From: Planctomycetota bacterium
Lineage (GTDB): Bacteria > Planctomycetota > UBA1135 > UBA2386
DNA length: 64,000 bases
Direction: 5' to 3'
Assembly: GCA_965228735.1 (NCBI GenBank)
Contig: OZ245838.1
Span: 1,312,001-1,376,000, forward strand
Part shown: piece after piece, positions 1-64,000 of the stretch
Layout: the number at the start of each line of letters is the position of its first letter
Numbering within the stretch: position 1 is the first letter of the stretch
Program-made: the position numbers and the translations under genes
Notes under the pieces: model-generated
What the model saw: only the letters and a program-made list of their open reading frames with translations
Databases searched by the model: none
Told to the model about the DNA's origin: nothing

Positions 1-1047
1 CTCGCGCACCTCGGGATACGCCGCGCCCATCACCTCGCCGACGACGTCGACCATCGCGAAGAGGAACGGCTGCTCGAGTCCGAGTTCGTAGCCGTCACGC
101 GCCGCGCGCCGCAGGATCTTGCGCACGACGTAGCCACGCCCTTCGTTGCTCGGCAGCGCGCCGTCGGCGATGCAGAAGCAGAGCGCGCGCACGTGATCGG
201 CGATGCGCCGCATCCGCACGTCGCGGTGGTCGTCCTTGCCGTAGGCCGTGCCCGTGCGCTCCCCGAGCCAGTCGAGGTACGGCCGGAACAGGTCGGTCTC
301 GAAGTTGTTCTTCGCGCCCTGCAGCACCGCGACGATGCGCTCGAGCCCGAGCCCGACGTCGATGTTCTTCTGCGGCAGCGGTTCGAGCTTGCCGCCGTCC
401 TGCCGGTCGAACTGCGTGAACACGCAGTTGCCGATCTCGGTGAAGCGGTCGTCCGGCAGGTCGACGAGCCCCTCCCGATCCGGGTACGGCTCACCCGGGC
501 GCGCATCGAAGTAGATCTCCGAGCACGGTCCACACACGCCGTTGGGGCCCTTGCTCGGCGCCTCGGCCGGCCAGAAGTTCTCCTTCTCGCCGAAGCGGAA
601 CACCTTCTCCGGTGCGAGCCCGATGTCCTTCGTCCAGATCTCGAACGCCTCGTCGTCGTCCTGATAGATCGTGACGACCATCTGCTCGGCCGGGATGCCG
701 CACACGTCCTTGAAGAACTCCCACTCCCAGGCGATGCACTCCTTCTTGAAGTAGTCGCCGAACGAGAAGTTGCCGAGCATCTCGAAGAACGTGTGGTGCC
801 GCGCCGTGAACCCGACGTTGTCGAGATCCGGCACGCGCAGACACTTCTGCGAGGTCGTCACGCGCTTGTCCGGCAGCGAGCCGCGCCCGAGGAACATGTC
901 CTTGAACTGGTTCATCCCGGCCCCCGTGAACAGCAGCGTCGGGTCGTTGGCCGGCACGAGCGAGTCGGAGGCCATCTGCTTGTGGCCTCGCTCGACGAAG
1001 AACTGCAGGAAGCGGGCGCGGACCTCGGCGGCGGGGAGCGGTTTCAT
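1..1047 (-). CDS. alaS: Alanine--tRNA ligase, 5' part (runs off window start)
   Basis: Not in the ORF track (no stop in window). Manual translation from ATG 1047 gives MKPLPAAEVRARFLQFFVERGHKQMASDSLVPANDPTLLFTGAGMNQFKDMFLG, then RHHTFFEMLGNFSFGDYFKKE and GRGYVVRKILRRA, which are AlaRS motifs. Confidence 0.97.
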   Translation of the reverse strand, partial: MKPLPAAEVRARFLQFFVERGHKQMASDSLVPANDPTLLFTGAGMNQFKDMFLGRGSLPDKRVTTSQKCLRVPDLDNVGFTARHHTFFEMLGNFSFGDYFKKECIAWEWEFFKDVCGIPAEQMVVTIYQDDDEAFEIWTKDIGLAPEKVFRFGEKENFWPAEAPSKGPNGVCGPCSEIYFDARPGEPYPDREGLVDLPDDRFTEIGNCVFTQFDRQDGGKLEPLPQKNIDVGLGLERIVAVLQGAKNNFETDLFRPYLDWLGERTGTAYGKDDHRDVRMRRIADHVRALCFCIADGALPSNEGRGYVVRKILRRAARDGYELGLEQPFLFAMVDVVGEVMGAAYPEVRE

Positions 1048-1239
1048 CGGTATTCAGGCGGACAGTCGGGCGAAAGGTTGTACCGACCGCCCGCCCCCGA
1101 CGAAAGGGCGCCGCGACGTCCTGAACGAGGGACGGGGCAAACGCCCGCGCCGAACGGCGGGCCGCGAATGGCAGCCTCCGCGCGCGGCCTCACGCCCGGG
1201 CTCGGCGCCCGACTGCGCAGGGGTCAGCGGCTCAGCGAC

Positions 1240-2409
<1,170 letters not shown>

Positions 2410-2493
2410 CGAGCTCCCTCCCTGGGATGCCTCTGGCTGGTGTGGCCGGAGATCGCGGTGCTGTCGCGGTTACGGAATTCTGTGATTCGCTGC

Positions 2494-2524
2494 ACGGTAG
2501 CGCGGACCCGAACAAAGACCAAAC
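2494..2524 (-). promoter_or_regulatory. Putative sigma70-like recA promoter with an overlapping GTTY-N7-GTTC motif
   Basis: Minus strand TTGGTC (2522-2517), 17-nt spacer, TACCGT (2499-2494); GTTT-GGTCTTT-GTTC at 2524-2510. Confidence 0.35.
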
Positions 2525-2799
2525 GGTTTCTTTGACGCTACTACCGATTGCGGCGATCCACCGGTGTTGTGGCCCGGATGGCCCCACTGGTTACACCAAC
2601 TCGCCCGACCGTTCACGGGCGCATTCCGGCCCGGACCCCGCCGGCCCGGGTGCCGTCGCGGCAGATCCGCGCCGGAACGGGACTTCGGTCTCACCCATGG
2701 CACCGGCACGAGGCGTCCGCGGGTCGGGTTTTTCCGCAGTCCCGCTCAAGGGCCCCGGGGTCACGCACGATAGCCCGGCGCCCAACCAGGGAGATCACC

Positions 2800-3291
2800 A
2801 TGATTCGCGTCCTCGGCATCGCCTCGTTGTTCACGGCCATCGCGCTCACGCCGGCCACCGCCACGGCCCAGTTCGTGGAGAACCCGTTCGTCCAGAACCC
2901 GGTGAACGGGCCCGTCGTCGAGGATCCGGTCGTCGAGGGCCCGGTCGTGGAGGACCCGGTCATCGAAGGCCCGGTCGTCGAAGACCCCGTGGTCGAGGAC
3001 CCCGTCGTGGAGGACCCAGTGGTCGAGGACCCAGTGGTCGAGGATCCGGTCACCGAGCCCGGCAAGAAGAAGCGCTGCAAGCAGCGCCTGCGCGAACGCC
3101 TGCAGAAGATCCGAGCCAAGCTGCAGCAGAAGCGCGCGCGCATGCAGCAGAGCAAGGAACGGTGCAAGCAGAAGAAGAGCTGCCGGTCCGACATCTTCGA
3201 GGTCATCCGCAAGCACAAGGAACGCCTCGCGAAGCGCAAGGCCGCCCTCAAGGCGAAGCTGCAGGCGAAGAAGAAGCGCGGCCGCAAGTAG
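2800..3291 (+). CDS. Secreted hypothetical protein with acidic PVVED repeats and a basic C-terminus
   Basis: GGGAG RBS before ATG 2800; signal peptide MIRVLGIASLFTAIALTPATATA|Q; 10 PV(V/I/T)E(D/G/P) units; K/R-rich tail with three Cys. Confidence 0.85.
   Translation: MIRVLGIASLFTAIALTPATATAQFVENPFVQNPVNGPVVEDPVVEGPVVEDPVIEGPVVEDPVVEDPVVEDPVVEDPVVEDPVTEPGKKKRCKQRLRERLQKIRAKLQQKRARMQQSKERCKQKKSCRSDIFEVIRKHKERLAKRKAALKAKLQAKKKRGRK
2911..3060 (+). repeat. 10 x 15-bp coding tandem repeat (consensus CCN GTS GTS GAR GAC)
   Basis: Visible directly in the DNA; synonymous variation between units. Confidence 0.9.
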
Positions 3292-3321
3292 CGGCCCGCC
3301 CGCTCGGCCCGATCAACGGGC

Positions 3322-5136
3322 TCAGCTCTGCTCCTGCAGCCGTCGCAGGGCCTTGAGCTTCTGCGAATAGGCGCGGTTGATCGCGCGCCGGCGCAAGCGC
3401 CCGAGCAGCTGGTTCGGGTCGTCCGCGGCCACGACCGGCAGCTCGTCGAGCAGCACGGCGTCGAACGTCTCGATCGCGCGGTGCAGATCGTCCGTCGGCC
3501 GCACGACGACCGGCGGACTCGACATCACGTCCGCGGCGGTCGCGAGCTGATAGATCTCGCGGTCGAACGTGAACTGCCGCACGTCGTTGGCCGAGAACAC
3601 GCCGACGAAGCGATCGTCCTGATCGAGCACGGGGAAGTAGTCCTCGCGGCGCTCGACGAGCAGCTGCACGATCTCCCGCAGCGGCGTGTTCGAGCGCACG
3701 GCGAACACCTCGCTCGGCTCGAAGACGTCCTGCACCGTCATCTTCTCGAGCAGCGCGACCTGATACTCGCCCGCGTGCGCCGGCGACAGCGCGCGATGCG
3801 GCACCTGCTTGACGTAGAGCGCGGTGCCGCGGCTCAGCAGGAACGTGAGCCCGCAGACCCACATCGCGGGCAGCAGCAGCGCGTAGCTGCCGGTCATCTC
3901 GGTGACCATGACGATCGTGCTGATCGGCGTCTTGGCCGCGCCGGCGAAGAACCCGCACATGCCGACGACGACGAAACTGGCGGGGTGCGAGACGAGGCCG
4001 AGCTCCTGCCCGATGAGGCCGACAGCGCCCCCGATCGCGCCGCCGACGACCATGCTCGGGCCGAACACGCCGCCGCTGCCGCCCGCCGCGATCGTGCACG
4101 ACGTCGCGACGATCTTGGCGAGCGCGATCACGATCAGCAGGCGCACGCCCTCCCACCCGAGCACGGCGCCATCGAGCGACTCCTGCAGGATGCCGTAGCC
4201 GTTGCCCGCCGCGCAGAGCCCGAGCTCGTCACCCGTGAGCTGCCACGCGAGAACGGCGATGCCGCCGCAGAGCAGGCCGCCGATCAGCGCCACGAGCGGG
4301 CGCGGCAGCGGCAGCCGGTGGAACCAGCCTTCGCTCGCGTAGAAGAACTTCACGAACAGGAAGATCACCGGCACGAGCGTCAGCGCGAGCACGGTATGCG
4401 GCAGCAGCTCCGCGAGGTCGGAGAAGCGGAAGCCCTCGCCGAGTTCGAAGAGCGTGCCGAACTCACCGACGAACCCGCAGTAGACGCAGTACGACACCGC
4501 CGACGACAAGAACGACGGCATCACGACCTCGCCCTCGAACTCGGCGTCGCGGTAGAGGATCTCGGACGCGAACAGCGCACCTGCGAACGGCGCCCGGAAG
4601 ATCGCGCCGACGCCGCCCGCCATGCCGCACGCGAGGAGGATGCGGCACTGGCTGTCGCGCAGCCCGAGCTTCTGTCCGAGCCAGGAGCCCGTACCGGCGC
4701 CGATCTGCGCGATCGGCCCCTCCCGACCGCCGCTGCCGCCCATGCCGATCGTCAGCGCCGACGTGATCGCCTTGACGAACGGCACGCGACCGCGGACTCG
4801 ACCGCCCTTGTGGTGATACGACTCGATCGCGGCATCCGTGCCGTGCCCCGTCGCCTCGGGCGCGAGCCACCGGCAGATCAGCGCGCTGAGCGAGCAGCCG
4901 ATCGCCGGCAGGAGCAGCAGCCACAGGATGCTCGGCTCGCCGGCGCCCTCGCCGTGCGGGAAGAACTGCACCTCGCCGCGCGGGCCCTCGGGCGCGTAGT
5001 TGGCGAGCCCGCTGAGCGTGAACTTCGTGATCAGGCCGCTGAGGAACTCGAACGCGATCGCGCCGAGACCCGCGAGCAGCCCGACGAGCATCGCGAGCGG
5101 GTAGATGGAAGTGCGAAGCGAGCGGAACGAAGCCAA
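3322..5136 (-). CDS. ClC-family chloride channel/antiporter with C-terminal CBS pair
   Basis: GHGTD, GREGP and GGVFGPS ClC motifs; many TM helices; CBS-like C-terminus (YFPVLDQDDRFVGVFS). Start codon uncertain. Confidence 0.93.
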   Translation of the reverse strand: MASFRSLRTSIYPLAMLVGLLAGLGAIAFEFLSGLITKFTLSGLANYAPEGPRGEVQFFPHGEGAGEPSILWLLLLPAIGCSLSALICRWLAPEATGHGTDAAIESYHHKGGRVRGRVPFVKAITSALTIGMGGSGGREGPIAQIGAGTGSWLGQKLGLRDSQCRILLACGMAGGVGAIFRAPFAGALFASEILYRDAEFEGEVVMPSFLSSAVSYCVYCGFVGEFGTLFELGEGFRFSDLAELLPHTVLALTLVPVIFLFVKFFYASEGWFHRLPLPRPLVALIGGLLCGGIAVLAWQLTGDELGLCAAGNGYGILQESLDGAVLGWEGVRLLIVIALAKIVATSCTIAAGGSGGVFGPSMVVGGAIGGAVGLIGQELGLVSHPASFVVVGMCGFFAGAAKTPISTIVMVTEMTGSYALLLPAMWVCGLTFLLSRGTALYVKQVPHRALSPAHAGEYQVALLEKMTVQDVFEPSEVFAVRSNTPLREIVQLLVERREDYFPVLDQDDRFVGVFSANDVRQFTFDREIYQLATAADVMSSPPVVVRPTDDLHRAIETFDAVLLDELPVVAADDPNQLLGRLRRRAINRAYSQKLKALRRLQEQS

Positions 5137-5225
5137 GGGACTGGCGTTGGAGTAACGAAAGCCGACGCGGGCGAAAAGACTCTCATGCCTGTTTCCCGCC
5201 CGGGGATCGGCGATAGTGCGCTCGT

Positions 5226-8200
5226 ATGGCGGGTTCTTGGACGATGCGGATCGGTACGGCCGTGTTCCTGGTGCTGGCGTTCGTCGGCGGTTGGTGGCTC
5301 TGGGAACTCCTCGGGGGCGGCCCGGACGAGATCACGGCGCCGCGGCCGGACGTGATCCCCGGCAGCATCGAGATGGCGCCGTTGCGGGACCGGGTCCTCG
5401 GCGACGAGCGCACGTTCGTGCGGCTCGGCGCGACCGAGTGCGGCATCGACTTCCAGAACGTGCTGCGACGCGAGAACCGCTTCCAGTACCTGACGAACGG
5501 CGCCGGCCTCGCCGCTGGTGACTACGACGGCGACGGCCTCGTCGACCTCTACCTCGTGTCGCAGGACACCAAGGACCGGCTCTACCGCCAGGTCGCGCCC
5601 ATGAAGTTCGAGGACGTGACCGCGGCGGCCGGCGGCGTCGACGGCGGCGACGCCTGGGGCACGGGCGCGACGTTCGCCGACGTCGACGGCGACGGCGATC
5701 TCGATCTCTACGTGTGCCGCCTCGAGGCGAAGAACCTGCTCTACGAGAACCAGGGCGACGGCACGTTCGTCGAGAACGGCAGCAAGTACGGCCTCGACAT
5801 CGTCGCCGCGTCGATGATGGCCGCGTTCTGCGACTACGACAACGACGGCGCGCTCGACGTCTACCTGCTGACGAACCGCGCGCTGCACGCGGGCTGGGCG
5901 CAGACGCCGCCCGTGCTCGGTGGGTTCACGCCGGGCCGGGACACCGTGCGCGCGCCCGCCGCGATGGTGCCGACGATCCAGCAGGCAGCTCAGATCGGCG
6001 ACCTCGTGCGCAGCGATCGGCTGCAGGACAGCAGCATCCCGGGACCGCTGCGCGAGCACTACATGGCGTTCCGCGGCCGGCCCTACATGACCGGGCAACA
6101 GGACAAGCTGCTGCGCAACGTCAACGGCAAGTTCGTCGACGTGTCGGCGAGCGCCGGCATCGCCGGTCACGGCATGGGGCTGTCGGCGACCTGGTGGGAC
6201 TACGACGGTGACGGGCGGCCCGACCTCTACGTCGCCAACGACCTCGAGTCACCGGACCGGCTCTACCACAACGAGGGCTCTGGCACGTTCCGCGAGGTCG
6301 CGGCCGACGTGCTGCCGCACACCGCCTACTACGGCATGGGGAGCGACGCGGGCGACGTCGACGGCGACGGCCACCTCGACTTCCTCGTCGCCGACATGTC
6401 GATGCGCACGCACGAGAAGGCCAAGGTGCTCATGGGTGACATGGACACCCAGCGCCCGGTGCTGATGCACAGCAGTCCGCCGCAGTACATGCGGAACGCG
6501 CTGCTGCTCAACACCGGCGCGCGGCCGCGGCGCTTCCAGGAGGCCGCGAAGATCGCCGGCCTGTCGAGCACGGACTGGACGTGGAGCGTGCTGTTCGGCG
6601 ATCTCGACAACGACGCGCGGCTCGATCTCTTCGCCACCAACGGCATCGCGCGGTTCGACACGGACCCCGACCTCAAGATCCAGGTCGACAAGCTGTGGGC
6701 GCAGAACCGCCACCAGGCCGCCTACCAGCTGATCCAGAACGTCGGCAAGGTCGCGGAGCCGAACGTGGCGCTGCGCAACGCGGGCGACCTGCAGTTCGAG
6801 CGTCACGCCGACTGGGGGCTCGAGCTCGAGTCCGTGACCCACGGCGCGGTGCTCGTCGACCTCGACGGCGACGGTGACCTCGACGTCGTCACCAACAACT
6901 GGAACGCGGACTTCGGCGTCTGGGAGAACCGCGCCGCGACCGGCAACGCGCTGCTCGTCGAGCTGCGGGGGCGCCAGAGCGATCGCTTCGGCGTCGGCTC
7001 CCGGGTGATCGCGGTGCTGCCAGGTGGACAGCGGATCGTGCGCGAGAACTGGCTGTCGCGCGGCTACCTGTCCGGCCAGGCACCGGTCGTCCACCTCGGG
7101 ATCGGTGACGCAGACGCGGTCGACAGGCTCGAGGTGCAGTGGCCCTCGGGCCAACGCTCGACCTACTACACCATCGCCAGTAACCAGCGCGTGACGATCA
7201 CCGAGCCGGGTGGTCCCGTCCCGAAGCACGCGGTCGAACCGGCGACTCCATGGTTCGAAGCCGCGGCCGCGCCGGCGTTCGGCCACGTCGAGAACGACTT
7301 CGATGACTACGCGGATCAACCGCTGCTGCCGGCGCGGGTGTCGCGACTCGGACCGGGGATCGCGTGCGCCGACGTCGACGGCGACGGCGACGACGACGCG
7401 TTCGTCGGCGGGGCGATTGGTCAGGCCGGCGTGCTGTTCCTGCGGGACGGTGCTGGTTGGCAGCCGCGGCCGGGACCGTGGGACGACGACGCGGCGAGCG
7501 AGGACATGGGGCTCGTGTTCTTCGACTTCGACGGCGACGGCGACGTCGACCTGTTCGTGAGCAGCGGCGGAGCGGCCCGGGCGGCCGGGGATCCGGCGCT
7601 GCAGGATCGGCTCTACGAGAACGACGGTAACGGCAACTTCGAGAGGGTCACCGGCGCACTGCCCGAGATTCGCGAATCGTCGGGCCACGCCACGGTCGCC
7701 GACTTCGACGGGGACAACGACCTCGACCTGTTCGTCGCCGGCCGCATCGTCCCCGGCCAGTTCCCCGACGCGCCTTCGAGCCGGCTGTATCAGAACGACG
7801 GCGGCCGCTTCACCGACGTGACCGCGGAGCTCGCGCCGGCGCTGGGGACCGCGGGCATGGTGACGAGCGCGCTCTTCACGGACGTCGACGCCGACGGCCG
7901 CATCGATCTGCTGCTCGCCGCGCGCTGGCAGCCGATCCGGCTGCTGAAGAACGTGGGCGGCAAGTTCACCGACGCGACGGACAGCGCGGGCCTGCTGCCC
8001 CACACCGGCTGGTGGAACTCGCTCTGCGCGGTCGACGTCGACCACGACGGCGACCTCGACTACCTGGCCGGCAATCGCGGCCACAACACGAAATACAAGG
8101 CCGACCGCGAGCACCCGGCCGTCCTCTACTACGGCGACTTCGACGACAACGGCACGCGCGATCTCGTCGAGGCCAAGTATCGCGGCGACACGCTGCTGCC

Positions 8201-8927
8201 CGTCCGCGGCCGCAGCTGCAGCAGCGGCGCGATGCCGTTCGTGGCGCAGAAGTTCGAGACCTACGAGAAGTTCGCGCGGTCCACGCTCGCCGAGATCTAC
8301 ACGCCCCAGAAGCTCGACGCCTGTGGCGAGCTGCGGGCGACGACGTTGAGCAGCAGCCTGCTGCGCAACGACGGCACCGGCAGGTTCACGTTGGAGCCGC
8401 TGCCGCGCCGAGCGCAGCTCGCGCCGATCGACGGCATGGTCGTGCTCGGCGACCTCGTGATCTGCGCGGACAACTGCAGCTCGCCGGAGCCCGAGACCGG
8501 CAACCACGACGGCAGCACCGGCCTCGTGCTGCGCGTCGCCAATGGCAACCTCGAGGTCGTGCCCACGAGCGAACACGGCATCGCGATGCTCGGCGACCGC
8601 CAGGGCGTGGCGCTCGCCCGCACGCAGAGCGGCGACATCGACATCCTGTTCGCCCGCAACGCGGGCACCGTGACCTCGTATCGCCGATCGACCGACGCGA
8701 GGATGCCGACGCTTTGGCGCCGGATCGACTGGCCGGAGCACCAACCGCGCCCGGCCCCGGGCACGCGACTCACGTTCGAACTGCTGGACGGCTCATCAGC
8801 CGCGGCCGAGATCCACGCCGGCTCCGGCTACCTCTCCCACACCTCGATCATCACGGCCCCCACCACCGCCAAGACCGTGACATGGGCACCCAGCACCGGC
8901 GGCCGCGCCACGATCCCGCTGCGATAG
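5226..8927 (+). CDS. FG-GAP/VCBS-repeat protein of the CRTAC1/ASPIC-UnbV type with N-terminal anchor
   Basis: Many DxDGDGDLDL repeats; ASPIC-like segment GYLSGQAPVVHLGIG...LEVQWPSG; second repeat block and C-terminal GSGYLS. Confidence 0.9.
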   Translation: MAGSWTMRIGTAVFLVLAFVGGWWLWELLGGGPDEITAPRPDVIPGSIEMAPLRDRVLGDERTFVRLGATECGIDFQNVLRRENRFQYLTNGAGLAAGDYDGDGLVDLYLVSQDTKDRLYRQVAPMKFEDVTAAAGGVDGGDAWGTGATFADVDGDGDLDLYVCRLEAKNLLYENQGDGTFVENGSKYGLDIVAASMMAAFCDYDNDGALDVYLLTNRALHAGWAQTPPVLGGFTPGRDTVRAPAAMVPTIQQAAQIGDLVRSDRLQDSSIPGPLREHYMAFRGRPYMTGQQDKLLRNVNGKFVDVSASAGIAGHGMGLSATWWDYDGDGRPDLYVANDLESPDRLYHNEGSGTFREVAADVLPHTAYYGMGSDAGDVDGDGHLDFLVADMSMRTHEKAKVLMGDMDTQRPVLMHSSPPQYMRNALLLNTGARPRRFQEAAKIAGLSSTDWTWSVLFGDLDNDARLDLFATNGIARFDTDPDLKIQVDKLWAQNRHQAAYQLIQNVGKVAEPNVALRNAGDLQFERHADWGLELESVTHGAVLVDLDGDGDLDVVTNNWNADFGVWENRAATGNALLVELRGRQSDRFGVGSRVIAVLPGGQRIVRENWLSRGYLSGQAPVVHLGIGDADAVDRLEVQWPSGQRSTYYTIASNQRVTITEPGGPVPKHAVEPATPWFEAAAAPAFGHVENDFDDYADQPLLPARVSRLGPGIACADVDGDGDDDAFVGGAIGQAGVLFLRDGAGWQPRPGPWDDDAASEDMGLVFFDFDGDGDVDLFVSSGGAARAAGDPALQDRLYENDGNGNFERVTGALPEIRESSGHATVADFDGDNDLDLFVAGRIVPGQFPDAPSSRLYQNDGGRFTDVTAELAPALGTAGMVTSALFTDVDADGRIDLLLAARWQPIRLLKNVGGKFTDATDSAGLLPHTGWWNSLCAVDVDHDGDLDYLAGNRGHNTKYKADREHPAVLYYGDFDDNGTRDLVEAKYRGDTLLPVRGRSCSSGAMPFVAQKFETYEKFARSTLAEIYTPQKLDACGELRATTLSSSLLRNDGTGRFTLEPLPRRAQLAPIDGMVVLGDLVICADNCSSPEPETGNHDGSTGLVLRVANGNLEVVPTSEHGIAMLGDRQGVALARTQSGDIDILFARNAGTVTSYRRSTDARMPTLWRRIDWPEHQPRPAPGTRLTFELLDGSSAAAEIHAGSGYLSHTSIITAPTTAKTVTWAPSTGGRATIPLR

Positions 8928-8934
8928 ATCCCGG

Positions 8935-8958
8935 CGTACGGTACCCGGTTCGAGCTGC
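8935..8958 (+). repeat. REP-like motif copy CGTACGGTACCCGGTTCGAGCTGC
   Basis: Matches the copies at 9774-9876. Confidence 0.65.
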
Positions 8959-8972
8959 AAGTTCCGCGTCAC

Positions 8973-9752
8973 TCACACGAGGGGGAAGTGCTCACCCTCG
9001 ATGCGCGCGCCCTTCGCCAGGTGCGGCACGCCGCGCAGCAGCGGCCCGGTGTCGTCGGCGACCCGAACGTCCGCGGCCATGTAGTTGAGCACGACCGCGC
9101 GCCGCCAGCGTGAGCTGCGATTCGGCCCGCTGCCGTGCAGCGTGTGGCTGTGGTGCAGCGTTGCTTCGCCAGCGCGACACGCGACCGGTTGCGGGTCCCA
9201 CGTCAGCTCCGCCGCGACGTGCTCCCGAATCGACTCGAGATCGGCGTCGAACGGAATCGCGGGCAGCAGTGGCAGGCGGTGGCTGCCGGGCAGGAACTGC
9301 AGGCACCCGCTCTCCTCGTCGCTGTCGTCGAGCAGCAGGTTCACGGTCACGTGGTGCGCGGGCGCGGTGCGCTGCCAGTACGAGTAGTCCTGGTGCCACG
9401 GCACGACGCCCGGGTGGCCCGGCGGCTTCGCGAACACCTGGTCGTGGAAGAACCGCAGTTCGTCGACTCCGAGCGCCGCCTTGGCCGCGCCCGTGATGCG
9501 CGGGTCGAACACCAGTTCCCGGAGCGCCGGTTGCACGCGCCAGCCGCCGAGGAAATGCGCCACGACCTCGTCGGGCCGGTCACGATGCGCGGCCTCGACC
9601 TCGTAGAGCTCGGGCTCGTAGCGCTCGAGATCGTCGAGGATCGCGGCGACCGCCCCGCGAACGCGCTCCACCTCGCCGGCGTTCAACAGCCCGATCGGCC
9701 CGCAGAACCCGTCCGCTTCGAACCGCGCCCGCTCGGCCTCGGAGATCGCCAT
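8973..9752 (-). CDS. Phytanoyl-CoA dioxygenase (PhyH) family Fe(II)/2OG dioxygenase
   Basis: KPP...PWHQDYSYW (HxD), GCLQFLPGSH, TLHGSGPNRS..WRR. Confidence 0.92.
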   Translation of the reverse strand: MAISEAERARFEADGFCGPIGLLNAGEVERVRGAVAAILDDLERYEPELYEVEAAHRDRPDEVVAHFLGGWRVQPALRELVFDPRITGAAKAALGVDELRFFHDQVFAKPPGHPGVVPWHQDYSYWQRTAPAHHVTVNLLLDDSDEESGCLQFLPGSHRLPLLPAIPFDADLESIREHVAAELTWDPQPVACRAGEATLHHSHTLHGSGPNRSSRWRRAVVLNYMAADVRVADDTGPLLRGVPHLAKGARIEGEHFPLV

Positions 9753-9773
9753 CCCACCGTCTTACCGCCGACG

Positions 9774-9876
9774 CCGTTCGGTACCGGGTTGAAACCGGCC
9801 GAGCTCGAACTGCGGATCCGGCAGCTTGCACGCGGTACCGTACGGGGCCCGGCAACTTGAACCCGGTACCGTACGG
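9774..9876. repeat. Cluster of three REP-like motif copies (one plus strand, two tandem minus strand)
   Basis: 9818-9845 and 9849-9876 read CCGTACGGTACCG(C/G)GT(G/T)CAAG(C/T)TGCCGG on the minus strand; the copy from 9774 reads CCGTTCGGTACCGGGTTGAA on the plus strand. Confidence 0.75.
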
Positions 9877-9953
9877 CTGCCTTGTGGAACGCTTCCGCTG
9901 GTTGCAGGCGAGGGCGCCGTGGGACAACATGGTGCTGCCCCTCCCCCTCACGC

Positions 9954-12900
9954 ATGCCGTTCCCCGGTCGCCGTCCGTTCGTCCTCGCCGTCGCTGCGAT
10001 TCTCAGTCTCGGCGCCGGCGCCTCTGCCCAGTGCCCGCCCGGTGCGCCGATGCCGACCGACCTCGCGTCGCTGTCCGCGGACCCGGTCGACGGCAGCCCG
10101 GCGCACGTGCGCTGGACGCTGGGCCGGAAGGCCATCGACGGCGGCGATCTCGCGACCGCTCGCGAGCATCTGCGGGCGGCGCTCGCGCTGCACCCTTGTT
10201 CGGCCGCGGTGCTGCTCGACCTGCTGCGCGCGAGCGCCGGGGACGCCGACCTGCTCGCCTACTGGACCGACCGCTTCGTGCGCGCCGCGACCGGACCGCG
10301 CGGCCGCCTGAAGCTCGACGGCCAGACCAAGAAGCTGCTGCCGGACGGCGTCGACCTCGGCCCGGCCCAGAAGCTCGCGCAGCAGCGCGCCGGCGCGATC
10401 GCGGAGCTCGCCCGCTTCGCGCAGAAGCAGCGCCCGAGCGGCGGCAGGAACGCGGCCCGCGCGCAGCTGCTCGCCTACGCGAGCGAGCTGCTCCTCGCCA
10501 TCGGTGACGGCACGCCGGGCCCGCTCGACGAAGTCGCGGACAAGGTGCGCCGCGCGCGGTCGGCGATCGAGCCCGACTACGACGAGGTGTTCGACGCGCT
10601 CGAACGCGTCATGCGCACGACCCCGACGGGCGGCGGCGGCGGCGAAGAGGACGCGACCGCGATCGAAGAACGCGCCCTGCGCGCGGCCCGCATCCTGGCC
10701 GGCCTCGCGCGCCAGGCCACCTTCAAGGACCTGCAGGGGCCACAGCCGCCCGACATGACCGCCATCGGCCGCCGCGCGCGCGAGTTCCTCGCGGGCAAGG
10801 ACGCGGACGCGCAGGGCGAAGCCAGGGTGTGGACGATCGCCGAGCTGGAAGCGCTCGACGAAGAACAGCGCGTCCAGTTCACCGACTCCCACGACACGTG
10901 GCGGCGACCCGGCGTCGCCGAGAGCCTGACGGGCAAGTATCGCATCGAGACCATCTGCGGGTTCGAGACACTGCTCGGCACGGCCCGCACCATCGAACTG
11001 CACCACGACCGCCTCGCCGGCCACTTCGGCAAGGACCCGTTCGGTTCCCGCCAGGGCATCGTGCGGATCGTGCCGGAGGACTCCGGGCTCGAGACCGAGG
11101 GCGCGCCGTACTGGTGGGCCGCCGGGTTTCAGAGCGGCGACCGCACGACCGTGCGGTTCGCGTGGAGCACGATCCCGCGGCTGGGCAAGGTCCTGACGCA
11201 CGAGCTCACGCACCGCTTCGACGGCGTCCTGCGCCCGTTCCTCGGCGCCTGGTACAAGGAAGGCCACGCGTCCTGGACCGGCGGTCACTACGCGCAGATG
11301 GCGGACACCGAGTTCGTCGAGGACCACCTCGACAAGGGCGCCGTCGACCAGACGTGGCGCAAGGACTACGGCCGGAAGCGCGAGTTCACGAAACTCATCG
11401 AGGGCACGATCGAGGAGTACCGCGACAACTATGCCGCGGGCTACGCGCTCTACTCGTATCTCCGCACGTTCCCGCCCGGCGAACGCCCGCTCTTCCGCGA
11501 CGCGCTCGAGCGCTACGAGAAGAACTCGCGGGCGGGACAGAAGAACCCGCTGCGCTACTTCGAGCAGACCTTCTGCGACGGCGAGAACGGCCGCCCCGAG
11601 TCGCTCGACGACTTCCTCGACGGCTGGCAGGCGTTCTTGAACGGGGTCGGCATGTGGCTCGTGCGCAACCGTGACGACAGCAACCGTTGGGTCGCGCGCT
11701 ACGGCAGCGTCGGCCCCGGCGACTCGGGCAAGAAGGTCTCGGATCGCCCGACCTGGTCGTGGGCGAGGAAGCGCGCGGAGCCGTTCTTCGGCCAGGATCA
11801 CGCCGCCGCGGCGACGCGTCTGCTCGCCGAGGTCGGAGATCACGCCGGCACGGTCGCGGCCGGCACGTGGTCGCTCACGGTCGACGGCTGGCGGCCGGAC
11901 ACGGTGACGCGCGCGGTGCACGCCGCGCAGCAGCTGCCGAGCAAGAGCTCGGCGCACGCGATCACCGCGCTGGCGCGCACGCGTTTTCCCGGCATCGGCA
12001 GCCCGCCGGCCACGCCGCTCGCGAGCCAGCTGGCGCGCACGAGCGGCTTCGTCACGGCACTCGCGGAGCGCGCGGTCGAGCTCGGCCAGGCCGGTCACAG
12101 CAAGGCCGCGACGGCGCTCGCCGCGGATCACGATCGGATCGCGCGCCTGCTCGATCTGCCGGCGCTCGACCGGGCCAGACTCCAGAGCGCGGCGGAATCC
12201 ACGCCGCCGCCGACCGTCGCGGAGTATCTCGGCGGCCACGGCTGGACCGAGTCGGGCCTCACGGGCTTCGAGGATCGCCGGCGCGAGGGCCTGTGGTACG
12301 TCGAACGGAACGGCGACGTGCACGTCGGTCGCGAGCGACCGCGCGAGACGACGGGTTCGGTCGATCGCCGCGCGCACCAGCGCGACGCGTTCGTGCACAC
12401 CGTGCGCTGGATCGCCCCGGGCAGCTACGTCCTGCGCGGGCGGGTCCACTTCACCACGTCGTACGTGCGCGGCGCGATCGTGTTCGGGCACGCCCGCCGC
12501 GACCGCGACCTGCGGCTGCGATTCACGTCGGGCGACTTCGAGTACGCGGTCGGCCGACGCGAGACGAGCCGCGCGTCCGGCAAGGTCTCGTTCCGCTTCG
12601 ACGGGCTCTGGGAACGCGACCCCGAGATGCCGCGCAACAACACCAACACGAGCGCCGAGGTCCGCGACGAAGCCGCGTGGTTCGACTACGAGATCGTCGT
12701 CCACGGGCCGCGCGTCGAGATCAAGATCAACGACGGCAAACGCAAGTCGATCCTGTACGCGGTGCACGACGGCGCGCCCATCGAGGGTCACGTCGGGTTC
12801 GCGATGGCGATGGGCGCGATCCGGGTGCAGGAACCGACGGTGCAGCGCCTCGACGCCGCCGACCCGCACGCGCTGATCGGCCTCGACATCGGCCGCCAGC

Positions 12901-13325
12901 CGACGCGGTCACTGACCGACCTCCTCGACCTGCCGACCCGCGGGCTGCCGACCGCCCCCGACGGCACGATCGTCGTGTGGATTCCGCCCGGCCGCGAGGA
13001 GCTCGCCGACATGACGATGCCGCGCGTGCTCCCGTCGCTCAGGGAGGCCGTCGGCGAGGCCCACGAGCACCCGCAGGAGTGGGTCCTCGTGGTGCCGGAG
13101 GGCCTCCCCGCCGAGGACCGGGCCGCGATCGCGGAGCAGCTGGCGGAGGTTCGCGGCACGGAGCTGCGGGTGCTCACGCACGCGATCGACGAACCGTTCG
13201 ACGGGCGCTACCCGTGGGTCCTGTTCGTCGACGGCCTCGGGGTGCTCCGCGCGGCCGCCAGCGCCGCGTCGCCCCACCTCTTCACCAAGGTCGCGCGCTG
13301 GTCCCGGCGCTTCCGCGGCCGCTGA
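9954..13325 (+). CDS. Large secreted multidomain protein with HExxH metallopeptidase-like motif
   Basis: Signal peptide ...[15 protein letters not shown] followed by WYKEG (gluzincin-like); beta-rich region near the C-terminus. Confidence 0.75.
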
Positions 13326-13337
13326 GCCGAACGGGTC

Positions 13338-13366
13338 TTCAACCTGGCGAGGGCGGCTCCTATAAC
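13338..13366 (+). promoter_or_regulatory. Putative sigma70-like promoter of gcvP
   Basis: TTCAAC, 17-nt spacer, TATAAC ending 18 nt before the ATG. Confidence 0.45.
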
Positions 13367-13384
13367 GTTCGCCCCCGCAATCGC

Positions 13385-16240
13385 ATGGCCAGCACAAGTA
13401 CTCGCTTTCCCCGCCTCGACAACTTCGTGAGCCGACACCTCGGCCCGAGCGAATCCGAGCTCGCGGCGATGCTGCAGACGCTCGGGTGCAAGGACCTCGA
13501 AGAACTCACCGACAAGGCGATCCCCGGCAAGATCCGCTGGTCGGGCGAGCTGCAGCTGCCGGCCGCGCGCAGCGAACGCGACGCGCTCGCCGACCTCACG
13601 GCGCTGGCCGCGCAGAACGAGGTCCACCGCAGCTACATCGGGATGGGCTACCACGGCACGCTGACGCCGGCGGTCATCCAGCGCAACATCCTCGAGAATC
13701 CGGGCTGGTACACGCAATACACCCCCTACCAGGCCGAGATCTCGCAGGGCCGCCTCGAGGCGCTGCTGAACTATCAGACGCTCGTCATCGACCTCACGGG
13801 CCTCGAGGTCGCGAACAGCTCGCTGCTCGACGAGGCGACGGCGGCCGCCGAAGCGATGGCGATGAGCCACCGGCTGCACAAGGGCAAGGCCGAGACGTTC
13901 TTCGTGGACCGCAACTGCCACCCGCAGACGCTCGCGGTCGTGCAGCAGCGCGCCGAGCCGCTCGGCATCCAGGTGCAGGTCGGCGACCCCGAAACGGCCA
14001 CGTTCGGCGACGAGCACTTCGGCGTGCTGCTCTACTACCCGGGCAGCGACGGCACCGTCAAAGACCTGACCGGGACCATCGGCAAGGCCAAGGCCGCCGG
14101 CGCGTACAGCACGGTCGTCGCCGACCTGCTCGCCCTCTGCGTGCTCAAGCCGCCGGGCGAGATGGGCGCCGACATCGTGTGCGGCAGCTCGCAGCGTTTC
14201 GGCGTGCCGCTCGGCTACGGCGGCCCGCACGCGGGCTACATGGTCGCGACGAAGGAGTTCCAGCGCCAGCTGCCGGGCCGCATCGTCGGCATGACGATCG
14301 ACGCGACCGGCAAGCCCGCGCTGCGCCTCGCGCTCGGGACCCGCGAGCAGCACATCCGTCGCGAACGCGCGACCTCCAACATCTGCACGGCGCAGGTGCT
14401 GCTCGCCGTCATGGCCAGCATGTATGCCGTCTATCACGGCCCCGAGGGCCTGACGGCGATCGCCGAGCGCGTGCGCGCGCAGACCGACTGCCTCGCCGAC
14501 AGCCTCGCGCAGCTCGGCCACGACGTGCAGGGCGGCCTGCGCTTCGACACGATCCGCGTGCGGCCGAGGGACGACGCGCAGAAGGTGCTCGCCGCGGCGG
14601 AGCAGAACGGCATCAACTTCCGTGACTTCGGCGACGGCAGCCTCGGGATCACGCTCGACGAGACGGTGGACGACGAGGACCTCGTGGACATCCTCGCGGC
14701 GTTCGGCGGCTCGGCGGATGCGCTCGGCAACGCCGAGCCCCAGGACCTCGGCGCTCTCGCCCGCACGGCCGCGTTCTGCGAGCACCCGACGTTCCACAGC
14801 TACCGCAGCGAGCACGAGATCCTGCGCTACATGCACCGGCTGCAGCAGCGCGACCTGTCGCTGACGACGTCGATGATCCCGCTCGGCTCGTGCACGATGA
14901 AGCTCAACGCGACGACCGAGATGTATCCGGTCTCGCTGCCGGGCTTCGGCGGCATCCACCCGTTCGCCCCGGTCTCGCAGACCAAGGGCTACCAGACGCT
15001 GTTCGACAACCTGGAGAACTGGCTCAACGAGATCACCGGCTTCGACGGCTGCTCGCTGCAGCCCAACGCCGGCTCGCAGGGCGAGTACTCGGGCCTGTCG
15101 ATCATCCGGGCCTACCACCGCAGCAACGGTCAGGAGCAGCGCGACATCTGCCTGATCCCGAGCAGCGCGCACGGCACCAACCCGGCTACCGCTTCGATGT
15201 GCGGCATGACGGTCGTCGTCGTGAAGTGCGACGACGACGGCAACATCGACATGGCGGACCTCAACAAGAAGGCCGCCGAACACCAGGACCGCCTCGCGGC
15301 GCTGATGGTGACCTACCCGTCGACGCACGGCGTGTTCGAGGAGGCGATCCAGCAGATCTGCGCGGTCGTCCACGAGCACGGCGGCCAGGTCTACATGGAC
15401 GGCGCCAACATGAACGCGCAGGTCGGCCTGCTGCGACCGGGCGACCTCGGCGCCGACGTGTGCCACCTCAACCTGCACAAGACGTTCTGCATCCCGCACG
15501 GCGGCGGCGGCCCGGGCATGGGCCCGATCTGCTGCAAGGCGCACCTGGCGCCGTTCCTGCCCGGTCACCCCGTGATCGAGACGGGCGGCGAGAAGGCGAT
15601 CGGCGCCGTGAGCGCGGCGCCGTGGGGCAGCGCATCGATCCTCACGATCAGCTACGCCTACATCGCGATGATGGGCCCCGAGGGTCTGCGGCGCGCGACG
15701 CAGGTCGCGATCGCGGGCGCGAACTACATCGCCAAACGGCTCGAGGGCCACTACCCCGTGCTCTACACGGGCCAGAACGGCATGGTCGCGCACGAGTGCA
15801 TCGTCGACGTGCGCGACCTCAAGAAGTCGGCCGGCATCGAGGTCGGTGACATCGCGAAGCGCCTGATGGACTACGGCTTCCACGCGCCGACCGTCAGCTT
15901 CCCGGTCGCGGGCACGATGATGATCGAGCCGACCGAGAGCGAGTCGCAGGCCGAGATGGACCGCTTCTGCGACGCGCTGATCGCGATCCGCGAGGAGATC
16001 CGCGCGATCGAGGACGGCAAGGCCGACCGCGAGACCAACGTCGTCAAGGGCGCGCCGCACACCGCCGAGGCGGTCACGAGCGACAGCTGGGACAAGCCCT
16101 ACTCGCGCGAGCAGGCCGCGTTCCCGGCACCGTGGACCAAGGAGCACAAGTTCTGGCCCGCGGTCGCGCGCGTCAACGACGTGCACGGCGACCGCAACCT
16201 CGTCTGCGCGTGCCCGCCGGTCGAGGCCTACGAGGCCTGA
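13385..16240 (+). CDS. gcvP: Glycine dehydrogenase (decarboxylating), single-chain P protein
   Basis: [72 protein letters not shown]. Start set at ATG 13385. Confidence 0.98.
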
Positions 16241-16297
16241 GCCCTGACCTGCCGGGTCACCGGCGGCTCACCGCCGGGCCCCTGCGGGCGGCCCCCG

Positions 16298-17482
16298 CTA
16301 CTGCCAGGCGTGCAGGGCCTCGGCGACGGTCGGCGTCGGATCGCCGCTCCAGCTGTGCGGCGGGTTGATGCCGAAGTCGCCCGTGTGGCAGAACGAGGTC
16401 GCGCGGAACGGCGAGTTGTTCAGCACGAACTCGCTGCGCGGCACGAACAACAGGATCGAATCGCCACGGACGATGAATCGCGCGGCGGTCGGCACCGTCG
16501 AGATCGAGTTACCGGCTCCCACCGTCTTGCACGTCGCGGACCACCCGCCCGTCGGCGTGTAGTTGAGTTCGTACCAGCGGTCCGTGCCGTCGTAGAAGTC
16601 GTTCGGGAAGCTCGGGCTCGCGGCGTAGTTGTTCGCGACGTTCGCGTCCGAGTCCACGACGAACGCATAGGTGTAGCGCTGGGTCTGGTCGTTCAGCGGC
16701 ACGGCCTCCGATACGGACATCCAGAACGTGCAGTACTCCCCTTCGGTCAGCGGCAGGGTCGGCGTCCCCGCAACGGTGTAGCCGTTCGGCCCCTGCCCAT
16801 CGGGGAACGGCACGTTGTCCTGCGTGCCCTCGAACGTCGCGGCCAGCTGGGCCAGGCTCCAGAACAGGACCATCGCGCCCATGAGGCGAATCTCGGTGAT
16901 CAGACTCGGCAGCTTCGGCGGCACGAGAGCCGAGCTGTGCCGCGTCAGCACGGCGATCGGCGCGAGGACCGTGGCGGTGAACCAGAGCAGCTGCAGCTGC
17001 GGGTTGCCGAACAGTGCGAACATCGCCCCGACGTCACTGTTGAACGCGGCGTTCACCCATTCGATCGTGAAGTTCTGGACCAGGCCCGAGACGACGAGCT
17101 CGGCGATCACGACGACCGACAACGTCGCCAGCAGCACGGCGGCGGGTAATGCGCGCACGAAGACCTGCCGGGACTCACCCGGTGCGAGCACGACCTCGGA
17201 CTGATCGGCCTCGATGTCGGTGCCCTGCACCCGGAACCGGATGTCGCCATCGACGGTCCCGGCCGCCAGCGTGTTCGTCAAGACGATCGTGCCGAGCGCG
17301 ACCGCGGCGACGGCCAGCGGGCTCAGCAGGACACGACCGCCCCCCGTTACGGTAGCCGAGACGCTGCCGGGGCCGGCGCCGCCCGGAGTCCCGGAGCCAC
17401 CGCTGCTGTGGAAACAACCGCCGACGAACAGCAGCGCGAACAGCAGCGTGAACAGGACGGGGCACGAACGGAGGAGATTCAT
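16298..17482 (-). CDS. Hypothetical protein, probable lipoprotein
   Basis: Hydrophobic leader ending VGG|C, then a G/S linker; no family recognised. Confidence 0.75.
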   Translation of the reverse strand: MNLLRSCPVLFTLLFALLFVGGCFHSSGGSGTPGGAGPGSVSATVTGGGRVLLSPLAVAAVALGTIVLTNTLAAGTVDGDIRFRVQGTDIEADQSEVVLAPGESRQVFVRALPAAVLLATLSVVVIAELVVSGLVQNFTIEWVNAAFNSDVGAMFALFGNPQLQLLWFTATVLAPIAVLTRHSSALVPPKLPSLITEIRLMGAMVLFWSLAQLAATFEGTQDNVPFPDGQGPNGYTVAGTPTLPLTEGEYCTFWMSVSEAVPLNDQTQRYTYAFVVDSDANVANNYAASPSFPNDFYDGTDRWYELNYTPTGGWSATCKTVGAGNSISTVPTAARFIVRGDSILLFVPRSEFVLNNSPFRATSFCHTGDFGINPPHSWSGDPTPTVAEALHAWQ

Positions 17483-17640
17483 GTCCCCAGAGGCGAGATC
17501 CGTGCCGCTCGACCGCCCGGGTTTTCCCCGCCGCGCGCCCGATCCGGATCGAACGGCCCACCGAACGATCCTGGCATTGGCGCGGCAGGTTTCTCACAAT
17601 GCCCGGCCACAACACTCGTAGAGTCCTCCGGAGACCCTGC

Positions 17641-18381
17641 ATGACCGATACCGAGTCGCAAAGTCAGACCCCGTCGCCCCCTGCTGCCGCGCCGCAGAAG
17701 CCGGCCGCAGAGCCGGCTCACATGGCGGAGAACGTCATCATCCGGCCGTGGCCGAAGGTCGTGTTCCTGTATCCGACGTTCGTCTGCGCGACGATCTTCT
17801 TCCTGCTGTCGTGGCTGGAGCTCGTCACGCCATCGACGCTCGGCAACGTGTTCATGGGCGTGTTCTTCCTGAACCTGCTCGTGTTCTCGTTCGACTTCTC
17901 CCGCATCAAGTCGATCACGATCGTGATCGCCATCGTCGCAGTCGTGCTCGGCGTTCTCTGGGTCGACAGTCAGTGGAAGATCACCGACTTCCTCGGCAAT
18001 GTCGCGGAATCGGTCGACATCCAGATGAACTCGGCGTTCTACGGCTTCCTGAGCGCCGGCCTCGGCTTCCTGCTGCTGCTCGTGTTCATCAACACGCGCT
18101 TCAACTACTACGAGGTCAACGCGCGCGAGGTCATCCATCACCACGGTTACCTCGGCGACACCCAGCGGTGGTCCACCGAGGGCCTCGAGATGAACAAGGA
18201 GATCTACGACATTGCGGAGTACATCCTGCTCCGCAGCGGTCGCCTGGTCTTCCAGCCGATGACGAGCAAGAAGGCGATCGTGCTCGACAACGTGCCGAAC
18301 GTGACGCGCATCGAGAAGTCGACGAACGACCTGTTGAGCCACATCGCGGTCCGCATCAACCAGCGACCCGGGCCGGGCTAA
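17641..18381 (+). CDS. Membrane protein (about 4 TM) with possible C-terminal bacterial PH-like domain
   Basis: GGAG RBS before ATG 17641; hydrophobic helices followed by YYEVNAREVIHHHGYLG...GRLVF...LDNVPNV. Confidence 0.75.
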   Translation: MTDTESQSQTPSPPAAAPQKPAAEPAHMAENVIIRPWPKVVFLYPTFVCATIFFLLSWLELVTPSTLGNVFMGVFFLNLLVFSFDFSRIKSITIVIAIVAVVLGVLWVDSQWKITDFLGNVAESVDIQMNSAFYGFLSAGLGFLLLLVFINTRFNYYEVNAREVIHHHGYLGDTQRWSTEGLEMNKEIYDIAEYILLRSGRLVFQPMTSKKAIVLDNVPNVTRIEKSTNDLLSHIAVRINQRPGPG

Positions 18382-18403
18382 CTGCCGGGCCCACCCCCCG
18401 ATC

Positions 18404-19609
18404 GTGCAGCTCCCCTCGGACGGCGACCACACGGGTCGCACCCTCGGCCAGGAAGAACTCGACCGCCTCACGAAAGTCGTCGCGAGCGGCACGCTGAACT
18501 CCACCAAGGGCTCGGCCGTCACGGAGTTCGAGCGGTCGTTCGCGCGCTGGCTCGGCACTTCGCACGCGATCGCCTGCGCGTCGGGTTCTGCCGCCGTGCA
18601 CTGCGCGATCACGGCGATCGGGTTGCGAGCCGGCGACGAGGTGATCACCACGCCCATCACCGACATGGGCGCCCTGACCCCGATCCTCTACGAGGGCGGC
18701 GTCCCGGTGTTCTGCGACGTCGATCCGGTCACCCTCAACGTCACCGCCGACACGATCCGGGCCCAGCTCACCGATCGCACGCGCGCCATCGTCGTCACGC
18801 ACCTCTTCGGCATGCCGTGCGCGATGGACGACATCGCCGCGGTCGCGAGCGAACGCGACCTGCCGATCATCGAGGACTGCGCGCAGGCGTACGGCGCGAC
18901 CTGGCGGGGCCGCAAGGTCGGCACGCTCGGCCAGATCGCGTGCTTCTCGCTGCAGCAAGGCAAGCACATCACGACCGGCGAAGGCGGGTTCGTCACGGCC
19001 TCCGACGACGACGTCGCGCGGCGCCTGTTCCTCGCCGTGAACAAGGCCTGGGGCTACGGCGACGAACGACCCGACCACTACTTCCCGGCGCTCAACTATC
19101 GGCTCAGTGAACTGCAAGGCGCGGTCGGGCTCGCGCAACTCGACAAGCTCGATGACGTCATCGCGCGGCGCCGCGCCGTCGCGGGCCAGCTGCGCGAGCG
19201 TCTCGCAAGCGTGCCCGGGCTGATCCTGCCAAGGGACACGGAGCACACCGAACACGCCTGGTGGAAGTTCGCGTTCCACGTCGACTCCGAACGCGTCCCC
19301 GGCGGCGCGGTCGAGCTCGGCGGCCGGATGCGCGCCCAGGGTGTCGCGTGCGCGCCGCGCTACGTGCAAAAACCCGCGTTCGAATGCGCGCTCTTCCAGG
19401 ACTGGTCGCGTTCGCCCGTCACCGCGATGCCGCTGCAGCACAACCCGCGCCGCGACGGCCCGCAGCCTCCGTTCGACCGTCGGGACTACCCCGGCGCGGT
19501 GCAGGGTCTCGACAGCGTCATCGTCCTGCCGATCAACGAGAACTACGAACCCGCGCACGTCGATCACGTCGCGCGCGTGATCGCATCGGCGGTCGAGGGC
19601 CGTGACTGA
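18404..19609 (+). CDS. DegT/DnrJ/EryC1/StrS PLP-dependent sugar aminotransferase
   Basis: SGSAAVH, GDEVITTP, IIEDCAQAYG, FSLQQGKHITTGEGG, NYRLSELQGAVG. Confidence 0.95.
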   Translation: MQLPSDGDHTGRTLGQEELDRLTKVVASGTLNSTKGSAVTEFERSFARWLGTSHAIACASGSAAVHCAITAIGLRAGDEVITTPITDMGALTPILYEGGVPVFCDVDPVTLNVTADTIRAQLTDRTRAIVVTHLFGMPCAMDDIAAVASERDLPIIEDCAQAYGATWRGRKVGTLGQIACFSLQQGKHITTGEGGFVTASDDDVARRLFLAVNKAWGYGDERPDHYFPALNYRLSELQGAVGLAQLDKLDDVIARRRAVAGQLRERLASVPGLILPRDTEHTEHAWWKFAFHVDSERVPGGAVELGGRMRAQGVACAPRYVQKPAFECALFQDWSRSPVTAMPLQHNPRRDGPQPPFDRRDYPGAVQGLDSVIVLPINENYEPAHVDHVARVIASAVEGRD

Positions 19610-20612
19610 TTCGGCCGCACCACTGCCGACGCTGCTCGTCGGCTGCGGCTTGATCGCCCGCGCCTACGTCGACGCGCTCGCGCGCACGCCGGAGCTGGAG
19701 CTCGTCGGCGTGATCGACCCCGACGCGGCAGCGCGCGCCCGCATCGCCAATGCGACCGATCCGGCCGTGCCGGCGTTCGCCGATCTCGACAGCGCGTTCG
19801 TCGCCGGCGTGGAGCCGCAGGCCGCGCTCGTCCTGACCCCACCGAACACGCACGAGGCGATCGCGACCGACCTCCTCGGCCGCGGCCTGCACGTGCTGTG
19901 CGAGAAGCCGCTCGCGCCCACGCTCGCCGCCGCCGGCCGCATGATCGCCGCCGCGCGAGCCGCCGACCGTCGCCTCATGATGGGCAGCAAGTTCCGCTAC
20001 ACCGCCGATGTGCTCGCGGCGCGGCGGCTGCTCGACGACGACTACTGCGGCGACATCGTGCTCTACGAGAACGTGTTCTGCGCGCCCGTCGACATGGCCG
20101 ACCGCTGGAACGCCCACCCGCGAACGAGCGGTGGCGGCGTGCTCATCGACAATGGCTGCCACTCGGTCGACGTCGCGCGCTACCTCCTCGGTCCGATCGC
20201 GCGGGTCCAGGCGCAGTTCGGCCGCGTCACGCAGGACATCATGGTCGAGGACACCGCGCGGCTGCTGTTCGAGAGCAAGAGCGGCGCGCTCGGCTCGATC
20301 GACCTGTCGTGGAGCGTGCACAAGGCGACGGCGGCCTACGTTCGGATCCACGGCACCCGCGGCACGATCGAGATCGGCTGGCAGGAGTCGCGCTGCCAGG
20401 AGGTGCAGAGCGCCGAATGGCATCGCTTCGGCGACGGCTACGACAAGGTCAGCGCATTCGCCGCCCAGCTCGGCGACTTCGCCACGGTCGCCCGCACGGG
20501 CGCCCCCGGCAACATCGACGACGACGACGCGCTCGCGTCCGTCGCCGTGATCGAACGCGCCTACGAGTCCCAGCGCGAAGAACGCTGGCTGCCGATCGAG
20601 GGCGACGCGTGA
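19602..20612 (+). CDS. Gfo/Idh/MocA NAD-dependent oxidoreductase
   Basis: VGCGLIA Rossmann motif, HVLCEKP, GGGVLIDNGCHSVD; overlaps both neighbours. Confidence 0.93.
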   Translation: MTDSAAPLPTLLVGCGLIARAYVDALARTPELELVGVIDPDAAARARIANATDPAVPAFADLDSAFVAGVEPQAALVLTPPNTHEAIATDLLGRGLHVLCEKPLAPTLAAAGRMIAAARAADRRLMMGSKFRYTADVLAARRLLDDDYCGDIVLYENVFCAPVDMADRWNAHPRTSGGGVLIDNGCHSVDVARYLLGPIARVQAQFGRVTQDIMVEDTARLLFESKSGALGSIDLSWSVHKATAAYVRIHGTRGTIEIGWQESRCQEVQSAEWHRFGDGYDKVSAFAAQLGDFATVARTGAPGNIDDDDALASVAVIERAYESQREERWLPIEGDA

Positions 20613-21202
20613 GCGGCCCCCGCATTCATCCGACGGCGATCGTCGAGGACGACGTCACGATCGGGGACGGCACCGCGATCTGGGACCACGCCCACCTGCG
20701 AGAGGGCGCCGTCGTCGGCCGCGACTGCATCATCGGCGAGAAGACCTGCATCGCGGGCGGCGCCCGCATCGGTGATCTCTGCAAGCTCAACACGGCGGTC
20801 TACGTCTGCGCCGGCGTCACGATCGCGGACGGCGTCATGGTCGCCGCGCACGTGGTGTTCACCAACGAGCTCGCACCGCGCGCGACCGATCCGGAGGTGC
20901 AGTCGCTGCGCGAAAGCTCCGCCACGGCCCGCACGCTCACGACGACGGTCGAACGCGGCGCGACCATCGGCGCCAACGCGACGATCGGCCCCGGGCTCAC
21001 GATCGGAGCGTGGTGCATGGTCGGCATGGGCAGCGTCGTGACCCGCGACGTCCCGCCCCACACCCTCGTCGCCGGTAACCCGGCAACGGTCCGCGGCATC
21101 GTGTGCCGCTGCGGCGAGGTGCTGGCGCGCGGCGCGGCCGACGACCTGCGCGCCGGGAACCACCGGTGCGCCTGCGGCCTCGAGATCAGCTGGCAGCCGT
21201 GA
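20609..21202 (+). CDS. Hexapeptide-repeat acyltransferase (WbpD/WxcM-like)
   Basis: GTG overlapping the upstream TGA; IHPTAIVE, VFTNE..PR, GATIGANATI, GSVVTRDVP, AGNPA, C-terminal CRCG. Confidence 0.92.
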   Translation: MSGPRIHPTAIVEDDVTIGDGTAIWDHAHLREGAVVGRDCIIGEKTCIAGGARIGDLCKLNTAVYVCAGVTIADGVMVAAHVVFTNELAPRATDPEVQSLRESSATARTLTTTVERGATIGANATIGPGLTIGAWCMVGMGSVVTRDVPPHTLVAGNPATVRGIVCRCGEVLARGAADDLRAGNHRCACGLEISWQP

Positions 21203-21250
21203 TTCCGCGCGCCTTGGCGCCGGCCGCCGCGGCCGCCCCGGCGGCCGCTC

Positions 21251-23527
21251 TCATTGGTCGAACTCTTCGGGCAGGCAGTAGTTCCACTTGATCCAACGGT
21301 TCATCGTCGCCGGACTCCCGAGCAGATGACCGCCGTACTCGAGCGCCTTCGCCCGTTTGGCGCTGTCGTTCGTCATCGCCGCCAGATGATAGAGGCCGAC
21401 GGTGAGGAACGTGTGCACGCCGCCGAGCGGGTTGCTGCCCCACCGCACGCCGACGCCCGCGGTCAGATCCCAATGGTTGGCCGGGATCGGGTTGTGATTG
21501 TGGGTCACGGGCACGTAGTAGCGCAGACCGTTCTCCACGAGACCGAAGTTGGGGTCGTTGAAGTTGCGGACCCACGAGTAGTCCAGGGTCACGAGGACGT
21601 CTTCGGCGATCTCGAGCAGCTTCGGTTCGCCCCAGATCTTGTAGGCACCGAGGAAGCCGTAGAGCACCGCGCCGTGTTGCCACGGCATGAAGTACTCGTG
21701 GTCGAGCGGGAACTTCGTGCCCGGGTAGTTCGGCTGGAACTTCATCGCGCGGCTCTCGTGCGACAAGTTGCGTCCCGGCTCGATCACCTCGTTCACGCGG
21801 CGCATCGCGTAGACCCTGATGTCCTCGTCCTGGGTGACCTGATACGTCTGCGCGAACGCCTGCATGCACCAACCCTCGGCGCGCGCGGCCTGCACGTTGG
21901 CCGTGCCGTAGTCGCGCAGGCGCATGAGCCCCTTGAGGCACTCGCCGAGGAGACGGATCTCCTCCTTCGCCCACTCGTCGCCGCTGATGCACCAGTAGTC
22001 GAACAGCAGATCGATCGCGAAGTGCTCGTGGTCGTACTGATACCACCCGTGCGCGCGCGACGAGCCGTTGCGGTTCGTCCGGTAGCCCGGGTATGGGTCG
22101 CTGGCGACGATCGCGCGACGGCCGCGCGATTCGTGCGACAGGTCGCGAGAACCGGGATACACGGGCGGGCTGTCCCACAGCAGGATGCGTTCTTCCGCGC
22201 CGACCGTGAGCCCCCAGTAGTGATAGGGTCGCACGGCCTGGATCCAGGCCATGCCCTCGAGCTTCTGCAAGAGCCGCGGGTAGTTGCCCTGGATCGCGTG
22301 CGCGAGCTCGGGGCTCAGCGGATGGTTGCGCGGCGTGCCCGTGGTCGCGGTGACCGGCAGATCGCCGTGCGAACCCCAGGTGCCGAAATGGCTGTCGCCG
22401 ATCCAGCCCTGATACTCGGCGACCGCCTGACCCGTGGCATCCGACGGGCCATCGACCGGTCCGCCGAGCAGCCCCGCGGCCGCGGTCTCCTTCCAGGTCT
22501 GGTGCGTCGCGAGCGGGAAGATCGGGTGCTCGAGCATCGCCGTCGCGACGTTCTGCCACTGCGCGACCTGCGCGCCGCTCGCGCTGCCCGGTTCGAACCG
22601 CAGCAGGAAGCGGTAGCGCCGCGTCTGGCAGTCGTCGATGAACGTGTCCGTCATCACCTGCACCGCCGAGTAGCCGTCGTGGGTGAAGACCGTGCCCATG
22701 CCCTCCTCGTCGGGCATGTAGCGCATGAGACCGTCATGACCCTTGGCCAAGAACAGCGCCTTCTTGACGTCGACCGGACCGAGCGGGAACAGGTTGGGAT
22801 CCGTGCTGCTGCCCGGGTCGTCGACGCCGAGGTAGTCGTTGCCGATCACCCAATCGACGACGACGAACGGCATGTCCCGGAACTCGGTCGTGTAGAACAC
22901 CGACGTCAGGTAGTCACGCCCGATGCCGGGCGGGCCGAGCGCCTCGTGATACGTGCGCCAACGCTGCACGCGCACGAGCGGCGATTCCTGCAGCGTCTCG
23001 CCCGCCCCGGTGGCGACGCCGCGATAATCGACACCGAACGTGTCCTCGACCTCGGCGGCGAGCTGCAGCCCGGCGCCCGCACTCCGGACCCATTCGTTCT
23101 GCGTGAACGGCCCGACCATCGCGGTCTCGTCGCGCGTGACCTCGTAGGTCTTCTGCTCGTTCGGCGCCAGCGTGTCGGTGAACTGCGCCTGCGCCATCTT
23201 GATCGTGCCGTCGGGCCAGAGCTGCATGGGCAGCCACGCCGTATGAAACCCGCTGACGATCAGGTTGGCCGTGGTCAGATAACCACCCTGCGGGAACGGC
23301 ACCGTGGCGCGGATGGTCTCGGTGCGTTCGGTCGAGCTGTCGTTGTGAACCTCGAACCTCAGCTCGACCTCGAGCGGATTGCCGGACCCGTTGGAGCCGC
23401 TGTTGCCGCCACCGCCGCCGCTCCCGCCGACACCGTCCTCGCCGACCGAGCACCCGGCCAGCAACGCCAGCGCGCACGCCGCGATCCGTCGAAACCCGAA
23501 GCGAATAGAATGACGCCCGTCGCTCAT
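21251..23527 (-). CDS. Large lipoprotein, possibly YetA/exo-rhamnogalacturonan-lyase-like fold
   Basis: Lipobox LAG|C and G/S linker; ATVPFPQG...WPDGTIK N-terminal motif; helical C-terminus with DYWCISGD and RAEGW. Family call tentative. Confidence 0.6.
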   Translation of the reverse strand: MSDGRHSIRFGFRRIAACALALLAGCSVGEDGVGGSGGGGGNSGSNGSGNPLEVELRFEVHNDSSTERTETIRATVPFPQGGYLTTANLIVSGFHTAWLPMQLWPDGTIKMAQAQFTDTLAPNEQKTYEVTRDETAMVGPFTQNEWVRSAGAGLQLAAEVEDTFGVDYRGVATGAGETLQESPLVRVQRWRTYHEALGPPGIGRDYLTSVFYTTEFRDMPFVVVDWVIGNDYLGVDDPGSSTDPNLFPLGPVDVKKALFLAKGHDGLMRYMPDEEGMGTVFTHDGYSAVQVMTDTFIDDCQTRRYRFLLRFEPGSASGAQVAQWQNVATAMLEHPIFPLATHQTWKETAAAGLLGGPVDGPSDATGQAVAEYQGWIGDSHFGTWGSHGDLPVTATTGTPRNHPLSPELAHAIQGNYPRLLQKLEGMAWIQAVRPYHYWGLTVGAEERILLWDSPPVYPGSRDLSHESRGRRAIVASDPYPGYRTNRNGSSRAHGWYQYDHEHFAIDLLFDYWCISGDEWAKEEIRLLGECLKGLMRLRDYGTANVQAARAEGWCMQAFAQTYQVTQDEDIRVYAMRRVNEVIEPGRNLSHESRAMKFQPNYPGTKFPLDHEYFMPWQHGAVLYGFLGAYKIWGEPKLLEIAEDVLVTLDYSWVRNFNDPNFGLVENGLRYYVPVTHNHNPIPANHWDLTAGVGVRWGSNPLGGVHTFLTVGLYHLAAMTNDSAKRAKALEYGGHLLGSPATMNRWIKWNYCLPEEFDQ

Positions 23528-23706
23528 GACTGTCCCCTCGGCGCGCGCGGCAGCAAGCCGTGCTGCGTCCATCGAACGGAATCGACAGTCGCAGGGGCCG
23601 GTCTGAACGTGAGACCCCCGCCAGTCTCAATCCGAGCTTGTCGGCCGCGCCTGCACGGCTAGCGTGGCGCTCTACGGGTCCGCGGCAACGGCGGGTCCGC
23701 CCCCAC

Positions 23707-23795
23707 GCGAGAGTGGCGGAATTGGCAGACGCACGGGCTTTAGGTGCCCGCGGGCATCACAGCCCATGAGGGTTCGAGTCCCTCCTCTCGCACCA
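23707..23795 (+). tRNA. tRNA-Leu (anticodon TAG)
   Basis: Acceptor stem GCGAGAG/CTCTCGC + ACCA; D-arm TGGCGGAATTGGCAGAC; anticodon stem CGGGC/GCCCG with loop TTTAGGT; long variable arm; GGTTCGAGTCC T-arm. Confidence 0.97.
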
Positions 23796-24039
23796 TTCAC
23801 TCGAAGTCCGTGGCGGTGAGCGCAAGCTGCGCTGATCGCCGACGTTGAGCACGAGCCCGGCCAGCCGGTGGCCTGGGAATCCTGACAGTCACTGTCAGGA
23901 ACCCCACCACCAAGCACGGCGAGGTTCGAGAATGGAGATCAGCACGACGACCGGCGCGGCGCGCCCAACCCGGTCCCAGCGCGAACGGCGAACGAGCGGC
24001 GACCGCTCGTCGCCGCTCGGTGCGCTGCACTGCACGGGC

Positions 24040-25221
24040 ATGACGCGCAGCGCGAAGAACAAGAGGCAGCAGAGGCTTCCAAAGATGGGCCGCCACAGCA
24101 GCGGACAGGCCCGCATCACCCTGAACGGCAAGGTGCACTACCTGGGCCTCTACGGCAGCCCGGAGGCCCACCAACGCTACGCCGAGCTGATCCAGCGGTG
24201 GCTCGACGGCGGCCGCCGTCCGCTTCACGCCCTGCCCCATCCGGGGCAGGTCACGTTGACCGTGCGCGAGCTGTTCGAGCACTACCGCGCCTGGATCGTC
24301 TCCACCGGTCGCTACACGAAGAACGGCGTGGTCACGCCGCAGCGCGGCCTGATCGAGCGGTCGCTCACCGAGTTCGAGCAGTTCGCCGGCAACCTGCGGG
24401 TAACCCAGCTCTCCGAAGCCGTGATCGTGCAGTGGCGTGACCGCATCGAGCTCAACCGGAAGCTGACGCGCGGTGGCGTCAACCGCAAGGTGCAGATGCT
24501 GCTCGGTGCGCTTCGGTGGGGAAAGACCCGCGGACTGCTGCCGAAGACGGCCTGGGCCGACTGCCGCGATATCGAACCCCTGAAGAAGGGCGAATGCGGC
24601 AACCGCCGCGAACGCCTGCGCGACCGGCGCGCGGTCACCCTCGATGAGGTCGAGAAGGTCGCGGCGGCCTGCTCGTGCCGCCACGTCGCGGCGATGCTGC
24701 GCGTCCAGGCCCTGGTCGGGTGCCGCCCCGGCGAGGTCGCGGCCATGCGCTGGGTGGACATCGACAAGACCCCGGTCGTCGTCGACGGCGTGACCCTCTG
24801 GACCTACCGGGTCGCCGAGGCGGCGGCGAAGACCGCGCACCACGGCCGGTCGATCAGCTACCCGATCCCGCCGAGGGTGCAGGCGATCCTCGCCGAGTTT
24901 TCGGCGTTCCCTAACGCGCTGATCTTCTCGCCGGCGCAGTCCATGGCGGAGCGCGGGCGATCGCGGAAGAGCGCGCCGGCGTTCGGCCACATGTGGACCG
25001 CGCGGGCCTACCGCAACGCCGTCGTGCGGGCCTGCGCCGCGGCCGGCGTGGCCTACTTCACCCCACACGAGGTCCGCCACGGTGCGATCACGCGCGCTGC
25101 CGAACAGCACGGCGTGCTGGCCGCGCAGCGGCTCGCCAACCACAGCAGCGCCGCGACGACGGCGCGCTACCTGCACACCACCGACGACGACGCCTACCGG
25201 GTGGCGGCGCGGATCGGGTAG
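24040..25221 (+). CDS. Tyrosine recombinase/integrase
   Basis: GCRPGE (R), KTAHH (K), PHEVRH (HxxR), LANH and TARY (Y); N-terminal RHSSGQARITLNGKVHYLG arm-binding-like domain. Start could be 23932. Confidence 0.95.
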   Translation: MTRSAKNKRQQRLPKMGRHSSGQARITLNGKVHYLGLYGSPEAHQRYAELIQRWLDGGRRPLHALPHPGQVTLTVRELFEHYRAWIVSTGRYTKNGVVTPQRGLIERSLTEFEQFAGNLRVTQLSEAVIVQWRDRIELNRKLTRGGVNRKVQMLLGALRWGKTRGLLPKTAWADCRDIEPLKKGECGNRRERLRDRRAVTLDEVEKVAAACSCRHVAAMLRVQALVGCRPGEVAAMRWVDIDKTPVVVDGVTLWTYRVAEAAAKTAHHGRSISYPIPPRVQAILAEFSAFPNALIFSPAQSMAERGRSRKSAPAFGHMWTARAYRNAVVRACAAAGVAYFTPHEVRHGAITRAAEQHGVLAAQRLANHSSAATTARYLHTTDDDAYRVAARIG

Positions 25222-25322
25222 AACACCACTCGGGGCAACGGCGCGCCTCATGAACGTGCCGGGCCGTGCTCGCCTGCGCGGCCGCCCCTGTTTCTCCAGC
25301 AGGCGAACCGATCGAGGCGACG

Positions 25323-26297
25323 ATGGTCAAGAAGACGGACAGCCCGCTCGACTGGGACTCGTGGCAGGCCGAGTTCAGCGAGGCAGCGCGCGCTTGGGAG
25401 CGGCTCGTCCCCGGCAGCACGCACGTAGGAGTGCTCGACGGCACGATCTACCTCGTGCGCGGCCCCGCCGGCACCAGCGAGGAGATGGCGGCCCTGGGCT
25501 GGGAATACTCTGCGGACGGCGTCCGGTCGATGCATCCGACGCCGAACAAGAAGTCGGCTCTGGCGAAGGCGAATCGCCGACTTCTGACCATCAGCAAACG
25601 CCTGCCCTGCCTGGACGGCGTCGTCGATCCGCGGCTCGTGGCGCGCCTCCAGCACGTGATAAGCGCCCTGGTCGTCCAGCTCGATGGGCAGCCCGACCCT
25701 CCCACACAGCAACAGCGGGACGCAGTGCGAAAGGTCGACGATCGCCTCCTCGATATCCGAAGTGCCGCCGCCCGCGACCGCGCCATCGCGGCAGAGGCCG
25801 AGCGCAAGCTCGCAGACGAGCGTCGGCAAGCCCGGCTCCTCGCGGAGGAGCTGCACCGGCTGCAGGGCGGCCCCAGCGACACCTCCACAGAGGCCGAGCT
25901 CGCGCTGCAGGAGCGGCACGCCCGGCAACTCCGGGCCGCGGACACCGCATTCGGTCGCGAGGCGCTCCAGCTCCTCGCCGCAACGCACGAGCGTGGCCCC
26001 GGCGCGTGGCGACAGCTCTCGGCCTTCAACGGATGCGGCGGTCAGAAGTGGGACGGGAACGCGCCGGTCAAGAAGTGCGGCAAAGGCTTGGACAGGTCGA
26101 GCGGCGGCGGCCCCTTCTCGCGCACCTCGATGCCGAGGATCGACTCGTCCAGCAGCTCGCCGATGCCGGCGAGCACGGCCGAGATGTCGGCCTTCTCGGG
26201 GTTGAGCTGGTTGCGGATCTCTCCGGCGATCGTGCCGATGCACGCTACCCGCCCGCTGAACTCCAGCGCTGCCGGGTCCGGCTTGATCGCCGCGTAG
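25323..26297 (+). CDS. Hypothetical protein, probably 3'-truncated and reading into antisense hsdR
   Basis: GAGG before ATG 25323; plausible protein with a coiled-coil stretch up to about 26086, after which it overlaps hsdR. Confidence 0.5.
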
Positions 26298-28682
26298 AGG
26301 GTGCGCACGACGCGGTCGTGGGCGAAGAAGTCGCGTCGCACCTCGTCCGGGCCGATCAGCGCGTTCACCGCGTCGCCAATCGCGGCGAGCCGGTCCATGC
26401 CGCTCGCCGGCAGGCCTTCGATGTCCGCCAGCTTCACGCCGTGCTCGCCGCAGAACGTCGTGGCCTCGCCGAGCGCCTGGCGCAGCTCGTCGACGAGCTT
26501 CTGCTTGTCCTTGACCGGGTTCTTGCCGCCGCGACCCGCGCCGTAGATGGCCAGCGCCTGCTCCAGCGACGCGAAGACGTTGGCGTAGTCGACGATCACG
26601 CCGCTGTGCTTGCCCGGGAACACGCGGTTGGCCCGCGCGATGGTCTGCATGAGCGTGTGGTTGCGCATCGGCTTGTCGAGGTAGACCGTCGAGCAGCTCG
26701 GCGCGTCGAACCCGGTCAGCCACATCGCGCAGACGAACACGAGCCGCAGCGGGTCGTCGGTGTCCTTGAACTTCTCGTCGAGCCCCGGCTTGCTGTCGTT
26801 CATGCGCCGCCGGTGCGGCTCGATGTCGATGCCGAGCTGCTGCATCTCGGTGATCTCGTTCTGCGCCGCCGACACGATCACCGCCATGTCGGTGGTCCTG
26901 AGCACGTTCAGCCGCCGCTCCAGCTCCGCCTTCTGGTCGCGGTTCTCGAATGATGTCGGCCCCAGCTTGGCAAGCTCCCGCTCGGCTCGCGCCGTCTCCG
27001 CCGCCCACTCGGCCCGAACCTTGTCGTGCATCCGCAGCGCGGTCGCCTTGTCGATCGACACGACCATCGCCTTGCCGACGAACCCCCGGCCCAGGAAGTG
27101 CCGCACGACATCCTTGGCGACGGTGTCCAACCGGTCGTCGCGGGTCAGGATGTGGTATTGCCGGCGCAGCTCCTGCTCCAGCTTGGCCTCCTGCTCGGGA
27201 TCGAGGCCTGCCGCCTCGATCACGGCATACATCTCGTCGTTGAGGTCCGGGTTGGCGAGCTGCAGCTCTGGGGTGCGGTTCTCGTAGAACAGCGGCACCG
27301 TCGCGCCGTCCTCGACCGACTGCTGGAAGTCGTAGATCGACACGTAGTCGCCGGAAGACATCCTTGGTGCGCTCCTCGCCGGCGATCAGCGGCGTGCCGG
27401 TGAACGCCAGGAACGTCGCTTTCGGCAGCGCCGCGCGCATGTTGACCGCCAGCGTATCGTATTGGCTGCGGTGCGCCTCGTCGGTCAGCACGATCACGTC
27501 GGTCCGGTCGCACAGCCGCTCGCTCGTCTGGAACTTGTGGACCAGCGTGAACACGTAGCGGTGGTTCTCCGACAGCAGCTTGCGCAAGTGCGCGCCGCTC
27601 TCCGCGTGGCACTCGTCGCCCTCGGTCTCGGACACCGCACCCACCGCCTTGAACGTCTTGGCGATCTGGTCGTCGAGTTCGACGCGGTCGGTCACGATCA
27701 CGAACGACCAGTTGCCGGTGAGCTTGCGCAGCACCTTCTGCGCGAAGAACACCATCGAGAAGCTCTTGCCGCTGCCCTGGGTCTGCCAGAAGACGCCGCC
27801 GCGGCCGTGGCCGAGCTTCTGCGCCTCCTGCATCGAGGCGATCGCGTTGTTGACGCCGAGGAACTGGTGGTTCTGGCCGAGGATCTTGACGAGCCCGGCC
27901 TTGTGCTCGCTGAACAGCGTGAAGTTCTCGACGAGGTCGAACAGCCGCGCCTTGTCGCAGGTGCCGCGCAGCATGACCTCCAGCGACACCCGCCGCGGCT
28001 CGTCTTCGCGCTCGACGCGCTTCCACTCGAAGAACCGGTCCCAGTCGGCGGTCAGGGAGCCGACGCGGCTGTCCGTGCCGTTGCTGGCGATCAGTAGCGC
28101 GTTGCAGGAGAACAGCGCCGGGACCTGCTGCTTGTAGTGGGTCAGGTTCTCGTCGAACGCCGCGCGCGCCGGCACGCCCGGCTTCTTTAGCTCGATGACG
28201 ACCCAGGGCAGGCCGTTGACGAAGCCGACGAGGTCGGGGCGGCAGGTGTAGAGCGGGCCGGTCACGCTGAGCTGGCTGACCAGCAGGAAGTCGTTGTTGG
28301 TCGGGTCGGCCCAGTCGACGACGCGGACGCGCTCGGCCTTCTGGCCGCCGTGCTCGGTGTCGGGGACGGAGACCTGGATGCCGCCCTTGAGGTGTCGGTA
28401 GACCTCGCGGTTGGCGGCCTCCAGGCTCATCGCCGAGCGGTCGTGGGCCAACTCGTCGATCGCGGTGGTGATGGCCTCGGATGGCAGCGTCGGGTTGAGC
28501 TTGGTCAGGGCGGCGCGCAGGTTGCGCACCAGCACGACCTCGCCCTTGGTCTCGCGCCCGAGCGTGCCGTCCGGGCCGAAGGTCTCCTCCATCGCGGAGA
28601 CCGTGGCCCAGCCGAGACCGGCGAACAACGCGATCGCGGGCTGCTCGACGAGTTGGTCCTCGGAGTAGGCGTGCGGGCTCAT
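26042..28682 (-). pseudogene. hsdR: Type I restriction subunit R, frameshifted and apparently C-terminally truncated
   Basis: RPDLVGFVNGLPWVVIELK, TQGSGKS, DEAHRSQY, FTGTP; one extra base at 27353-27354 (TTC C GGC GAC TAC); continues [17 protein letters not shown]; resemblance appears to end after PPPLDLSK (about 26087). Confidence 0.92.
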
Positions 28683-28790
28683 GGTTCAGGCCGCGCCGAC
28701 GTCGATCTGGCCGGAGAGTAGTCGTGGGAGCAGGAGGTCGCGTGTGCGGCGGAGGTTGGCAGCTTGGCAACGAAGCACTTCGGCCTTCGT

Positions 28791-30154
28791 GGGAGTGTGC
28801 GATGAACGGTGTATTCGCGTGACGGCTGGTGGGATCCTCTGACCCGTAGGGAGCCCACCGATGACCCCGAAGAAGAATGACCGCCACCGAATCCCGGACG
28901 AGCTGATCGACCAGCTCCTCGCCAACTACGAGAAGCCAGAAGACCTGACAGGAAAGGACGGCATCCTCAAGGAGCTGACGGCCCGGCTGCTCGGCCGAGC
29001 CCTCGAAGGCGAGATGACCGAGCACCTCGGCTACGAGAAGCACGCACCGCGTGCCGAGGGCACGAGCAACGCGCGCAACGGATCACGCAGCAAGACGATC
29101 AAGGTCGAGGACGGCGAGCTCGAGATCGAGGTGCCGCGCGATCGCGACAGCACGTTCGAGCCCGAGATCGTCAAGAAGCGCCAGAGACGCTTCGCGGGCT
29201 TCGACGAGAAGATCCTGGCGCTCTACGCCCGCGGCATGACCGTCCGCGACATCCAGGGCCACCTGGAGGAGCTGTACGGCGTCGAGGTCTCGCCATCGCT
29301 GATCTCGAGCGCCACGTCGGCGGTCCACGAAGACGTCCTGGCCTGGCAGAGCCGGCCGCTCGAGCCGGTCTACCCGATCGTCTTCCTCGATGCGCTCGTC
29401 GTGAAGGTGCGCGACGAAAGCGTCGTCCGAAACAAGTCGGTTTACCTGGCGATCGGCGTCACGCTCGACGGCCGCCGCGAAGTCCTCGGGATCTGGATCG
29501 AGCAGACGGAGGGCGCGAAGTTCTGGCTGAAGGTCATGAACGAGCTGAAGACGCGCGGCGTCCAGGACATCCTGATTGCGTGCTGCGATGGCCTGAAGGG
29601 CTTCCCGGACGCGATCGAGCACGTGTTCCCGCAGGCCACCGTGCAGACCTGCATCGTGCACATGATCCGGAACTCGCTGCGCTTCGTCAGCTACAAGGAT
29701 CGCAAGGCCGTCGCCAAGGACCTCAAGCCGATCTACACGGCCGCCAACCGCGAAGCGGCCGAGGCAGCGCTGGATGCCTTCGACAAGAAGTGGGGCCGCC
29801 GCTACGAGATGATCACCTCGTCCTGGCGAGCGAACTGGGAGCGTGTCGTGCCGTTCCTCGACTTCCCGCCCGAGGTCCGGCGCGTGATCTACACGACCAA
29901 CCAGATCGAGGCGCTCAACTCGAGCCTGCGCAAGCTGCTGCAGTACCGCGGCCACTTCCCGGACGACAAGTCCGTCACCAAGCTGCTCTACCTCGCGCTG
30001 CGTCGCTTCGAGAAGAAGTGGACGCGTGCGCTCTGGAATTGGAGCGCCGTCCTCGGGCAGCTCGCTATCTTCTTTCAAGGCAGGATACCTGCCCTGTAAC
30101 CGTGACCTCACTCCGCCAGCTGGTCGCCGTTTACACCGTTAGCTGCACACTCCC
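28791..30154 (+). mobile_element. IS256-family insertion sequence (1364 bp)
   Basis: IRL GGGAGTGTGCGATGAACGGTGTA and IRR (reverse complement) GGGAGTGTGCAGCTAACGGTGTA; 8-bp TSD GCCTTCGT at 28783-28790 and 30155-30162. Confidence 0.97.
28861..30099 (+). CDS. IS256-family (mutator) transposase
   Basis: VPRDRDSTFEP, FLDALVVKVR, CCDGLKG, QTCIVH, YTTNQIE. Confidence 0.97.
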   Translation: MTPKKNDRHRIPDELIDQLLANYEKPEDLTGKDGILKELTARLLGRALEGEMTEHLGYEKHAPRAEGTSNARNGSRSKTIKVEDGELEIEVPRDRDSTFEPEIVKKRQRRFAGFDEKILALYARGMTVRDIQGHLEELYGVEVSPSLISSATSAVHEDVLAWQSRPLEPVYPIVFLDALVVKVRDESVVRNKSVYLAIGVTLDGRREVLGIWIEQTEGAKFWLKVMNELKTRGVQDILIACCDGLKGFPDAIEHVFPQATVQTCIVHMIRNSLRFVSYKDRKAVAKDLKPIYTAANREAAEAALDAFDKKWGRRYEMITSSWRANWERVVPFLDFPPEVRRVIYTTNQIEALNSSLRKLLQYRGHFPDDKSVTKLLYLALRRFEKKWTRALWNWSAVLGQLAIFFQGRIPAL

Positions 30155-30575
30155 GCCTTCGTCAGCATGGGCGCCACCAGTGCTGAGAACCGTTGGATTG
30201 GCTCCCTGTTGGGCACCGTGCAACTCATCGCCATCAGACTATCGGGCTTGACGCGCTGGTGACTCGTAGACGTTCCAATCGCCAACCCCCCGAACTGGCC
30301 AGCGAACTCCTCTGACAGGCATTTGGCATAGAGGAACTCGCGCGTCACCGCGTGCACGGGATCAAGCACCAGGAACTCGGTCGACGTGATCGCCTCGGCC
30401 TGCTTCACGAGCTCCTCGACGATGCTCTTACCGAAGGGCAGCAGGCTGCGCAGAGCCGCGAACGCTGCCGACCGGCACTGGCGAGCCCTTGATCGCCCGA
30501 AGGAGTGTGTCCAAGCGGTCCTCCTCGCCTTCCTCGCGTTCGTCCTGTTCCGATTGTTCCTGGTCGTGATCGGAC

Positions 30576-30702
30576 CCGACTGCGATCCGACCCTGATCCG
30601 ACTCGGTGTCCGGTCCGGTTGCGACTCCGACGACAGTCGTGTCGGGGATGGGGGCGTCCGGAGACGCCCCATCCGACCCGACTCGGAGTCCCCCTATAGG
30701 GG
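30576..30702. repeat. ATCCGAC/CCGAC repeat cluster with hairpin and CCCCTATAGGGG palindrome (ori-like vestige)
   Basis: CCGAC at 30576, 30587, 30598, 30627, 30673 and 30678; hairpin GGATGGGG(G)CGTC-CGGA-GACGCCCCATCC. Confidence 0.55.
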
Positions 30703-31418
30703 CGGGTTCGCCGCCATCAGAACTGTCAGGTGGCCTTGGACGGTGCGATGGCAGGGGTTGACGGGGTCCCGAAAGACACGTCAGCTAACAGTTCGAAGTG
30801 GGAACATCCCACGTCCCAGGAGGAAGCCATGCCGCGGATCGTGTTGCTGGTGCTGATCGTTGTGTTCTCGCTGTGTCTGGCCAATCCTCAGCCATTGCGG
30901 GCTCAGGGCGCGTGGAACGTGGCTTTCGACCATGTCCCCAACGGAGCGAATGTGCATCCGTCGTCGGATTCGATCGCCAACCCCGGTCGATGGATCACGC
31001 AGAACCCGACGGTGCCGAATGGACCTTCCCCGACGCCGGGCCAGGGGATGAACACCGTGCATGTGTGCCTGATCCCGTCCGGCGTTCATCGCGGCGAGGT
31101 GCTGGTCTGGGACGGCAACCTGTTCAACTACGGGACTCGAGCCTACCAGCCGTGGGCGATCGTGAATCCCTACTGGCCGTCGCTCAACCCGAACTCCTGG
31201 CCGGGGCAGTCGGCCACCCAGTATCGGTTCCACAACGCGACGCTTCAGATGCCGCCGGGGCAGGGCGAGATGTTCTGTGCCGGCCAAGACTGGATGGCGG
31301 ACGGCCGGCTGCTGGTCGCTGGAGGCACGAAGGAGTATCCGCTACAGAACCAGACCCCCACGACGAACGGCGGCTTCATCGGCACGCGCTTCGTTTACCA
31401 GTGGGATCCCGTGCCGAC

Positions 31419-32843
31419 GGTAGTGCAGCATGCGTTCTGTAAACCGCCCGAGGCAGCTTGACGCAGTCGGCGGTGGTCGTCGCGGTCGGTCTGGGCGCTG
31501 CACCCTGGGTGCAGTGGCCAGGCCGACCGCGACGACCACCGCCGGCGCGGACGGATGCTTCAAGTCGGCGAGTCACGACGCTCAGCTTTTGTTAACCACA
31601 ACGAAAGCAGAACGAAGTGACCCACCAATCCGAAAGTAGCACGCTCGACACCGTCTTGGAATCCATCGCAACGCAGGGTCTGGGAGGGATCGCGGACGCG
31701 ATCCGCGTCCTCGTGAACGAGGCCATGAAGATCGAGCGATCCGCGTTCCTGGGCGCCGGTCCAAACGAGCGTACCGAGTCACGACGGGGCTACGCCAACG
31801 GCTTCAAGCCGAAGACCGTGGCGACTCGCGTCGGCGCGATCGAGTTCGCCGTCCCGCAGGTCCGCGAGGCCGTCGACGGCGAACGCTTCTATCCGACGGC
31901 ACTCGAACGCGGGATTCGCTCGGAGCGCGCCCTGAAGCTCGCGGTCGCCGAGATGTACGTCCAGGGCGTCTCGACCCGCAAGGTCGCCGCGATCACCGAG
32001 GAGCTCTGCGGAGTACAGGTGTCGTCCCAGCAGGTCTCCCGGGCCGCCGCGGCACTCGACGACGAGCTGCAGCAGTGGCGGATGCGCGAGCTCGGCCGGT
32101 GCCGCTACCTGGTCCTCGATGCCCGCTACGAAAAGGTCCGGCACGCCGGCTCCGTCATGAGCGCCGCCGTCCTGATCGCGACGGGCGTCGATGATGCAGG
32201 CCATCGCTCGGTCCTCGGCGTCAGCGTGTCGCGCTCGGAAGCCGAGGTCCACTGGCGCGACTTCCTCGACAGCCTGCGTGAACGTGGCCTGCACGGGCTC
32301 GGACTCATCGTCAGTGACGACCACTCTGGCCTCCGCCAAGCTTTGGCGGCGAGCTTTCCCGGAGTCGCTTGGCAACGCTGCCAGTTCCACCTGCAACGCA
32401 ACGCCGCTCCACGAGTGCCGACCGTCTCGTTGCGCCCGTCGATCGCTCGTGGACTTCGTGCGGTCTTCAACGCTCCAGACCGACCTGAGGCCGAACGGCT
32501 TCTTGATAGGCTTCTGGAGGATCACGCGGAAACCGCTCCCGACTTTGTCCGGTGGGCTCGCGACAACGTCCCCGACGGCTTCGCTGTCTTCGCGATCCCG
32601 GCGACGCACCGTCGCTGCCTTCGCACGACCAACATGCTCGAGCGCCTCAACAAGGAGCTCCTGCGCCGCACCCGCGTTGCGACGCTCTTCCCCAACGACG
32701 CCTCTCTTCTCCGGCTCGCCACCGCGGTCCTCATGGAGATCAGCGAGGACTGGGTGACTGGCCGTCGCTATCTCTCCATGGACGCTGAGTGAAATGATTC
32801 GCCGACTATGGGCTCGCTCTTACAGAACGAATGTTGCTTTGCC
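31419..32843 (+). mobile_element. IS256-family insertion sequence (1425 bp), distinct from the first
   Basis: IRL GGTAGTGCAGCATGCGTTCTGTAA and IRR (reverse complement) GGCAAAGCAACATTCGTTCTGTAA; 8-bp TSD GTGCCGAC at 31411-31418 and 32844-32851. Confidence 0.96.
31617..32792 (+). CDS. IS256-family transposase
   Basis: EMYVQGVSTRKV, LDARYEKVR, SDDHSGL, WQRCQFH, RTTNMLERLN. Confidence 0.97.
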   Translation: MTHQSESSTLDTVLESIATQGLGGIADAIRVLVNEAMKIERSAFLGAGPNERTESRRGYANGFKPKTVATRVGAIEFAVPQVREAVDGERFYPTALERGIRSERALKLAVAEMYVQGVSTRKVAAITEELCGVQVSSQQVSRAAAALDDELQQWRMRELGRCRYLVLDARYEKVRHAGSVMSAAVLIATGVDDAGHRSVLGVSVSRSEAEVHWRDFLDSLRERGLHGLGLIVSDDHSGLRQALAASFPGVAWQRCQFHLQRNAAPRVPTVSLRPSIARGLRAVFNAPDRPEAERLLDRLLEDHAETAPDFVRWARDNVPDGFAVFAIPATHRRCLRTTNMLERLNKELLRRTRVATLFPNDASLLRLATAVLMEISEDWVTGRRYLSMDAE

Positions 32844-34265
32844 GTGCCGACTCCGGGGAACCCATTCGGCACATGGTATCAGATGGCGGATATGGAGGCG
32901 GTGCGCTGGTATCCGACGGTGCGCCACGACACGACGACGGCCCATCGCGCGATCATCATCGGCGGGACGAACTACAGCGGTCCGACCAACGATCGGATGG
33001 AGGCGGTCAACAGCTACGAGGTGGCGCGGCCGGTCTTCAACTCGCAGCCCATTCCCTCACTCCGGCCGGTGCCGCAGGACTTCGACCGCAAGCCGAACCC
33101 CACGTCGCCGACGTGGCCGACCTGGACGAACTGGCTATCGGCGTTTCCAGCCGCGTCAGACCGGCTCTACTGGGGGCCGGAGGTGCCGTTTCCTGCGCCC
33201 GTCCCCGCATTCAGCGACTACCCGCGCCTCCACGCGCTCGGATTCCTCGATCCGATCACAGGGGGCACAGCGCCGCGGCTGTTCGTCTCCGGCTTCGCGA
33301 GCTGGGGGATGCGCTGGGCGCATGATCAGGCGACTGATCCGGCCTTCGGCAACAACCTGCTAACCGGGCAGGGCTACGACCTGGGTCAATACCCGGCCTT
33401 CGGCGACTTCGCGGTTCTATACCCGACCTCGCTGCTGCTGCCGGGCACGATCGGCGGCATCAGCACCCAGGTCGCACGGATCGGCGGCTACCGACTCAGT
33501 GTCAGCAACCAGGCGAGCGACCTCGTCGAGACCGCCAGCGTCAACAGCGGTCCGTCGTCGTGGCAGTCGGGAGCCGGTGGCTCGATCCCTCCGATGGCCA
33601 GCCGGCGCCATCTGGCGAACGTGGTCATGCTGCCCACGGGAGACCTGTTCGCGATCGGCGGTGAGAACGCGCCGGGTAGCTTCAACCTGATACCTGAACT
33701 CCTCACGGGAGGCACTTGGGCACCAATGGCGGCGCACGTCGGCGCCCGGGACTACCATTCGACGGCGATCCTCTTGCCCGATGCCAGGGTGTTCGTCTGC
33801 GGTGGTGAGGCGCGGAAGCAGGCGCCATCGGTCGGCACGGACTACATCATCTGGGAGCCGCCCTACTTCCATCTCGACTACGGCAGCCTACCGCCGACGG
33901 GGATCACGGTCCGCGACGCGACAACCGGCGCAATCGTGCTACAGGATGCCCTCGGCCCCCCGTCGGGCATGCAATACGGACGGACCTACTGGGCGAACTG
34001 GACGAATACTCTCGAGGACGGTATCACCGTGAACAGCGTCGTTCTGATGCGGCCACCAGCCCTGACCCACCACGACGACGGCGGCCAACGGCTGGTGCGG
34101 CTCGTAGCTTGGGACGACAGCGATCAGACCCAGGGACCGCCGACGAGCATCAAGTTCCTGAGCCCAGCCTCCACGCGTCACGCCGCGCCGGGCTGGTGGA
34201 TGCTCTTCCTCGTCAACAGCGGCGGACGTCCTTCGCAGGCCTACTGGGTCCACCTGTCGTAGCTC

Positions 34266-35945
34266 ATGATTCGCTACTGCACACGTCTGGCGTTGGTCGG
34301 CCTCTTCGGATTCCCCATCGCAGCGCAGGATCTGCTGTGGCGCGTCGAAGGGGTCAGTGGCCTGATTGCGCGCGGCGGTGACTTCCACAGGCTCGGCGAT
34401 TTCGACGGGGACGGGTGGGACGATCTTCTGGAACGCGGTGCGGCATGGAACGGCCAGTCGGCGTTCATGACGATCTGGTTCGTGTCGGGTCGGGACGGCA
34501 GTATCCTGTCCGTCGGGACACCCCTGCCCCACCAGTATTGGACGTTCAGCAACATCGCACCGCTCGGCGACATGACCGGCGACGGCGTTCCTGACTACGG
34601 CGGGCACGCCTACGACGCGTTCATCCCGTGGGCCACGCAGACCCTCGCGGTCGTCAATGGCGCCTCCCATTCGATCCACTGGAGCGCGACAATCCCCAAC
34701 GCCTGGGGCACGGATTTCGGCAAGGTCTTGTGCGGCGACCTCGACACCGACAACGATGGTCTCAACGATGTCGTGACCTCGGCGTTCAGTCTGTCGCCGG
34801 GCGGAACGATTATCGTCTACGACAACTCCGGCGCGGAGCGCTACCGCATCATCGATCCGATCCCGAACGTGCAGGTCGGCCTCGACGTCGCGTCGCTGCA
34901 GGGTGACCTCGACGGCGACGGCTGCGACGACTTCGTCAGCACTGGCATCGAGCCGGGCAACCGCGGCGCGGTCGTCGTGTTCTCGGGCCTTACCGGCGCG
35001 GTGCTGCGCTACTCCGTCGGCGAGCAGCCGGGCGACAAACTCGTCAACGCCGGCGCCTGCGGCGACATCGATCGCGACGGCGCACTCGATTACTGCGGCG
35101 GCGGCTCGTTCGGCGCGGGAGTCGTGACCGCGTTCTCGGGCGCCACGGGTCAGATCATCCACTCGTGGCGCGATCCCAACAATAACGGCATGGGGGTCAA
35201 CGTCACCGGCGGCATGGACCTTGACCAGGATGGCGTGCCCGATCTGGTGACGGGACAGGAGTCCACTTCACCAGCGCCGAACGACCGTATCGTCAGCGCG
35301 CTGTCGGGGCGCGACGGCACGTTCCTGGCGCGGTGGTATCGATCCGCCAACGCGTTCACCTGCATGGCCGAGTCCGTGGCGATCCTCGGGCCGGGGCCGG
35401 GCCACCAATACCCATCGATCGTCTACGCCGAGCGCTGCTGGGGTGGGATCGGCAATCCCTGCCCCAGCAACGGCCTGTGCCCCGGCGTGGTCTGGTGCTA
35501 TCGCGGCAGCCCGGCTGGAGTGCGCGCCTACGGGTTGCCCGACGCCAGTTCCGGGCAACCGTTGGTGCGTAGCGGGATGCGCAGCCCGACTCCCGCCGCG
35601 ATCCCAACCGTGAGGTTCACGATGTCCGAAGCACCGCCCGGTGCCGTGGCGGTGCTCATGCTCGGCGCCTCGAACGCGGCCTACCAGGGCATCGCGTTGC
35701 CGCTGCCGCTCGACCCGTTCGGCTTCGGCGGCATCACGCTCTGGACTTCGGCCGACATCACGTTGCTCACGGTTGCCGGCACCAGTGGCGTAGATGCTGG
35801 ATACGCCGAACTCAACGTGTCCCTGCCGCCGGGCCGAATCATCGACTACTCGGGAACGCCGTTCTATGCGCAGTGGCTCTGGTTCGACCCGACCAACTTC
35901 GGCAACCATGGGTCGACGGCGGGCCAGCGCTTTCGGCTGCAGTAG
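34266..35945 (+). CDS. Secreted FG-GAP repeat protein with the shared C-terminal domain
   Basis: Signal PIAA|Q; GDFDGDGWDD, GDLDGDGCDD and DLDQDGVPD repeats; shared CTD from about 35511. Starts 4 nt after the oxidase stop. Confidence 0.9.
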   Translation: MIRYCTRLALVGLFGFPIAAQDLLWRVEGVSGLIARGGDFHRLGDFDGDGWDDLLERGAAWNGQSAFMTIWFVSGRDGSILSVGTPLPHQYWTFSNIAPLGDMTGDGVPDYGGHAYDAFIPWATQTLAVVNGASHSIHWSATIPNAWGTDFGKVLCGDLDTDNDGLNDVVTSAFSLSPGGTIIVYDNSGAERYRIIDPIPNVQVGLDVASLQGDLDGDGCDDFVSTGIEPGNRGAVVVFSGLTGAVLRYSVGEQPGDKLVNAGACGDIDRDGALDYCGGGSFGAGVVTAFSGATGQIIHSWRDPNNNGMGVNVTGGMDLDQDGVPDLVTGQESTSPAPNDRIVSALSGRDGTFLARWYRSANAFTCMAESVAILGPGPGHQYPSIVYAERCWGGIGNPCPSNGLCPGVVWCYRGSPAGVRAYGLPDASSGQPLVRSGMRSPTPAAIPTVRFTMSEAPPGAVAVLMLGASNAAYQGIALPLPLDPFGFGGITLWTSADITLLTVAGTSGVDAGYAELNVSLPPGRIIDYSGTPFYAQWLWFDPTNFGNHGSTAGQRFRLQ

Positions 35946-36022
35946 CCGCAAGAGTCGCTTGCCCGGGCCTGATCTCCTGAACTCTCCGCCCGTGGGCTCA
36001 CCTATCCGCGGGCTCCGCTGAG

Positions 36023-36796
36023 CTAGACACGTCGCCTCGGGTGTCGCCGCCACCGCTGCAGCCGAAGATCGATCGGCCGAATGAACCGGCGGCGGAACTC
36101 GCGCCGCGACCGGATCGTGTTGCCAACCATCGTCGTGCCGGCCAGGGAGTTGGCAGCCTCCAGATACTGCTCCGCGATCGCCATCTCGCCGAACTCGCGC
36201 GCGCTCCGGAATCGACGAGCGAACTCGGGGTCCTTCGCGATCCAGTTGTAGATCGTGCGGGTGCTCGGCGTGCCCGGCAGCCGACAGTAGTCGCGCAGGT
36301 AGTTGCCTTCGCTGACCCAGTCGAGAACCTGTTCGGCCATGTCCTTCGGGACGGGCTTGAGGCGGCGCCGAGGGCGTCGGCCGCCCTCAGGCGGCATCAG
36401 GCCAGCACGGCGGAGATCGGCCAGCGTGGGCGATCGTCGCGGCTTCTCACGGCGAGCGCGCGCCGGGCGGGCCCTCGCCGCCGCGATCGCGTCCCTGGCT
36501 GCCGCGACCGCGGACGATCCCGGGTAGAGCAGGCGCCAGACCTCGCGCGGGCGACCACCGCGTGGTCCGCTCGGCATGACCGTGCGGGAGATCAGGCCCG
36601 TCGCCTGCAACTCGGCGAGGGCGGCGCGCAGGTCCGCACCTGCAACAACGCGGCCCGTCGCTGCATGGAGTTCGCGCATCGACCTCGACGCCTGGTGCAG
36701 CGCCAGCAGCACGCGGTGGCCGAGGAGCGATCGTTTCCCCATGCCGTGCGGGCGCGGCACGTCGACACCCATCGCCACGAGCCAGGACTGCACCAT
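36023..36796 (-). CDS. wHTH plus terminase-small-subunit-like protein
   Basis: C-half VLDWVSEGNYLRDYCRLPGTPSTRTIYNWIAKDPEFARRFRSARE resembles the TerS N-terminal HTH; N-half wHTH-like ending GGRPREVW. Start uncertain. Confidence 0.6.
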   Translation of the reverse strand: MVQSWLVAMGVDVPRPHGMGKRSLLGHRVLLALHQASRSMRELHAATGRVVAGADLRAALAELQATGLISRTVMPSGPRGGRPREVWRLLYPGSSAVAAARDAIAAARARPARARREKPRRSPTLADLRRAGLMPPEGGRRPRRRLKPVPKDMAEQVLDWVSEGNYLRDYCRLPGTPSTRTIYNWIAKDPEFARRFRSAREFGEMAIAEQYLEAANSLAGTTMVGNTIRSRREFRRRFIRPIDLRLQRWRRHPRRRV

Positions 36797-36902
36797 CGCC
36801 GGATTGTAGTTGCGGATGTCGTGTAGTTTGTTCGATCCGCAGCGATCGAGCCAAAGCTGCGCACTTCGTGTGCGCGCGCGAGAGCGCCGACCACCGACCG
36901 CG

Positions 36903-39281
36903 TCAGGCCGACCGCTTCTTCCGACCGCGCTTCGACCGCGACCGCCCCCGCCGGCCGCCCGGCTTCTCGGGCATGCCGTCGTCCTCGGAAGCCGTCTCAT
37001 CCGTCCGTTCCGTCTGATCCGTCTCGGACGCATCGGACGAACTGGAGGCGGACGGAGAATCCGTCCGCCGTCCAGAGGGGGGATCGGGGGGACTCTGCTC
37101 CCCCTCCTTCGGCTTCTTCGCGGGACGGGCGGCGCGCTCGGCTTCGAGTTCCTGGCGGACGCGCTCGGCGTCCTCGGCCAGCACGAGGACAGGGCGCTTG
37201 CTGCGCCCGACATCGAGGATCACCTTGCGGGACAGCGCGATGTCCAGGAAGGCGCGACCCTGCTGCATGTTGAGGCCGGCGGACAGGACGATCGCGTCGC
37301 GGGAGCTGAACCGCCCCTCCCGGTGGAGAGCCTCGACGAGGCGCTGGACGCCGGCGTTCTCGCGCTCGCGCTGCTTCTCGTCGGGGGTCTTGTCCGACGC
37401 CACGCCGACCTTGCTGGCGGCGGCGGGGACCAGGATGCACGAGGACTCGGGTTCGCCGTCCTCGTCTTCGCGACCCGTCGGGGCAACGACCCGCTGGAAT
37501 CGGATGGGCTCGGCGATGCCGCCGTCCTTCTGCTTCAGGGTGATCAGCTCGAACACGTGCCGGTCGTCCCACGCCGTCTGTACGCCGAGCACCGTGTCGA
37601 TGTTGCGCGTGATCGCGCCGCTGCCGCGCACCTGGTTCAGGGTGATCGGGAACCACTTCTCGTTGCCGTTGCGGTCGAAGGCCTGCTTCTGATCGCGCTT
37701 GACCGTGTGGTGGATGATCAGGACCGAGCAGCCGAACTCGTCGCGCAGGCGGGCCAGCGCGCGCAGGACCGGCGCGGTGACCGCGGCGTCGTTCTCGTCG
37801 CCTTCGAGCGCCTGGGACAGCGTGTCGACGACCACGAGGCCGGGGGCGTGGCCCTTCTCCTCGACGACCGCGGCGATCAACTCCCGCATGAGCTTGACCG
37901 AACGCGGGCTGAGTTCGGGGATGCGGTTGCTGATCAGGCAGAACCGGTCCTCGGCGTCCGCCTCGGTGACGTTGTGCTGGTCGCGCCAGAGCCGGAGACG
38001 AGCAGCGAGCCCCTGCTGCCCCTCGCCGCACAGGTAGACCACCGAGCACGGCTTGAGCTTGCGCTCGAAGAACGGCTTGCCGTGGACCAGCCGCATGGCC
38101 AGGTCGATCGCCACAAACGACTTGCCCATCATGGTGTCGCCGGCGAGCAGGATCATGCTGCGCTCCGGCAGCAGGCGGCGAACCTGCCATCGGACCATCG
38201 GCAGCTCTGCCACGTCGGTCCAGTCCTGCAGGCGGATCGCGTCGGGGTTGGGGGTGGTCTTCGCGGGGTCGTCGTCCGCAGCCTCGTCGTGCTGGGACGG
38301 CCCCGCGTCGTCGCCGGGGTCGGGGCCGAACTTGATGTCCGGGTCCGTGCCCTGCGGTTCCCACTTCCAGCCCCGGTCGGTCGCGAACCTGAAGAGCGTC
38401 GCCGCGGTCACGGTCGCGCGCGTGGACCGTCCGAACACGCGCTGCGCGACCGACGCAGCGGACGCGTAGATGCGGTAGGCCTCGCCCTCGCGGTGCTGGC
38501 CTGCGCCACTCCGCAGCTCGTAGGCCTCGGCCTGCGCGGACCACTCCTCGACCAGGTCTGCACCGCGCTCGTCGCCCTGCAGGGCGTCGTGGGCCGCGAA
38601 AATGCACTTGAGCCAGTCGGTCCGCCCAACCGTCGCCTCGATGGCGAACAGCGCGCTACGGACCTCCTCGAACCGCTCGTCGGTCGCCGCACCGGCCGCC
38701 GACATCTTGCCGTAGGCCCTGGGCTCGCCCTGCTCGCGCGCCGGCCCGACCGTCACGTCGAGCCACTCGGTGAGCCACTGCGGTGCGGCGCCGGCGGAGT
38801 CCTCGAAGGGGTCGTCCTCGGTCCACTCGCGACCCGGCCGATCGTCCGGCAGGATCACGTAGCCGCCGAAGCCGCGCACGTCGATGCCTAGCCGCTTCAG
38901 GTTGGCCATGCCGTAGCGGCGGCCCGCCGGCATCTCGTAGACGAGGTGCTGCCCACCGCTCGGCGTCGTCGCGACCAGCGAGGTGCCGATCGGATCCGGA
39001 CCGGCGATCTGGCCCAAGGCCTCGCGACCGTCACCGCCGCCGTTCTTCGGCACGTCGAGGTCGATGACGACGTGCTGCGAGAGCCCGGGCACCCAGCCGA
39101 TCTCGGCGTCCGGCCAGGCGCTCCACCACTCGGTGATCTGGGCGTGGTCGGTCGTCGCGGCAGGAAAGCCGTTGCTGGTCAGCGGTCGCTTGTCGCGGCA
39201 CGGGAACACGTGCCAGCCGAGCGCCGCGTAGGCCAGAGCGTGGTCCATCGGCGAGCGGGACTCGTCGGCCGGAATGGTCAC
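36903..39281 (-). CDS. Prim-Pol primase + PriCT-2-like + RepA-type (AAA_25) helicase
   Basis: ALAYAALGWHVFPC, VIDLD, TPSGGQHLVY, IDVRGFGGYV; AGDTMMGKS, VVDTLS, LIIHHT, RGSGA. GTG start overlaps the upstream TGA. Confidence 0.92.
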   Translation of the reverse strand: MTIPADESRSPMDHALAYAALGWHVFPCRDKRPLTSNGFPAATTDHAQITEWWSAWPDAEIGWVPGLSQHVVIDLDVPKNGGGDGREALGQIAGPDPIGTSLVATTPSGGQHLVYEMPAGRRYGMANLKRLGIDVRGFGGYVILPDDRPGREWTEDDPFEDSAGAAPQWLTEWLDVTVGPAREQGEPRAYGKMSAAGAATDERFEEVRSALFAIEATVGRTDWLKCIFAAHDALQGDERGADLVEEWSAQAEAYELRSGAGQHREGEAYRIYASAASVAQRVFGRSTRATVTAATLFRFATDRGWKWEPQGTDPDIKFGPDPGDDAGPSQHDEAADDDPAKTTPNPDAIRLQDWTDVAELPMVRWQVRRLLPERSMILLAGDTMMGKSFVAIDLAMRLVHGKPFFERKLKPCSVVYLCGEGQQGLAARLRLWRDQHNVTEADAEDRFCLISNRIPELSPRSVKLMRELIAAVVEEKGHAPGLVVVDTLSQALEGDENDAAVTAPVLRALARLRDEFGCSVLIIHHTVKRDQKQAFDRNGNEKWFPITLNQVRGSGAITRNIDTVLGVQTAWDDRHVFELITLKQKDGGIAEPIRFQRVVAPTGREDEDGEPESSCILVPAAASKVGVASDKTPDEKQRERENAGVQRLVEALHREGRFSSRDAIVLSAGLNMQQGRAFLDIALSRKVILDVGRSKRPVLVLAEDAERVRQELEAERAARPAKKPKEGEQSPPDPPSGRRTDSPSASSSSDASETDQTERTDETASEDDGMPEKPGGRRGRSRSKRGRKKRSA
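36976..37072. repeat. ATCCGTC/CCGTC iteron-like cluster with hairpin inside the primase 3' end
   Basis: CCGTC at 36976, 36992, 37001, 37010, 37019, 37061 and 37068; perfect hairpin GCGGACGGA-GAA-TCCGTCCGC at 37048-37068. Confidence 0.6.
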
Positions 39282-39529
39282 GGCGCCTCCCCCGCCAGTG
39301 CCGTAAGCGCGGCCAGCAGTCGCTGGAGTTCCTCGACGGTCGTGCACCACCCCCGCCCGCCACCGCGGAAGCGGCGCAGGCGAACCCCGCTCACGCCGGC
39401 CGTGGTCCAGCGGTAGACGGTGGCGACCGAGACCAGGCGGCCGTCGCCGCGTTGCGGCAGGTGTTGCGGCGCGAGCGCCAGCGGGACGGCCTGCTCGCCA
39501 GCCCACCAGCAGTTCGTAATCTTGCTCAT
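39278..39529 (-). CDS. DUF1580-like small HTH protein (excisionase/AlpA-like)
   Basis: LP.RGDGRLVSVATVYRWTTAGVSGVRL...GGRGWCTTVEELQR; translationally coupled to the primase. Confidence 0.85.
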   Translation of the reverse strand: MSKITNCWWAGEQAVPLALAPQHLPQRGDGRLVSVATVYRWTTAGVSGVRLRRFRGGGRGWCTTVEELQRLLAALTALAGEAP

Positions 39530-39769
39530 CGGATGCTGTCCTGCCTGCCGGGGCACATCCCCGTGCAGGTGGACTCATCCTTGGGCAGCGAGCGGCGACG
39601 AGCGGCGGCCGTTCGTGCGCCGCTCGTTGGCAGATGGACGTGGCGCAGCCGCATCAGGCAGAGTTCAATCGCACCCAGGAAATGGCAGTCTCGAACTACG
39701 ATCGCCTTCCAAGAGTCGTAGCCCTCTTGGCCCTGTCCCTCCCCCTCGCCGCGCAGACCAGCGGAGGCG

Positions 39770-41110
39770 TCATCGGCTCAGGCTGCGTGCTCGCCCCATC
39801 CGCTCGCCCGGGACGCCGGGCGGTGTCACGAACGCCTCGACGTTGAACACGACCGTGCCGGCCGGCAACGGCGTGCCGAGTACGAGCGCGCCGAGCGCGC
39901 CGACAGGTGCATCGTGCGTCGCGACCGCGAACTCGGGGTTGGGCGCGATCGGCGCGCTGTTCGGCTGCAGGAACGTCGGCGGGCCGCAGGGGCTCGTGGC
40001 CTGGCCGAAGCGCGCCATCGTGGCCGGCAGCGTGCGGTGCACGGCGATCCAACCTTCGCGATTGCCGGCGAACGTCGGATCGAACGCGTTGCCGGTGATC
40101 GGGAAGTCGGTCGACCTGGTCTGGCCCGCCACCCGCACGCCGCCCTGGCCATCGGGCTCGATGGTCGTGACGATCTGGGCCGTGCTGCCGCCGAACCACG
40201 TCGAGTACTGCACCGTGGTCGCGGTCGATCCGGGCTGCAACCGCAGCAGGAACGCCGCCGCGAGGTTCTGGGCGGCCAGCCGCTGCGGCTGGGGAGCACC
40301 GGCGGTGATCGGCCAGTTCGGCGAGAACGAGTGCCCCGCCAGCACGTAGGAGCCGCTCGACTCCCGGTAGGCCGAGAGCACGTAGTCATTGTCCGTGCCG
40401 TCCACGCCGGTCGCGTAGAGGATCTGGTCCTGCACCGTGTCGAGGTGCACGACCAGCCCGCCGTTGCCGCCCGCGCCGAACGGCAGGGCGTTCGCGGTGA
40501 ACGGGAAGTCCGTCGAAGCGGTGTTGCTCACGATCACGATCCGGTCGGCGCCGTCGCCGCGCAGCTCATGGCAGAGCTCGTCCTGCGAGCCGCCGAGAAC
40601 CGCGGAGTACGTCAGGCCGGCGCCGGCCAGATCGAAGCGGCTGACTGCCAGATCGCGTGCTCCGCGCGGGCCATGGACGCGCGCGTTGGGGTTGGGGTAG
40701 TCGGCCGATGCCGTGTGGCACGCGACGGTGATCGTGCCGGCGGCGTTGCTGATCACCTGCACGTTGCGCGGGCCGAGCGCGCCGCCGGACCAGAAGAAAT
40801 CGGGCCCCTCGTCGGCGGAGCCGCCGAGATTCTCCGCCCGCAGCGCGATCGCGAGGTTCGGCTCCATGCAGCGGAGCCGAGCAACGCCTGCCAGCGTTTG
40901 GTGGAGAGCTCGCAGCTCCTTGGCGAAGTGCGCGAGTTCACCGAGATGAAGGATCGGACCCGTCGCGTGCACCTCGGCGCCCGAGACTCGAACCCGCGCC
41001 TCCACGACGAGCCAGTTGCCGTCCCAGTGGTCCTGAGCCTCATCACACTGGCGGGAGTGCACCCACACCCCGAGGGGCCCAACTTCGATGTCGGCTGACC
41101 GCTCGTCCAT
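39770..41110 (-). pseudogene. Chimeric ORF: WapI-like N-terminal part fused to an SBBP-repeat fragment with truncated CTD
   Basis: First ~95 aa (DHWDGNWL...GELAHFAKEL...MEPNL) resemble small immunity-like proteins; then LGGS.DE and T.STDFP.T.NA repeats and only the first half of the shared CTD; no signal peptide. Confidence 0.65.
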
Positions 41111-41396
41111 GACCGACGAGCAGAGCGACGGACTCCTCCGTCGGCAACCGAAGTTGCTGGCCGCAGCACGCCGAGGTCACTCGTCGATACTCCACAACAC
41201 TCCGCGTCAACGGAATCCCGGACCCGATCGGGCCCGAGTAGGCCATTCAGGCCGTTGTTGGCACTCCCGGCCCTGTCGCCCAGCTATGCTCCCGCACCGA
41301 CCCGCTTCGGCTCTGCCGTTGCAGGCCGTGCCATTGAGACGTAGCTCGCTGTCGAGCAGCGCGCTTTGCGCGGAATCGATGCCTGGAGGTCGCGAC

Positions 41397-43742
41397 ATGG
41401 ACATGCCCGAGAGGATCGGTCACTACAGCATCCGAGGCCGTCTCGGCGACGGCGCGATGGGCGTCGTGTTCGAGGCGCGGCAGGAGAATCCGAGCCGCGA
41501 CGTGGCGCTCAAGGTCCTGCGGGGCGGGGCGTTCGTCGACGACGCCCGGCTGAAGATGTTCCAGCGCGAGGCCGAGACGCTCGCTCGGCTCCGACACCCG
41601 TGCATCGCTGCCATCTACGAGTCGGGGCACACCGACGACGGGCAGCACTTCTTCGCGATGGAACGCGTCCACGGCGAGCAGCTCGACGACTACCTGCAGC
41701 GGCGCCCGCAGCGTCCCGACAACGACGAGCTCCGGTTCCGCCTGGGCCTGTTTCGCAAGATCGTGGACGCCGTGCACTACGCGCACATGCGTGGCGTCAT
41801 CCATCGCGATCTCAAACCGTCCAACATCATGGTCGGCGATGGCGTCGACCAGCAGGGCCTGCCGGAGATCAAGGTGCTCGACTTCGGTCTGGCCCGGATC
41901 ACCGAGACCGACATGCCAGCAGCGACGGTCACGACCGAGGTCGGCGTGATCAAGGGGACGCTGCCCTACATGTCGCCCGAACAGACGCGGGGCAACCCGG
42001 ACGAGATCGATGTTCGCACCGACGTCTACGCGTTGGGCGTGATCCTCTACGAACTGCTGACCGGGCAGCGCCCCTACGAGGTGAGCAGTGGCGACATCCT
42101 CGACGCGATGCGGGTGATCTGCGACGCCCCGCCGGCGCCGGTTTCCCGGCACTGGACCGGCGTGCGCCGGCTGGATGCCGACATCGAGACCATCGTCGCC
42201 GAGGCGCTCGAGAAGGATCCCGAGCGCCGCTACGGCAGCGCCCAGGCGCTCGCCGACGACGTCGGCCGCTTCCTCAACAACGAGGCGATCAACGCCCGCC
42301 CGGCGACCGCGATCTACCAGCTCAAGAAGCTGGTCTCGCGCCACAAGGTGCCGTTCGCGTTCGTGGTGCTGTTGTTCGTGACGGTGAGCGCATTCGGCGT
42401 CTGGATGAGCGTGCTGTACGCCCGGGCCGAGGGGCTCCGCGTGGAGACCGAGGCAGCTCGCAGCTCGCTGCAGACGACCACGCAGTTCCAGCAGTCCATG
42501 CTCAGTGACATCGACGCGGAGGAGATGGGGCGCGGGATCCTCGCGGCAGAACGGGCGAGCATTCGCGAGGCCATGGCACGCGAGGGCCGCCCCCCGGACG
42601 AGATCGCACCGGCGCTGGCGTCGTTCGACGAGCTCGTGACCGGCGTCAACGCCACCGACCTGGCTCTCCAGGTCGTCGAGGACCACGTGCTCGCCCGCGC
42701 CGTCGAGACGCTCGAGCGGGACTTCGCCGACGAGCCGGTCACCCGCGCCGCGCTGCAGTACACGATCGCGATCACCTACAAGGGCCTCGGCATGTACGAA
42801 CTCGCCGTGCCCTTGCAGCAGGCCGCCCTCGCGACGCAACGCGAGGCGCTCGGCGCGGACCACGCAGCGACGCTGTCCTCGTTGAACAACATGGGCAGCC
42901 TGCTCCGACGCCAGGGCAAGCTGGAGCAGGCCATGCCCTACTACGCCGACTCGCTGGCCCGCAAGCGGCGCACCCTGGGCAACGACCATCGGGAGACCCT
43001 GCTCTCGATCAACAACATGGCGCTTCTGCTCGACTTGATGGGCCGCCCCGACGACGCCGAGCGCTACTACCGCGAGGCGCTCGCGGGCAACCGCCGGGCC
43101 CTGGGCAACGACGACCCGGAGACGATCAACACCATCAACAACCTGTGCGTGTTGCATCAACGTCATGGCCAGTCCGAGAAGGCGCTCCCCTACGCCCGCG
43201 AGGCGGTGGCGGGCCTCCGCCGCGTCGTGGGCGACGACGACCCCAGGACGCTGACCGCGATGGGCAACCTGGGGCCCATCCTGTTCACATTGGGCAAGAC
43301 GGCGGAGGCCGAGCCCTACCACCGGGACTCCCTTGCGGCCAGCCGCCGCATCCAGGGCGACAACCACCCGGAGACCATGAGGCTGCTCCACAACATGGGG
43401 CGCCTGCTCAACGCCCTCGGCGAGCACGACGAAGCCGCGAGGATCCTCGCGGACGGCGAAGCGACAGCGCGACGCACGTGGACCGGCACCCTCGCAAAGT
43501 GGCTCGGCAGCTATCTCCACCACCTCGGCGCGGCGAGGCTCGGCCTCGGCAGGCTCGCCGAGTCCGAGGCGACCCTGCTCGAAGCCCACGCCCTGCTGGT
43601 CGCGGGCTTTGGCGACGAACACCCGCGCACGCAGTTGACGGTCGAGCAGTTGAGCCAGCTGTACGACACCTGGCATCGCGCCGAACCGGGCAAGGGCTAC
43701 GACGCGACAGCCACCGAATGGCGGGCGAAGTTGGTCAGGTAG
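41397..43742 (+). CDS. Ser/Thr protein kinase with TM helix and TPR repeats
   Basis: GGAGG RBS; LGDGAMGVV, VALK, HRDLKPSN, DFGLA, GTLPYMSPEQ; LGxDHxxTLxSxNN-type TPRs. Confidence 0.95.
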   Translation: MDMPERIGHYSIRGRLGDGAMGVVFEARQENPSRDVALKVLRGGAFVDDARLKMFQREAETLARLRHPCIAAIYESGHTDDGQHFFAMERVHGEQLDDYLQRRPQRPDNDELRFRLGLFRKIVDAVHYAHMRGVIHRDLKPSNIMVGDGVDQQGLPEIKVLDFGLARITETDMPAATVTTEVGVIKGTLPYMSPEQTRGNPDEIDVRTDVYALGVILYELLTGQRPYEVSSGDILDAMRVICDAPPAPVSRHWTGVRRLDADIETIVAEALEKDPERRYGSAQALADDVGRFLNNEAINARPATAIYQLKKLVSRHKVPFAFVVLLFVTVSAFGVWMSVLYARAEGLRVETEAARSSLQTTTQFQQSMLSDIDAEEMGRGILAAERASIREAMAREGRPPDEIAPALASFDELVTGVNATDLALQVVEDHVLARAVETLERDFADEPVTRAALQYTIAITYKGLGMYELAVPLQQAALATQREALGADHAATLSSLNNMGSLLRRQGKLEQAMPYYADSLARKRRTLGNDHRETLLSINNMALLLDLMGRPDDAERYYREALAGNRRALGNDDPETINTINNLCVLHQRHGQSEKALPYAREAVAGLRRVVGDDDPRTLTAMGNLGPILFTLGKTAEAEPYHRDSLAASRRIQGDNHPETMRLLHNMGRLLNALGEHDEAARILADGEATARRTWTGTLAKWLGSYLHHLGAARLGLGRLAESEATLLEAHALLVAGFGDEHPRTQLTVEQLSQLYDTWHRAEPGKGYDATATEWRAKLVR

Positions 43743-44084
43743 GGGGCAGGGCCGCGCAACGGGGGGCGCGCAACCGGGGTCCGCGCCCCGCGGACAGCCG
43801 CTTCCGCTTCGGCAACCAACGCCTGCAGAGTGACGTTGGCACTGTCGGTGAATCGTTCCGGGCTCGATCGCGAGCGGTTCGACGTGCTGCCATCCGGGAC
43901 CACGCCGCGGTCGACCGCCGCGGCGTCGGATACTTGGGGAGGCACATTCGGGACACCGATCCGCTGCCGCAACGCACGGTGGCACTCCTGGTGCACGCTG
44001 AACTGGTAGTCTCTCGTCGGAGAACCCGACCAGAGGGCGGAGCCTGGCATGACAGAGCGAGGCCCTGCAGTCGACTACGAAGCC

Positions 44085-45440
44085 ATGCATCCATCGCTCA
44101 TCAACGCCTGCGTCATTGTCGCAATCACCGCCCCGGTCGCCTCACAAGCAACGTGGACGCAGCTCTATCCCAGTTCCTCGCCAGGGCCGCGATCGGGCGC
44201 CATGATGGCGTGCCACGAGGCCTCGAACACGATGCTCATGCTCTTTGGCAGCGGGCAATCGGACGCCTGGCAGTTCGCCGGGAACGCTTGGCTCCAGCTG
44301 ACCGGTCCGCTGCCGCCGCAGCGCGGCAGCGCCAAACTGGTATACGACTCCGCTCGGGAACGACTCGTGCTGTTCGGGGGTCGCAGCCAAGGCAACGCAT
44401 TCGATGATACCTGGGTTTGGGATGGGACGAGCTGGAGCGGGCCGCTGCTGGCGGTTCATCCGGCCGCCCGCTGGGGCCACGCCATGGCGTTCGATCGCGA
44501 CCGTGAAGTCGTGGTTCTCTACGGCGGCTTCGTGTCCACCAGCAGCTACCGCGAGGATCTCTGGGAATGGGATGGCGTGGCCTGGCAGCTGATCGCGACA
44601 ACCAACGCTCCCGGCGGCCGCTTCGACAGCAAGATGGCGTTCGACCCGAACAGTCGGAACGTGCTGCTCCATGGCGGCAGCGTGGTTGTCCAAGGTAGCG
44701 AGATTCCGGTGAACGACACGTGGACCTGGGACGGTGCGGCCTGGCAGCAGCATCAGCCAGTAACGCCTCCCACGATTCGTTTCGGTGGCGACATGGTCTG
44801 CGACCTGGACCGACGTCGGGTCTTGTTGTTCGGTGGTTCGACAGGCAACCACTTCGCGTGGGAGTGGGACGGATCTGAGTGGAGCATCGTCTTGCAGGCA
44901 TCGCCGAGCGAGCGCAGCGGGCACGCGATGGCCTACGACAGCGCGAACCGCCGGACGGTGCTCCATGGGGGCAATTGGCTGGGCAGTTCGAGCTGGACTC
45001 TCAGCGACACTTGGGTGTTCGAATCGGCGCATCCGGCGACCGTCACCCCATACGGTTCCGGTTGCGCGGGCGTTGCCGGAGCACCGGACCTGGCGGCCGA
45101 TGCCTACGCGCTACCCTGGCTCGGCGACACAGCTCGCAACCGCGTCACGAACCTGGACCCGGCCGGCAGCGCCGTCTTCTTCGCGACCGGGCTCGATCCG
45201 TCAGCCCCGGTTTCGCTGGCGCCGTTCGGGATGCCGGGTTGCGACCAACTCGTGACCCCTGCGGCCGTCGAGCTGGCCGCCGCCAGCAACGGCGAAGCGA
45301 CATGGTCCCTGATGATCCCAACGTCGACGTCCTTCGCTGGCGTACAGTTGTTCCAGCAGGTGGCGGCGCTCGATCCCGCTGCCAACGCCGCCGGGCTGAC
45401 GGTCAGCAACGGCGTCGAGATGACGATCGGGATTCGCTGA
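44085..45440 (+). CDS. Secreted kelch-like beta-propeller protein with the shared C-terminal domain
   Basis: Repeats MAxDxxRxxxVLFGG...DTWxWDGxxW; CTD from about 45033. Confidence 0.9.
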   Translation: MHPSLINACVIVAITAPVASQATWTQLYPSSSPGPRSGAMMACHEASNTMLMLFGSGQSDAWQFAGNAWLQLTGPLPPQRGSAKLVYDSARERLVLFGGRSQGNAFDDTWVWDGTSWSGPLLAVHPAARWGHAMAFDRDREVVVLYGGFVSTSSYREDLWEWDGVAWQLIATTNAPGGRFDSKMAFDPNSRNVLLHGGSVVVQGSEIPVNDTWTWDGAAWQQHQPVTPPTIRFGGDMVCDLDRRRVLLFGGSTGNHFAWEWDGSEWSIVLQASPSERSGHAMAYDSANRRTVLHGGNWLGSSSWTLSDTWVFESAHPATVTPYGSGCAGVAGAPDLAADAYALPWLGDTARNRVTNLDPAGSAVFFATGLDPSAPVSLAPFGMPGCDQLVTPAAVELAAASNGEATWSLMIPTSTSFAGVQLFQQVAALDPAANAAGLTVSNGVEMTIGIR

Positions 45441-45590
45441 TCGCGACTGGCGGCATTTCGACTGCGGCCGTGGTCAGGACACGGTCACCGGCCGCGGCCC
45501 GAAGGGCAGCAGCGGCACGCCCCCGGCACCCGACCACGCGGGGGAGCCGATACCCATTCGCGTTCTGCGCGCCCGCCACGTATCACCGCA

Positions 45591-47618
45591 GTGCTGAAGC
45601 CTGCCCGTTCCCCACTCTTCGTTACGAACGCCCTGCGGTTCACCGGCCCGTTGGCGATCACTGCCGCGTTCGCCGCCACTCTTTCCGCCCAAACCGATTG
45701 GCCCCGAACCGATTGGCCCCAGTATCGGGGCGTCCACGGCGACGGGGTGGCCGCACCGCAGCAGATCCTGCAGGCCTGGGGCCCCGAAGGCCCGCCCGAG
45801 CTCTGGCGGCGGGAGTTCGGCACGGGATTCTCCACCGTGGCGTCGGTCGGCGACCGGCTCTACACGATGGGCGCACCGGCCGAACTCGAGGAAGCGTTCT
45901 GCCTCGACGCACGAACGGGCGAGACCATCTGGCGCGTTCCGCTCGGACCGCGCTTTGCCGATCAGTTCGGCGACGGTCCGCGCGCGACCCCCACCGTCGA
46001 CGGCGACACGGTCTTTGCGGTGTCGTCGACCATGCAACTCGCCGCGATCACCGCGACGGACGGCGAAGTCCGATGGCAGAAGGACCTGCTGACGGAGTTC
46101 GCCCTCGAGCAGCCGCGCTTCGGATTCTCGGCCTCGGTGGTCGTGGTCGGGGACCGGGCCGTGCTCGAGGTCGGCGCCGGCGAGGGCAAGGCCGTCATCG
46201 CGTTCGCGCGCGCGACCGGCGACATCGTGTGGACCGCGCTCGACGGCAAGCCGAGCAAGTCGACCCCGCTGCTGGCGGAGCTCGACGGCGTGCCACAGCT
46301 GATCTTCAACCGCCCGTCGGAGATGGCAGCGCTGTCGCTCGACGGCGAGGTGCTGTGGACGCACGAGGCGGGGCGGGACACCATCGCGATGGCCCACATC
46401 GTGCCACCCGACGTCGTTCTCACGTCGTCGGCCTACATGGGCAAGGGCACCGAAGCGGTACGAGTGAGCCGCACGGGCGAGGAATTCACGACCGAGCGCG
46501 CCTGGGTGAACCGGCGCTTTCGCAACCACTTCAACAACTCGGTCCTCGTCGGCGGTCACCTGTACGGGTTCGACAACTCGACGCTCCGCTGCCTCGATGC
46601 CGTGACCGGCGAGCTCGCGTGGTCGAAGCGAGGTTTCGGCAAGGGCTCGCTGATCGCGTGCAGCGACCTGTTGTTCGTGCTCGGCGATCAGGGCGTCCTG
46701 GCGCTCGTTGCCGCCGATCCCGAGCGCTTCCGCGAGCTCGGGCGCGTGCAGGCAATGCAGGACGGTGCCGGACGCTGCTGGACCTCACCGACCCTCGCCT
46801 CGGGGCGGCTGTTCGTTCGCAACCTCGAGGAGATCGTGGCCTACGACGTGCGCGCGGCGGCGACGACGGTGACGCCGACGCCGCCAACCGCGATCGCGAT
46901 GCCGGACGGCGACACCACGAAGCCGACGTCGGCAGCGAACGCCGAGTTGCAGCTGCCCGAGATTCTCCGACGCTACGCCGAGGCTCGTGGCGGCCTCGAC
47001 CGGTGGCGCGAGGTCCGCACCCTCGAGATGCAGGGCACGTTCCGGGCCTTCAGCGAGAGCGGCCCGTTCACGCTGCAGCGCCGCCGCGAGGACCTGTACC
47101 GGTTCGAGTACGCCATGGGCGACAACATGGACGCCCGTGGTCGCGACCGTGAGGGCCTGTGGTGGCGCTACCACCTGTTCCAGGTCACGGAGCCCGCCAG
47201 GGTCGAGGCCGCCCCCTACCATCGCCAGATGAAGCGCGAGTCGATGTTCGAACCCGCACTGCTCGGCGCCGCGGAGAAGGGGATCCAGGTCAAACGCGTC
47301 GGCCGCGGCAACGTCGACGGTCAACCGACGATCGAACTCGAGCTGACGTTTCCCGACGAGTCGAAGGAAACGTGGCACCTGCACCCCGAGACGTTCCTCG
47401 CGGTCGCGATCGATTCGACGGTCGTCGACATGACCCAGACTCGCGAGCCGATGTCGATGCGAACGTTCTGCTCCGACTTCCGCACCGTCGACGGCCTCGT
47501 GCTGCCGTTCCGGACCGCGATGGAGTTCGGGGCCCGACTCGAGGAGATCGAGGTCGATCGCGTGACCGTGAATCCGGAGCTCGATGCGGCGGCGTTCGAC
47601 ATGGCGCGCAAGAAGTAG
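45591..47618 (+). CDS. PQQ-like/BamB-type beta-propeller fused to a C-terminal LolA-like beta domain
   Basis: DWPQYRG, CLDARTGETIW, GPRATP, WTSPTLASGRLFVR; then YAEARGG...SDFRTVDGLVLPF...VNPELDAAAF. Confidence 0.85.
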   Translation: MLKPARSPLFVTNALRFTGPLAITAAFAATLSAQTDWPRTDWPQYRGVHGDGVAAPQQILQAWGPEGPPELWRREFGTGFSTVASVGDRLYTMGAPAELEEAFCLDARTGETIWRVPLGPRFADQFGDGPRATPTVDGDTVFAVSSTMQLAAITATDGEVRWQKDLLTEFALEQPRFGFSASVVVVGDRAVLEVGAGEGKAVIAFARATGDIVWTALDGKPSKSTPLLAELDGVPQLIFNRPSEMAALSLDGEVLWTHEAGRDTIAMAHIVPPDVVLTSSAYMGKGTEAVRVSRTGEEFTTERAWVNRRFRNHFNNSVLVGGHLYGFDNSTLRCLDAVTGELAWSKRGFGKGSLIACSDLLFVLGDQGVLALVAADPERFRELGRVQAMQDGAGRCWTSPTLASGRLFVRNLEEIVAYDVRAAATTVTPTPPTAIAMPDGDTTKPTSAANAELQLPEILRRYAEARGGLDRWREVRTLEMQGTFRAFSESGPFTLQRRREDLYRFEYAMGDNMDARGRDREGLWWRYHLFQVTEPARVEAAPYHRQMKRESMFEPALLGAAEKGIQVKRVGRGNVDGQPTIELELTFPDESKETWHLHPETFLAVAIDSTVVDMTQTREPMSMRTFCSDFRTVDGLVLPFRTAMEFGARLEEIEVDRVTVNPELDAAAFDMARKK

Positions 47619-47711
47619 GCGAACGCGCGGCGCCGCGCGGTGCCACCCTGGGCCCCACGACGACGGAAGCGGCTTGCTGCCGTGGCCGCCAACCGGCACC
47701 GTGTCCGGGCG

Positions 47712-48059
47712 ATGAAGACACCGGCAACCTCGATCGTGCTGTTCGTGCTCGCGGCCCTGTTCGGCGCCGTCGGCCAGTACCTCTACAAGAGCGGCGCCGA
47801 CAAGGCGACGGGATCGGTGGCCTCGTACCTGCTCAACCCCCGCCTGCTCGGCGGCGTGGTCTGCTACGTCGCCGTGATGGTGCTGTTCGTCGCGGCGTTC
47901 AAGCGCGGCGGCTCGCTGAGCGTGCTGTATCCGGTCTACGCCAGCACGTTCATCTTCGCGGCGATCCTGGCGTGGTTCGCCTACGGGGAGCCGATCAAGC
48001 TGGTCAACGTCGTCGGGATGGCTACTCTCGTTCTCGGGATGTACCTGATGGGCCGCTGA
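47712..48059 (+). CDS. Small EamA/SMR-like (ArnE/F-type) 4-TM protein
   Basis: 115 aa; GAVGQYLYK, LSVLYP, GEPI. Confidence 0.85.
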   Translation: MKTPATSIVLFVLAALFGAVGQYLYKSGADKATGSVASYLLNPRLLGGVVCYVAVMVLFVAAFKRGGSLSVLYPVYASTFIFAAILAWFAYGEPIKLVNVVGMATLVLGMYLMGR

Positions 48060-48072
48060 GCCGAGAGCCACT

Positions 48073-48750
48073 GTGGGTGAGCGCCGACCGATCGCGACAC
48101 GAGAGCTGAAGATCAGCAAGCGGCTGGCCGCGAGCCTGGCGGCGGCCGGCTGCACGCCGAACGGCATCTCGGTGGCCGGCATGATCGCGGGCGTGCTCGC
48201 CGGAGCGGCGTTCTGGGCGACCGATGCCTCCTCCGGCGCTGCGTCGTCCGGCGCTGACTGGTCCGATTGGGGGCGGCTGTGGTTCGTCCTCGGGGCCGTG
48301 CTCGTGCAACTGCGGCTGCTGGCGAACATGCTCGACGGCATGGTCGCGGTGGAGAACGACCTCACCTCGCCGGTGGGCGAGCTCTACAACGAGGTCCCGG
48401 ACCGCGTCGCGGACGTCGCGATCCTCGTCGGCTTCGGCCACGCCGCGGGCGGCTGGCCGGTGATGGGCTACCTCGCAGCGATCGCGGCGATGATGACGGC
48501 CTACGTGCGCGCGCAGATCGTCGTCGCCGGCGGCCCGCAGGACTTCTGCGGGCCGATGGCCAAGCCTCAGCGCATGTTCGCAGTGACCGTCGCGGCGCTC
48601 TGGTGTGGGCTGTTGCCGACGTCCTGGCAACCCGCCATCGCGGGCCTCGCCCTGCCGGCGCTGATGCTCACCCTGGTCGCCGCTGGCGCGGCCGTGACCG
48701 CCGGACGGCGGCTCGTCCGCGGCGCCCGCGTTCTGAGGAACACGCGATGA
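48073..48750 (+). CDS. CDP-alcohol phosphatidyltransferase family protein (YnbA-like)
   Basis: TPNGIS, NMLDGMVA...GELYNEVPDRVAD, GPMAKPQR. Confidence 0.92.
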   Translation: MGERRPIATRELKISKRLAASLAAAGCTPNGISVAGMIAGVLAGAAFWATDASSGAASSGADWSDWGRLWFVLGAVLVQLRLLANMLDGMVAVENDLTSPVGELYNEVPDRVADVAILVGFGHAAGGWPVMGYLAAIAAMMTAYVRAQIVVAGGPQDFCGPMAKPQRMFAVTVAALWCGLLPTSWQPAIAGLALPALMLTLVAAGAAVTAGRRLVRGARVLRNTR

Positions 48751-49736
48751 ACGAGCGCCTGTTCGGGTGGAGCCATGCCTTCGACCACCCGGTCACGGTC
48801 TGGATCACCGGCGTGATCACCGGCCTGCTGCTGCTCGCGCCGGTGCTCATCCGCATCGCCTCCGGTCGCGCGTCGATGACGCCCGAGGCGCGGCGGGAAC
48901 TCTGGAGCCGCTACCGCTCGTGGCTGGTGCTCGCACCGCTCATGGTCGCGCCGATCCTGCTCGGCGCGTTCTGGACGATGTTCGTCGCCGCCCTGCTCGC
49001 GTTGCTGTGCTACCGGGAGTTCGCGCGCATGACCGGAGCGTTTCGCGACCGACTGGTCAGCCTGGTCGTCGTGCTCGGCATCCTGCTGGTGTTCTTCGCC
49101 ACGCTCGATCACTGGTACGGCCTGTTCGTCGCGGCCTTTCCGTTGGCCGTCGTCGCGATCTGCATCGCCGGCCTGCTGACCGATGCGCCGAAGGGCTACC
49201 TGCAGCGGGTCGCCCTCGGTGTCCTCGCGTTCATGATGTGCGGCGCCGGCTTCGGCCACTTCGCCTACTTCGCCAACGACCCCGACTACCGCCCGGTGAT
49301 GCTCATGCTCGTCGTCGGCATCCAGCTCAACGACGTCTTCGCGTTCTGCGCCGGCAAGCTGTTCGGCCGCACGAAGTTCGTGCCCAACACCAGCCCGAAC
49401 AAGACGCTCGGCGGCGCCGTCGGTGCGGCGCTGCTGACGATGCCGATGGTCGCCGGCATCGCGCACTTCACGTTCCGTGGCACGGGGGTCGACGAGCTCC
49501 ACCTGCTCCTGCTCCTCGGCCTGATCGTCAGCGTCCTCGGCCAGCTCGGCGACCTGATGCTGTCGGCGATCAAACGCGACGTCGGCATCAAGGACACCGG
49601 CTCACTGATCCCGGGCCACGGCGGCCTGCTCGACCGCTTCGACAGCACGTTGCTCGTCGCCCCGGCCGCGTTTCACTACGTCGGCTACCACGTCGGCATC
49701 GGGCTCGACGAGCCGGTGCGCATCCTCACGGGATGA
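48747..49736 (+). CDS. Phosphatidate cytidylyltransferase (YnbB/CdsA family)
   Basis: SPNKTLGG, GDLMLSAIKRDVGIKDTGSLIPGHGGLLDRFDS; ATGA overlap with the upstream gene. Confidence 0.95.
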   Translation: MNERLFGWSHAFDHPVTVWITGVITGLLLLAPVLIRIASGRASMTPEARRELWSRYRSWLVLAPLMVAPILLGAFWTMFVAALLALLCYREFARMTGAFRDRLVSLVVVLGILLVFFATLDHWYGLFVAAFPLAVVAICIAGLLTDAPKGYLQRVALGVLAFMMCGAGFGHFAYFANDPDYRPVMLMLVVGIQLNDVFAFCAGKLFGRTKFVPNTSPNKTLGGAVGAALLTMPMVAGIAHFTFRGTGVDELHLLLLLGLIVSVLGQLGDLMLSAIKRDVGIKDTGSLIPGHGGLLDRFDSTLLVAPAAFHYVGYHVGIGLDEPVRILTG

Positions 49737-50491
49737 GCGAGGACCAGGAACGCAACGACTGGAAACTGAAGCCGGCGGCCGATCTCGGCATGGCGGCCGG
49801 CGAGCGTGTGCGCAGCCTGCGCCGCGAGCGCGGACTGATCGATACCGCGATGGGCTTCGCCTGGTGGGGCGCGATGCGGTCCTACCTGCGGCTCTACCAT
49901 CGGCTGCGCATCGTCGGCGCCGAGCACCTGCCGACGAGGCCGCCGTTCGTGCTCGTCGCCAATCACTCGAGCCACCTCGACGCGATGACGCTCGCGAGCG
50001 TTCTGACCCGCCGCGTGCGGCACTGCGTCTACCCGATCGCCGCCGGCGACCACTTCTTCGAATCGCCCGCGCTCGCGACGTTCGCCGCGTTCGTGCTGAA
50101 CGCGCTGCCGATGTGGCGGCGCAGCGCCGGTCGCTACGCGCTGCAGCAGCTGCGCGAACGGCTGGTCACCGAACCGTGCGGCTACGTGCTCTTCCCCGAA
50201 GGAACGCGGAGCCGGTCCGGCGAGATCGGGCGGTTCAAGCCGGGCATCGGCATGCTGCTCGCGGGTGTGCAGGTGCCACTCACGCCGTGCTACCTGCACG
50301 GCGCCTTTGATGCGTTGCCGCACGACCGCCGGTTGCCGCGCCCGCGCCGCCTCGAGCTGCGGGTCGGAGCACCGCTCTCGTTCGAAAGCGTGGCCAACGA
50401 TCGTGAAGGTTGGAGCGCGGTCGCCCGCGCCGCCGAGGACGCGGTCCGAGAACTCGCGAGCCCGGTTGGTCGCAACAACGTCGCGCGCTGA
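49733..50491 (+). CDS. Lysophospholipid acyltransferase (PlsC family)
   Basis: NHSSHLD and FPEGTRS; ATGA overlap. Confidence 0.94.
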   Translation: MSEDQERNDWKLKPAADLGMAAGERVRSLRRERGLIDTAMGFAWWGAMRSYLRLYHRLRIVGAEHLPTRPPFVLVANHSSHLDAMTLASVLTRRVRHCVYPIAAGDHFFESPALATFAAFVLNALPMWRRSAGRYALQQLRERLVTEPCGYVLFPEGTRSRSGEIGRFKPGIGMLLAGVQVPLTPCYLHGAFDALPHDRRLPRPRRLELRVGAPLSFESVANDREGWSAVARAAEDAVRELASPVGRNNVAR

Positions 50492-50533
50492 TCGCCCCCC
50501 CACATGCCCGCGCGATAGGATCACGGCGACCTG

Positions 50534-51247
50534 ATGAGCACCCGAGCGACAGCGACAGCGACATCGAACCGAGCGCGCGCTCACGGCGGCACCCCGGCCG
50601 AGCCGAGCCGGCCGCGACGATCGCTCCTCCGCCACCTGCCGGCCGCGGGCGTCCTCGTCGCTCTCGCCACCTTCGCGGCGGCGGCAGCGCGCTACCCCGG
50701 GGGCACCCACCTCGCACGGGACACCGTCGGGTTTCGGCTGGCCGAGAACTTCGTCTGCTCGCTGTTCGCGCCGCAGGCGCTGAATGGCGCCACGAACGAA
50801 GCCCGGCCGCTGGCGATCGTCGCGCTGCTCATCGTCTGCGTGAGCCTGGGCGTCACGTTCTTCCTCATCTCACGCAGCACCGCGTCCCGCGCCCACAGGA
50901 AGACGATCGAGATCGCGGGCATCGCCACGGCGGTCTACACGGGCTTCGTCGCGACACCGATGCACGACCTCGTGGTCAGCATCGGGCTCGCTTTCGCCGT
51001 CGCCGCGTTCCTCGCGATCACCCACCTGATGCGGCGTGAGGGCCGCGCCCTGCTGATGTGGTTCGGCATCGCCGTGCTCGCGCTGAAGGCGATGAGCGCG
51101 GTGAGCTACTACGGAAACGTGTGCTACGACTGGCTGCCCATGCTGCAGAAGGTCGGCATCGCAGCAGGCCTGCTGTGGCTGTTCGGCGTCTACTACCGCG
51201 ACGCGCGCCGATCCGGCGGACCGCCTTCGACCGACTCGACACTCTGA
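50534..51247 (+). CDS. Hypothetical membrane protein (about 6 TM)
   Basis: YPGG...NFVCSLF...NGATN motif followed by hydrophobic helices. Confidence 0.75.
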   Translation: MSTRATATATSNRARAHGGTPAEPSRPRRSLLRHLPAAGVLVALATFAAAAARYPGGTHLARDTVGFRLAENFVCSLFAPQALNGATNEARPLAIVALLIVCVSLGVTFFLISRSTASRAHRKTIEIAGIATAVYTGFVATPMHDLVVSIGLAFAVAAFLAITHLMRREGRALLMWFGIAVLALKAMSAVSYYGNVCYDWLPMLQKVGIAAGLLWLFGVYYRDARRSGGPPSTDSTL

Positions 51248-51298
51248 AGTCGCCGGGTCGGAACGGCATCGCCAACGGGAACCCCGTTCGTTTCGCGT

Positions 51299-52327
51299 TC
51301 ACCGCACCATCGACCGCACCCCCGCGCTGAACGCGACGCCGGCGGGCGCGAGCGGGTCGAGCACGAGCGCCTGGGCGTAGATGTCGAGCAGCGTGATGCC
51401 GGGCGGGATCGCGATCGGCATCGTGGCGAAGCCGACTCCCGGTTGCTGCTGACCCGGCAGCGCAACGACCAAGGTCGTGAGCGGCGAGACGAGCAAGGTG
51501 CCGCCGAGGATCGGGGTGTTGTCCGGCGCGAAACCGACGGCGAGCGCGGCCAACGAACCACCCAGGGCGCGCGAGAGCCGCAGGCTCATCGTGAATCCGG
51601 CCTCGGGGCAACACAGACCATCCAGATCGGGCGTGAGGCCGCCGCTGCCGGCGACGCCGTTGCCGTAGGAGCTGTGACCGCCCGGGCAGGTCGAAGGCCC
51701 CGGCGTCACCGTGAGCCGGATGTAGTCGACGATCGTGTCATCGCCGACGAACACGTCGAGGAAGCCGCGCTGTTCGAGTTCGGGCAACACATTGCAGGTT
51801 CCGCCATCAGCGAGCGGCAGCCGTTCGAGGTCGAGCGTCAACGTCGCCGTCTGGTTGAAGGTCCAGCCCCCGAGCAACCCGTTCGGTTCCGCGAAGAACA
51901 CGCAACCGCTGCTGGTGAGCGGACCGAACGTCCGGCGGTAGACGACGGCATCGGCCAGCTCCACGGTCGTCGCATCCGCGAACATCAGCAGGATCCCGTC
52001 CGTCTGCGGGTTCCCGGTCGCCGAGGCCCGCATGGGAATCTCGAGGCGGGCCGCCGCGATACTCGACGGCAGTCCCGTGAAGGTGTGCGCCACGGAGGTG
52101 TTGTTGGCGCCCCCACAGAACCCGGCGCCGACGTCGAACCCCTGCAGGCCAACCCCGACCGAGCCGCACTGCAGCGTGGCGACGGCGGCCGGGCTCGGCG
52201 ATGCAGGGTCCGGCGGACACGCGAAGTTGTCCGCGTTGCCGGCCATGAAGATCTGGCCGGGAACCGGGGATGCGACGGCGAGCACAAACAGCAGGCCGAC
52301 CGCACGACGCGTGACGTCGAGAAGCAT
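51299..52327 (-). CDS. Secreted hypothetical protein with the shared C-terminal domain
   Basis: Signal ...ASPVPG|Q; beta-rich domain (GDDTIVDYIRL); CTD at about 51299-51685. Confidence 0.82.
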   Translation of the reverse strand: MLLDVTRRAVGLLFVLAVASPVPGQIFMAGNADNFACPPDPASPSPAAVATLQCGSVGVGLQGFDVGAGFCGGANNTSVAHTFTGLPSSIAAARLEIPMRASATGNPQTDGILLMFADATTVELADAVVYRRTFGPLTSSGCVFFAEPNGLLGGWTFNQTATLTLDLERLPLADGGTCNVLPELEQRGFLDVFVGDDTIVDYIRLTVTPGPSTCPGGHSSYGNGVAGSGGLTPDLDGLCCPEAGFTMSLRLSRALGGSLAALAVGFAPDNTPILGGTLLVSPLTTLVVALPGQQQPGVGFATMPIAIPPGITLLDIYAQALVLDPLAPAGVAFSAGVRSMVR

Positions 52328-52487
52328 GGTCCTGCAGTGTCCGCCCGCCCACGGATCGGACCGATCCCTACCCGATATTTCGAACGCTGCCATACCGACG
52401 GAACCGGGGCGCCGACTCGAGTCGAGCCCCGAGGACCGTCGACTCCTGCAACAGCCGGCCACCGAGGGCCCGTGAAGGGCGCACGGC

Positions 52488-53864
52488 CTACCGCACGTTC
52501 ATCTCGGCCGCGTTCGACGTCGCCCCCGGCAACGGCCGCGTGACCGCCGGGTCGATCGACAGCGCCTGCAGGAAGATCACGAGGCCGCTGAGCGACGGGT
52601 TCGCCGGGATCGGCAGCGACCAGCTGGCCGTGCCGGACGGGTGCGTCACGAGCACGGACACGGCCGTCGACGTGTAGCCGCGGCAGCCCGTGAGACCGAT
52701 GCCGGTCAGATCGATCGGCAAGGGCGCGCCACCCGACACGGTGTCACTGAAGCCAGCCGTGACGAAGGCGGCGCCGCCGGTGCTCGGCAGGTCCACGATC
52801 GTGACATCCGTCGTCGTGCCAACCGCCGGCATCGCGCCGGGCACGATCCGCGGCGGCAGCAGGTTGCTGCCGTCACAGCCCGTGCCGAACGTGCGATACG
52901 TCGCCGCGTTGCCGCCGAGCTCCCAGGTGTCGCCGATCGCGCCCGCGCCGTCGAAGCCACCGAAGACGACGGTCTGACCCCGAACGAGGTCGTACGCCAT
53001 CGCCATCGCCGAGTTGCCCTGCGGGCGAGCGGCGGTCACCAGCTGCCGCCACCCGCGGCCGTCGTACTCCCAGGTCTCGTCGAGATCGGCCACGCCATCC
53101 GAACCACCGAACAGCACGCAACGCGCGCGCTGCACGTCGAACACCATGAACGAGTCGGTCCGCGGCGACGGGGCGCCATCGGTCGTGACCTGCCTCCAGC
53201 TGCCGCCGTCGTACTCCCAGGTCTCCCCGAGCAACGCCGGCTCGCGCCCGCCGAACAGCACGGTCGTGGCGCGCGCGGCGTCGTAGGCCATCGAATGCCC
53301 CTCGCGCGGCCCCGGCGCCGTGGCGGGCGACACCTGGGTCCAGTCGATGCCGTCGTACTCCCAGGTGTCCCCCAAGAAGTTGGCCTGGTCGCTGCCGCCG
53401 AACAGCACGATCACGTTGCGCGCGCTGTCGAACGTCATCGCACTGAGCAGCCGCGCGCTCGGCGCGTTCGCCGGCTGGCGATTGCTCCAGTCCGTGCCGT
53501 CCCACTCCCAGGTCTCCCCGAGCAGGTTGAAGTTGAAGTCCCAGCCACCGAACATCACGGTCCGTGCCCGCACGCTGTCATAGGCCATGACGTGACTGTC
53601 ACGCTCGGTCGGCACGGTCGCCGGCGAGCGCAAGAACCAGTTGGTGCCGTCGTATTCCCAGGTGTCCTGGAACACGATCGACCCGGTCGGCGCGTTCCAG
53701 CCGCCGAACACGACGGTCCGGGCGCGAGCCACGTCGAACGCCGAGCGCGGGAACGTGGCGCCCGCGGGGCTCGCAGCGGGGTTGGGCTGCACCCAGTTCT
53801 GGGCGTCGAGCGCGTTGATGATCAGGGAAGCAGAGCAGGCGAGATAGGTGGCGGCGTGCCGCAT
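52488..53864 (-). CDS. Secreted kelch-like beta-propeller protein with the shared C-terminal domain
   Basis: GGAG RBS; six MAYDxxRxxxVxFGG...TWEYDG-type repeats; CTD at about 52488-52907. Confidence 0.9.
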   Translation of the reverse strand: MRHAATYLACSASLIINALDAQNWVQPNPAASPAGATFPRSAFDVARARTVVFGGWNAPTGSIVFQDTWEYDGTNWFLRSPATVPTERDSHVMAYDSVRARTVMFGGWDFNFNLLGETWEWDGTDWSNRQPANAPSARLLSAMTFDSARNVIVLFGGSDQANFLGDTWEYDGIDWTQVSPATAPGPREGHSMAYDAARATTVLFGGREPALLGETWEYDGGSWRQVTTDGAPSPRTDSFMVFDVQRARCVLFGGSDGVADLDETWEYDGRGWRQLVTAARPQGNSAMAMAYDLVRGQTVVFGGFDGAGAIGDTWELGGNAATYRTFGTGCDGSNLLPPRIVPGAMPAVGTTTDVTIVDLPSTGGAAFVTAGFSDTVSGGAPLPIDLTGIGLTGCRGYTSTAVSVLVTHPSGTASWSLPIPANPSLSGLVIFLQALSIDPAVTRPLPGATSNAAEMNVR

Positions 53865-54194
53865 GTGGTCTCCGAAGTGCAAAGGGTTGTCAGGCGACCG
53901 CGCACCTCTAGTCCGCGACCCGGACCCGGGAACACGGAAGTCGCCGCGCACAGTGGTGAAAAAGGCCCTGGTTCGGCCCACGACGCCGGCGCGGCGGCGC
54001 GGCTGTTCTCCCGCCCCGGACGGCCCGTACCAGTCCCCGGAATTCTTACACCTCGCGCCCGGTTCTGGCCGACGCAGGAAGCGGGGAACGCCGGGCCCGC
54101 AGCCCATGGAAGAAGTTGCAGAACGACGCCCGTTCCACTTCGATCTCGGCGCCCTGGAGGAATTCCACGCACCGCATCTGCCAGCCCGAACGAC

Positions 54195-55754
54195 ATGATC
54201 CACCTCGTCCATCAGTGGTTCTCGCGCGCTGCAGCCCTGACCCCCGACAAGCTGGCGGTCTGCTGTCAGGACGACGCGTTGACCTTCCGGGACGTCGACG
54301 AGTTCACCAACGGCCTCGCACGCGAGCTGCAGCGCCAGGGCGTCGAGCGCGGCAGCCTGGTGCCGTTCTTCATGCAGAAGGGGGTGCGGTCGATCCTCTC
54401 GATCCTCGCCATCCTCAAGGCCGACGCCGCATACGTCCCGGTCGACGCGGCCTCACCGGCGCAGCGGCTGCGCTCGATCCTCGAGGCCGCGGGCGGCCGG
54501 GTCGTGATCGTCGACGCCGACAGTCGAGAAGACTTCCTGCGACTCATGGACGAGGCGGACTATCCGCAGGACCGGCGACCGCGAGTCCTGAACATCTCCG
54601 ACTACCCGACGGACGGGTTCGCCGCGAACGACCGCACGGCACTCGACCACCGCAACCTGTCCATCGACATCGCCTACGTCCTGTTCACGTCGGGCTCCAC
54701 GGGAACCCCCAAGGGGGTGATGATCCCGCACCGCGCGATCATCGACTACATCGACTGGTGCGTCGATGAGTACGCGCTCACGGAGAGCGACGTGATCGCG
54801 AATCACGCCCCGCTCTACTTCGACAACTCGACGTTCGACCTCTACACGGCGTTCCGGACCGGCGCGACCCTGCACCTCGTGCACGAGGAGCTCAACGCCA
54901 TCATCCCCGCGCTCGTGCCGTGGATCCGCGATCGCGGCATCACGACGTTCTTCTGCGTGCCATCGGTGATGCGCATGCTGCTGCGGTCGCGGCGCCTGAA
55001 ACCCGACTCGTTCCCGGCGCTCCGTCACGTCATCGCCGCGGGCGAAGTGCTGCCGCCGGACGTCGTGGCGTCCTGGATGGACATCTACCCGCACATCCAG
55101 TTCACCAACATGTACGGGCCCACCGAGATCACGGTGGACTGCAGCTTCCACGTGATCCACGAGCGCCCGGACCCGACCGTGCCGGTGCCCATCGGGAAGG
55201 CGCGCCAGAACATGGAGCTGTTCGTTCGACTCCAGGATGGCACGCTGACCCAGGAAGCGGGAACGGAAGGCGAGCTGCTCGTGCGCGGAACGTCCGTCGC
55301 CTACGGCTATCTCGGCGATGCCGAGCGAACCGACAAGGTGTTCATCCAGAACCCGGAGAACCCACGGTTCCACGACCCCCTCTACTGCACCGGCGACCTC
55401 GTCCGGCTCGAGGAGCACGGCGTGTTCCAGTTCCTCGGCCGGGCCGACGACCAGGTCAAGTTCATGGGCTATCGCATCGAGCTCGGCGAGATCGAAGCGG
55501 CGCTGAGCGGTCTCGACGGCGTCGACGAGGGCGTCGTCGTGTTCCGGAGCGAAGAACCGCGAGAGATCGGCGCGCTCGTCGTCCTGACCGATGGCGTCGC
55601 CATCGAGCAGGTGCGCGAGCAGCTGCAGAGCAAGCTCCCGTCCTACATGGTGCCGACCGCCCTGGTCGAGCATCGCGGCGAGGTCCCGAGCACGCCGAAC
55701 GGCAAGTACGACCGCAAGGCGGCGACCAGGATCGTGTTCGGGCAACCGGCCTGA
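54195..55754 (+). CDS. Stand-alone amino-acid adenylation enzyme (DltA/NRPS-A-like)
   Basis: LKADAAYVPVD, YVLFTSGSTGTPKG, FDNS, NMYGPTE, YCTGDL, GRADDQVKFMGYRIELGEIE, NGKYDR. Confidence 0.93.
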   Translation: MIHLVHQWFSRAAALTPDKLAVCCQDDALTFRDVDEFTNGLARELQRQGVERGSLVPFFMQKGVRSILSILAILKADAAYVPVDAASPAQRLRSILEAAGGRVVIVDADSREDFLRLMDEADYPQDRRPRVLNISDYPTDGFAANDRTALDHRNLSIDIAYVLFTSGSTGTPKGVMIPHRAIIDYIDWCVDEYALTESDVIANHAPLYFDNSTFDLYTAFRTGATLHLVHEELNAIIPALVPWIRDRGITTFFCVPSVMRMLLRSRRLKPDSFPALRHVIAAGEVLPPDVVASWMDIYPHIQFTNMYGPTEITVDCSFHVIHERPDPTVPVPIGKARQNMELFVRLQDGTLTQEAGTEGELLVRGTSVAYGYLGDAERTDKVFIQNPENPRFHDPLYCTGDLVRLEEHGVFQFLGRADDQVKFMGYRIELGEIEAALSGLDGVDEGVVVFRSEEPREIGALVVLTDGVAIEQVREQLQSKLPSYMVPTALVEHRGEVPSTPNGKYDRKAATRIVFGQPA

Positions 55755-56165
55755 GTCGTTCGCGCCGGGGCCTCGCGCTCTGGCCTTCGCGCCGTGGCCT
55801 TCACGCCGTGGCCGCGGCGCACGGAACCGTAGCGCCCCCGTGTCCACCGACGCTCGACCCGCCTACGATGGCGCGATGTCGAGGATGCCCGCCGCCCTCT
55901 TCGTCTGGTGCGCCGCGACGTCGCTCGTGGCTGCGGCCCCGGGTCCGCACTACGCCGCGATCGGCAACGCGCTCGTGGTGCGCATCGGCGACTGAGACGG
56001 ACTCCCGCCGTTTTCGCAGCGCCGACACCGCGATCGCTGCGGCTGGTTCGGTCCGGCAAGTGCGCGGGCAGTCGTCTCGCCCGGTCCACGCGTCGTGTTA
56101 TCGTCGGCGGCCGGCGCCGCTACCGCTGCGTTCGCCCATCCCCTGTCCGCGCTCGACCGACGACC

Positions 56166-57584
56166 ATGTCGCACACCACCATCAACCTCGCTGTCATCAC
56201 CATCCTCACGGCCGGCGCCTGCGCCCAGATCGTGCCGTGGACCCAGCAGTCGCCGGCCAGTTCCCCGTCCGTTCGTGAACGCACCTTCACGGCGACGGAC
56301 GGCAACGTCTTCTACATGTATGGCGGCCAAATCGGCGCCTCGACGACGGGCCGCGACGACCTCTGGTCGTGGGACGGCTCGGCGTGGACGCAGCTCTCGA
56401 CCGGCACCGGACCCGGCACCCGCTGCGGCGGCGTCATGGCCTACGATCAGGCGACCGGCAAGCTCGTCCTGTTCTCGGGCAAGGGCACCGGCGGCAACTG
56501 GAACAACTACGACAACCAGACGTGGGAGTGGGATGCCGGCAACGGCTGGGTCCAGATGAGCCCCGGCACGTCGCCGGACCCGCGCTGGCTCATGGGTGAC
56601 TCGGCCGTCTACACCCCGGCCTACGGCGTGCTGTTCCACGGCGGCAAGGCCTGGGACTCGACCGGGACCGCCTACGACTCGAACGAGACCTGGGCCTGGC
56701 TCGGCGGCACCTGGGTCAACCTGCCCACGGCCAACGGGCCCACGGTCTTCAACCACTCGATGGTCTACCGGCCGGCTCCGCACGACGACGTGATCCTGTT
56801 CGGCGGCAAGCTGAACGGCGCTGACAGCGCCGCCACCTACCGCCTCGATCTCAGCACGCTGACCTGGTCGCAGGTGACGACCGCGGTGTCGTACCCCGCG
56901 ACGGGCACGTTCGCCCACCTGTCGTACTACAACCCGATCACCGACAAGGTCGTCGTGCACGGCGGCACCGGCGGCAGCTCGATCAGCGTGACCTACGAGT
57001 TCGACGGCGTCGATTGGACGGACGTCTCGAGCGCCGGCGCACCGTCGTGCCGCAACGGCGGCGCAGAGTGGGTGAACGCGCTCAGTGTGGCCGTCGCGGG
57101 TCCGATGAGCGAGAACAACGGTGCACGCGACCGGGTCTGGCACCATGGCCCGAGCACCTGGGGCACGTTCACGATCATGGGCACGGACTGCCCGTCGAGC
57201 ACGGCGCAGACCGCCACGATCTCGTCGCCGGACATGCCGTCGATCGACGCGACGCTCGACCTCGACTTCGACAACCTGACGGCCGGCACGTTGACGTTCG
57301 GTGTGCTGGGCTTCTCGGACACGATGCTCGGCGGCGCCGCCCTGCCGATCCCACTCGCGCAATTCCTGCCGGGCACCGATCCGGCCTGCAGCGTGCAGGT
57401 GAGCAACGACGTCAGCCTGTTCCTCGCGACCGCGGGCACGAGCACGACCCTCGCGCTGTCGTTCCCGAACAACCCGGTCCTCGTCGGCACCCGATTCTTC
57501 GCGCAGGGCGTGCAGATCGAGCTCGGCGCCCCGATCACCGCGGCGAACACGAAGTACGCCGAGATCGTCCTCGGGGAGCTGTAG
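56166..57584 (+). CDS. Secreted kelch-like protein with the shared C-terminal domain
   Basis: Signal GACA|Q; YGG/FSG/HGG...TWxWxG repeats; CTD from about 57159. Confidence 0.88.
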   Translation: MSHTTINLAVITILTAGACAQIVPWTQQSPASSPSVRERTFTATDGNVFYMYGGQIGASTTGRDDLWSWDGSAWTQLSTGTGPGTRCGGVMAYDQATGKLVLFSGKGTGGNWNNYDNQTWEWDAGNGWVQMSPGTSPDPRWLMGDSAVYTPAYGVLFHGGKAWDSTGTAYDSNETWAWLGGTWVNLPTANGPTVFNHSMVYRPAPHDDVILFGGKLNGADSAATYRLDLSTLTWSQVTTAVSYPATGTFAHLSYYNPITDKVVVHGGTGGSSISVTYEFDGVDWTDVSSAGAPSCRNGGAEWVNALSVAVAGPMSENNGARDRVWHHGPSTWGTFTIMGTDCPSSTAQTATISSPDMPSIDATLDLDFDNLTAGTLTFGVLGFSDTMLGGAALPIPLAQFLPGTDPACSVQVSNDVSLFLATAGTSTTLALSFPNNPVLVGTRFFAQGVQIELGAPITAANTKYAEIVLGEL

Positions 57585-57585
57585 C

Positions 57586-57610
57586 CCGCTTCGCCAACCG
57601 GCGGGGTTTT
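57586..57610 (+). terminator. Possible intrinsic terminator
   Basis: CCCGC...GCGGG stem followed by GTTTT just after the stop codon. Confidence 0.35.
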
Positions 57611-57728
57611 CGGGCGGTGTCTTCGCGCATCCCGAGTTCGCCCGCCGCGTCGCGGCGCAGCGCTGACCCGGACCGATCGGCGTTCCGCGGGTAGACTACC
57701 GGGGCTGCCGCCCCACGACTTCTCGCCA

Positions 57729-59258
57729 ATGCACTCTCGCCACCTCCCTCGGTTCGCGCTCGTCGCGGGCGTCGCCGCGTTCCTGGCCGTTCCGGTCGTT
57801 CGGGCGCAGGTTCAACCGATCCCGGTCCTCACGCGCTCCGTCACGCTCGACTCGGGCTACGTCCAAAACCCCACGAGCACGACCGCGATCGTGTTCCGCC
57901 AGGACCTCGTGGTCCCGGACGCCCTCTGGCTGCGGCTGCGGTTCGGCACCACGAATCTGCCCGCGGGCGGTCGGTTGCGGCTCACCTCGCTGCACGACGG
58001 CGCGGTCCAGTGGTTCGACGCCGGCAGTCTGCGTGACTACGGCAACGGCTCGGCCTACTTCAACGGCGCGGGGGTCACGATCGAACTGTTCGCCGCCGGG
58101 GGCAGCACCGGCAATCGCGTCGCGGTGACCGCGGTCGAGCTCGAGTCGCGCGACACCCCACGCGTCGATTCGATCTGCGGCAACACCGACGACCGGGTGC
58201 TCGCGACCGACCCGCGCATCGGGCGCGCCGTCACCGGCGCCTCGGCCTGCACGTGGTGGCTCATCAGCGAATGCGTGATCGTCACGGCCGGCCACTGCGC
58301 GGACAACGCGACGACGCCGACGATCATCGGGTTCAACCTGCCGCTGTCGACGACGGGCGGGACGATGGTCCATCCGCCGCCGGACGACCAGTACCCGGCG
58401 ATCGTGCCGACACTGCAGTTCCAGGATGCGGGCATCGGCCGCGACTGGGCCGTCATGCGCATGGGGCGCAACAGCAACCATGGCGAGTACCCCGGTGAGC
58501 GCCAGGGGGCGTGGTTCGAGCTCGGCCCGGTGCCGAATGGCATCGCTGGCGTCGACATCCGGATCACGGGCAACGGGCGGGTCTCGGCGCCGGTATCGCT
58601 GACGTGGAACTCCGTGACGAAGACCCACGTCGGACCGCGGGTCACCACGGGCACCGCCGATGCGCTGCGGTACGCGACCGACACGACCGGCGGCAACTCC
58701 GGTTCACCCGTCATCCACGAACAGACCGGGCGTGCCATCGGCGTGCACACGCACGGCGGGTGCAACTCGTCGGGCGGCGGCAACTACGGCACGCGAATCG
58801 ACAAACCGGCGTTCGCCGCGGCAGTCAACAGCGCACTCGCGCTCGCGTGCGGCACGTTCGCGTCGTTCGGCCAGGGCTGCGGCGGCGCGCTCGGGCCGCC
58901 GGACCTGTCGATGAGCGGCCTGCCCGACATCGGCACGACGGCCAACGTCGACCTCGGCAACCTGCCGGCGCAGCAGTTCGGGCTCGTCGCCTACGGCTTC
59001 TCCGACACGGTCTACCAGGGCACGACGTTGCCGTTCGATCTCGGCGCCGCCGGGCTCCCGGGCTGCACGCTCTACGCCGCGCCGGACCTCAGCGTCTTCG
59101 TGCCGACCGCGAACGGCAGCACCAGCTACCCGCTCGTGATCCCCAACGCGCCCGCGTTCGTCGGCGTCGACCTGTTCGTCCAGTATTTCGTCACCGATCC
59201 GACGTCCGCCGGCGGCGCCGCCGTTTCGAACGCGGCGCGGATCCACATCGGCGCGTGA
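57729..59258 (+). CDS. Secreted trypsin-like (S1) serine protease with pro-domain and the shared C-terminal domain
   Basis: SICG..DDR, VTAGHC (H), RDWAV (D), GGNSGSPV (S), GVHTHGGC; CTD from about 58848. Confidence 0.93.
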   Translation: MHSRHLPRFALVAGVAAFLAVPVVRAQVQPIPVLTRSVTLDSGYVQNPTSTTAIVFRQDLVVPDALWLRLRFGTTNLPAGGRLRLTSLHDGAVQWFDAGSLRDYGNGSAYFNGAGVTIELFAAGGSTGNRVAVTAVELESRDTPRVDSICGNTDDRVLATDPRIGRAVTGASACTWWLISECVIVTAGHCADNATTPTIIGFNLPLSTTGGTMVHPPPDDQYPAIVPTLQFQDAGIGRDWAVMRMGRNSNHGEYPGERQGAWFELGPVPNGIAGVDIRITGNGRVSAPVSLTWNSVTKTHVGPRVTTGTADALRYATDTTGGNSGSPVIHEQTGRAIGVHTHGGCNSSGGGNYGTRIDKPAFAAAVNSALALACGTFASFGQGCGGALGPPDLSMSGLPDIGTTANVDLGNLPAQQFGLVAYGFSDTVYQGTTLPFDLGAAGLPGCTLYAAPDLSVFVPTANGSTSYPLVIPNAPAFVGVDLFVQYFVTDPTSAGGAAVSNAARIHIGA

Positions 59259-59351
59259 GCGCGCACTTCGCGCCGGCATTCGCGGTCCGCCTGGACGACC
59301 CCAGGCGGCCAGGTACAGTGACGGATCCCACCACTCCCTGGAGGATCCGCC

Positions 59352-60308
59352 ATGCTTCGCACCGTCGCTCTGTCTGCTCTTCTCGCCGCCACCGTTCCGG
59401 CCCAGTCCCCACCGTGCCTGGCCGAGAACGACCAGACCACCAGCGCGAGCAACGCGATCACCGCGTTCGGGTTCGGCGGTCAGAACTCCTTCGCGTGGCA
59501 GATCACGCCGACGAGCACGCTCGTCGTGCTGGCTGCGCGCGTGTTCACGGAGAACACGACGCTGACCGGTGACCGGTTCATGGCGGTCGAGATCTGGGAC
59601 GACCAGAACGCGGCGCCGGGAACGCGGCTCGCGGGCGGCGGATGGCGCATCGACAACAACCGCCCGGAGTCGTGGCAAGGCGCCAACCTCGATCAGCCCA
59701 TCGTGCTGACGCAGGGCGTGCCGGTGTGGCTGGTCTGGGTCGAGCCCGGGTTCAGTCAACCGATGACCGAGCCCGGCGGCGCCACGCAGTTGCCGCACCA
59801 GACGCGTTCGGGCACCGGCGCGTGGACACCCCGCTCGGCGTCCGCGCCGAAGTTCCGCCTGTTCTGCAACTACCTCGACGACGTCAACTCGGCGCCGGCC
59901 GGCTCCGGCTGTCCCCTGTCGACCAACCGGATTCCGACGGCCTACACCAACGAAGCGCCGCAGATCGGCAACGGCGACTTCCTCTTCGAATCGAGCGGCA
60001 CCCCGGCCGGCGGCGCGGTCTTCGCGGTCATCGGCGTCAACCCGAACTTCCCGGCCACGCCCGTCCTCGGCCTGCCCGCCGGTTGCGACCAGCTGACCGA
60101 CGCGGTCGCGTCGCTGTTGCTGTTCGCGGGCAACGGTGACACGCGTGGTCCCGACTTCGCGGGCCACGCGGAGCTCGATTTCCCGATCCCGAACAACCCG
60201 GGGCTCGTGGGCGCATTCTTCGCGGTGCAGTTCGCGCCGATCGATCCCGGCGCGACCGCGCCCCTGCCGTTCGGCACGAGCAACGCGCATCGCATCACGC
60301 TCTTCTGA
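59352..60308 (+). CDS. Secreted hypothetical protein with the shared C-terminal domain
   Basis: GGAGG RBS; signal TVPA|Q; beta-sandwich-like N-domain; CTD from about 59880. Confidence 0.88.
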   Translation: MLRTVALSALLAATVPAQSPPCLAENDQTTSASNAITAFGFGGQNSFAWQITPTSTLVVLAARVFTENTTLTGDRFMAVEIWDDQNAAPGTRLAGGGWRIDNNRPESWQGANLDQPIVLTQGVPVWLVWVEPGFSQPMTEPGGATQLPHQTRSGTGAWTPRSASAPKFRLFCNYLDDVNSAPAGSGCPLSTNRIPTAYTNEAPQIGNGDFLFESSGTPAGGAVFAVIGVNPNFPATPVLGLPAGCDQLTDAVASLLLFAGNGDTRGPDFAGHAELDFPIPNNPGLVGAFFAVQFAPIDPGATAPLPFGTSNAHRITLF

Positions 60309-60343
60309 CGTCAACGTCCGGGCCGCGACGCCGTCGGATCGAA

Positions 60344-60518
60344 GGGCTCGAAGCGGGAGTTCCGGTACACGAACGCGCCGTGCTCGAGGGTGCCGACCCA
60401 CAGTTCCGGCAGCCGAACTCCCACATCCGAGGTCTGCTGCGGGCGAGCCGTGGACGACGAGCACCCTTAGGCCGACGGGAACAAGGGTTGCCACTGCGGC
60501 ACGCCCGCTTCCGCGCCC
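60344..60518 (+). ncRNA. Candidate 6S RNA (rod-like structured RNA); strand inferred
   Basis: Nested pairings GGGC/GCCC, GAAGCGGG/CCCGCTTC, AGGGTGC/GCACCCT, CCACAGTTC/GAGCCGTGG and GCAGC/GCTGC, with a large internal bubble; about 175 nt, intergenic. Confidence 0.55.
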
Positions 60519-60613
60519 GCCGCCTCGAGCCGCATACCGACGGTTCTGCTTAAGGCCCGAACGTAGAGAGAGTGGAGCGGCGTCGAACGTGTCGGCGGCG
60601 CGCCGCCCTCACC

Positions 60614-60784
60614 ATGCTGATCGCCGCCGCGCTGCTCGTCTGGTTCGCCCTGGCCTTCGTGTTCGGCTCGGCGCTCGGCCGTCTGCTCAAGCACGCGTCG
60701 CCGCCCGCGCCCGGGCCCTTGGGCTGCAAGCTGTCGGGCCCGGGTTCGTGCTGCACGCAGCGCCGCGTCCGCGACGCGGCGTGA
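60614..60784 (+). CDS. Possible small membrane protein (56 aa)
   Basis: One TM helix followed by a Cys-containing tail; GC-rich third positions. Confidence 0.4.
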   Translation: MLIAAALLVWFALAFVFGSALGRLLKHASPPAPGPLGCKLSGPGSCCTQRRVRDAA

Positions 60785-60793
60785 ACGTTACGA

Positions 60794-60937
60794 CTACTTG
60801 ACGACCTGCACCTCGAGGCGCTGACTGCCCTCGAAGGCGTTGCCGTCGAACGTCCAGTCCTCGAAGTAGAACGTCACCGGCCCGAGGAACTCCGGCAACG
60901 CGACGTCAGATGGATCGGAGAGTCGGAGAATGGTCAT
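60794..60937 (-). CDS. Possible small protein (47 aa)
   Basis: MTILRLSDPSDVALPEFLGPVTFYFEDWTFDGNAFEGSQRLEVQVVK; protein-like composition and host-like codons in the 3' part. Confidence 0.4.
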   Translation of the reverse strand: MTILRLSDPSDVALPEFLGPVTFYFEDWTFDGNAFEGSQRLEVQVVK

Positions 60938-61199
60938 GATTCGGTTCTGGGGCTGAGAATGGATGGCGTCGAGGGACCGCCATTCCGGGCCTCGACGGCG
61001 CGCCCGGGACCGCACCGGTTGTCCTCGGACTCCTCCGGGCGGCCACGCGGACCGGGGTTCGCCGCTGGCCTATCTTTCTGCGGATGAACCTGACATTGCG
61101 GTGACAACGAGGTCTGTACGGCAACCCACGCCTCTCCGATTCAGCGCCCGGCCATCCTCTCCCGGGCGCCGGTTCGCGTTACCCGTTCGCTCCCCGCGC

Positions 61200-62927
61200 A
61201 TGAAGTCCATCCCGACCGGCACTCCCGCACTCCTGACGTTCTTCCTCGCGCTCGGCCTCGCGCCGGCTCAGGACGCGGCCGGCCCGCCCCGCATGCGGCT
61301 GTACGACGTCCGCGACATCGTTCGGCTCGAGCCGAACTACCTGCCCGCGGCGGCCGTCGACGCGTCGCTCGTGCCGGCGGGACTGCACGAGAGCGACGAT
61401 CCACACGTCGCGCTCGAGCTCGGCGACCTCGTCAACTTCCTGTACATGAGCACGGACCCCATGTATTGGGACCGGGAAGGCGTCGAACTCCGCGGTGACG
61501 ACAGCGGCTACCTCGCGATCTGGTGCGACGAAGGGATGCACGCGCAAACGCGCAGCGTGCTCAGCAAGATTCGCCGGGTGCTGTTCGAACCCGTGCTCGT
61601 CGAGCTGCACGAACTCCCCGGCTCCGTGTTGCAGGATCGCAGCGCCGTCCTTTCCGCGAACGCGGTGACCGACCTCCTCGCCGAGGCGGAAGAGCACGGG
61701 GTGCTCGCCGGCCGCGCCAATCCACGGCGGCCGCTGCTGCTCGAGTCGAAGCGGATCCAGAACCGGGTCGCGAGCTTCTCGATGGTCGTCGCGCAGGACG
61801 CCGCGACGCCCGACCTCGGGCTCGCCGCGGAGAACTACGGTTCGACCTGGAGCGTGCGCGTCCGCCGTACGCTCGACGAACGTATCCTCGTCACCCTGTC
61901 CGGCAGCGACCGCACCCTGACCCGTGGTCCGGTCTGCGAACTGCCGACCGCCGAACCCGGCAAGCTCGCGGCCGTCGAGCTGCCCGTGACGGCGATCGCG
62001 ACGGCACACGCGAGCGCCTACCTGCGACCTGGCGAAGGGTTGCTCATTGGCAGCGACGCCCCGGGCGGCGGCGCGCTCTGCCTGCGCATTCGGCGCACGC
62101 CGGCGGCCGACCTCACCGTCGGCGCAACGACGATCTACCCGGTGAGCAACCTCACCCGCGGCGCCGCGCGCCCGGCACCGATCCGCATCCCGTACTCCGA
62201 TGGCCATCTGCTCCCCGAGAGCGACGAAGAGCCGATGCCCGCGGTGTTCGACGATGGCCGCCTGCAGGAGTGGCTCACCGCCCAGGTCCAGCCCGACACC
62301 TGGGACGGTTCGCCCAACACGATGCACAGCCTCAACGGCCACCTGCTCGTGGCTGCCGACGACGACACCCAGAAGGGCGTCCGGGAAGCGCTGCAGCAGC
62401 TGCAGCTCATCGATGCACGCCAGTACACGCTCGAGGTCGCGTTCGGCGACGTGACGACCGAGCAGATCGCCGACCTCACGGACCTCGACCCGACGCAACT
62501 CGCCACCGCGTTGCCCCACCGCTGCGTGACGACGGTGTCCGCGAGCCGCGACACCAGCGTCAGCAGCACGTGGCACACGCCGTACGTCAAGGACTACCGG
62601 GCCGTGATCGCCACCGGCAGCTCCGCGGCATCGCCGCTCCTCGGCTCGATCGCGCGCGGCTTCCTCATGCAGGCGAGCGTCGGCCCGATGGACCAGGGGG
62701 CGACCCTGCTCGATCTGCGCATGACGCTGCTCACGCACGACGACAAGCCGGGCCAGTTGCAGGTCGCGCACCCTGGCTTCGCCCGACTCGCGAAGGTCGA
62801 CGTGCGCGAGAACACGCTGCGCGGGGCCACGTTGGTCACGCTCGGCGAATGGACGATCCTGCAGCTCGCGCCCCTCGCCGACGGCAGTGGCCATGTCGCG
62901 ATCGTGGCGCGACTGCGGTCCGCGTAG
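61200..62927 (+). CDS. Secreted protein with two tandem secretin-like modules
   Basis: Signal LAPA|Q; RLYDVRDI...W...YLAIWCDEGMHAQTRSVLSKIR and IYPVSNL...PDTW...HLLVAADDDTQKGVREALQQL N-domains, each followed by a beta-rich region (YVKDY...GFLMQASV). Confidence 0.65.
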   Translation: MKSIPTGTPALLTFFLALGLAPAQDAAGPPRMRLYDVRDIVRLEPNYLPAAAVDASLVPAGLHESDDPHVALELGDLVNFLYMSTDPMYWDREGVELRGDDSGYLAIWCDEGMHAQTRSVLSKIRRVLFEPVLVELHELPGSVLQDRSAVLSANAVTDLLAEAEEHGVLAGRANPRRPLLLESKRIQNRVASFSMVVAQDAATPDLGLAAENYGSTWSVRVRRTLDERILVTLSGSDRTLTRGPVCELPTAEPGKLAAVELPVTAIATAHASAYLRPGEGLLIGSDAPGGGALCLRIRRTPAADLTVGATTIYPVSNLTRGAARPAPIRIPYSDGHLLPESDEEPMPAVFDDGRLQEWLTAQVQPDTWDGSPNTMHSLNGHLLVAADDDTQKGVREALQQLQLIDARQYTLEVAFGDVTTEQIADLTDLDPTQLATALPHRCVTTVSASRDTSVSSTWHTPYVKDYRAVIATGSSAASPLLGSIARGFLMQASVGPMDQGATLLDLRMTLLTHDDKPGQLQVAHPGFARLAKVDVRENTLRGATLVTLGEWTILQLAPLADGSGHVAIVARLRSA

Positions 62928-63186
62928 CGACACTGTCAGGGACAGCAGCCGCAGCGCCTCTGCTGCCGCGCCGTGGGACCGACGCAACCAGCCTGACCCC
63001 GCGCACATGGCGCGTGGCAGCGTGAGCGGCGTCACGCGATGCCCCGGCGCAGATCCTGTGACACTCTGCGGACCGAAACCACCTCACGGTGCGGACGGTC
63101 GCACTTGCGGGCAGCCGCCGGCGATGGCCGCTACACTGCGCGTCTCGCCCTGCCCGTTCTTGCCTCCCAACCACCGATACCAACGC

Positions 63187-64000
63187 ATGCACACGCTCCC
63201 CTCGCGGCTCGCTCTCGCGACGCTGCTCGGCGCCACGGCGCTGCCCGCCCAGAACTTCATGGGCTTCTCCTACAACACGATCGCCAGCACCAACTCGCGC
63301 GGCCAGCTCGACGTCGCGGCCGGCGAGATCATGACGCGCATCGACGGCGACGAGTACGCCGGCTGGGGCACCGACACTCCCGGCATGCGCACGATCGCGA
63401 GCATCTTCCTGCTCGTGCAGGACCAGGACGCCGTCGCGACGCCGAACGAGCCGTTCGGCATCTACCTCTACCCCGAGGATCCGACCAACCCCGGCTTCCC
63501 GGACCTCGCGCAGCGCACGCCATTCGTCGTCGGCCTCGCCGGCCCGGGGGCGCCGCCGAGCGGCACGATCAACGGCGCGGTCATCGTCGCGACGCCGGCC
63601 GCGCCGGTCGCGGTTCCCATCCAGGGCGGCGGTGACGTGTTCGTCGCGCTCGATCTGCCGGCGGCGCCGAACTGGCCGAACGACGGACTGTCGACGCTCG
63701 TCATCCTCGGCTACCAGCCGGCCGGCGTGACGTTCTTCGACGCACCCGGGCAGGCCCAACAGACCGGCACGCCGCCGGGGCCCGAGAACTCGCACATGCT
63801 GACGAACGACGCCGGCGCGCTGACCTACGACGAACGCAGCCAGTTCGTCTTCGACATCGCGCACAGCACCGCGGCCGGCGTCGCGCTCGGCATCACGAAT
63901 CAGGCGTCGTTCCCGGCGAGCGCCAATCCGCCGCCGACCGGCTTCGGCCCGGCACCCGGCACCGGGTCGTTCTTCTCGGGCACGGCGCCGGACGTCTCGC
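63187..64000 (+). CDS. Secreted hypothetical protein, partial (runs off window end)
   Basis: Manual translation MHTLPSRLALATLLGATALPA|QNFMGFSYNTIASTNSRG..., open to 64000. Confidence 0.85.
   Translation, partial: MHTLPSRLALATLLGATALPAQNFMGFSYNTIASTNSRGQLDVAAGEIMTRIDGDEYAGWGTDTPGMRTIASIFLLVQDQDAVATPNEPFGIYLYPEDPTNPGFPDLAQRTPFVVGLAGPGAPPSGTINGAVIVATPAAPVAVPIQGGGDVFVALDLPAAPNWPNDGLSTLVILGYQPAGVTFFDAPGQAQQTGTPPGPENSHMLTNDAGALTYDERSQFVFDIAHSTAAGVALGITNQASFPASANPPPTGFGPAPGTGSFFSGTAPDVS

Follow-up and report, generated by a model that had tools for sequence, protein, structure and literature searches.

The window analysed here, a stretch of 64,000 nt from an uncultured member of the Planctomycetota and not of the Bacteroidota, includes fourteen N-termini in which Gln follows a putative signal peptidase I (SPase I) site, together with copies of an unnamed C-terminal domain (CTD). 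These features are as follows, where rank is the place of the Gln site among the predicted cleavage sites of that N-terminus.

2800..2871, plus strand: signal peptide ATA/Q (Gln codon 2869-2871), protein without the CTD; rank 1
9954..10031, plus strand: signal peptide ASA/Q (Gln codon 10029-10031), 1123-aa protein without the CTD; rank 2
30829..30906, plus strand: signal peptide LRA/Q, GlxA-like copper radical oxidase gene split by an IS256-family element, without the CTD; rank 1
34266..34328, plus strand: signal peptide IAA/Q, FG-GAP repeat protein with the CTD; rank 1
35487..35942, plus strand: CTD
39682..39756, plus strand: signal-peptide-like start LAA/Q, broken ORF of 54 codons; rank 4, weak
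44085..44147, plus strand: signal peptide VAS/Q, Kelch-type propeller protein with the CTD; rank 2
44997..45437, plus strand: CTD
45591..45692, plus strand: signal peptide LSA/Q, GTG start, PQQ-like propeller protein without the CTD; rank 1
51302..51727, minus strand: CTD
52253..52327, minus strand: signal peptide VPG/Q (Gln codon 52253-52255); rank 1
52491..52934, minus strand: CTD
53799..53864, minus strand: signal peptide LDA/Q, Kelch-type protein with the CTD; rank 1
56166..56228, plus strand: signal peptide ACA/Q, Kelch-type protein with the CTD; rank 1
57123..57581, plus strand: CTD
57729..57809, plus strand: signal peptide VRA/Q, trypsin-like protease with the CTD; rank 1, posterior 0.99
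58809..59255, plus strand: CTD, modelled as an Ig-like beta-sandwich (pLDDT 95.8)
59352..59405, plus strand: signal peptide VPA/Q, CTD protein; rank 3
59850..60305, plus strand: CTD
61200..61271, plus strand: signal peptide APA/Q, protein without the CTD; rank 1
63187..63252, plus strand: signal peptide LPA/Q; rank 1; the gene extends beyond the window end and terminates in a weakly matching CTD

An earlier note on this DNA had claimed that almost every signal peptide leaves Gln at +1, and all fourteen motifs that it cited were found at their starts, those at 52327 and 53864 on the minus strand and that at 45591 with a GTG start. With residue +1 unscored, the cited Gln marked the first-ranked cleavage site in ten of the fourteen, the second in two (9954 and 44085), the third in one (59352) and the fourth in one, the short broken ORF at 39682. 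Because the remaining signal-like N-termini of the window belong to membrane proteins, to two lipoproteins (16298-17482 and 21251-23626) and, at 5244, to what is probably an anchor left uncleaved, the claim holds for the window.

The genome-wide count was made with our own signal-peptide model, not SignalP; it has generic hand-set weights and never scores residue +1, and lipoproteins and membrane proteins were removed beforehand. Of the 740 predicted SPase I substrates with a score of >=4, 359 (48.5 %) had Gln at the predicted +1 position, against a background Gln content of 3.3 %. The count was 512/1069 at >=2 and 179/343 (52 %) at >=6, and the fraction dropped at the top scores (35/83 at >=8 and 4/14 at >=10). 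The comparison with other phyla that the note had proposed gave 6/12 for Prevotella and 1/13 for E. coli K-12 in the same pipeline. The motif [AGSC]Q was present at or near the predicted site in 523 of the 740 (71 %) versus 62-82 (approximately 9 %) in four shifted windows, and none of the other residues tested was enriched more than 2.1-fold near the site. There was no excess of Gln after the lipoprotein Cys (10/285), and the Tat-like proteins gave 2/9, a number too small for interpretation. The Gln-first observation is thus confirmed genome-wide, with about half to two-thirds of the predicted exported proteins starting with Gln after loss of the predicted signal peptide. In Bacteroidetes, +1 Gln is reported in >48 % of SPase I substrates in 332 of 334 species (PMC5837995), and the values of 48.5 % and 52 % obtained here, with a predictor different from the one used there, likewise reach about half of the substrates.

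A search for a periplasmic glutaminyl cyclase, also proposed in the note, identified two adjoining genes for type II (M28) glutaminyl-cyclase-like lipoproteins (lipoboxes LSAC and LAAC), which lie outside the window at G000:C1:2061041-2063359, G000 being the host genome. In an alignment, the positions of HsQC D159, E201, E202, D248 and H330 are conserved in both paralogues; these residues are common to aminopeptidases and do not discriminate alone. By the residue criteria taken from PMC5837995 and PMC7948796, aminopeptidases have Asn or Asp after the zinc Asp and Tyr before the last His, whereas both paralogues have Gly after D159 and Trp before H330 (D-G and W-H). In the aminopeptidase-type M28 proteins of the same genome, N or D follows the zinc Asp in 7/7 and Trp precedes the last His in 0/7. 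An Asp-Asp-His motif, presumably the supplier of the HsQC D305 equivalent, occurs in both paralogues and in three Bacteroidales sequences, and the aminopeptidase-type rows have S/G/T-D-H(N). Judged by these motifs, both are putative type II cyclases with a complete catalytic residue set. The nearest solved structure to both paralogues is 7d18 (E 5.5e-32 and 7.1e-22), with 6qql, 7cje, 4fuu and human QC also matched, and solved aminopeptidases score below the cyclase-type entries. The top sequence match of paralogue A is 7d18; those of paralogue B are 7d18 and 7d1b, M28 type II cyclases with which it shares motifs. We take the source organisms of these two structures to be an acidobacterium and the planctomycete Fimbriiglobus ruber; in the literature searched, neither a proteome-wide Gln rule nor a tandem pair was found for them. 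A type I (plant-type) cyclase, the five-bladed propeller PF05096, had no match in the host genome, which is 93.4 % complete; the control matched in 3 of 14 genomes.

Of 51 related loci (44 Planctomycetota-group, five 'bacterium' and two Luminiphilus, all MAGs), 45 have the paralogues side by side; the loci came from a scan seeded with one protein that covered close relatives, with no cultured species among them. The +1 Gln count at these loci (18/69) was rejected as an estimate because it counts recurring neighbours repeatedly, the cyclase lipoproteins among them.

When cyclase and Gln were compared across the Planctomycetota, a clean phylum-wide co-variation was not obtained and the tie is loose. 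In samples of 4-18 proteins per genome, drawn from 96-140 kb, pooled +1 Gln was 52/171 in genomes with any cyclase versus 16/86 in those without. One genome of the same order as the host, G174, gave 0/5. The Gln excess might be real but independent of the cyclases, reflecting a preference of the SPase or of the lineage, with cyclisation occurring only spontaneously and the M28 pair serving a few special substrates. Such an explanation draws on the Gln-rich samples in which no cyclase was found (G140, 5/10; G148, 3/7; G062, 3/10), on the low Gln (8/54) in five sampled genomes of families f7, f78, f81 and f61 with cyclases that group with those of Bacteroidales, and on the known possibility of spontaneous Gln cyclisation (PMC5837995). 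However, every genome of the order (11/11) has the cyclase, with a duplicate in those of the family (4/4), type I stands in for type II in f7 and f13 (all four members without type II carry it), and three of the five Gln proteins of G140 come from a single stretch of similar neighbours. We consider a cyclase-independent excess unlikely. A divergent cyclase in G148, G140, G062 and G021 was also considered and rejected, the best M28 match of each being of the aminopeptidase type.

The CTD is approximately 135 residues long, carries a pair of conserved Cys and lies within five residues of the protein end in 244 of 274 cases. No sequence match was found in Pfam, NCBIfam or the PDB, and Foldseek gave none at E <= 0.001; nor was there a match to TIGR04183, the control for which also matched nowhere. 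The modelled domain aligned with many unrelated Ig and FN3 domains (Z 7-8.7), and its likeness to PorU (Z 7.0, rmsd 3.1, 94 aligned) was no higher than to such generic domains. Assignment as a lipid-binding domain was rejected, the top Foldseek rows, NPC2 and GM2 activator, being too weak (TM about 0.4, rmsd 11). PorV was not found in the genome with a working control, and SprA and PorP were not found with controls that were silent too. A literature search on OM190 or Saltatorellus with a C-terminal domain gave nothing relevant among the papers listed.

Though the note had suggested that capping might be linked to the shared CTD, +1 Gln was as frequent in CTD proteins (73/139) as in others (286/601; Fisher p = 0.30). 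Non-CTD classes chosen by motif or family obey the rule, Gln being found at the site or close to it in 9/10 sulfatases, 7/7 M28 peptidases, 3/4 secretins and 39/46 GxSxGG proteins, and the rule was independent of cargo class and C-terminal signal. A mechanistic tie, for example as the second signal of a CTD-dependent export route, would account for the excess under the tolerant criterion (123/139 versus 400/601, p = 8.5e-8), for Gln at or near the site in 45 of 49 complete CTD proteins of a wider library, and for the presence of a cyclase in 25 of 39 CTD-rich genomes versus 18 of 162 others. However, signal anchors, pilins and missed lipoproteins proved, in a sample, to dilute the non-CTD set, and the clean non-CTD classes reach 75-100 %. 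Neither cyclase type was found in the genomes searched of the CTD-rich families f24 (5/5 CTD-rich) and f62, +1 Gln was 1/11 in G181, where two CTD proteins begin with Gly, and T9SS secretion in Bacteroidetes is not under the control of pyroglutamate (PMC5837995). A tie to the CTD is thus very improbable. Least credible of all is an artefact of prediction, with sites picked by eye or a model that halts before any polar residue, since, although the model does penalise polar residues within the signal peptide and four of the fourteen cited sites are not top-ranked, Asp and Glu, which are penalised harder and are twice as common as Gln in the background, occupy +1 in only 35 and 28 of the 740, the same code returns few Gln in E. 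coli and in two planctomycetes (0/12 and 1/11), and the shifted-window test is independent of the exact site.

Gln-first exported proteins and two adjacent cyclase-like lipoproteins together make capping by pyroglutamate likely. SPase I cleavage is predicted to leave Gln at +1 of most substrates; one or both lipoproteins would then cyclise it in the periplasm, and the pyroglutamate would protect the freshly exposed N-terminus against dipeptidyl peptidases of the same cell, in exported proteins generally and not only in CTD carriers. This reading, in which cleavage sites, activity, location and purpose are assigned by analogy with P. gingivalis, is probably correct. Of the earlier idea that exported proteins are capped as in Bacteroidota, a Gln excess matching that of the Prevotella control and the encoded cyclase candidates stand, the CTD link is not supported, and the cyclisation step is one that we infer.

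In the papers cited here, Gln-first export is described as a rule for Bacteroidetes only, and Planctomycetota do not occur in the text and three supplements of PMC5837995. The likeness to the system of P. gingivalis PgQC (PG2157) lies in a high +1 Gln fraction across cargo classes, a lipoprotein type II cyclase and many DPP4- and DPP7/11-type peptidases (PMC5837995; PMC10653852). The differences are the planctomycete host (the Atlas clusters are likewise Planctomycetota), a tandem pair of paralogues where PgQC is single, Glu in place of the Asp of Bacteroidales at the second zinc-ligand position, cyclases for which a tree rejects monophyly with the three tested from Bacteroidales, and PorV, which was not found. 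Adoption looks separate from that in Bacteroidota, via a different type II cyclase branch. High fractions are possible outside Bacteroidetes, as in Ignavibacterium album (77 %), Chloroherpeton (55 %) and four cyanobacteria (40-67 %), but those are scattered species or FCB relatives (PMC5837995). As modelled, the CTD may resemble the T9SS C-terminal signal domain, an Ig-like beta-sandwich likewise placed at the very end of many diverse exported proteins, although it is no closer to PorU than to generic Ig or FN3 domains; its length and Cys pair differ, and no TIGR04183 match was seen (with that control silent).

A distant phylum that has the same Gln excess, a cyclase branch of its own and expanded S46 and DPP-IV peptidases provides an independent test case and breaks the restriction to one phylum, and the Q-rule would be separated here from T9SS, with which it coincides in Bacteroidetes. 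A more speculative possibility, which we hold only tentatively, is a second, independently assembled Q-rule, uncultured planctomycete lineages having arrived convergently at the envelope plan of Bacteroidota, with Gln-first proteins, a lipoprotein cyclase, expanded dipeptidyl peptidases and hundreds of cargoes with an Ig-like CTD. The cyclase branch would differ (here two conserved paralogues that possibly divide the substrates between them), and the unnamed CTD, with about 30,000 sequence clusters, would serve an undescribed, non-T9SS route of surface delivery. In practice, signal-peptide annotation and proteomics (where N-termini would be blocked) gain a strong prior in these uncultured planctomycetes, and two enzymes become available for testing.

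The host genome includes at least five S46 dipeptidyl-peptidase genes and three strong DPP-IV-type genes, and the S46 set agrees, by analogy, with the published protective role of pyroglutamate. S46 peptidases were found in 35 of 201 genomes, and a cyclase is present in 21 of these 35 versus 22 of the 166 others, kin among them not being independent.

All 14 signal peptides in the window that an earlier note had cited as leaving Gln at +1 carry the motifs described, and the cited Gln follows the top cleavage site in 10, the second in two, the third in one and the fourth in one, using a custom signal-peptide model with hand-set generic weights in which +1 is never scored. Across the host genome (G000) a custom gene caller found 5205 genes, of which the 4812 with a coding score of at least 25 were analysed; the count of +1 residues excluded lipoproteins and any protein with a later membrane helix. 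Gln was at +1 in 512/1069, 359/740, 179/343, 35/83 and 4/14 proteins at score thresholds of 2, 4, 6, 8 and 10, respectively, against a background of 3.3 % Gln. Identical code gave Gln at +1 in 6/12 proteins from 200 kb of Prevotella (9/12 near, i.e. [AGSC]Q at or close to the predicted site) and 1/13 from 200 kb of Escherichia coli K-12 (2/13 near). The proposed Bacteroidota-like Gln rule is real and extends beyond the window, and candidate cyclases are encoded.

When [AGSC]Q was sought from −7 to +4, it was present in 523/740 proteins versus 62–82/740 with the interval moved 15–100 residues downstream. Gln at −2 (e.g. AQA, AQS) in a further 14 % of the 343 proteins probably reflects overshoots of the model, and because the 45 of 217 non-Gln cases viewed by eye included many signal anchors, pilins, missed lipoproteins and overshoots, the true Gln fraction among signal peptidase I (SPase I) substrates probably exceeds 70 %. 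Though the model penalises polar residues inside the peptide, Asp and Glu were at +1 in only 35/740 and 28/740. Gln followed the lipoprotein Cys in 10/285. Anchored on Gln, position −3 is Ala (43 %), Leu (28 %) or Val (17 %) and −1 is Ala (89 %). The genome has three SPase I-like genes and seven secretin matches in seven places; Gln comes first after the signal peptide in three of the four secretins without a called lipobox.

No type I glutaminyl cyclase was found in this genome (7.19 Mb in a single contig, 93.4 % complete). The search for a cyclase was answered by two adjacent candidates among 13 M28 matches:

G000:C1:2061041-2062231, A, predicted M28 lipoprotein, adjoins B
G000:C1:2062232-2063359, B, predicted M28 lipoprotein, adjoins A

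The closest solved relatives of A and B are 7d18, 7d1b, 3gux, 4fuu, 6qql, 7cje and animal cyclases, with aminopeptidases below. The residues aligned with HsQC D159, E201, E202, D248 and H330 are conserved in both, with Gly (not Asn/Asp) after the D159 column and Trp before the H330 column. The DDH motif, which we take to be a criterion for a type II cyclase, is also present in both. Seven aminopeptidase-type M28 paralogues in G000 deviate at the discriminating columns, for which the criteria, DDH aside, come from PMC7948796 and PMC5837995; the latter cautions that such residues fit cyclase or aminopeptidase activity alike and that lipoprotein status makes the case for a cyclase stronger.

Relatives of the cyclase gene were found in 51 loci, all from MAGs (by title 44 Planctomycetota-group, five 'bacterium' and two Luminiphilus). 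In 45/51 B is immediately preceded by A, and 46/51 have enough upstream sequence. A third type II paralogue without an upstream partner was seen in L074, L079, L080, L082 and at G142:C1:2691904-2692791, several copies starting with a membrane-anchor-like segment instead of a lipobox. Beside A and B is a divergent three-gene cluster (G000:C1:2056223-2060938; in 20–32 of the 51 loci) that presumably resembles PrkA/YeaH/SpoVR, and an alpha/beta-hydrolase-like gene lies 3′ of the pair in 38/51.

A tree built from 33 planctomycete sequences, three Bacteroidales sequences and six aminopeptidases places A and B as old paralogues within the host's own family, f1. The Bacteroidales cyclases cluster with f7, f78, f51, f61, f64, f81 and f85 (support 100/100), and a constraint joining them to f1 was rejected (p-AU 4.4e-6). 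The branch that holds the two conserved candidate cyclases is distinct from that of the three Bacteroidales sequences. A separate origin for the G000-type sequences is suggested, short of proof, because the Bacteroidales-like group was named after viewing a quick tree, one long-branch aminopeptidase was dropped and only three Bacteroidales rows were included.

A type II profile, to which most of the positive genomes themselves contributed, matched 32/201 genomes of the phylum at E <= 1e-74, all others lying at E >= 5e-32. The type II cyclase is in 11/11 genomes of the host's order; a fragment is present in G010. Type I matches were strong in 12 genomes and either type is in 43/201. All four members of f7 (G157, G189) and f13 (G072, G191) without type II carry type I, possibly a non-orthologous displacement. 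Gln at +1 was sampled in 28 genomes (27 sets of 96–140 kb, score >= 3), small samples from related genomes that are not independent, and pooled counts were 32/83 (50/83 near) in genomes whose type II cyclase falls outside the Bacteroidales-like clade, 8/54 (12/54) in those where it falls inside, 12/34 (16/34) in those with type I only and 16/86 (22/86) where no cyclase was found. Samples from f1 gave 5/10 and 5/8, and from f2, f3 and f4 of the same order 3/13, 2/5 and 0/5. Three genomes (G140, G148 and G062) are Gln-rich though no cyclase was found in them, which speaks against tight coupling. G140 scored 5/10, and three neighbouring Gln-first proteins lie at L187 (G140:C1:1400001-1420000).

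The earlier note had also suggested a possible link between Gln capping and the shared C-terminal domain (CTD). An iterated profile found the CTD in 274 G000 proteins, once in each, and in 244 of them the domain ends no more than 5 residues from the C-terminus; a second profile found 237. Seven copies are in the window. It had no sequence match in Pfam, NCBIfam or PDB, yet matches to 29,995 representatives were obtained at E <= 0.001, and its Atlas clusters are mostly from Planctomycetota. A model of one copy (window:58809-59255) is a confident beta-sandwich (pLDDT 95.8) matching only generic Ig, FN3 or macroglobulin domains (Z 7–8.7). The CTD is Ig-like and carries a conserved Cys pair. PorV was not found in G000 using a working control; SprA, PorP and TIGR04183 had no match, the controls also being silent. 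Exact +1 Gln was alike with and without the CTD (73/139 versus 286/601, p = 0.30). The tolerant counts differ (123/139 versus 400/601, p = 8.5e-8), a gap that we put down to false positives among the non-CTD proteins, since classes chosen by motif or family score 9/10, 7/7, 3/4 and 39/46. Of 201 genomes, 42 have the CTD and 39 of these have at least five matches; no cyclase was found in 14 of the 39, including all sampled f24 and CTD-rich f62 genomes. The proposed link is therefore unsupported; the CTD and the Gln rule share lineages and neither requires the other.

To the sequence pattern and gene content observed here, analogy with Porphyromonas gingivalis adds cleavage, catalysis, location and purpose, which we infer as follows. 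After Sec export, a cut by SPase I after [ALV]-x-A would leave Gln exposed, a membrane-tethered zinc cyclase would likely turn it into pyroglutamate, and this would stop the cell's own DPP7/11- and DPP4-type enzymes. Protection from periplasmic dipeptidyl peptidases is proposed in PMC10653852. G000 has seven S46 matches, at least five genes (5 of 16 candidates were scored). Of its nine DPP-IV N-terminal matches, three are strong. S46 is in 35/201 genomes, and a cyclase is in 21 of these versus 22/166 of the rest, and in 16/19 with two or more S46 matches. The f24 genomes each have a single S46 match; no cyclase was found in them, and Gln was at +1 in 1/11 in G181. This co-occurrence, a correlation among kin, fits the protective rationale.

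The available passages of PMC5837995 call the rule Bacteroidetes-specific and list outliers, e.g. Ignavibacterium and a few cyanobacteria; neither they nor three supplements mention planctomycetes. Titles and abstract openings, drawn mostly from outside subscription journals, yielded no account of the rule in Planctomycetota. The rule exists in this uncultured planctomycete lineage.

Exported proteins of a mobile island still obey the rule:

window:23836-39653, mobile island
window:24085-25221, phage-type integrase
window:26042-27361, type I restriction subunit R fragment
window:28861-30099, second IS256 transposase
window:36903-39248, primase-polymerase/AAA gene

Within the window, which spans G000:C1:1312001-1376000, GC is approximately 69 % and falls to 0.655–0.667 at 28001-36000. 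An IS256-family element (transposase 31617-32792) interrupts a GlxA-like copper radical oxidase gene (window:30829-34262), with a 10-bp direct repeat at 31409-31418 and 32842-32851. At window:39682-41176, a broken ORF (39682, + strand) adjoins one on the other strand whose N-terminus is WapI-like (PF24716) and whose end holds a CTD-like remnant, suggesting a rearranged remnant. The exported protein at window:2800-3291 (163 aa) has VVEDP repeats, and its C-terminal tail is rich in Lys/Arg.
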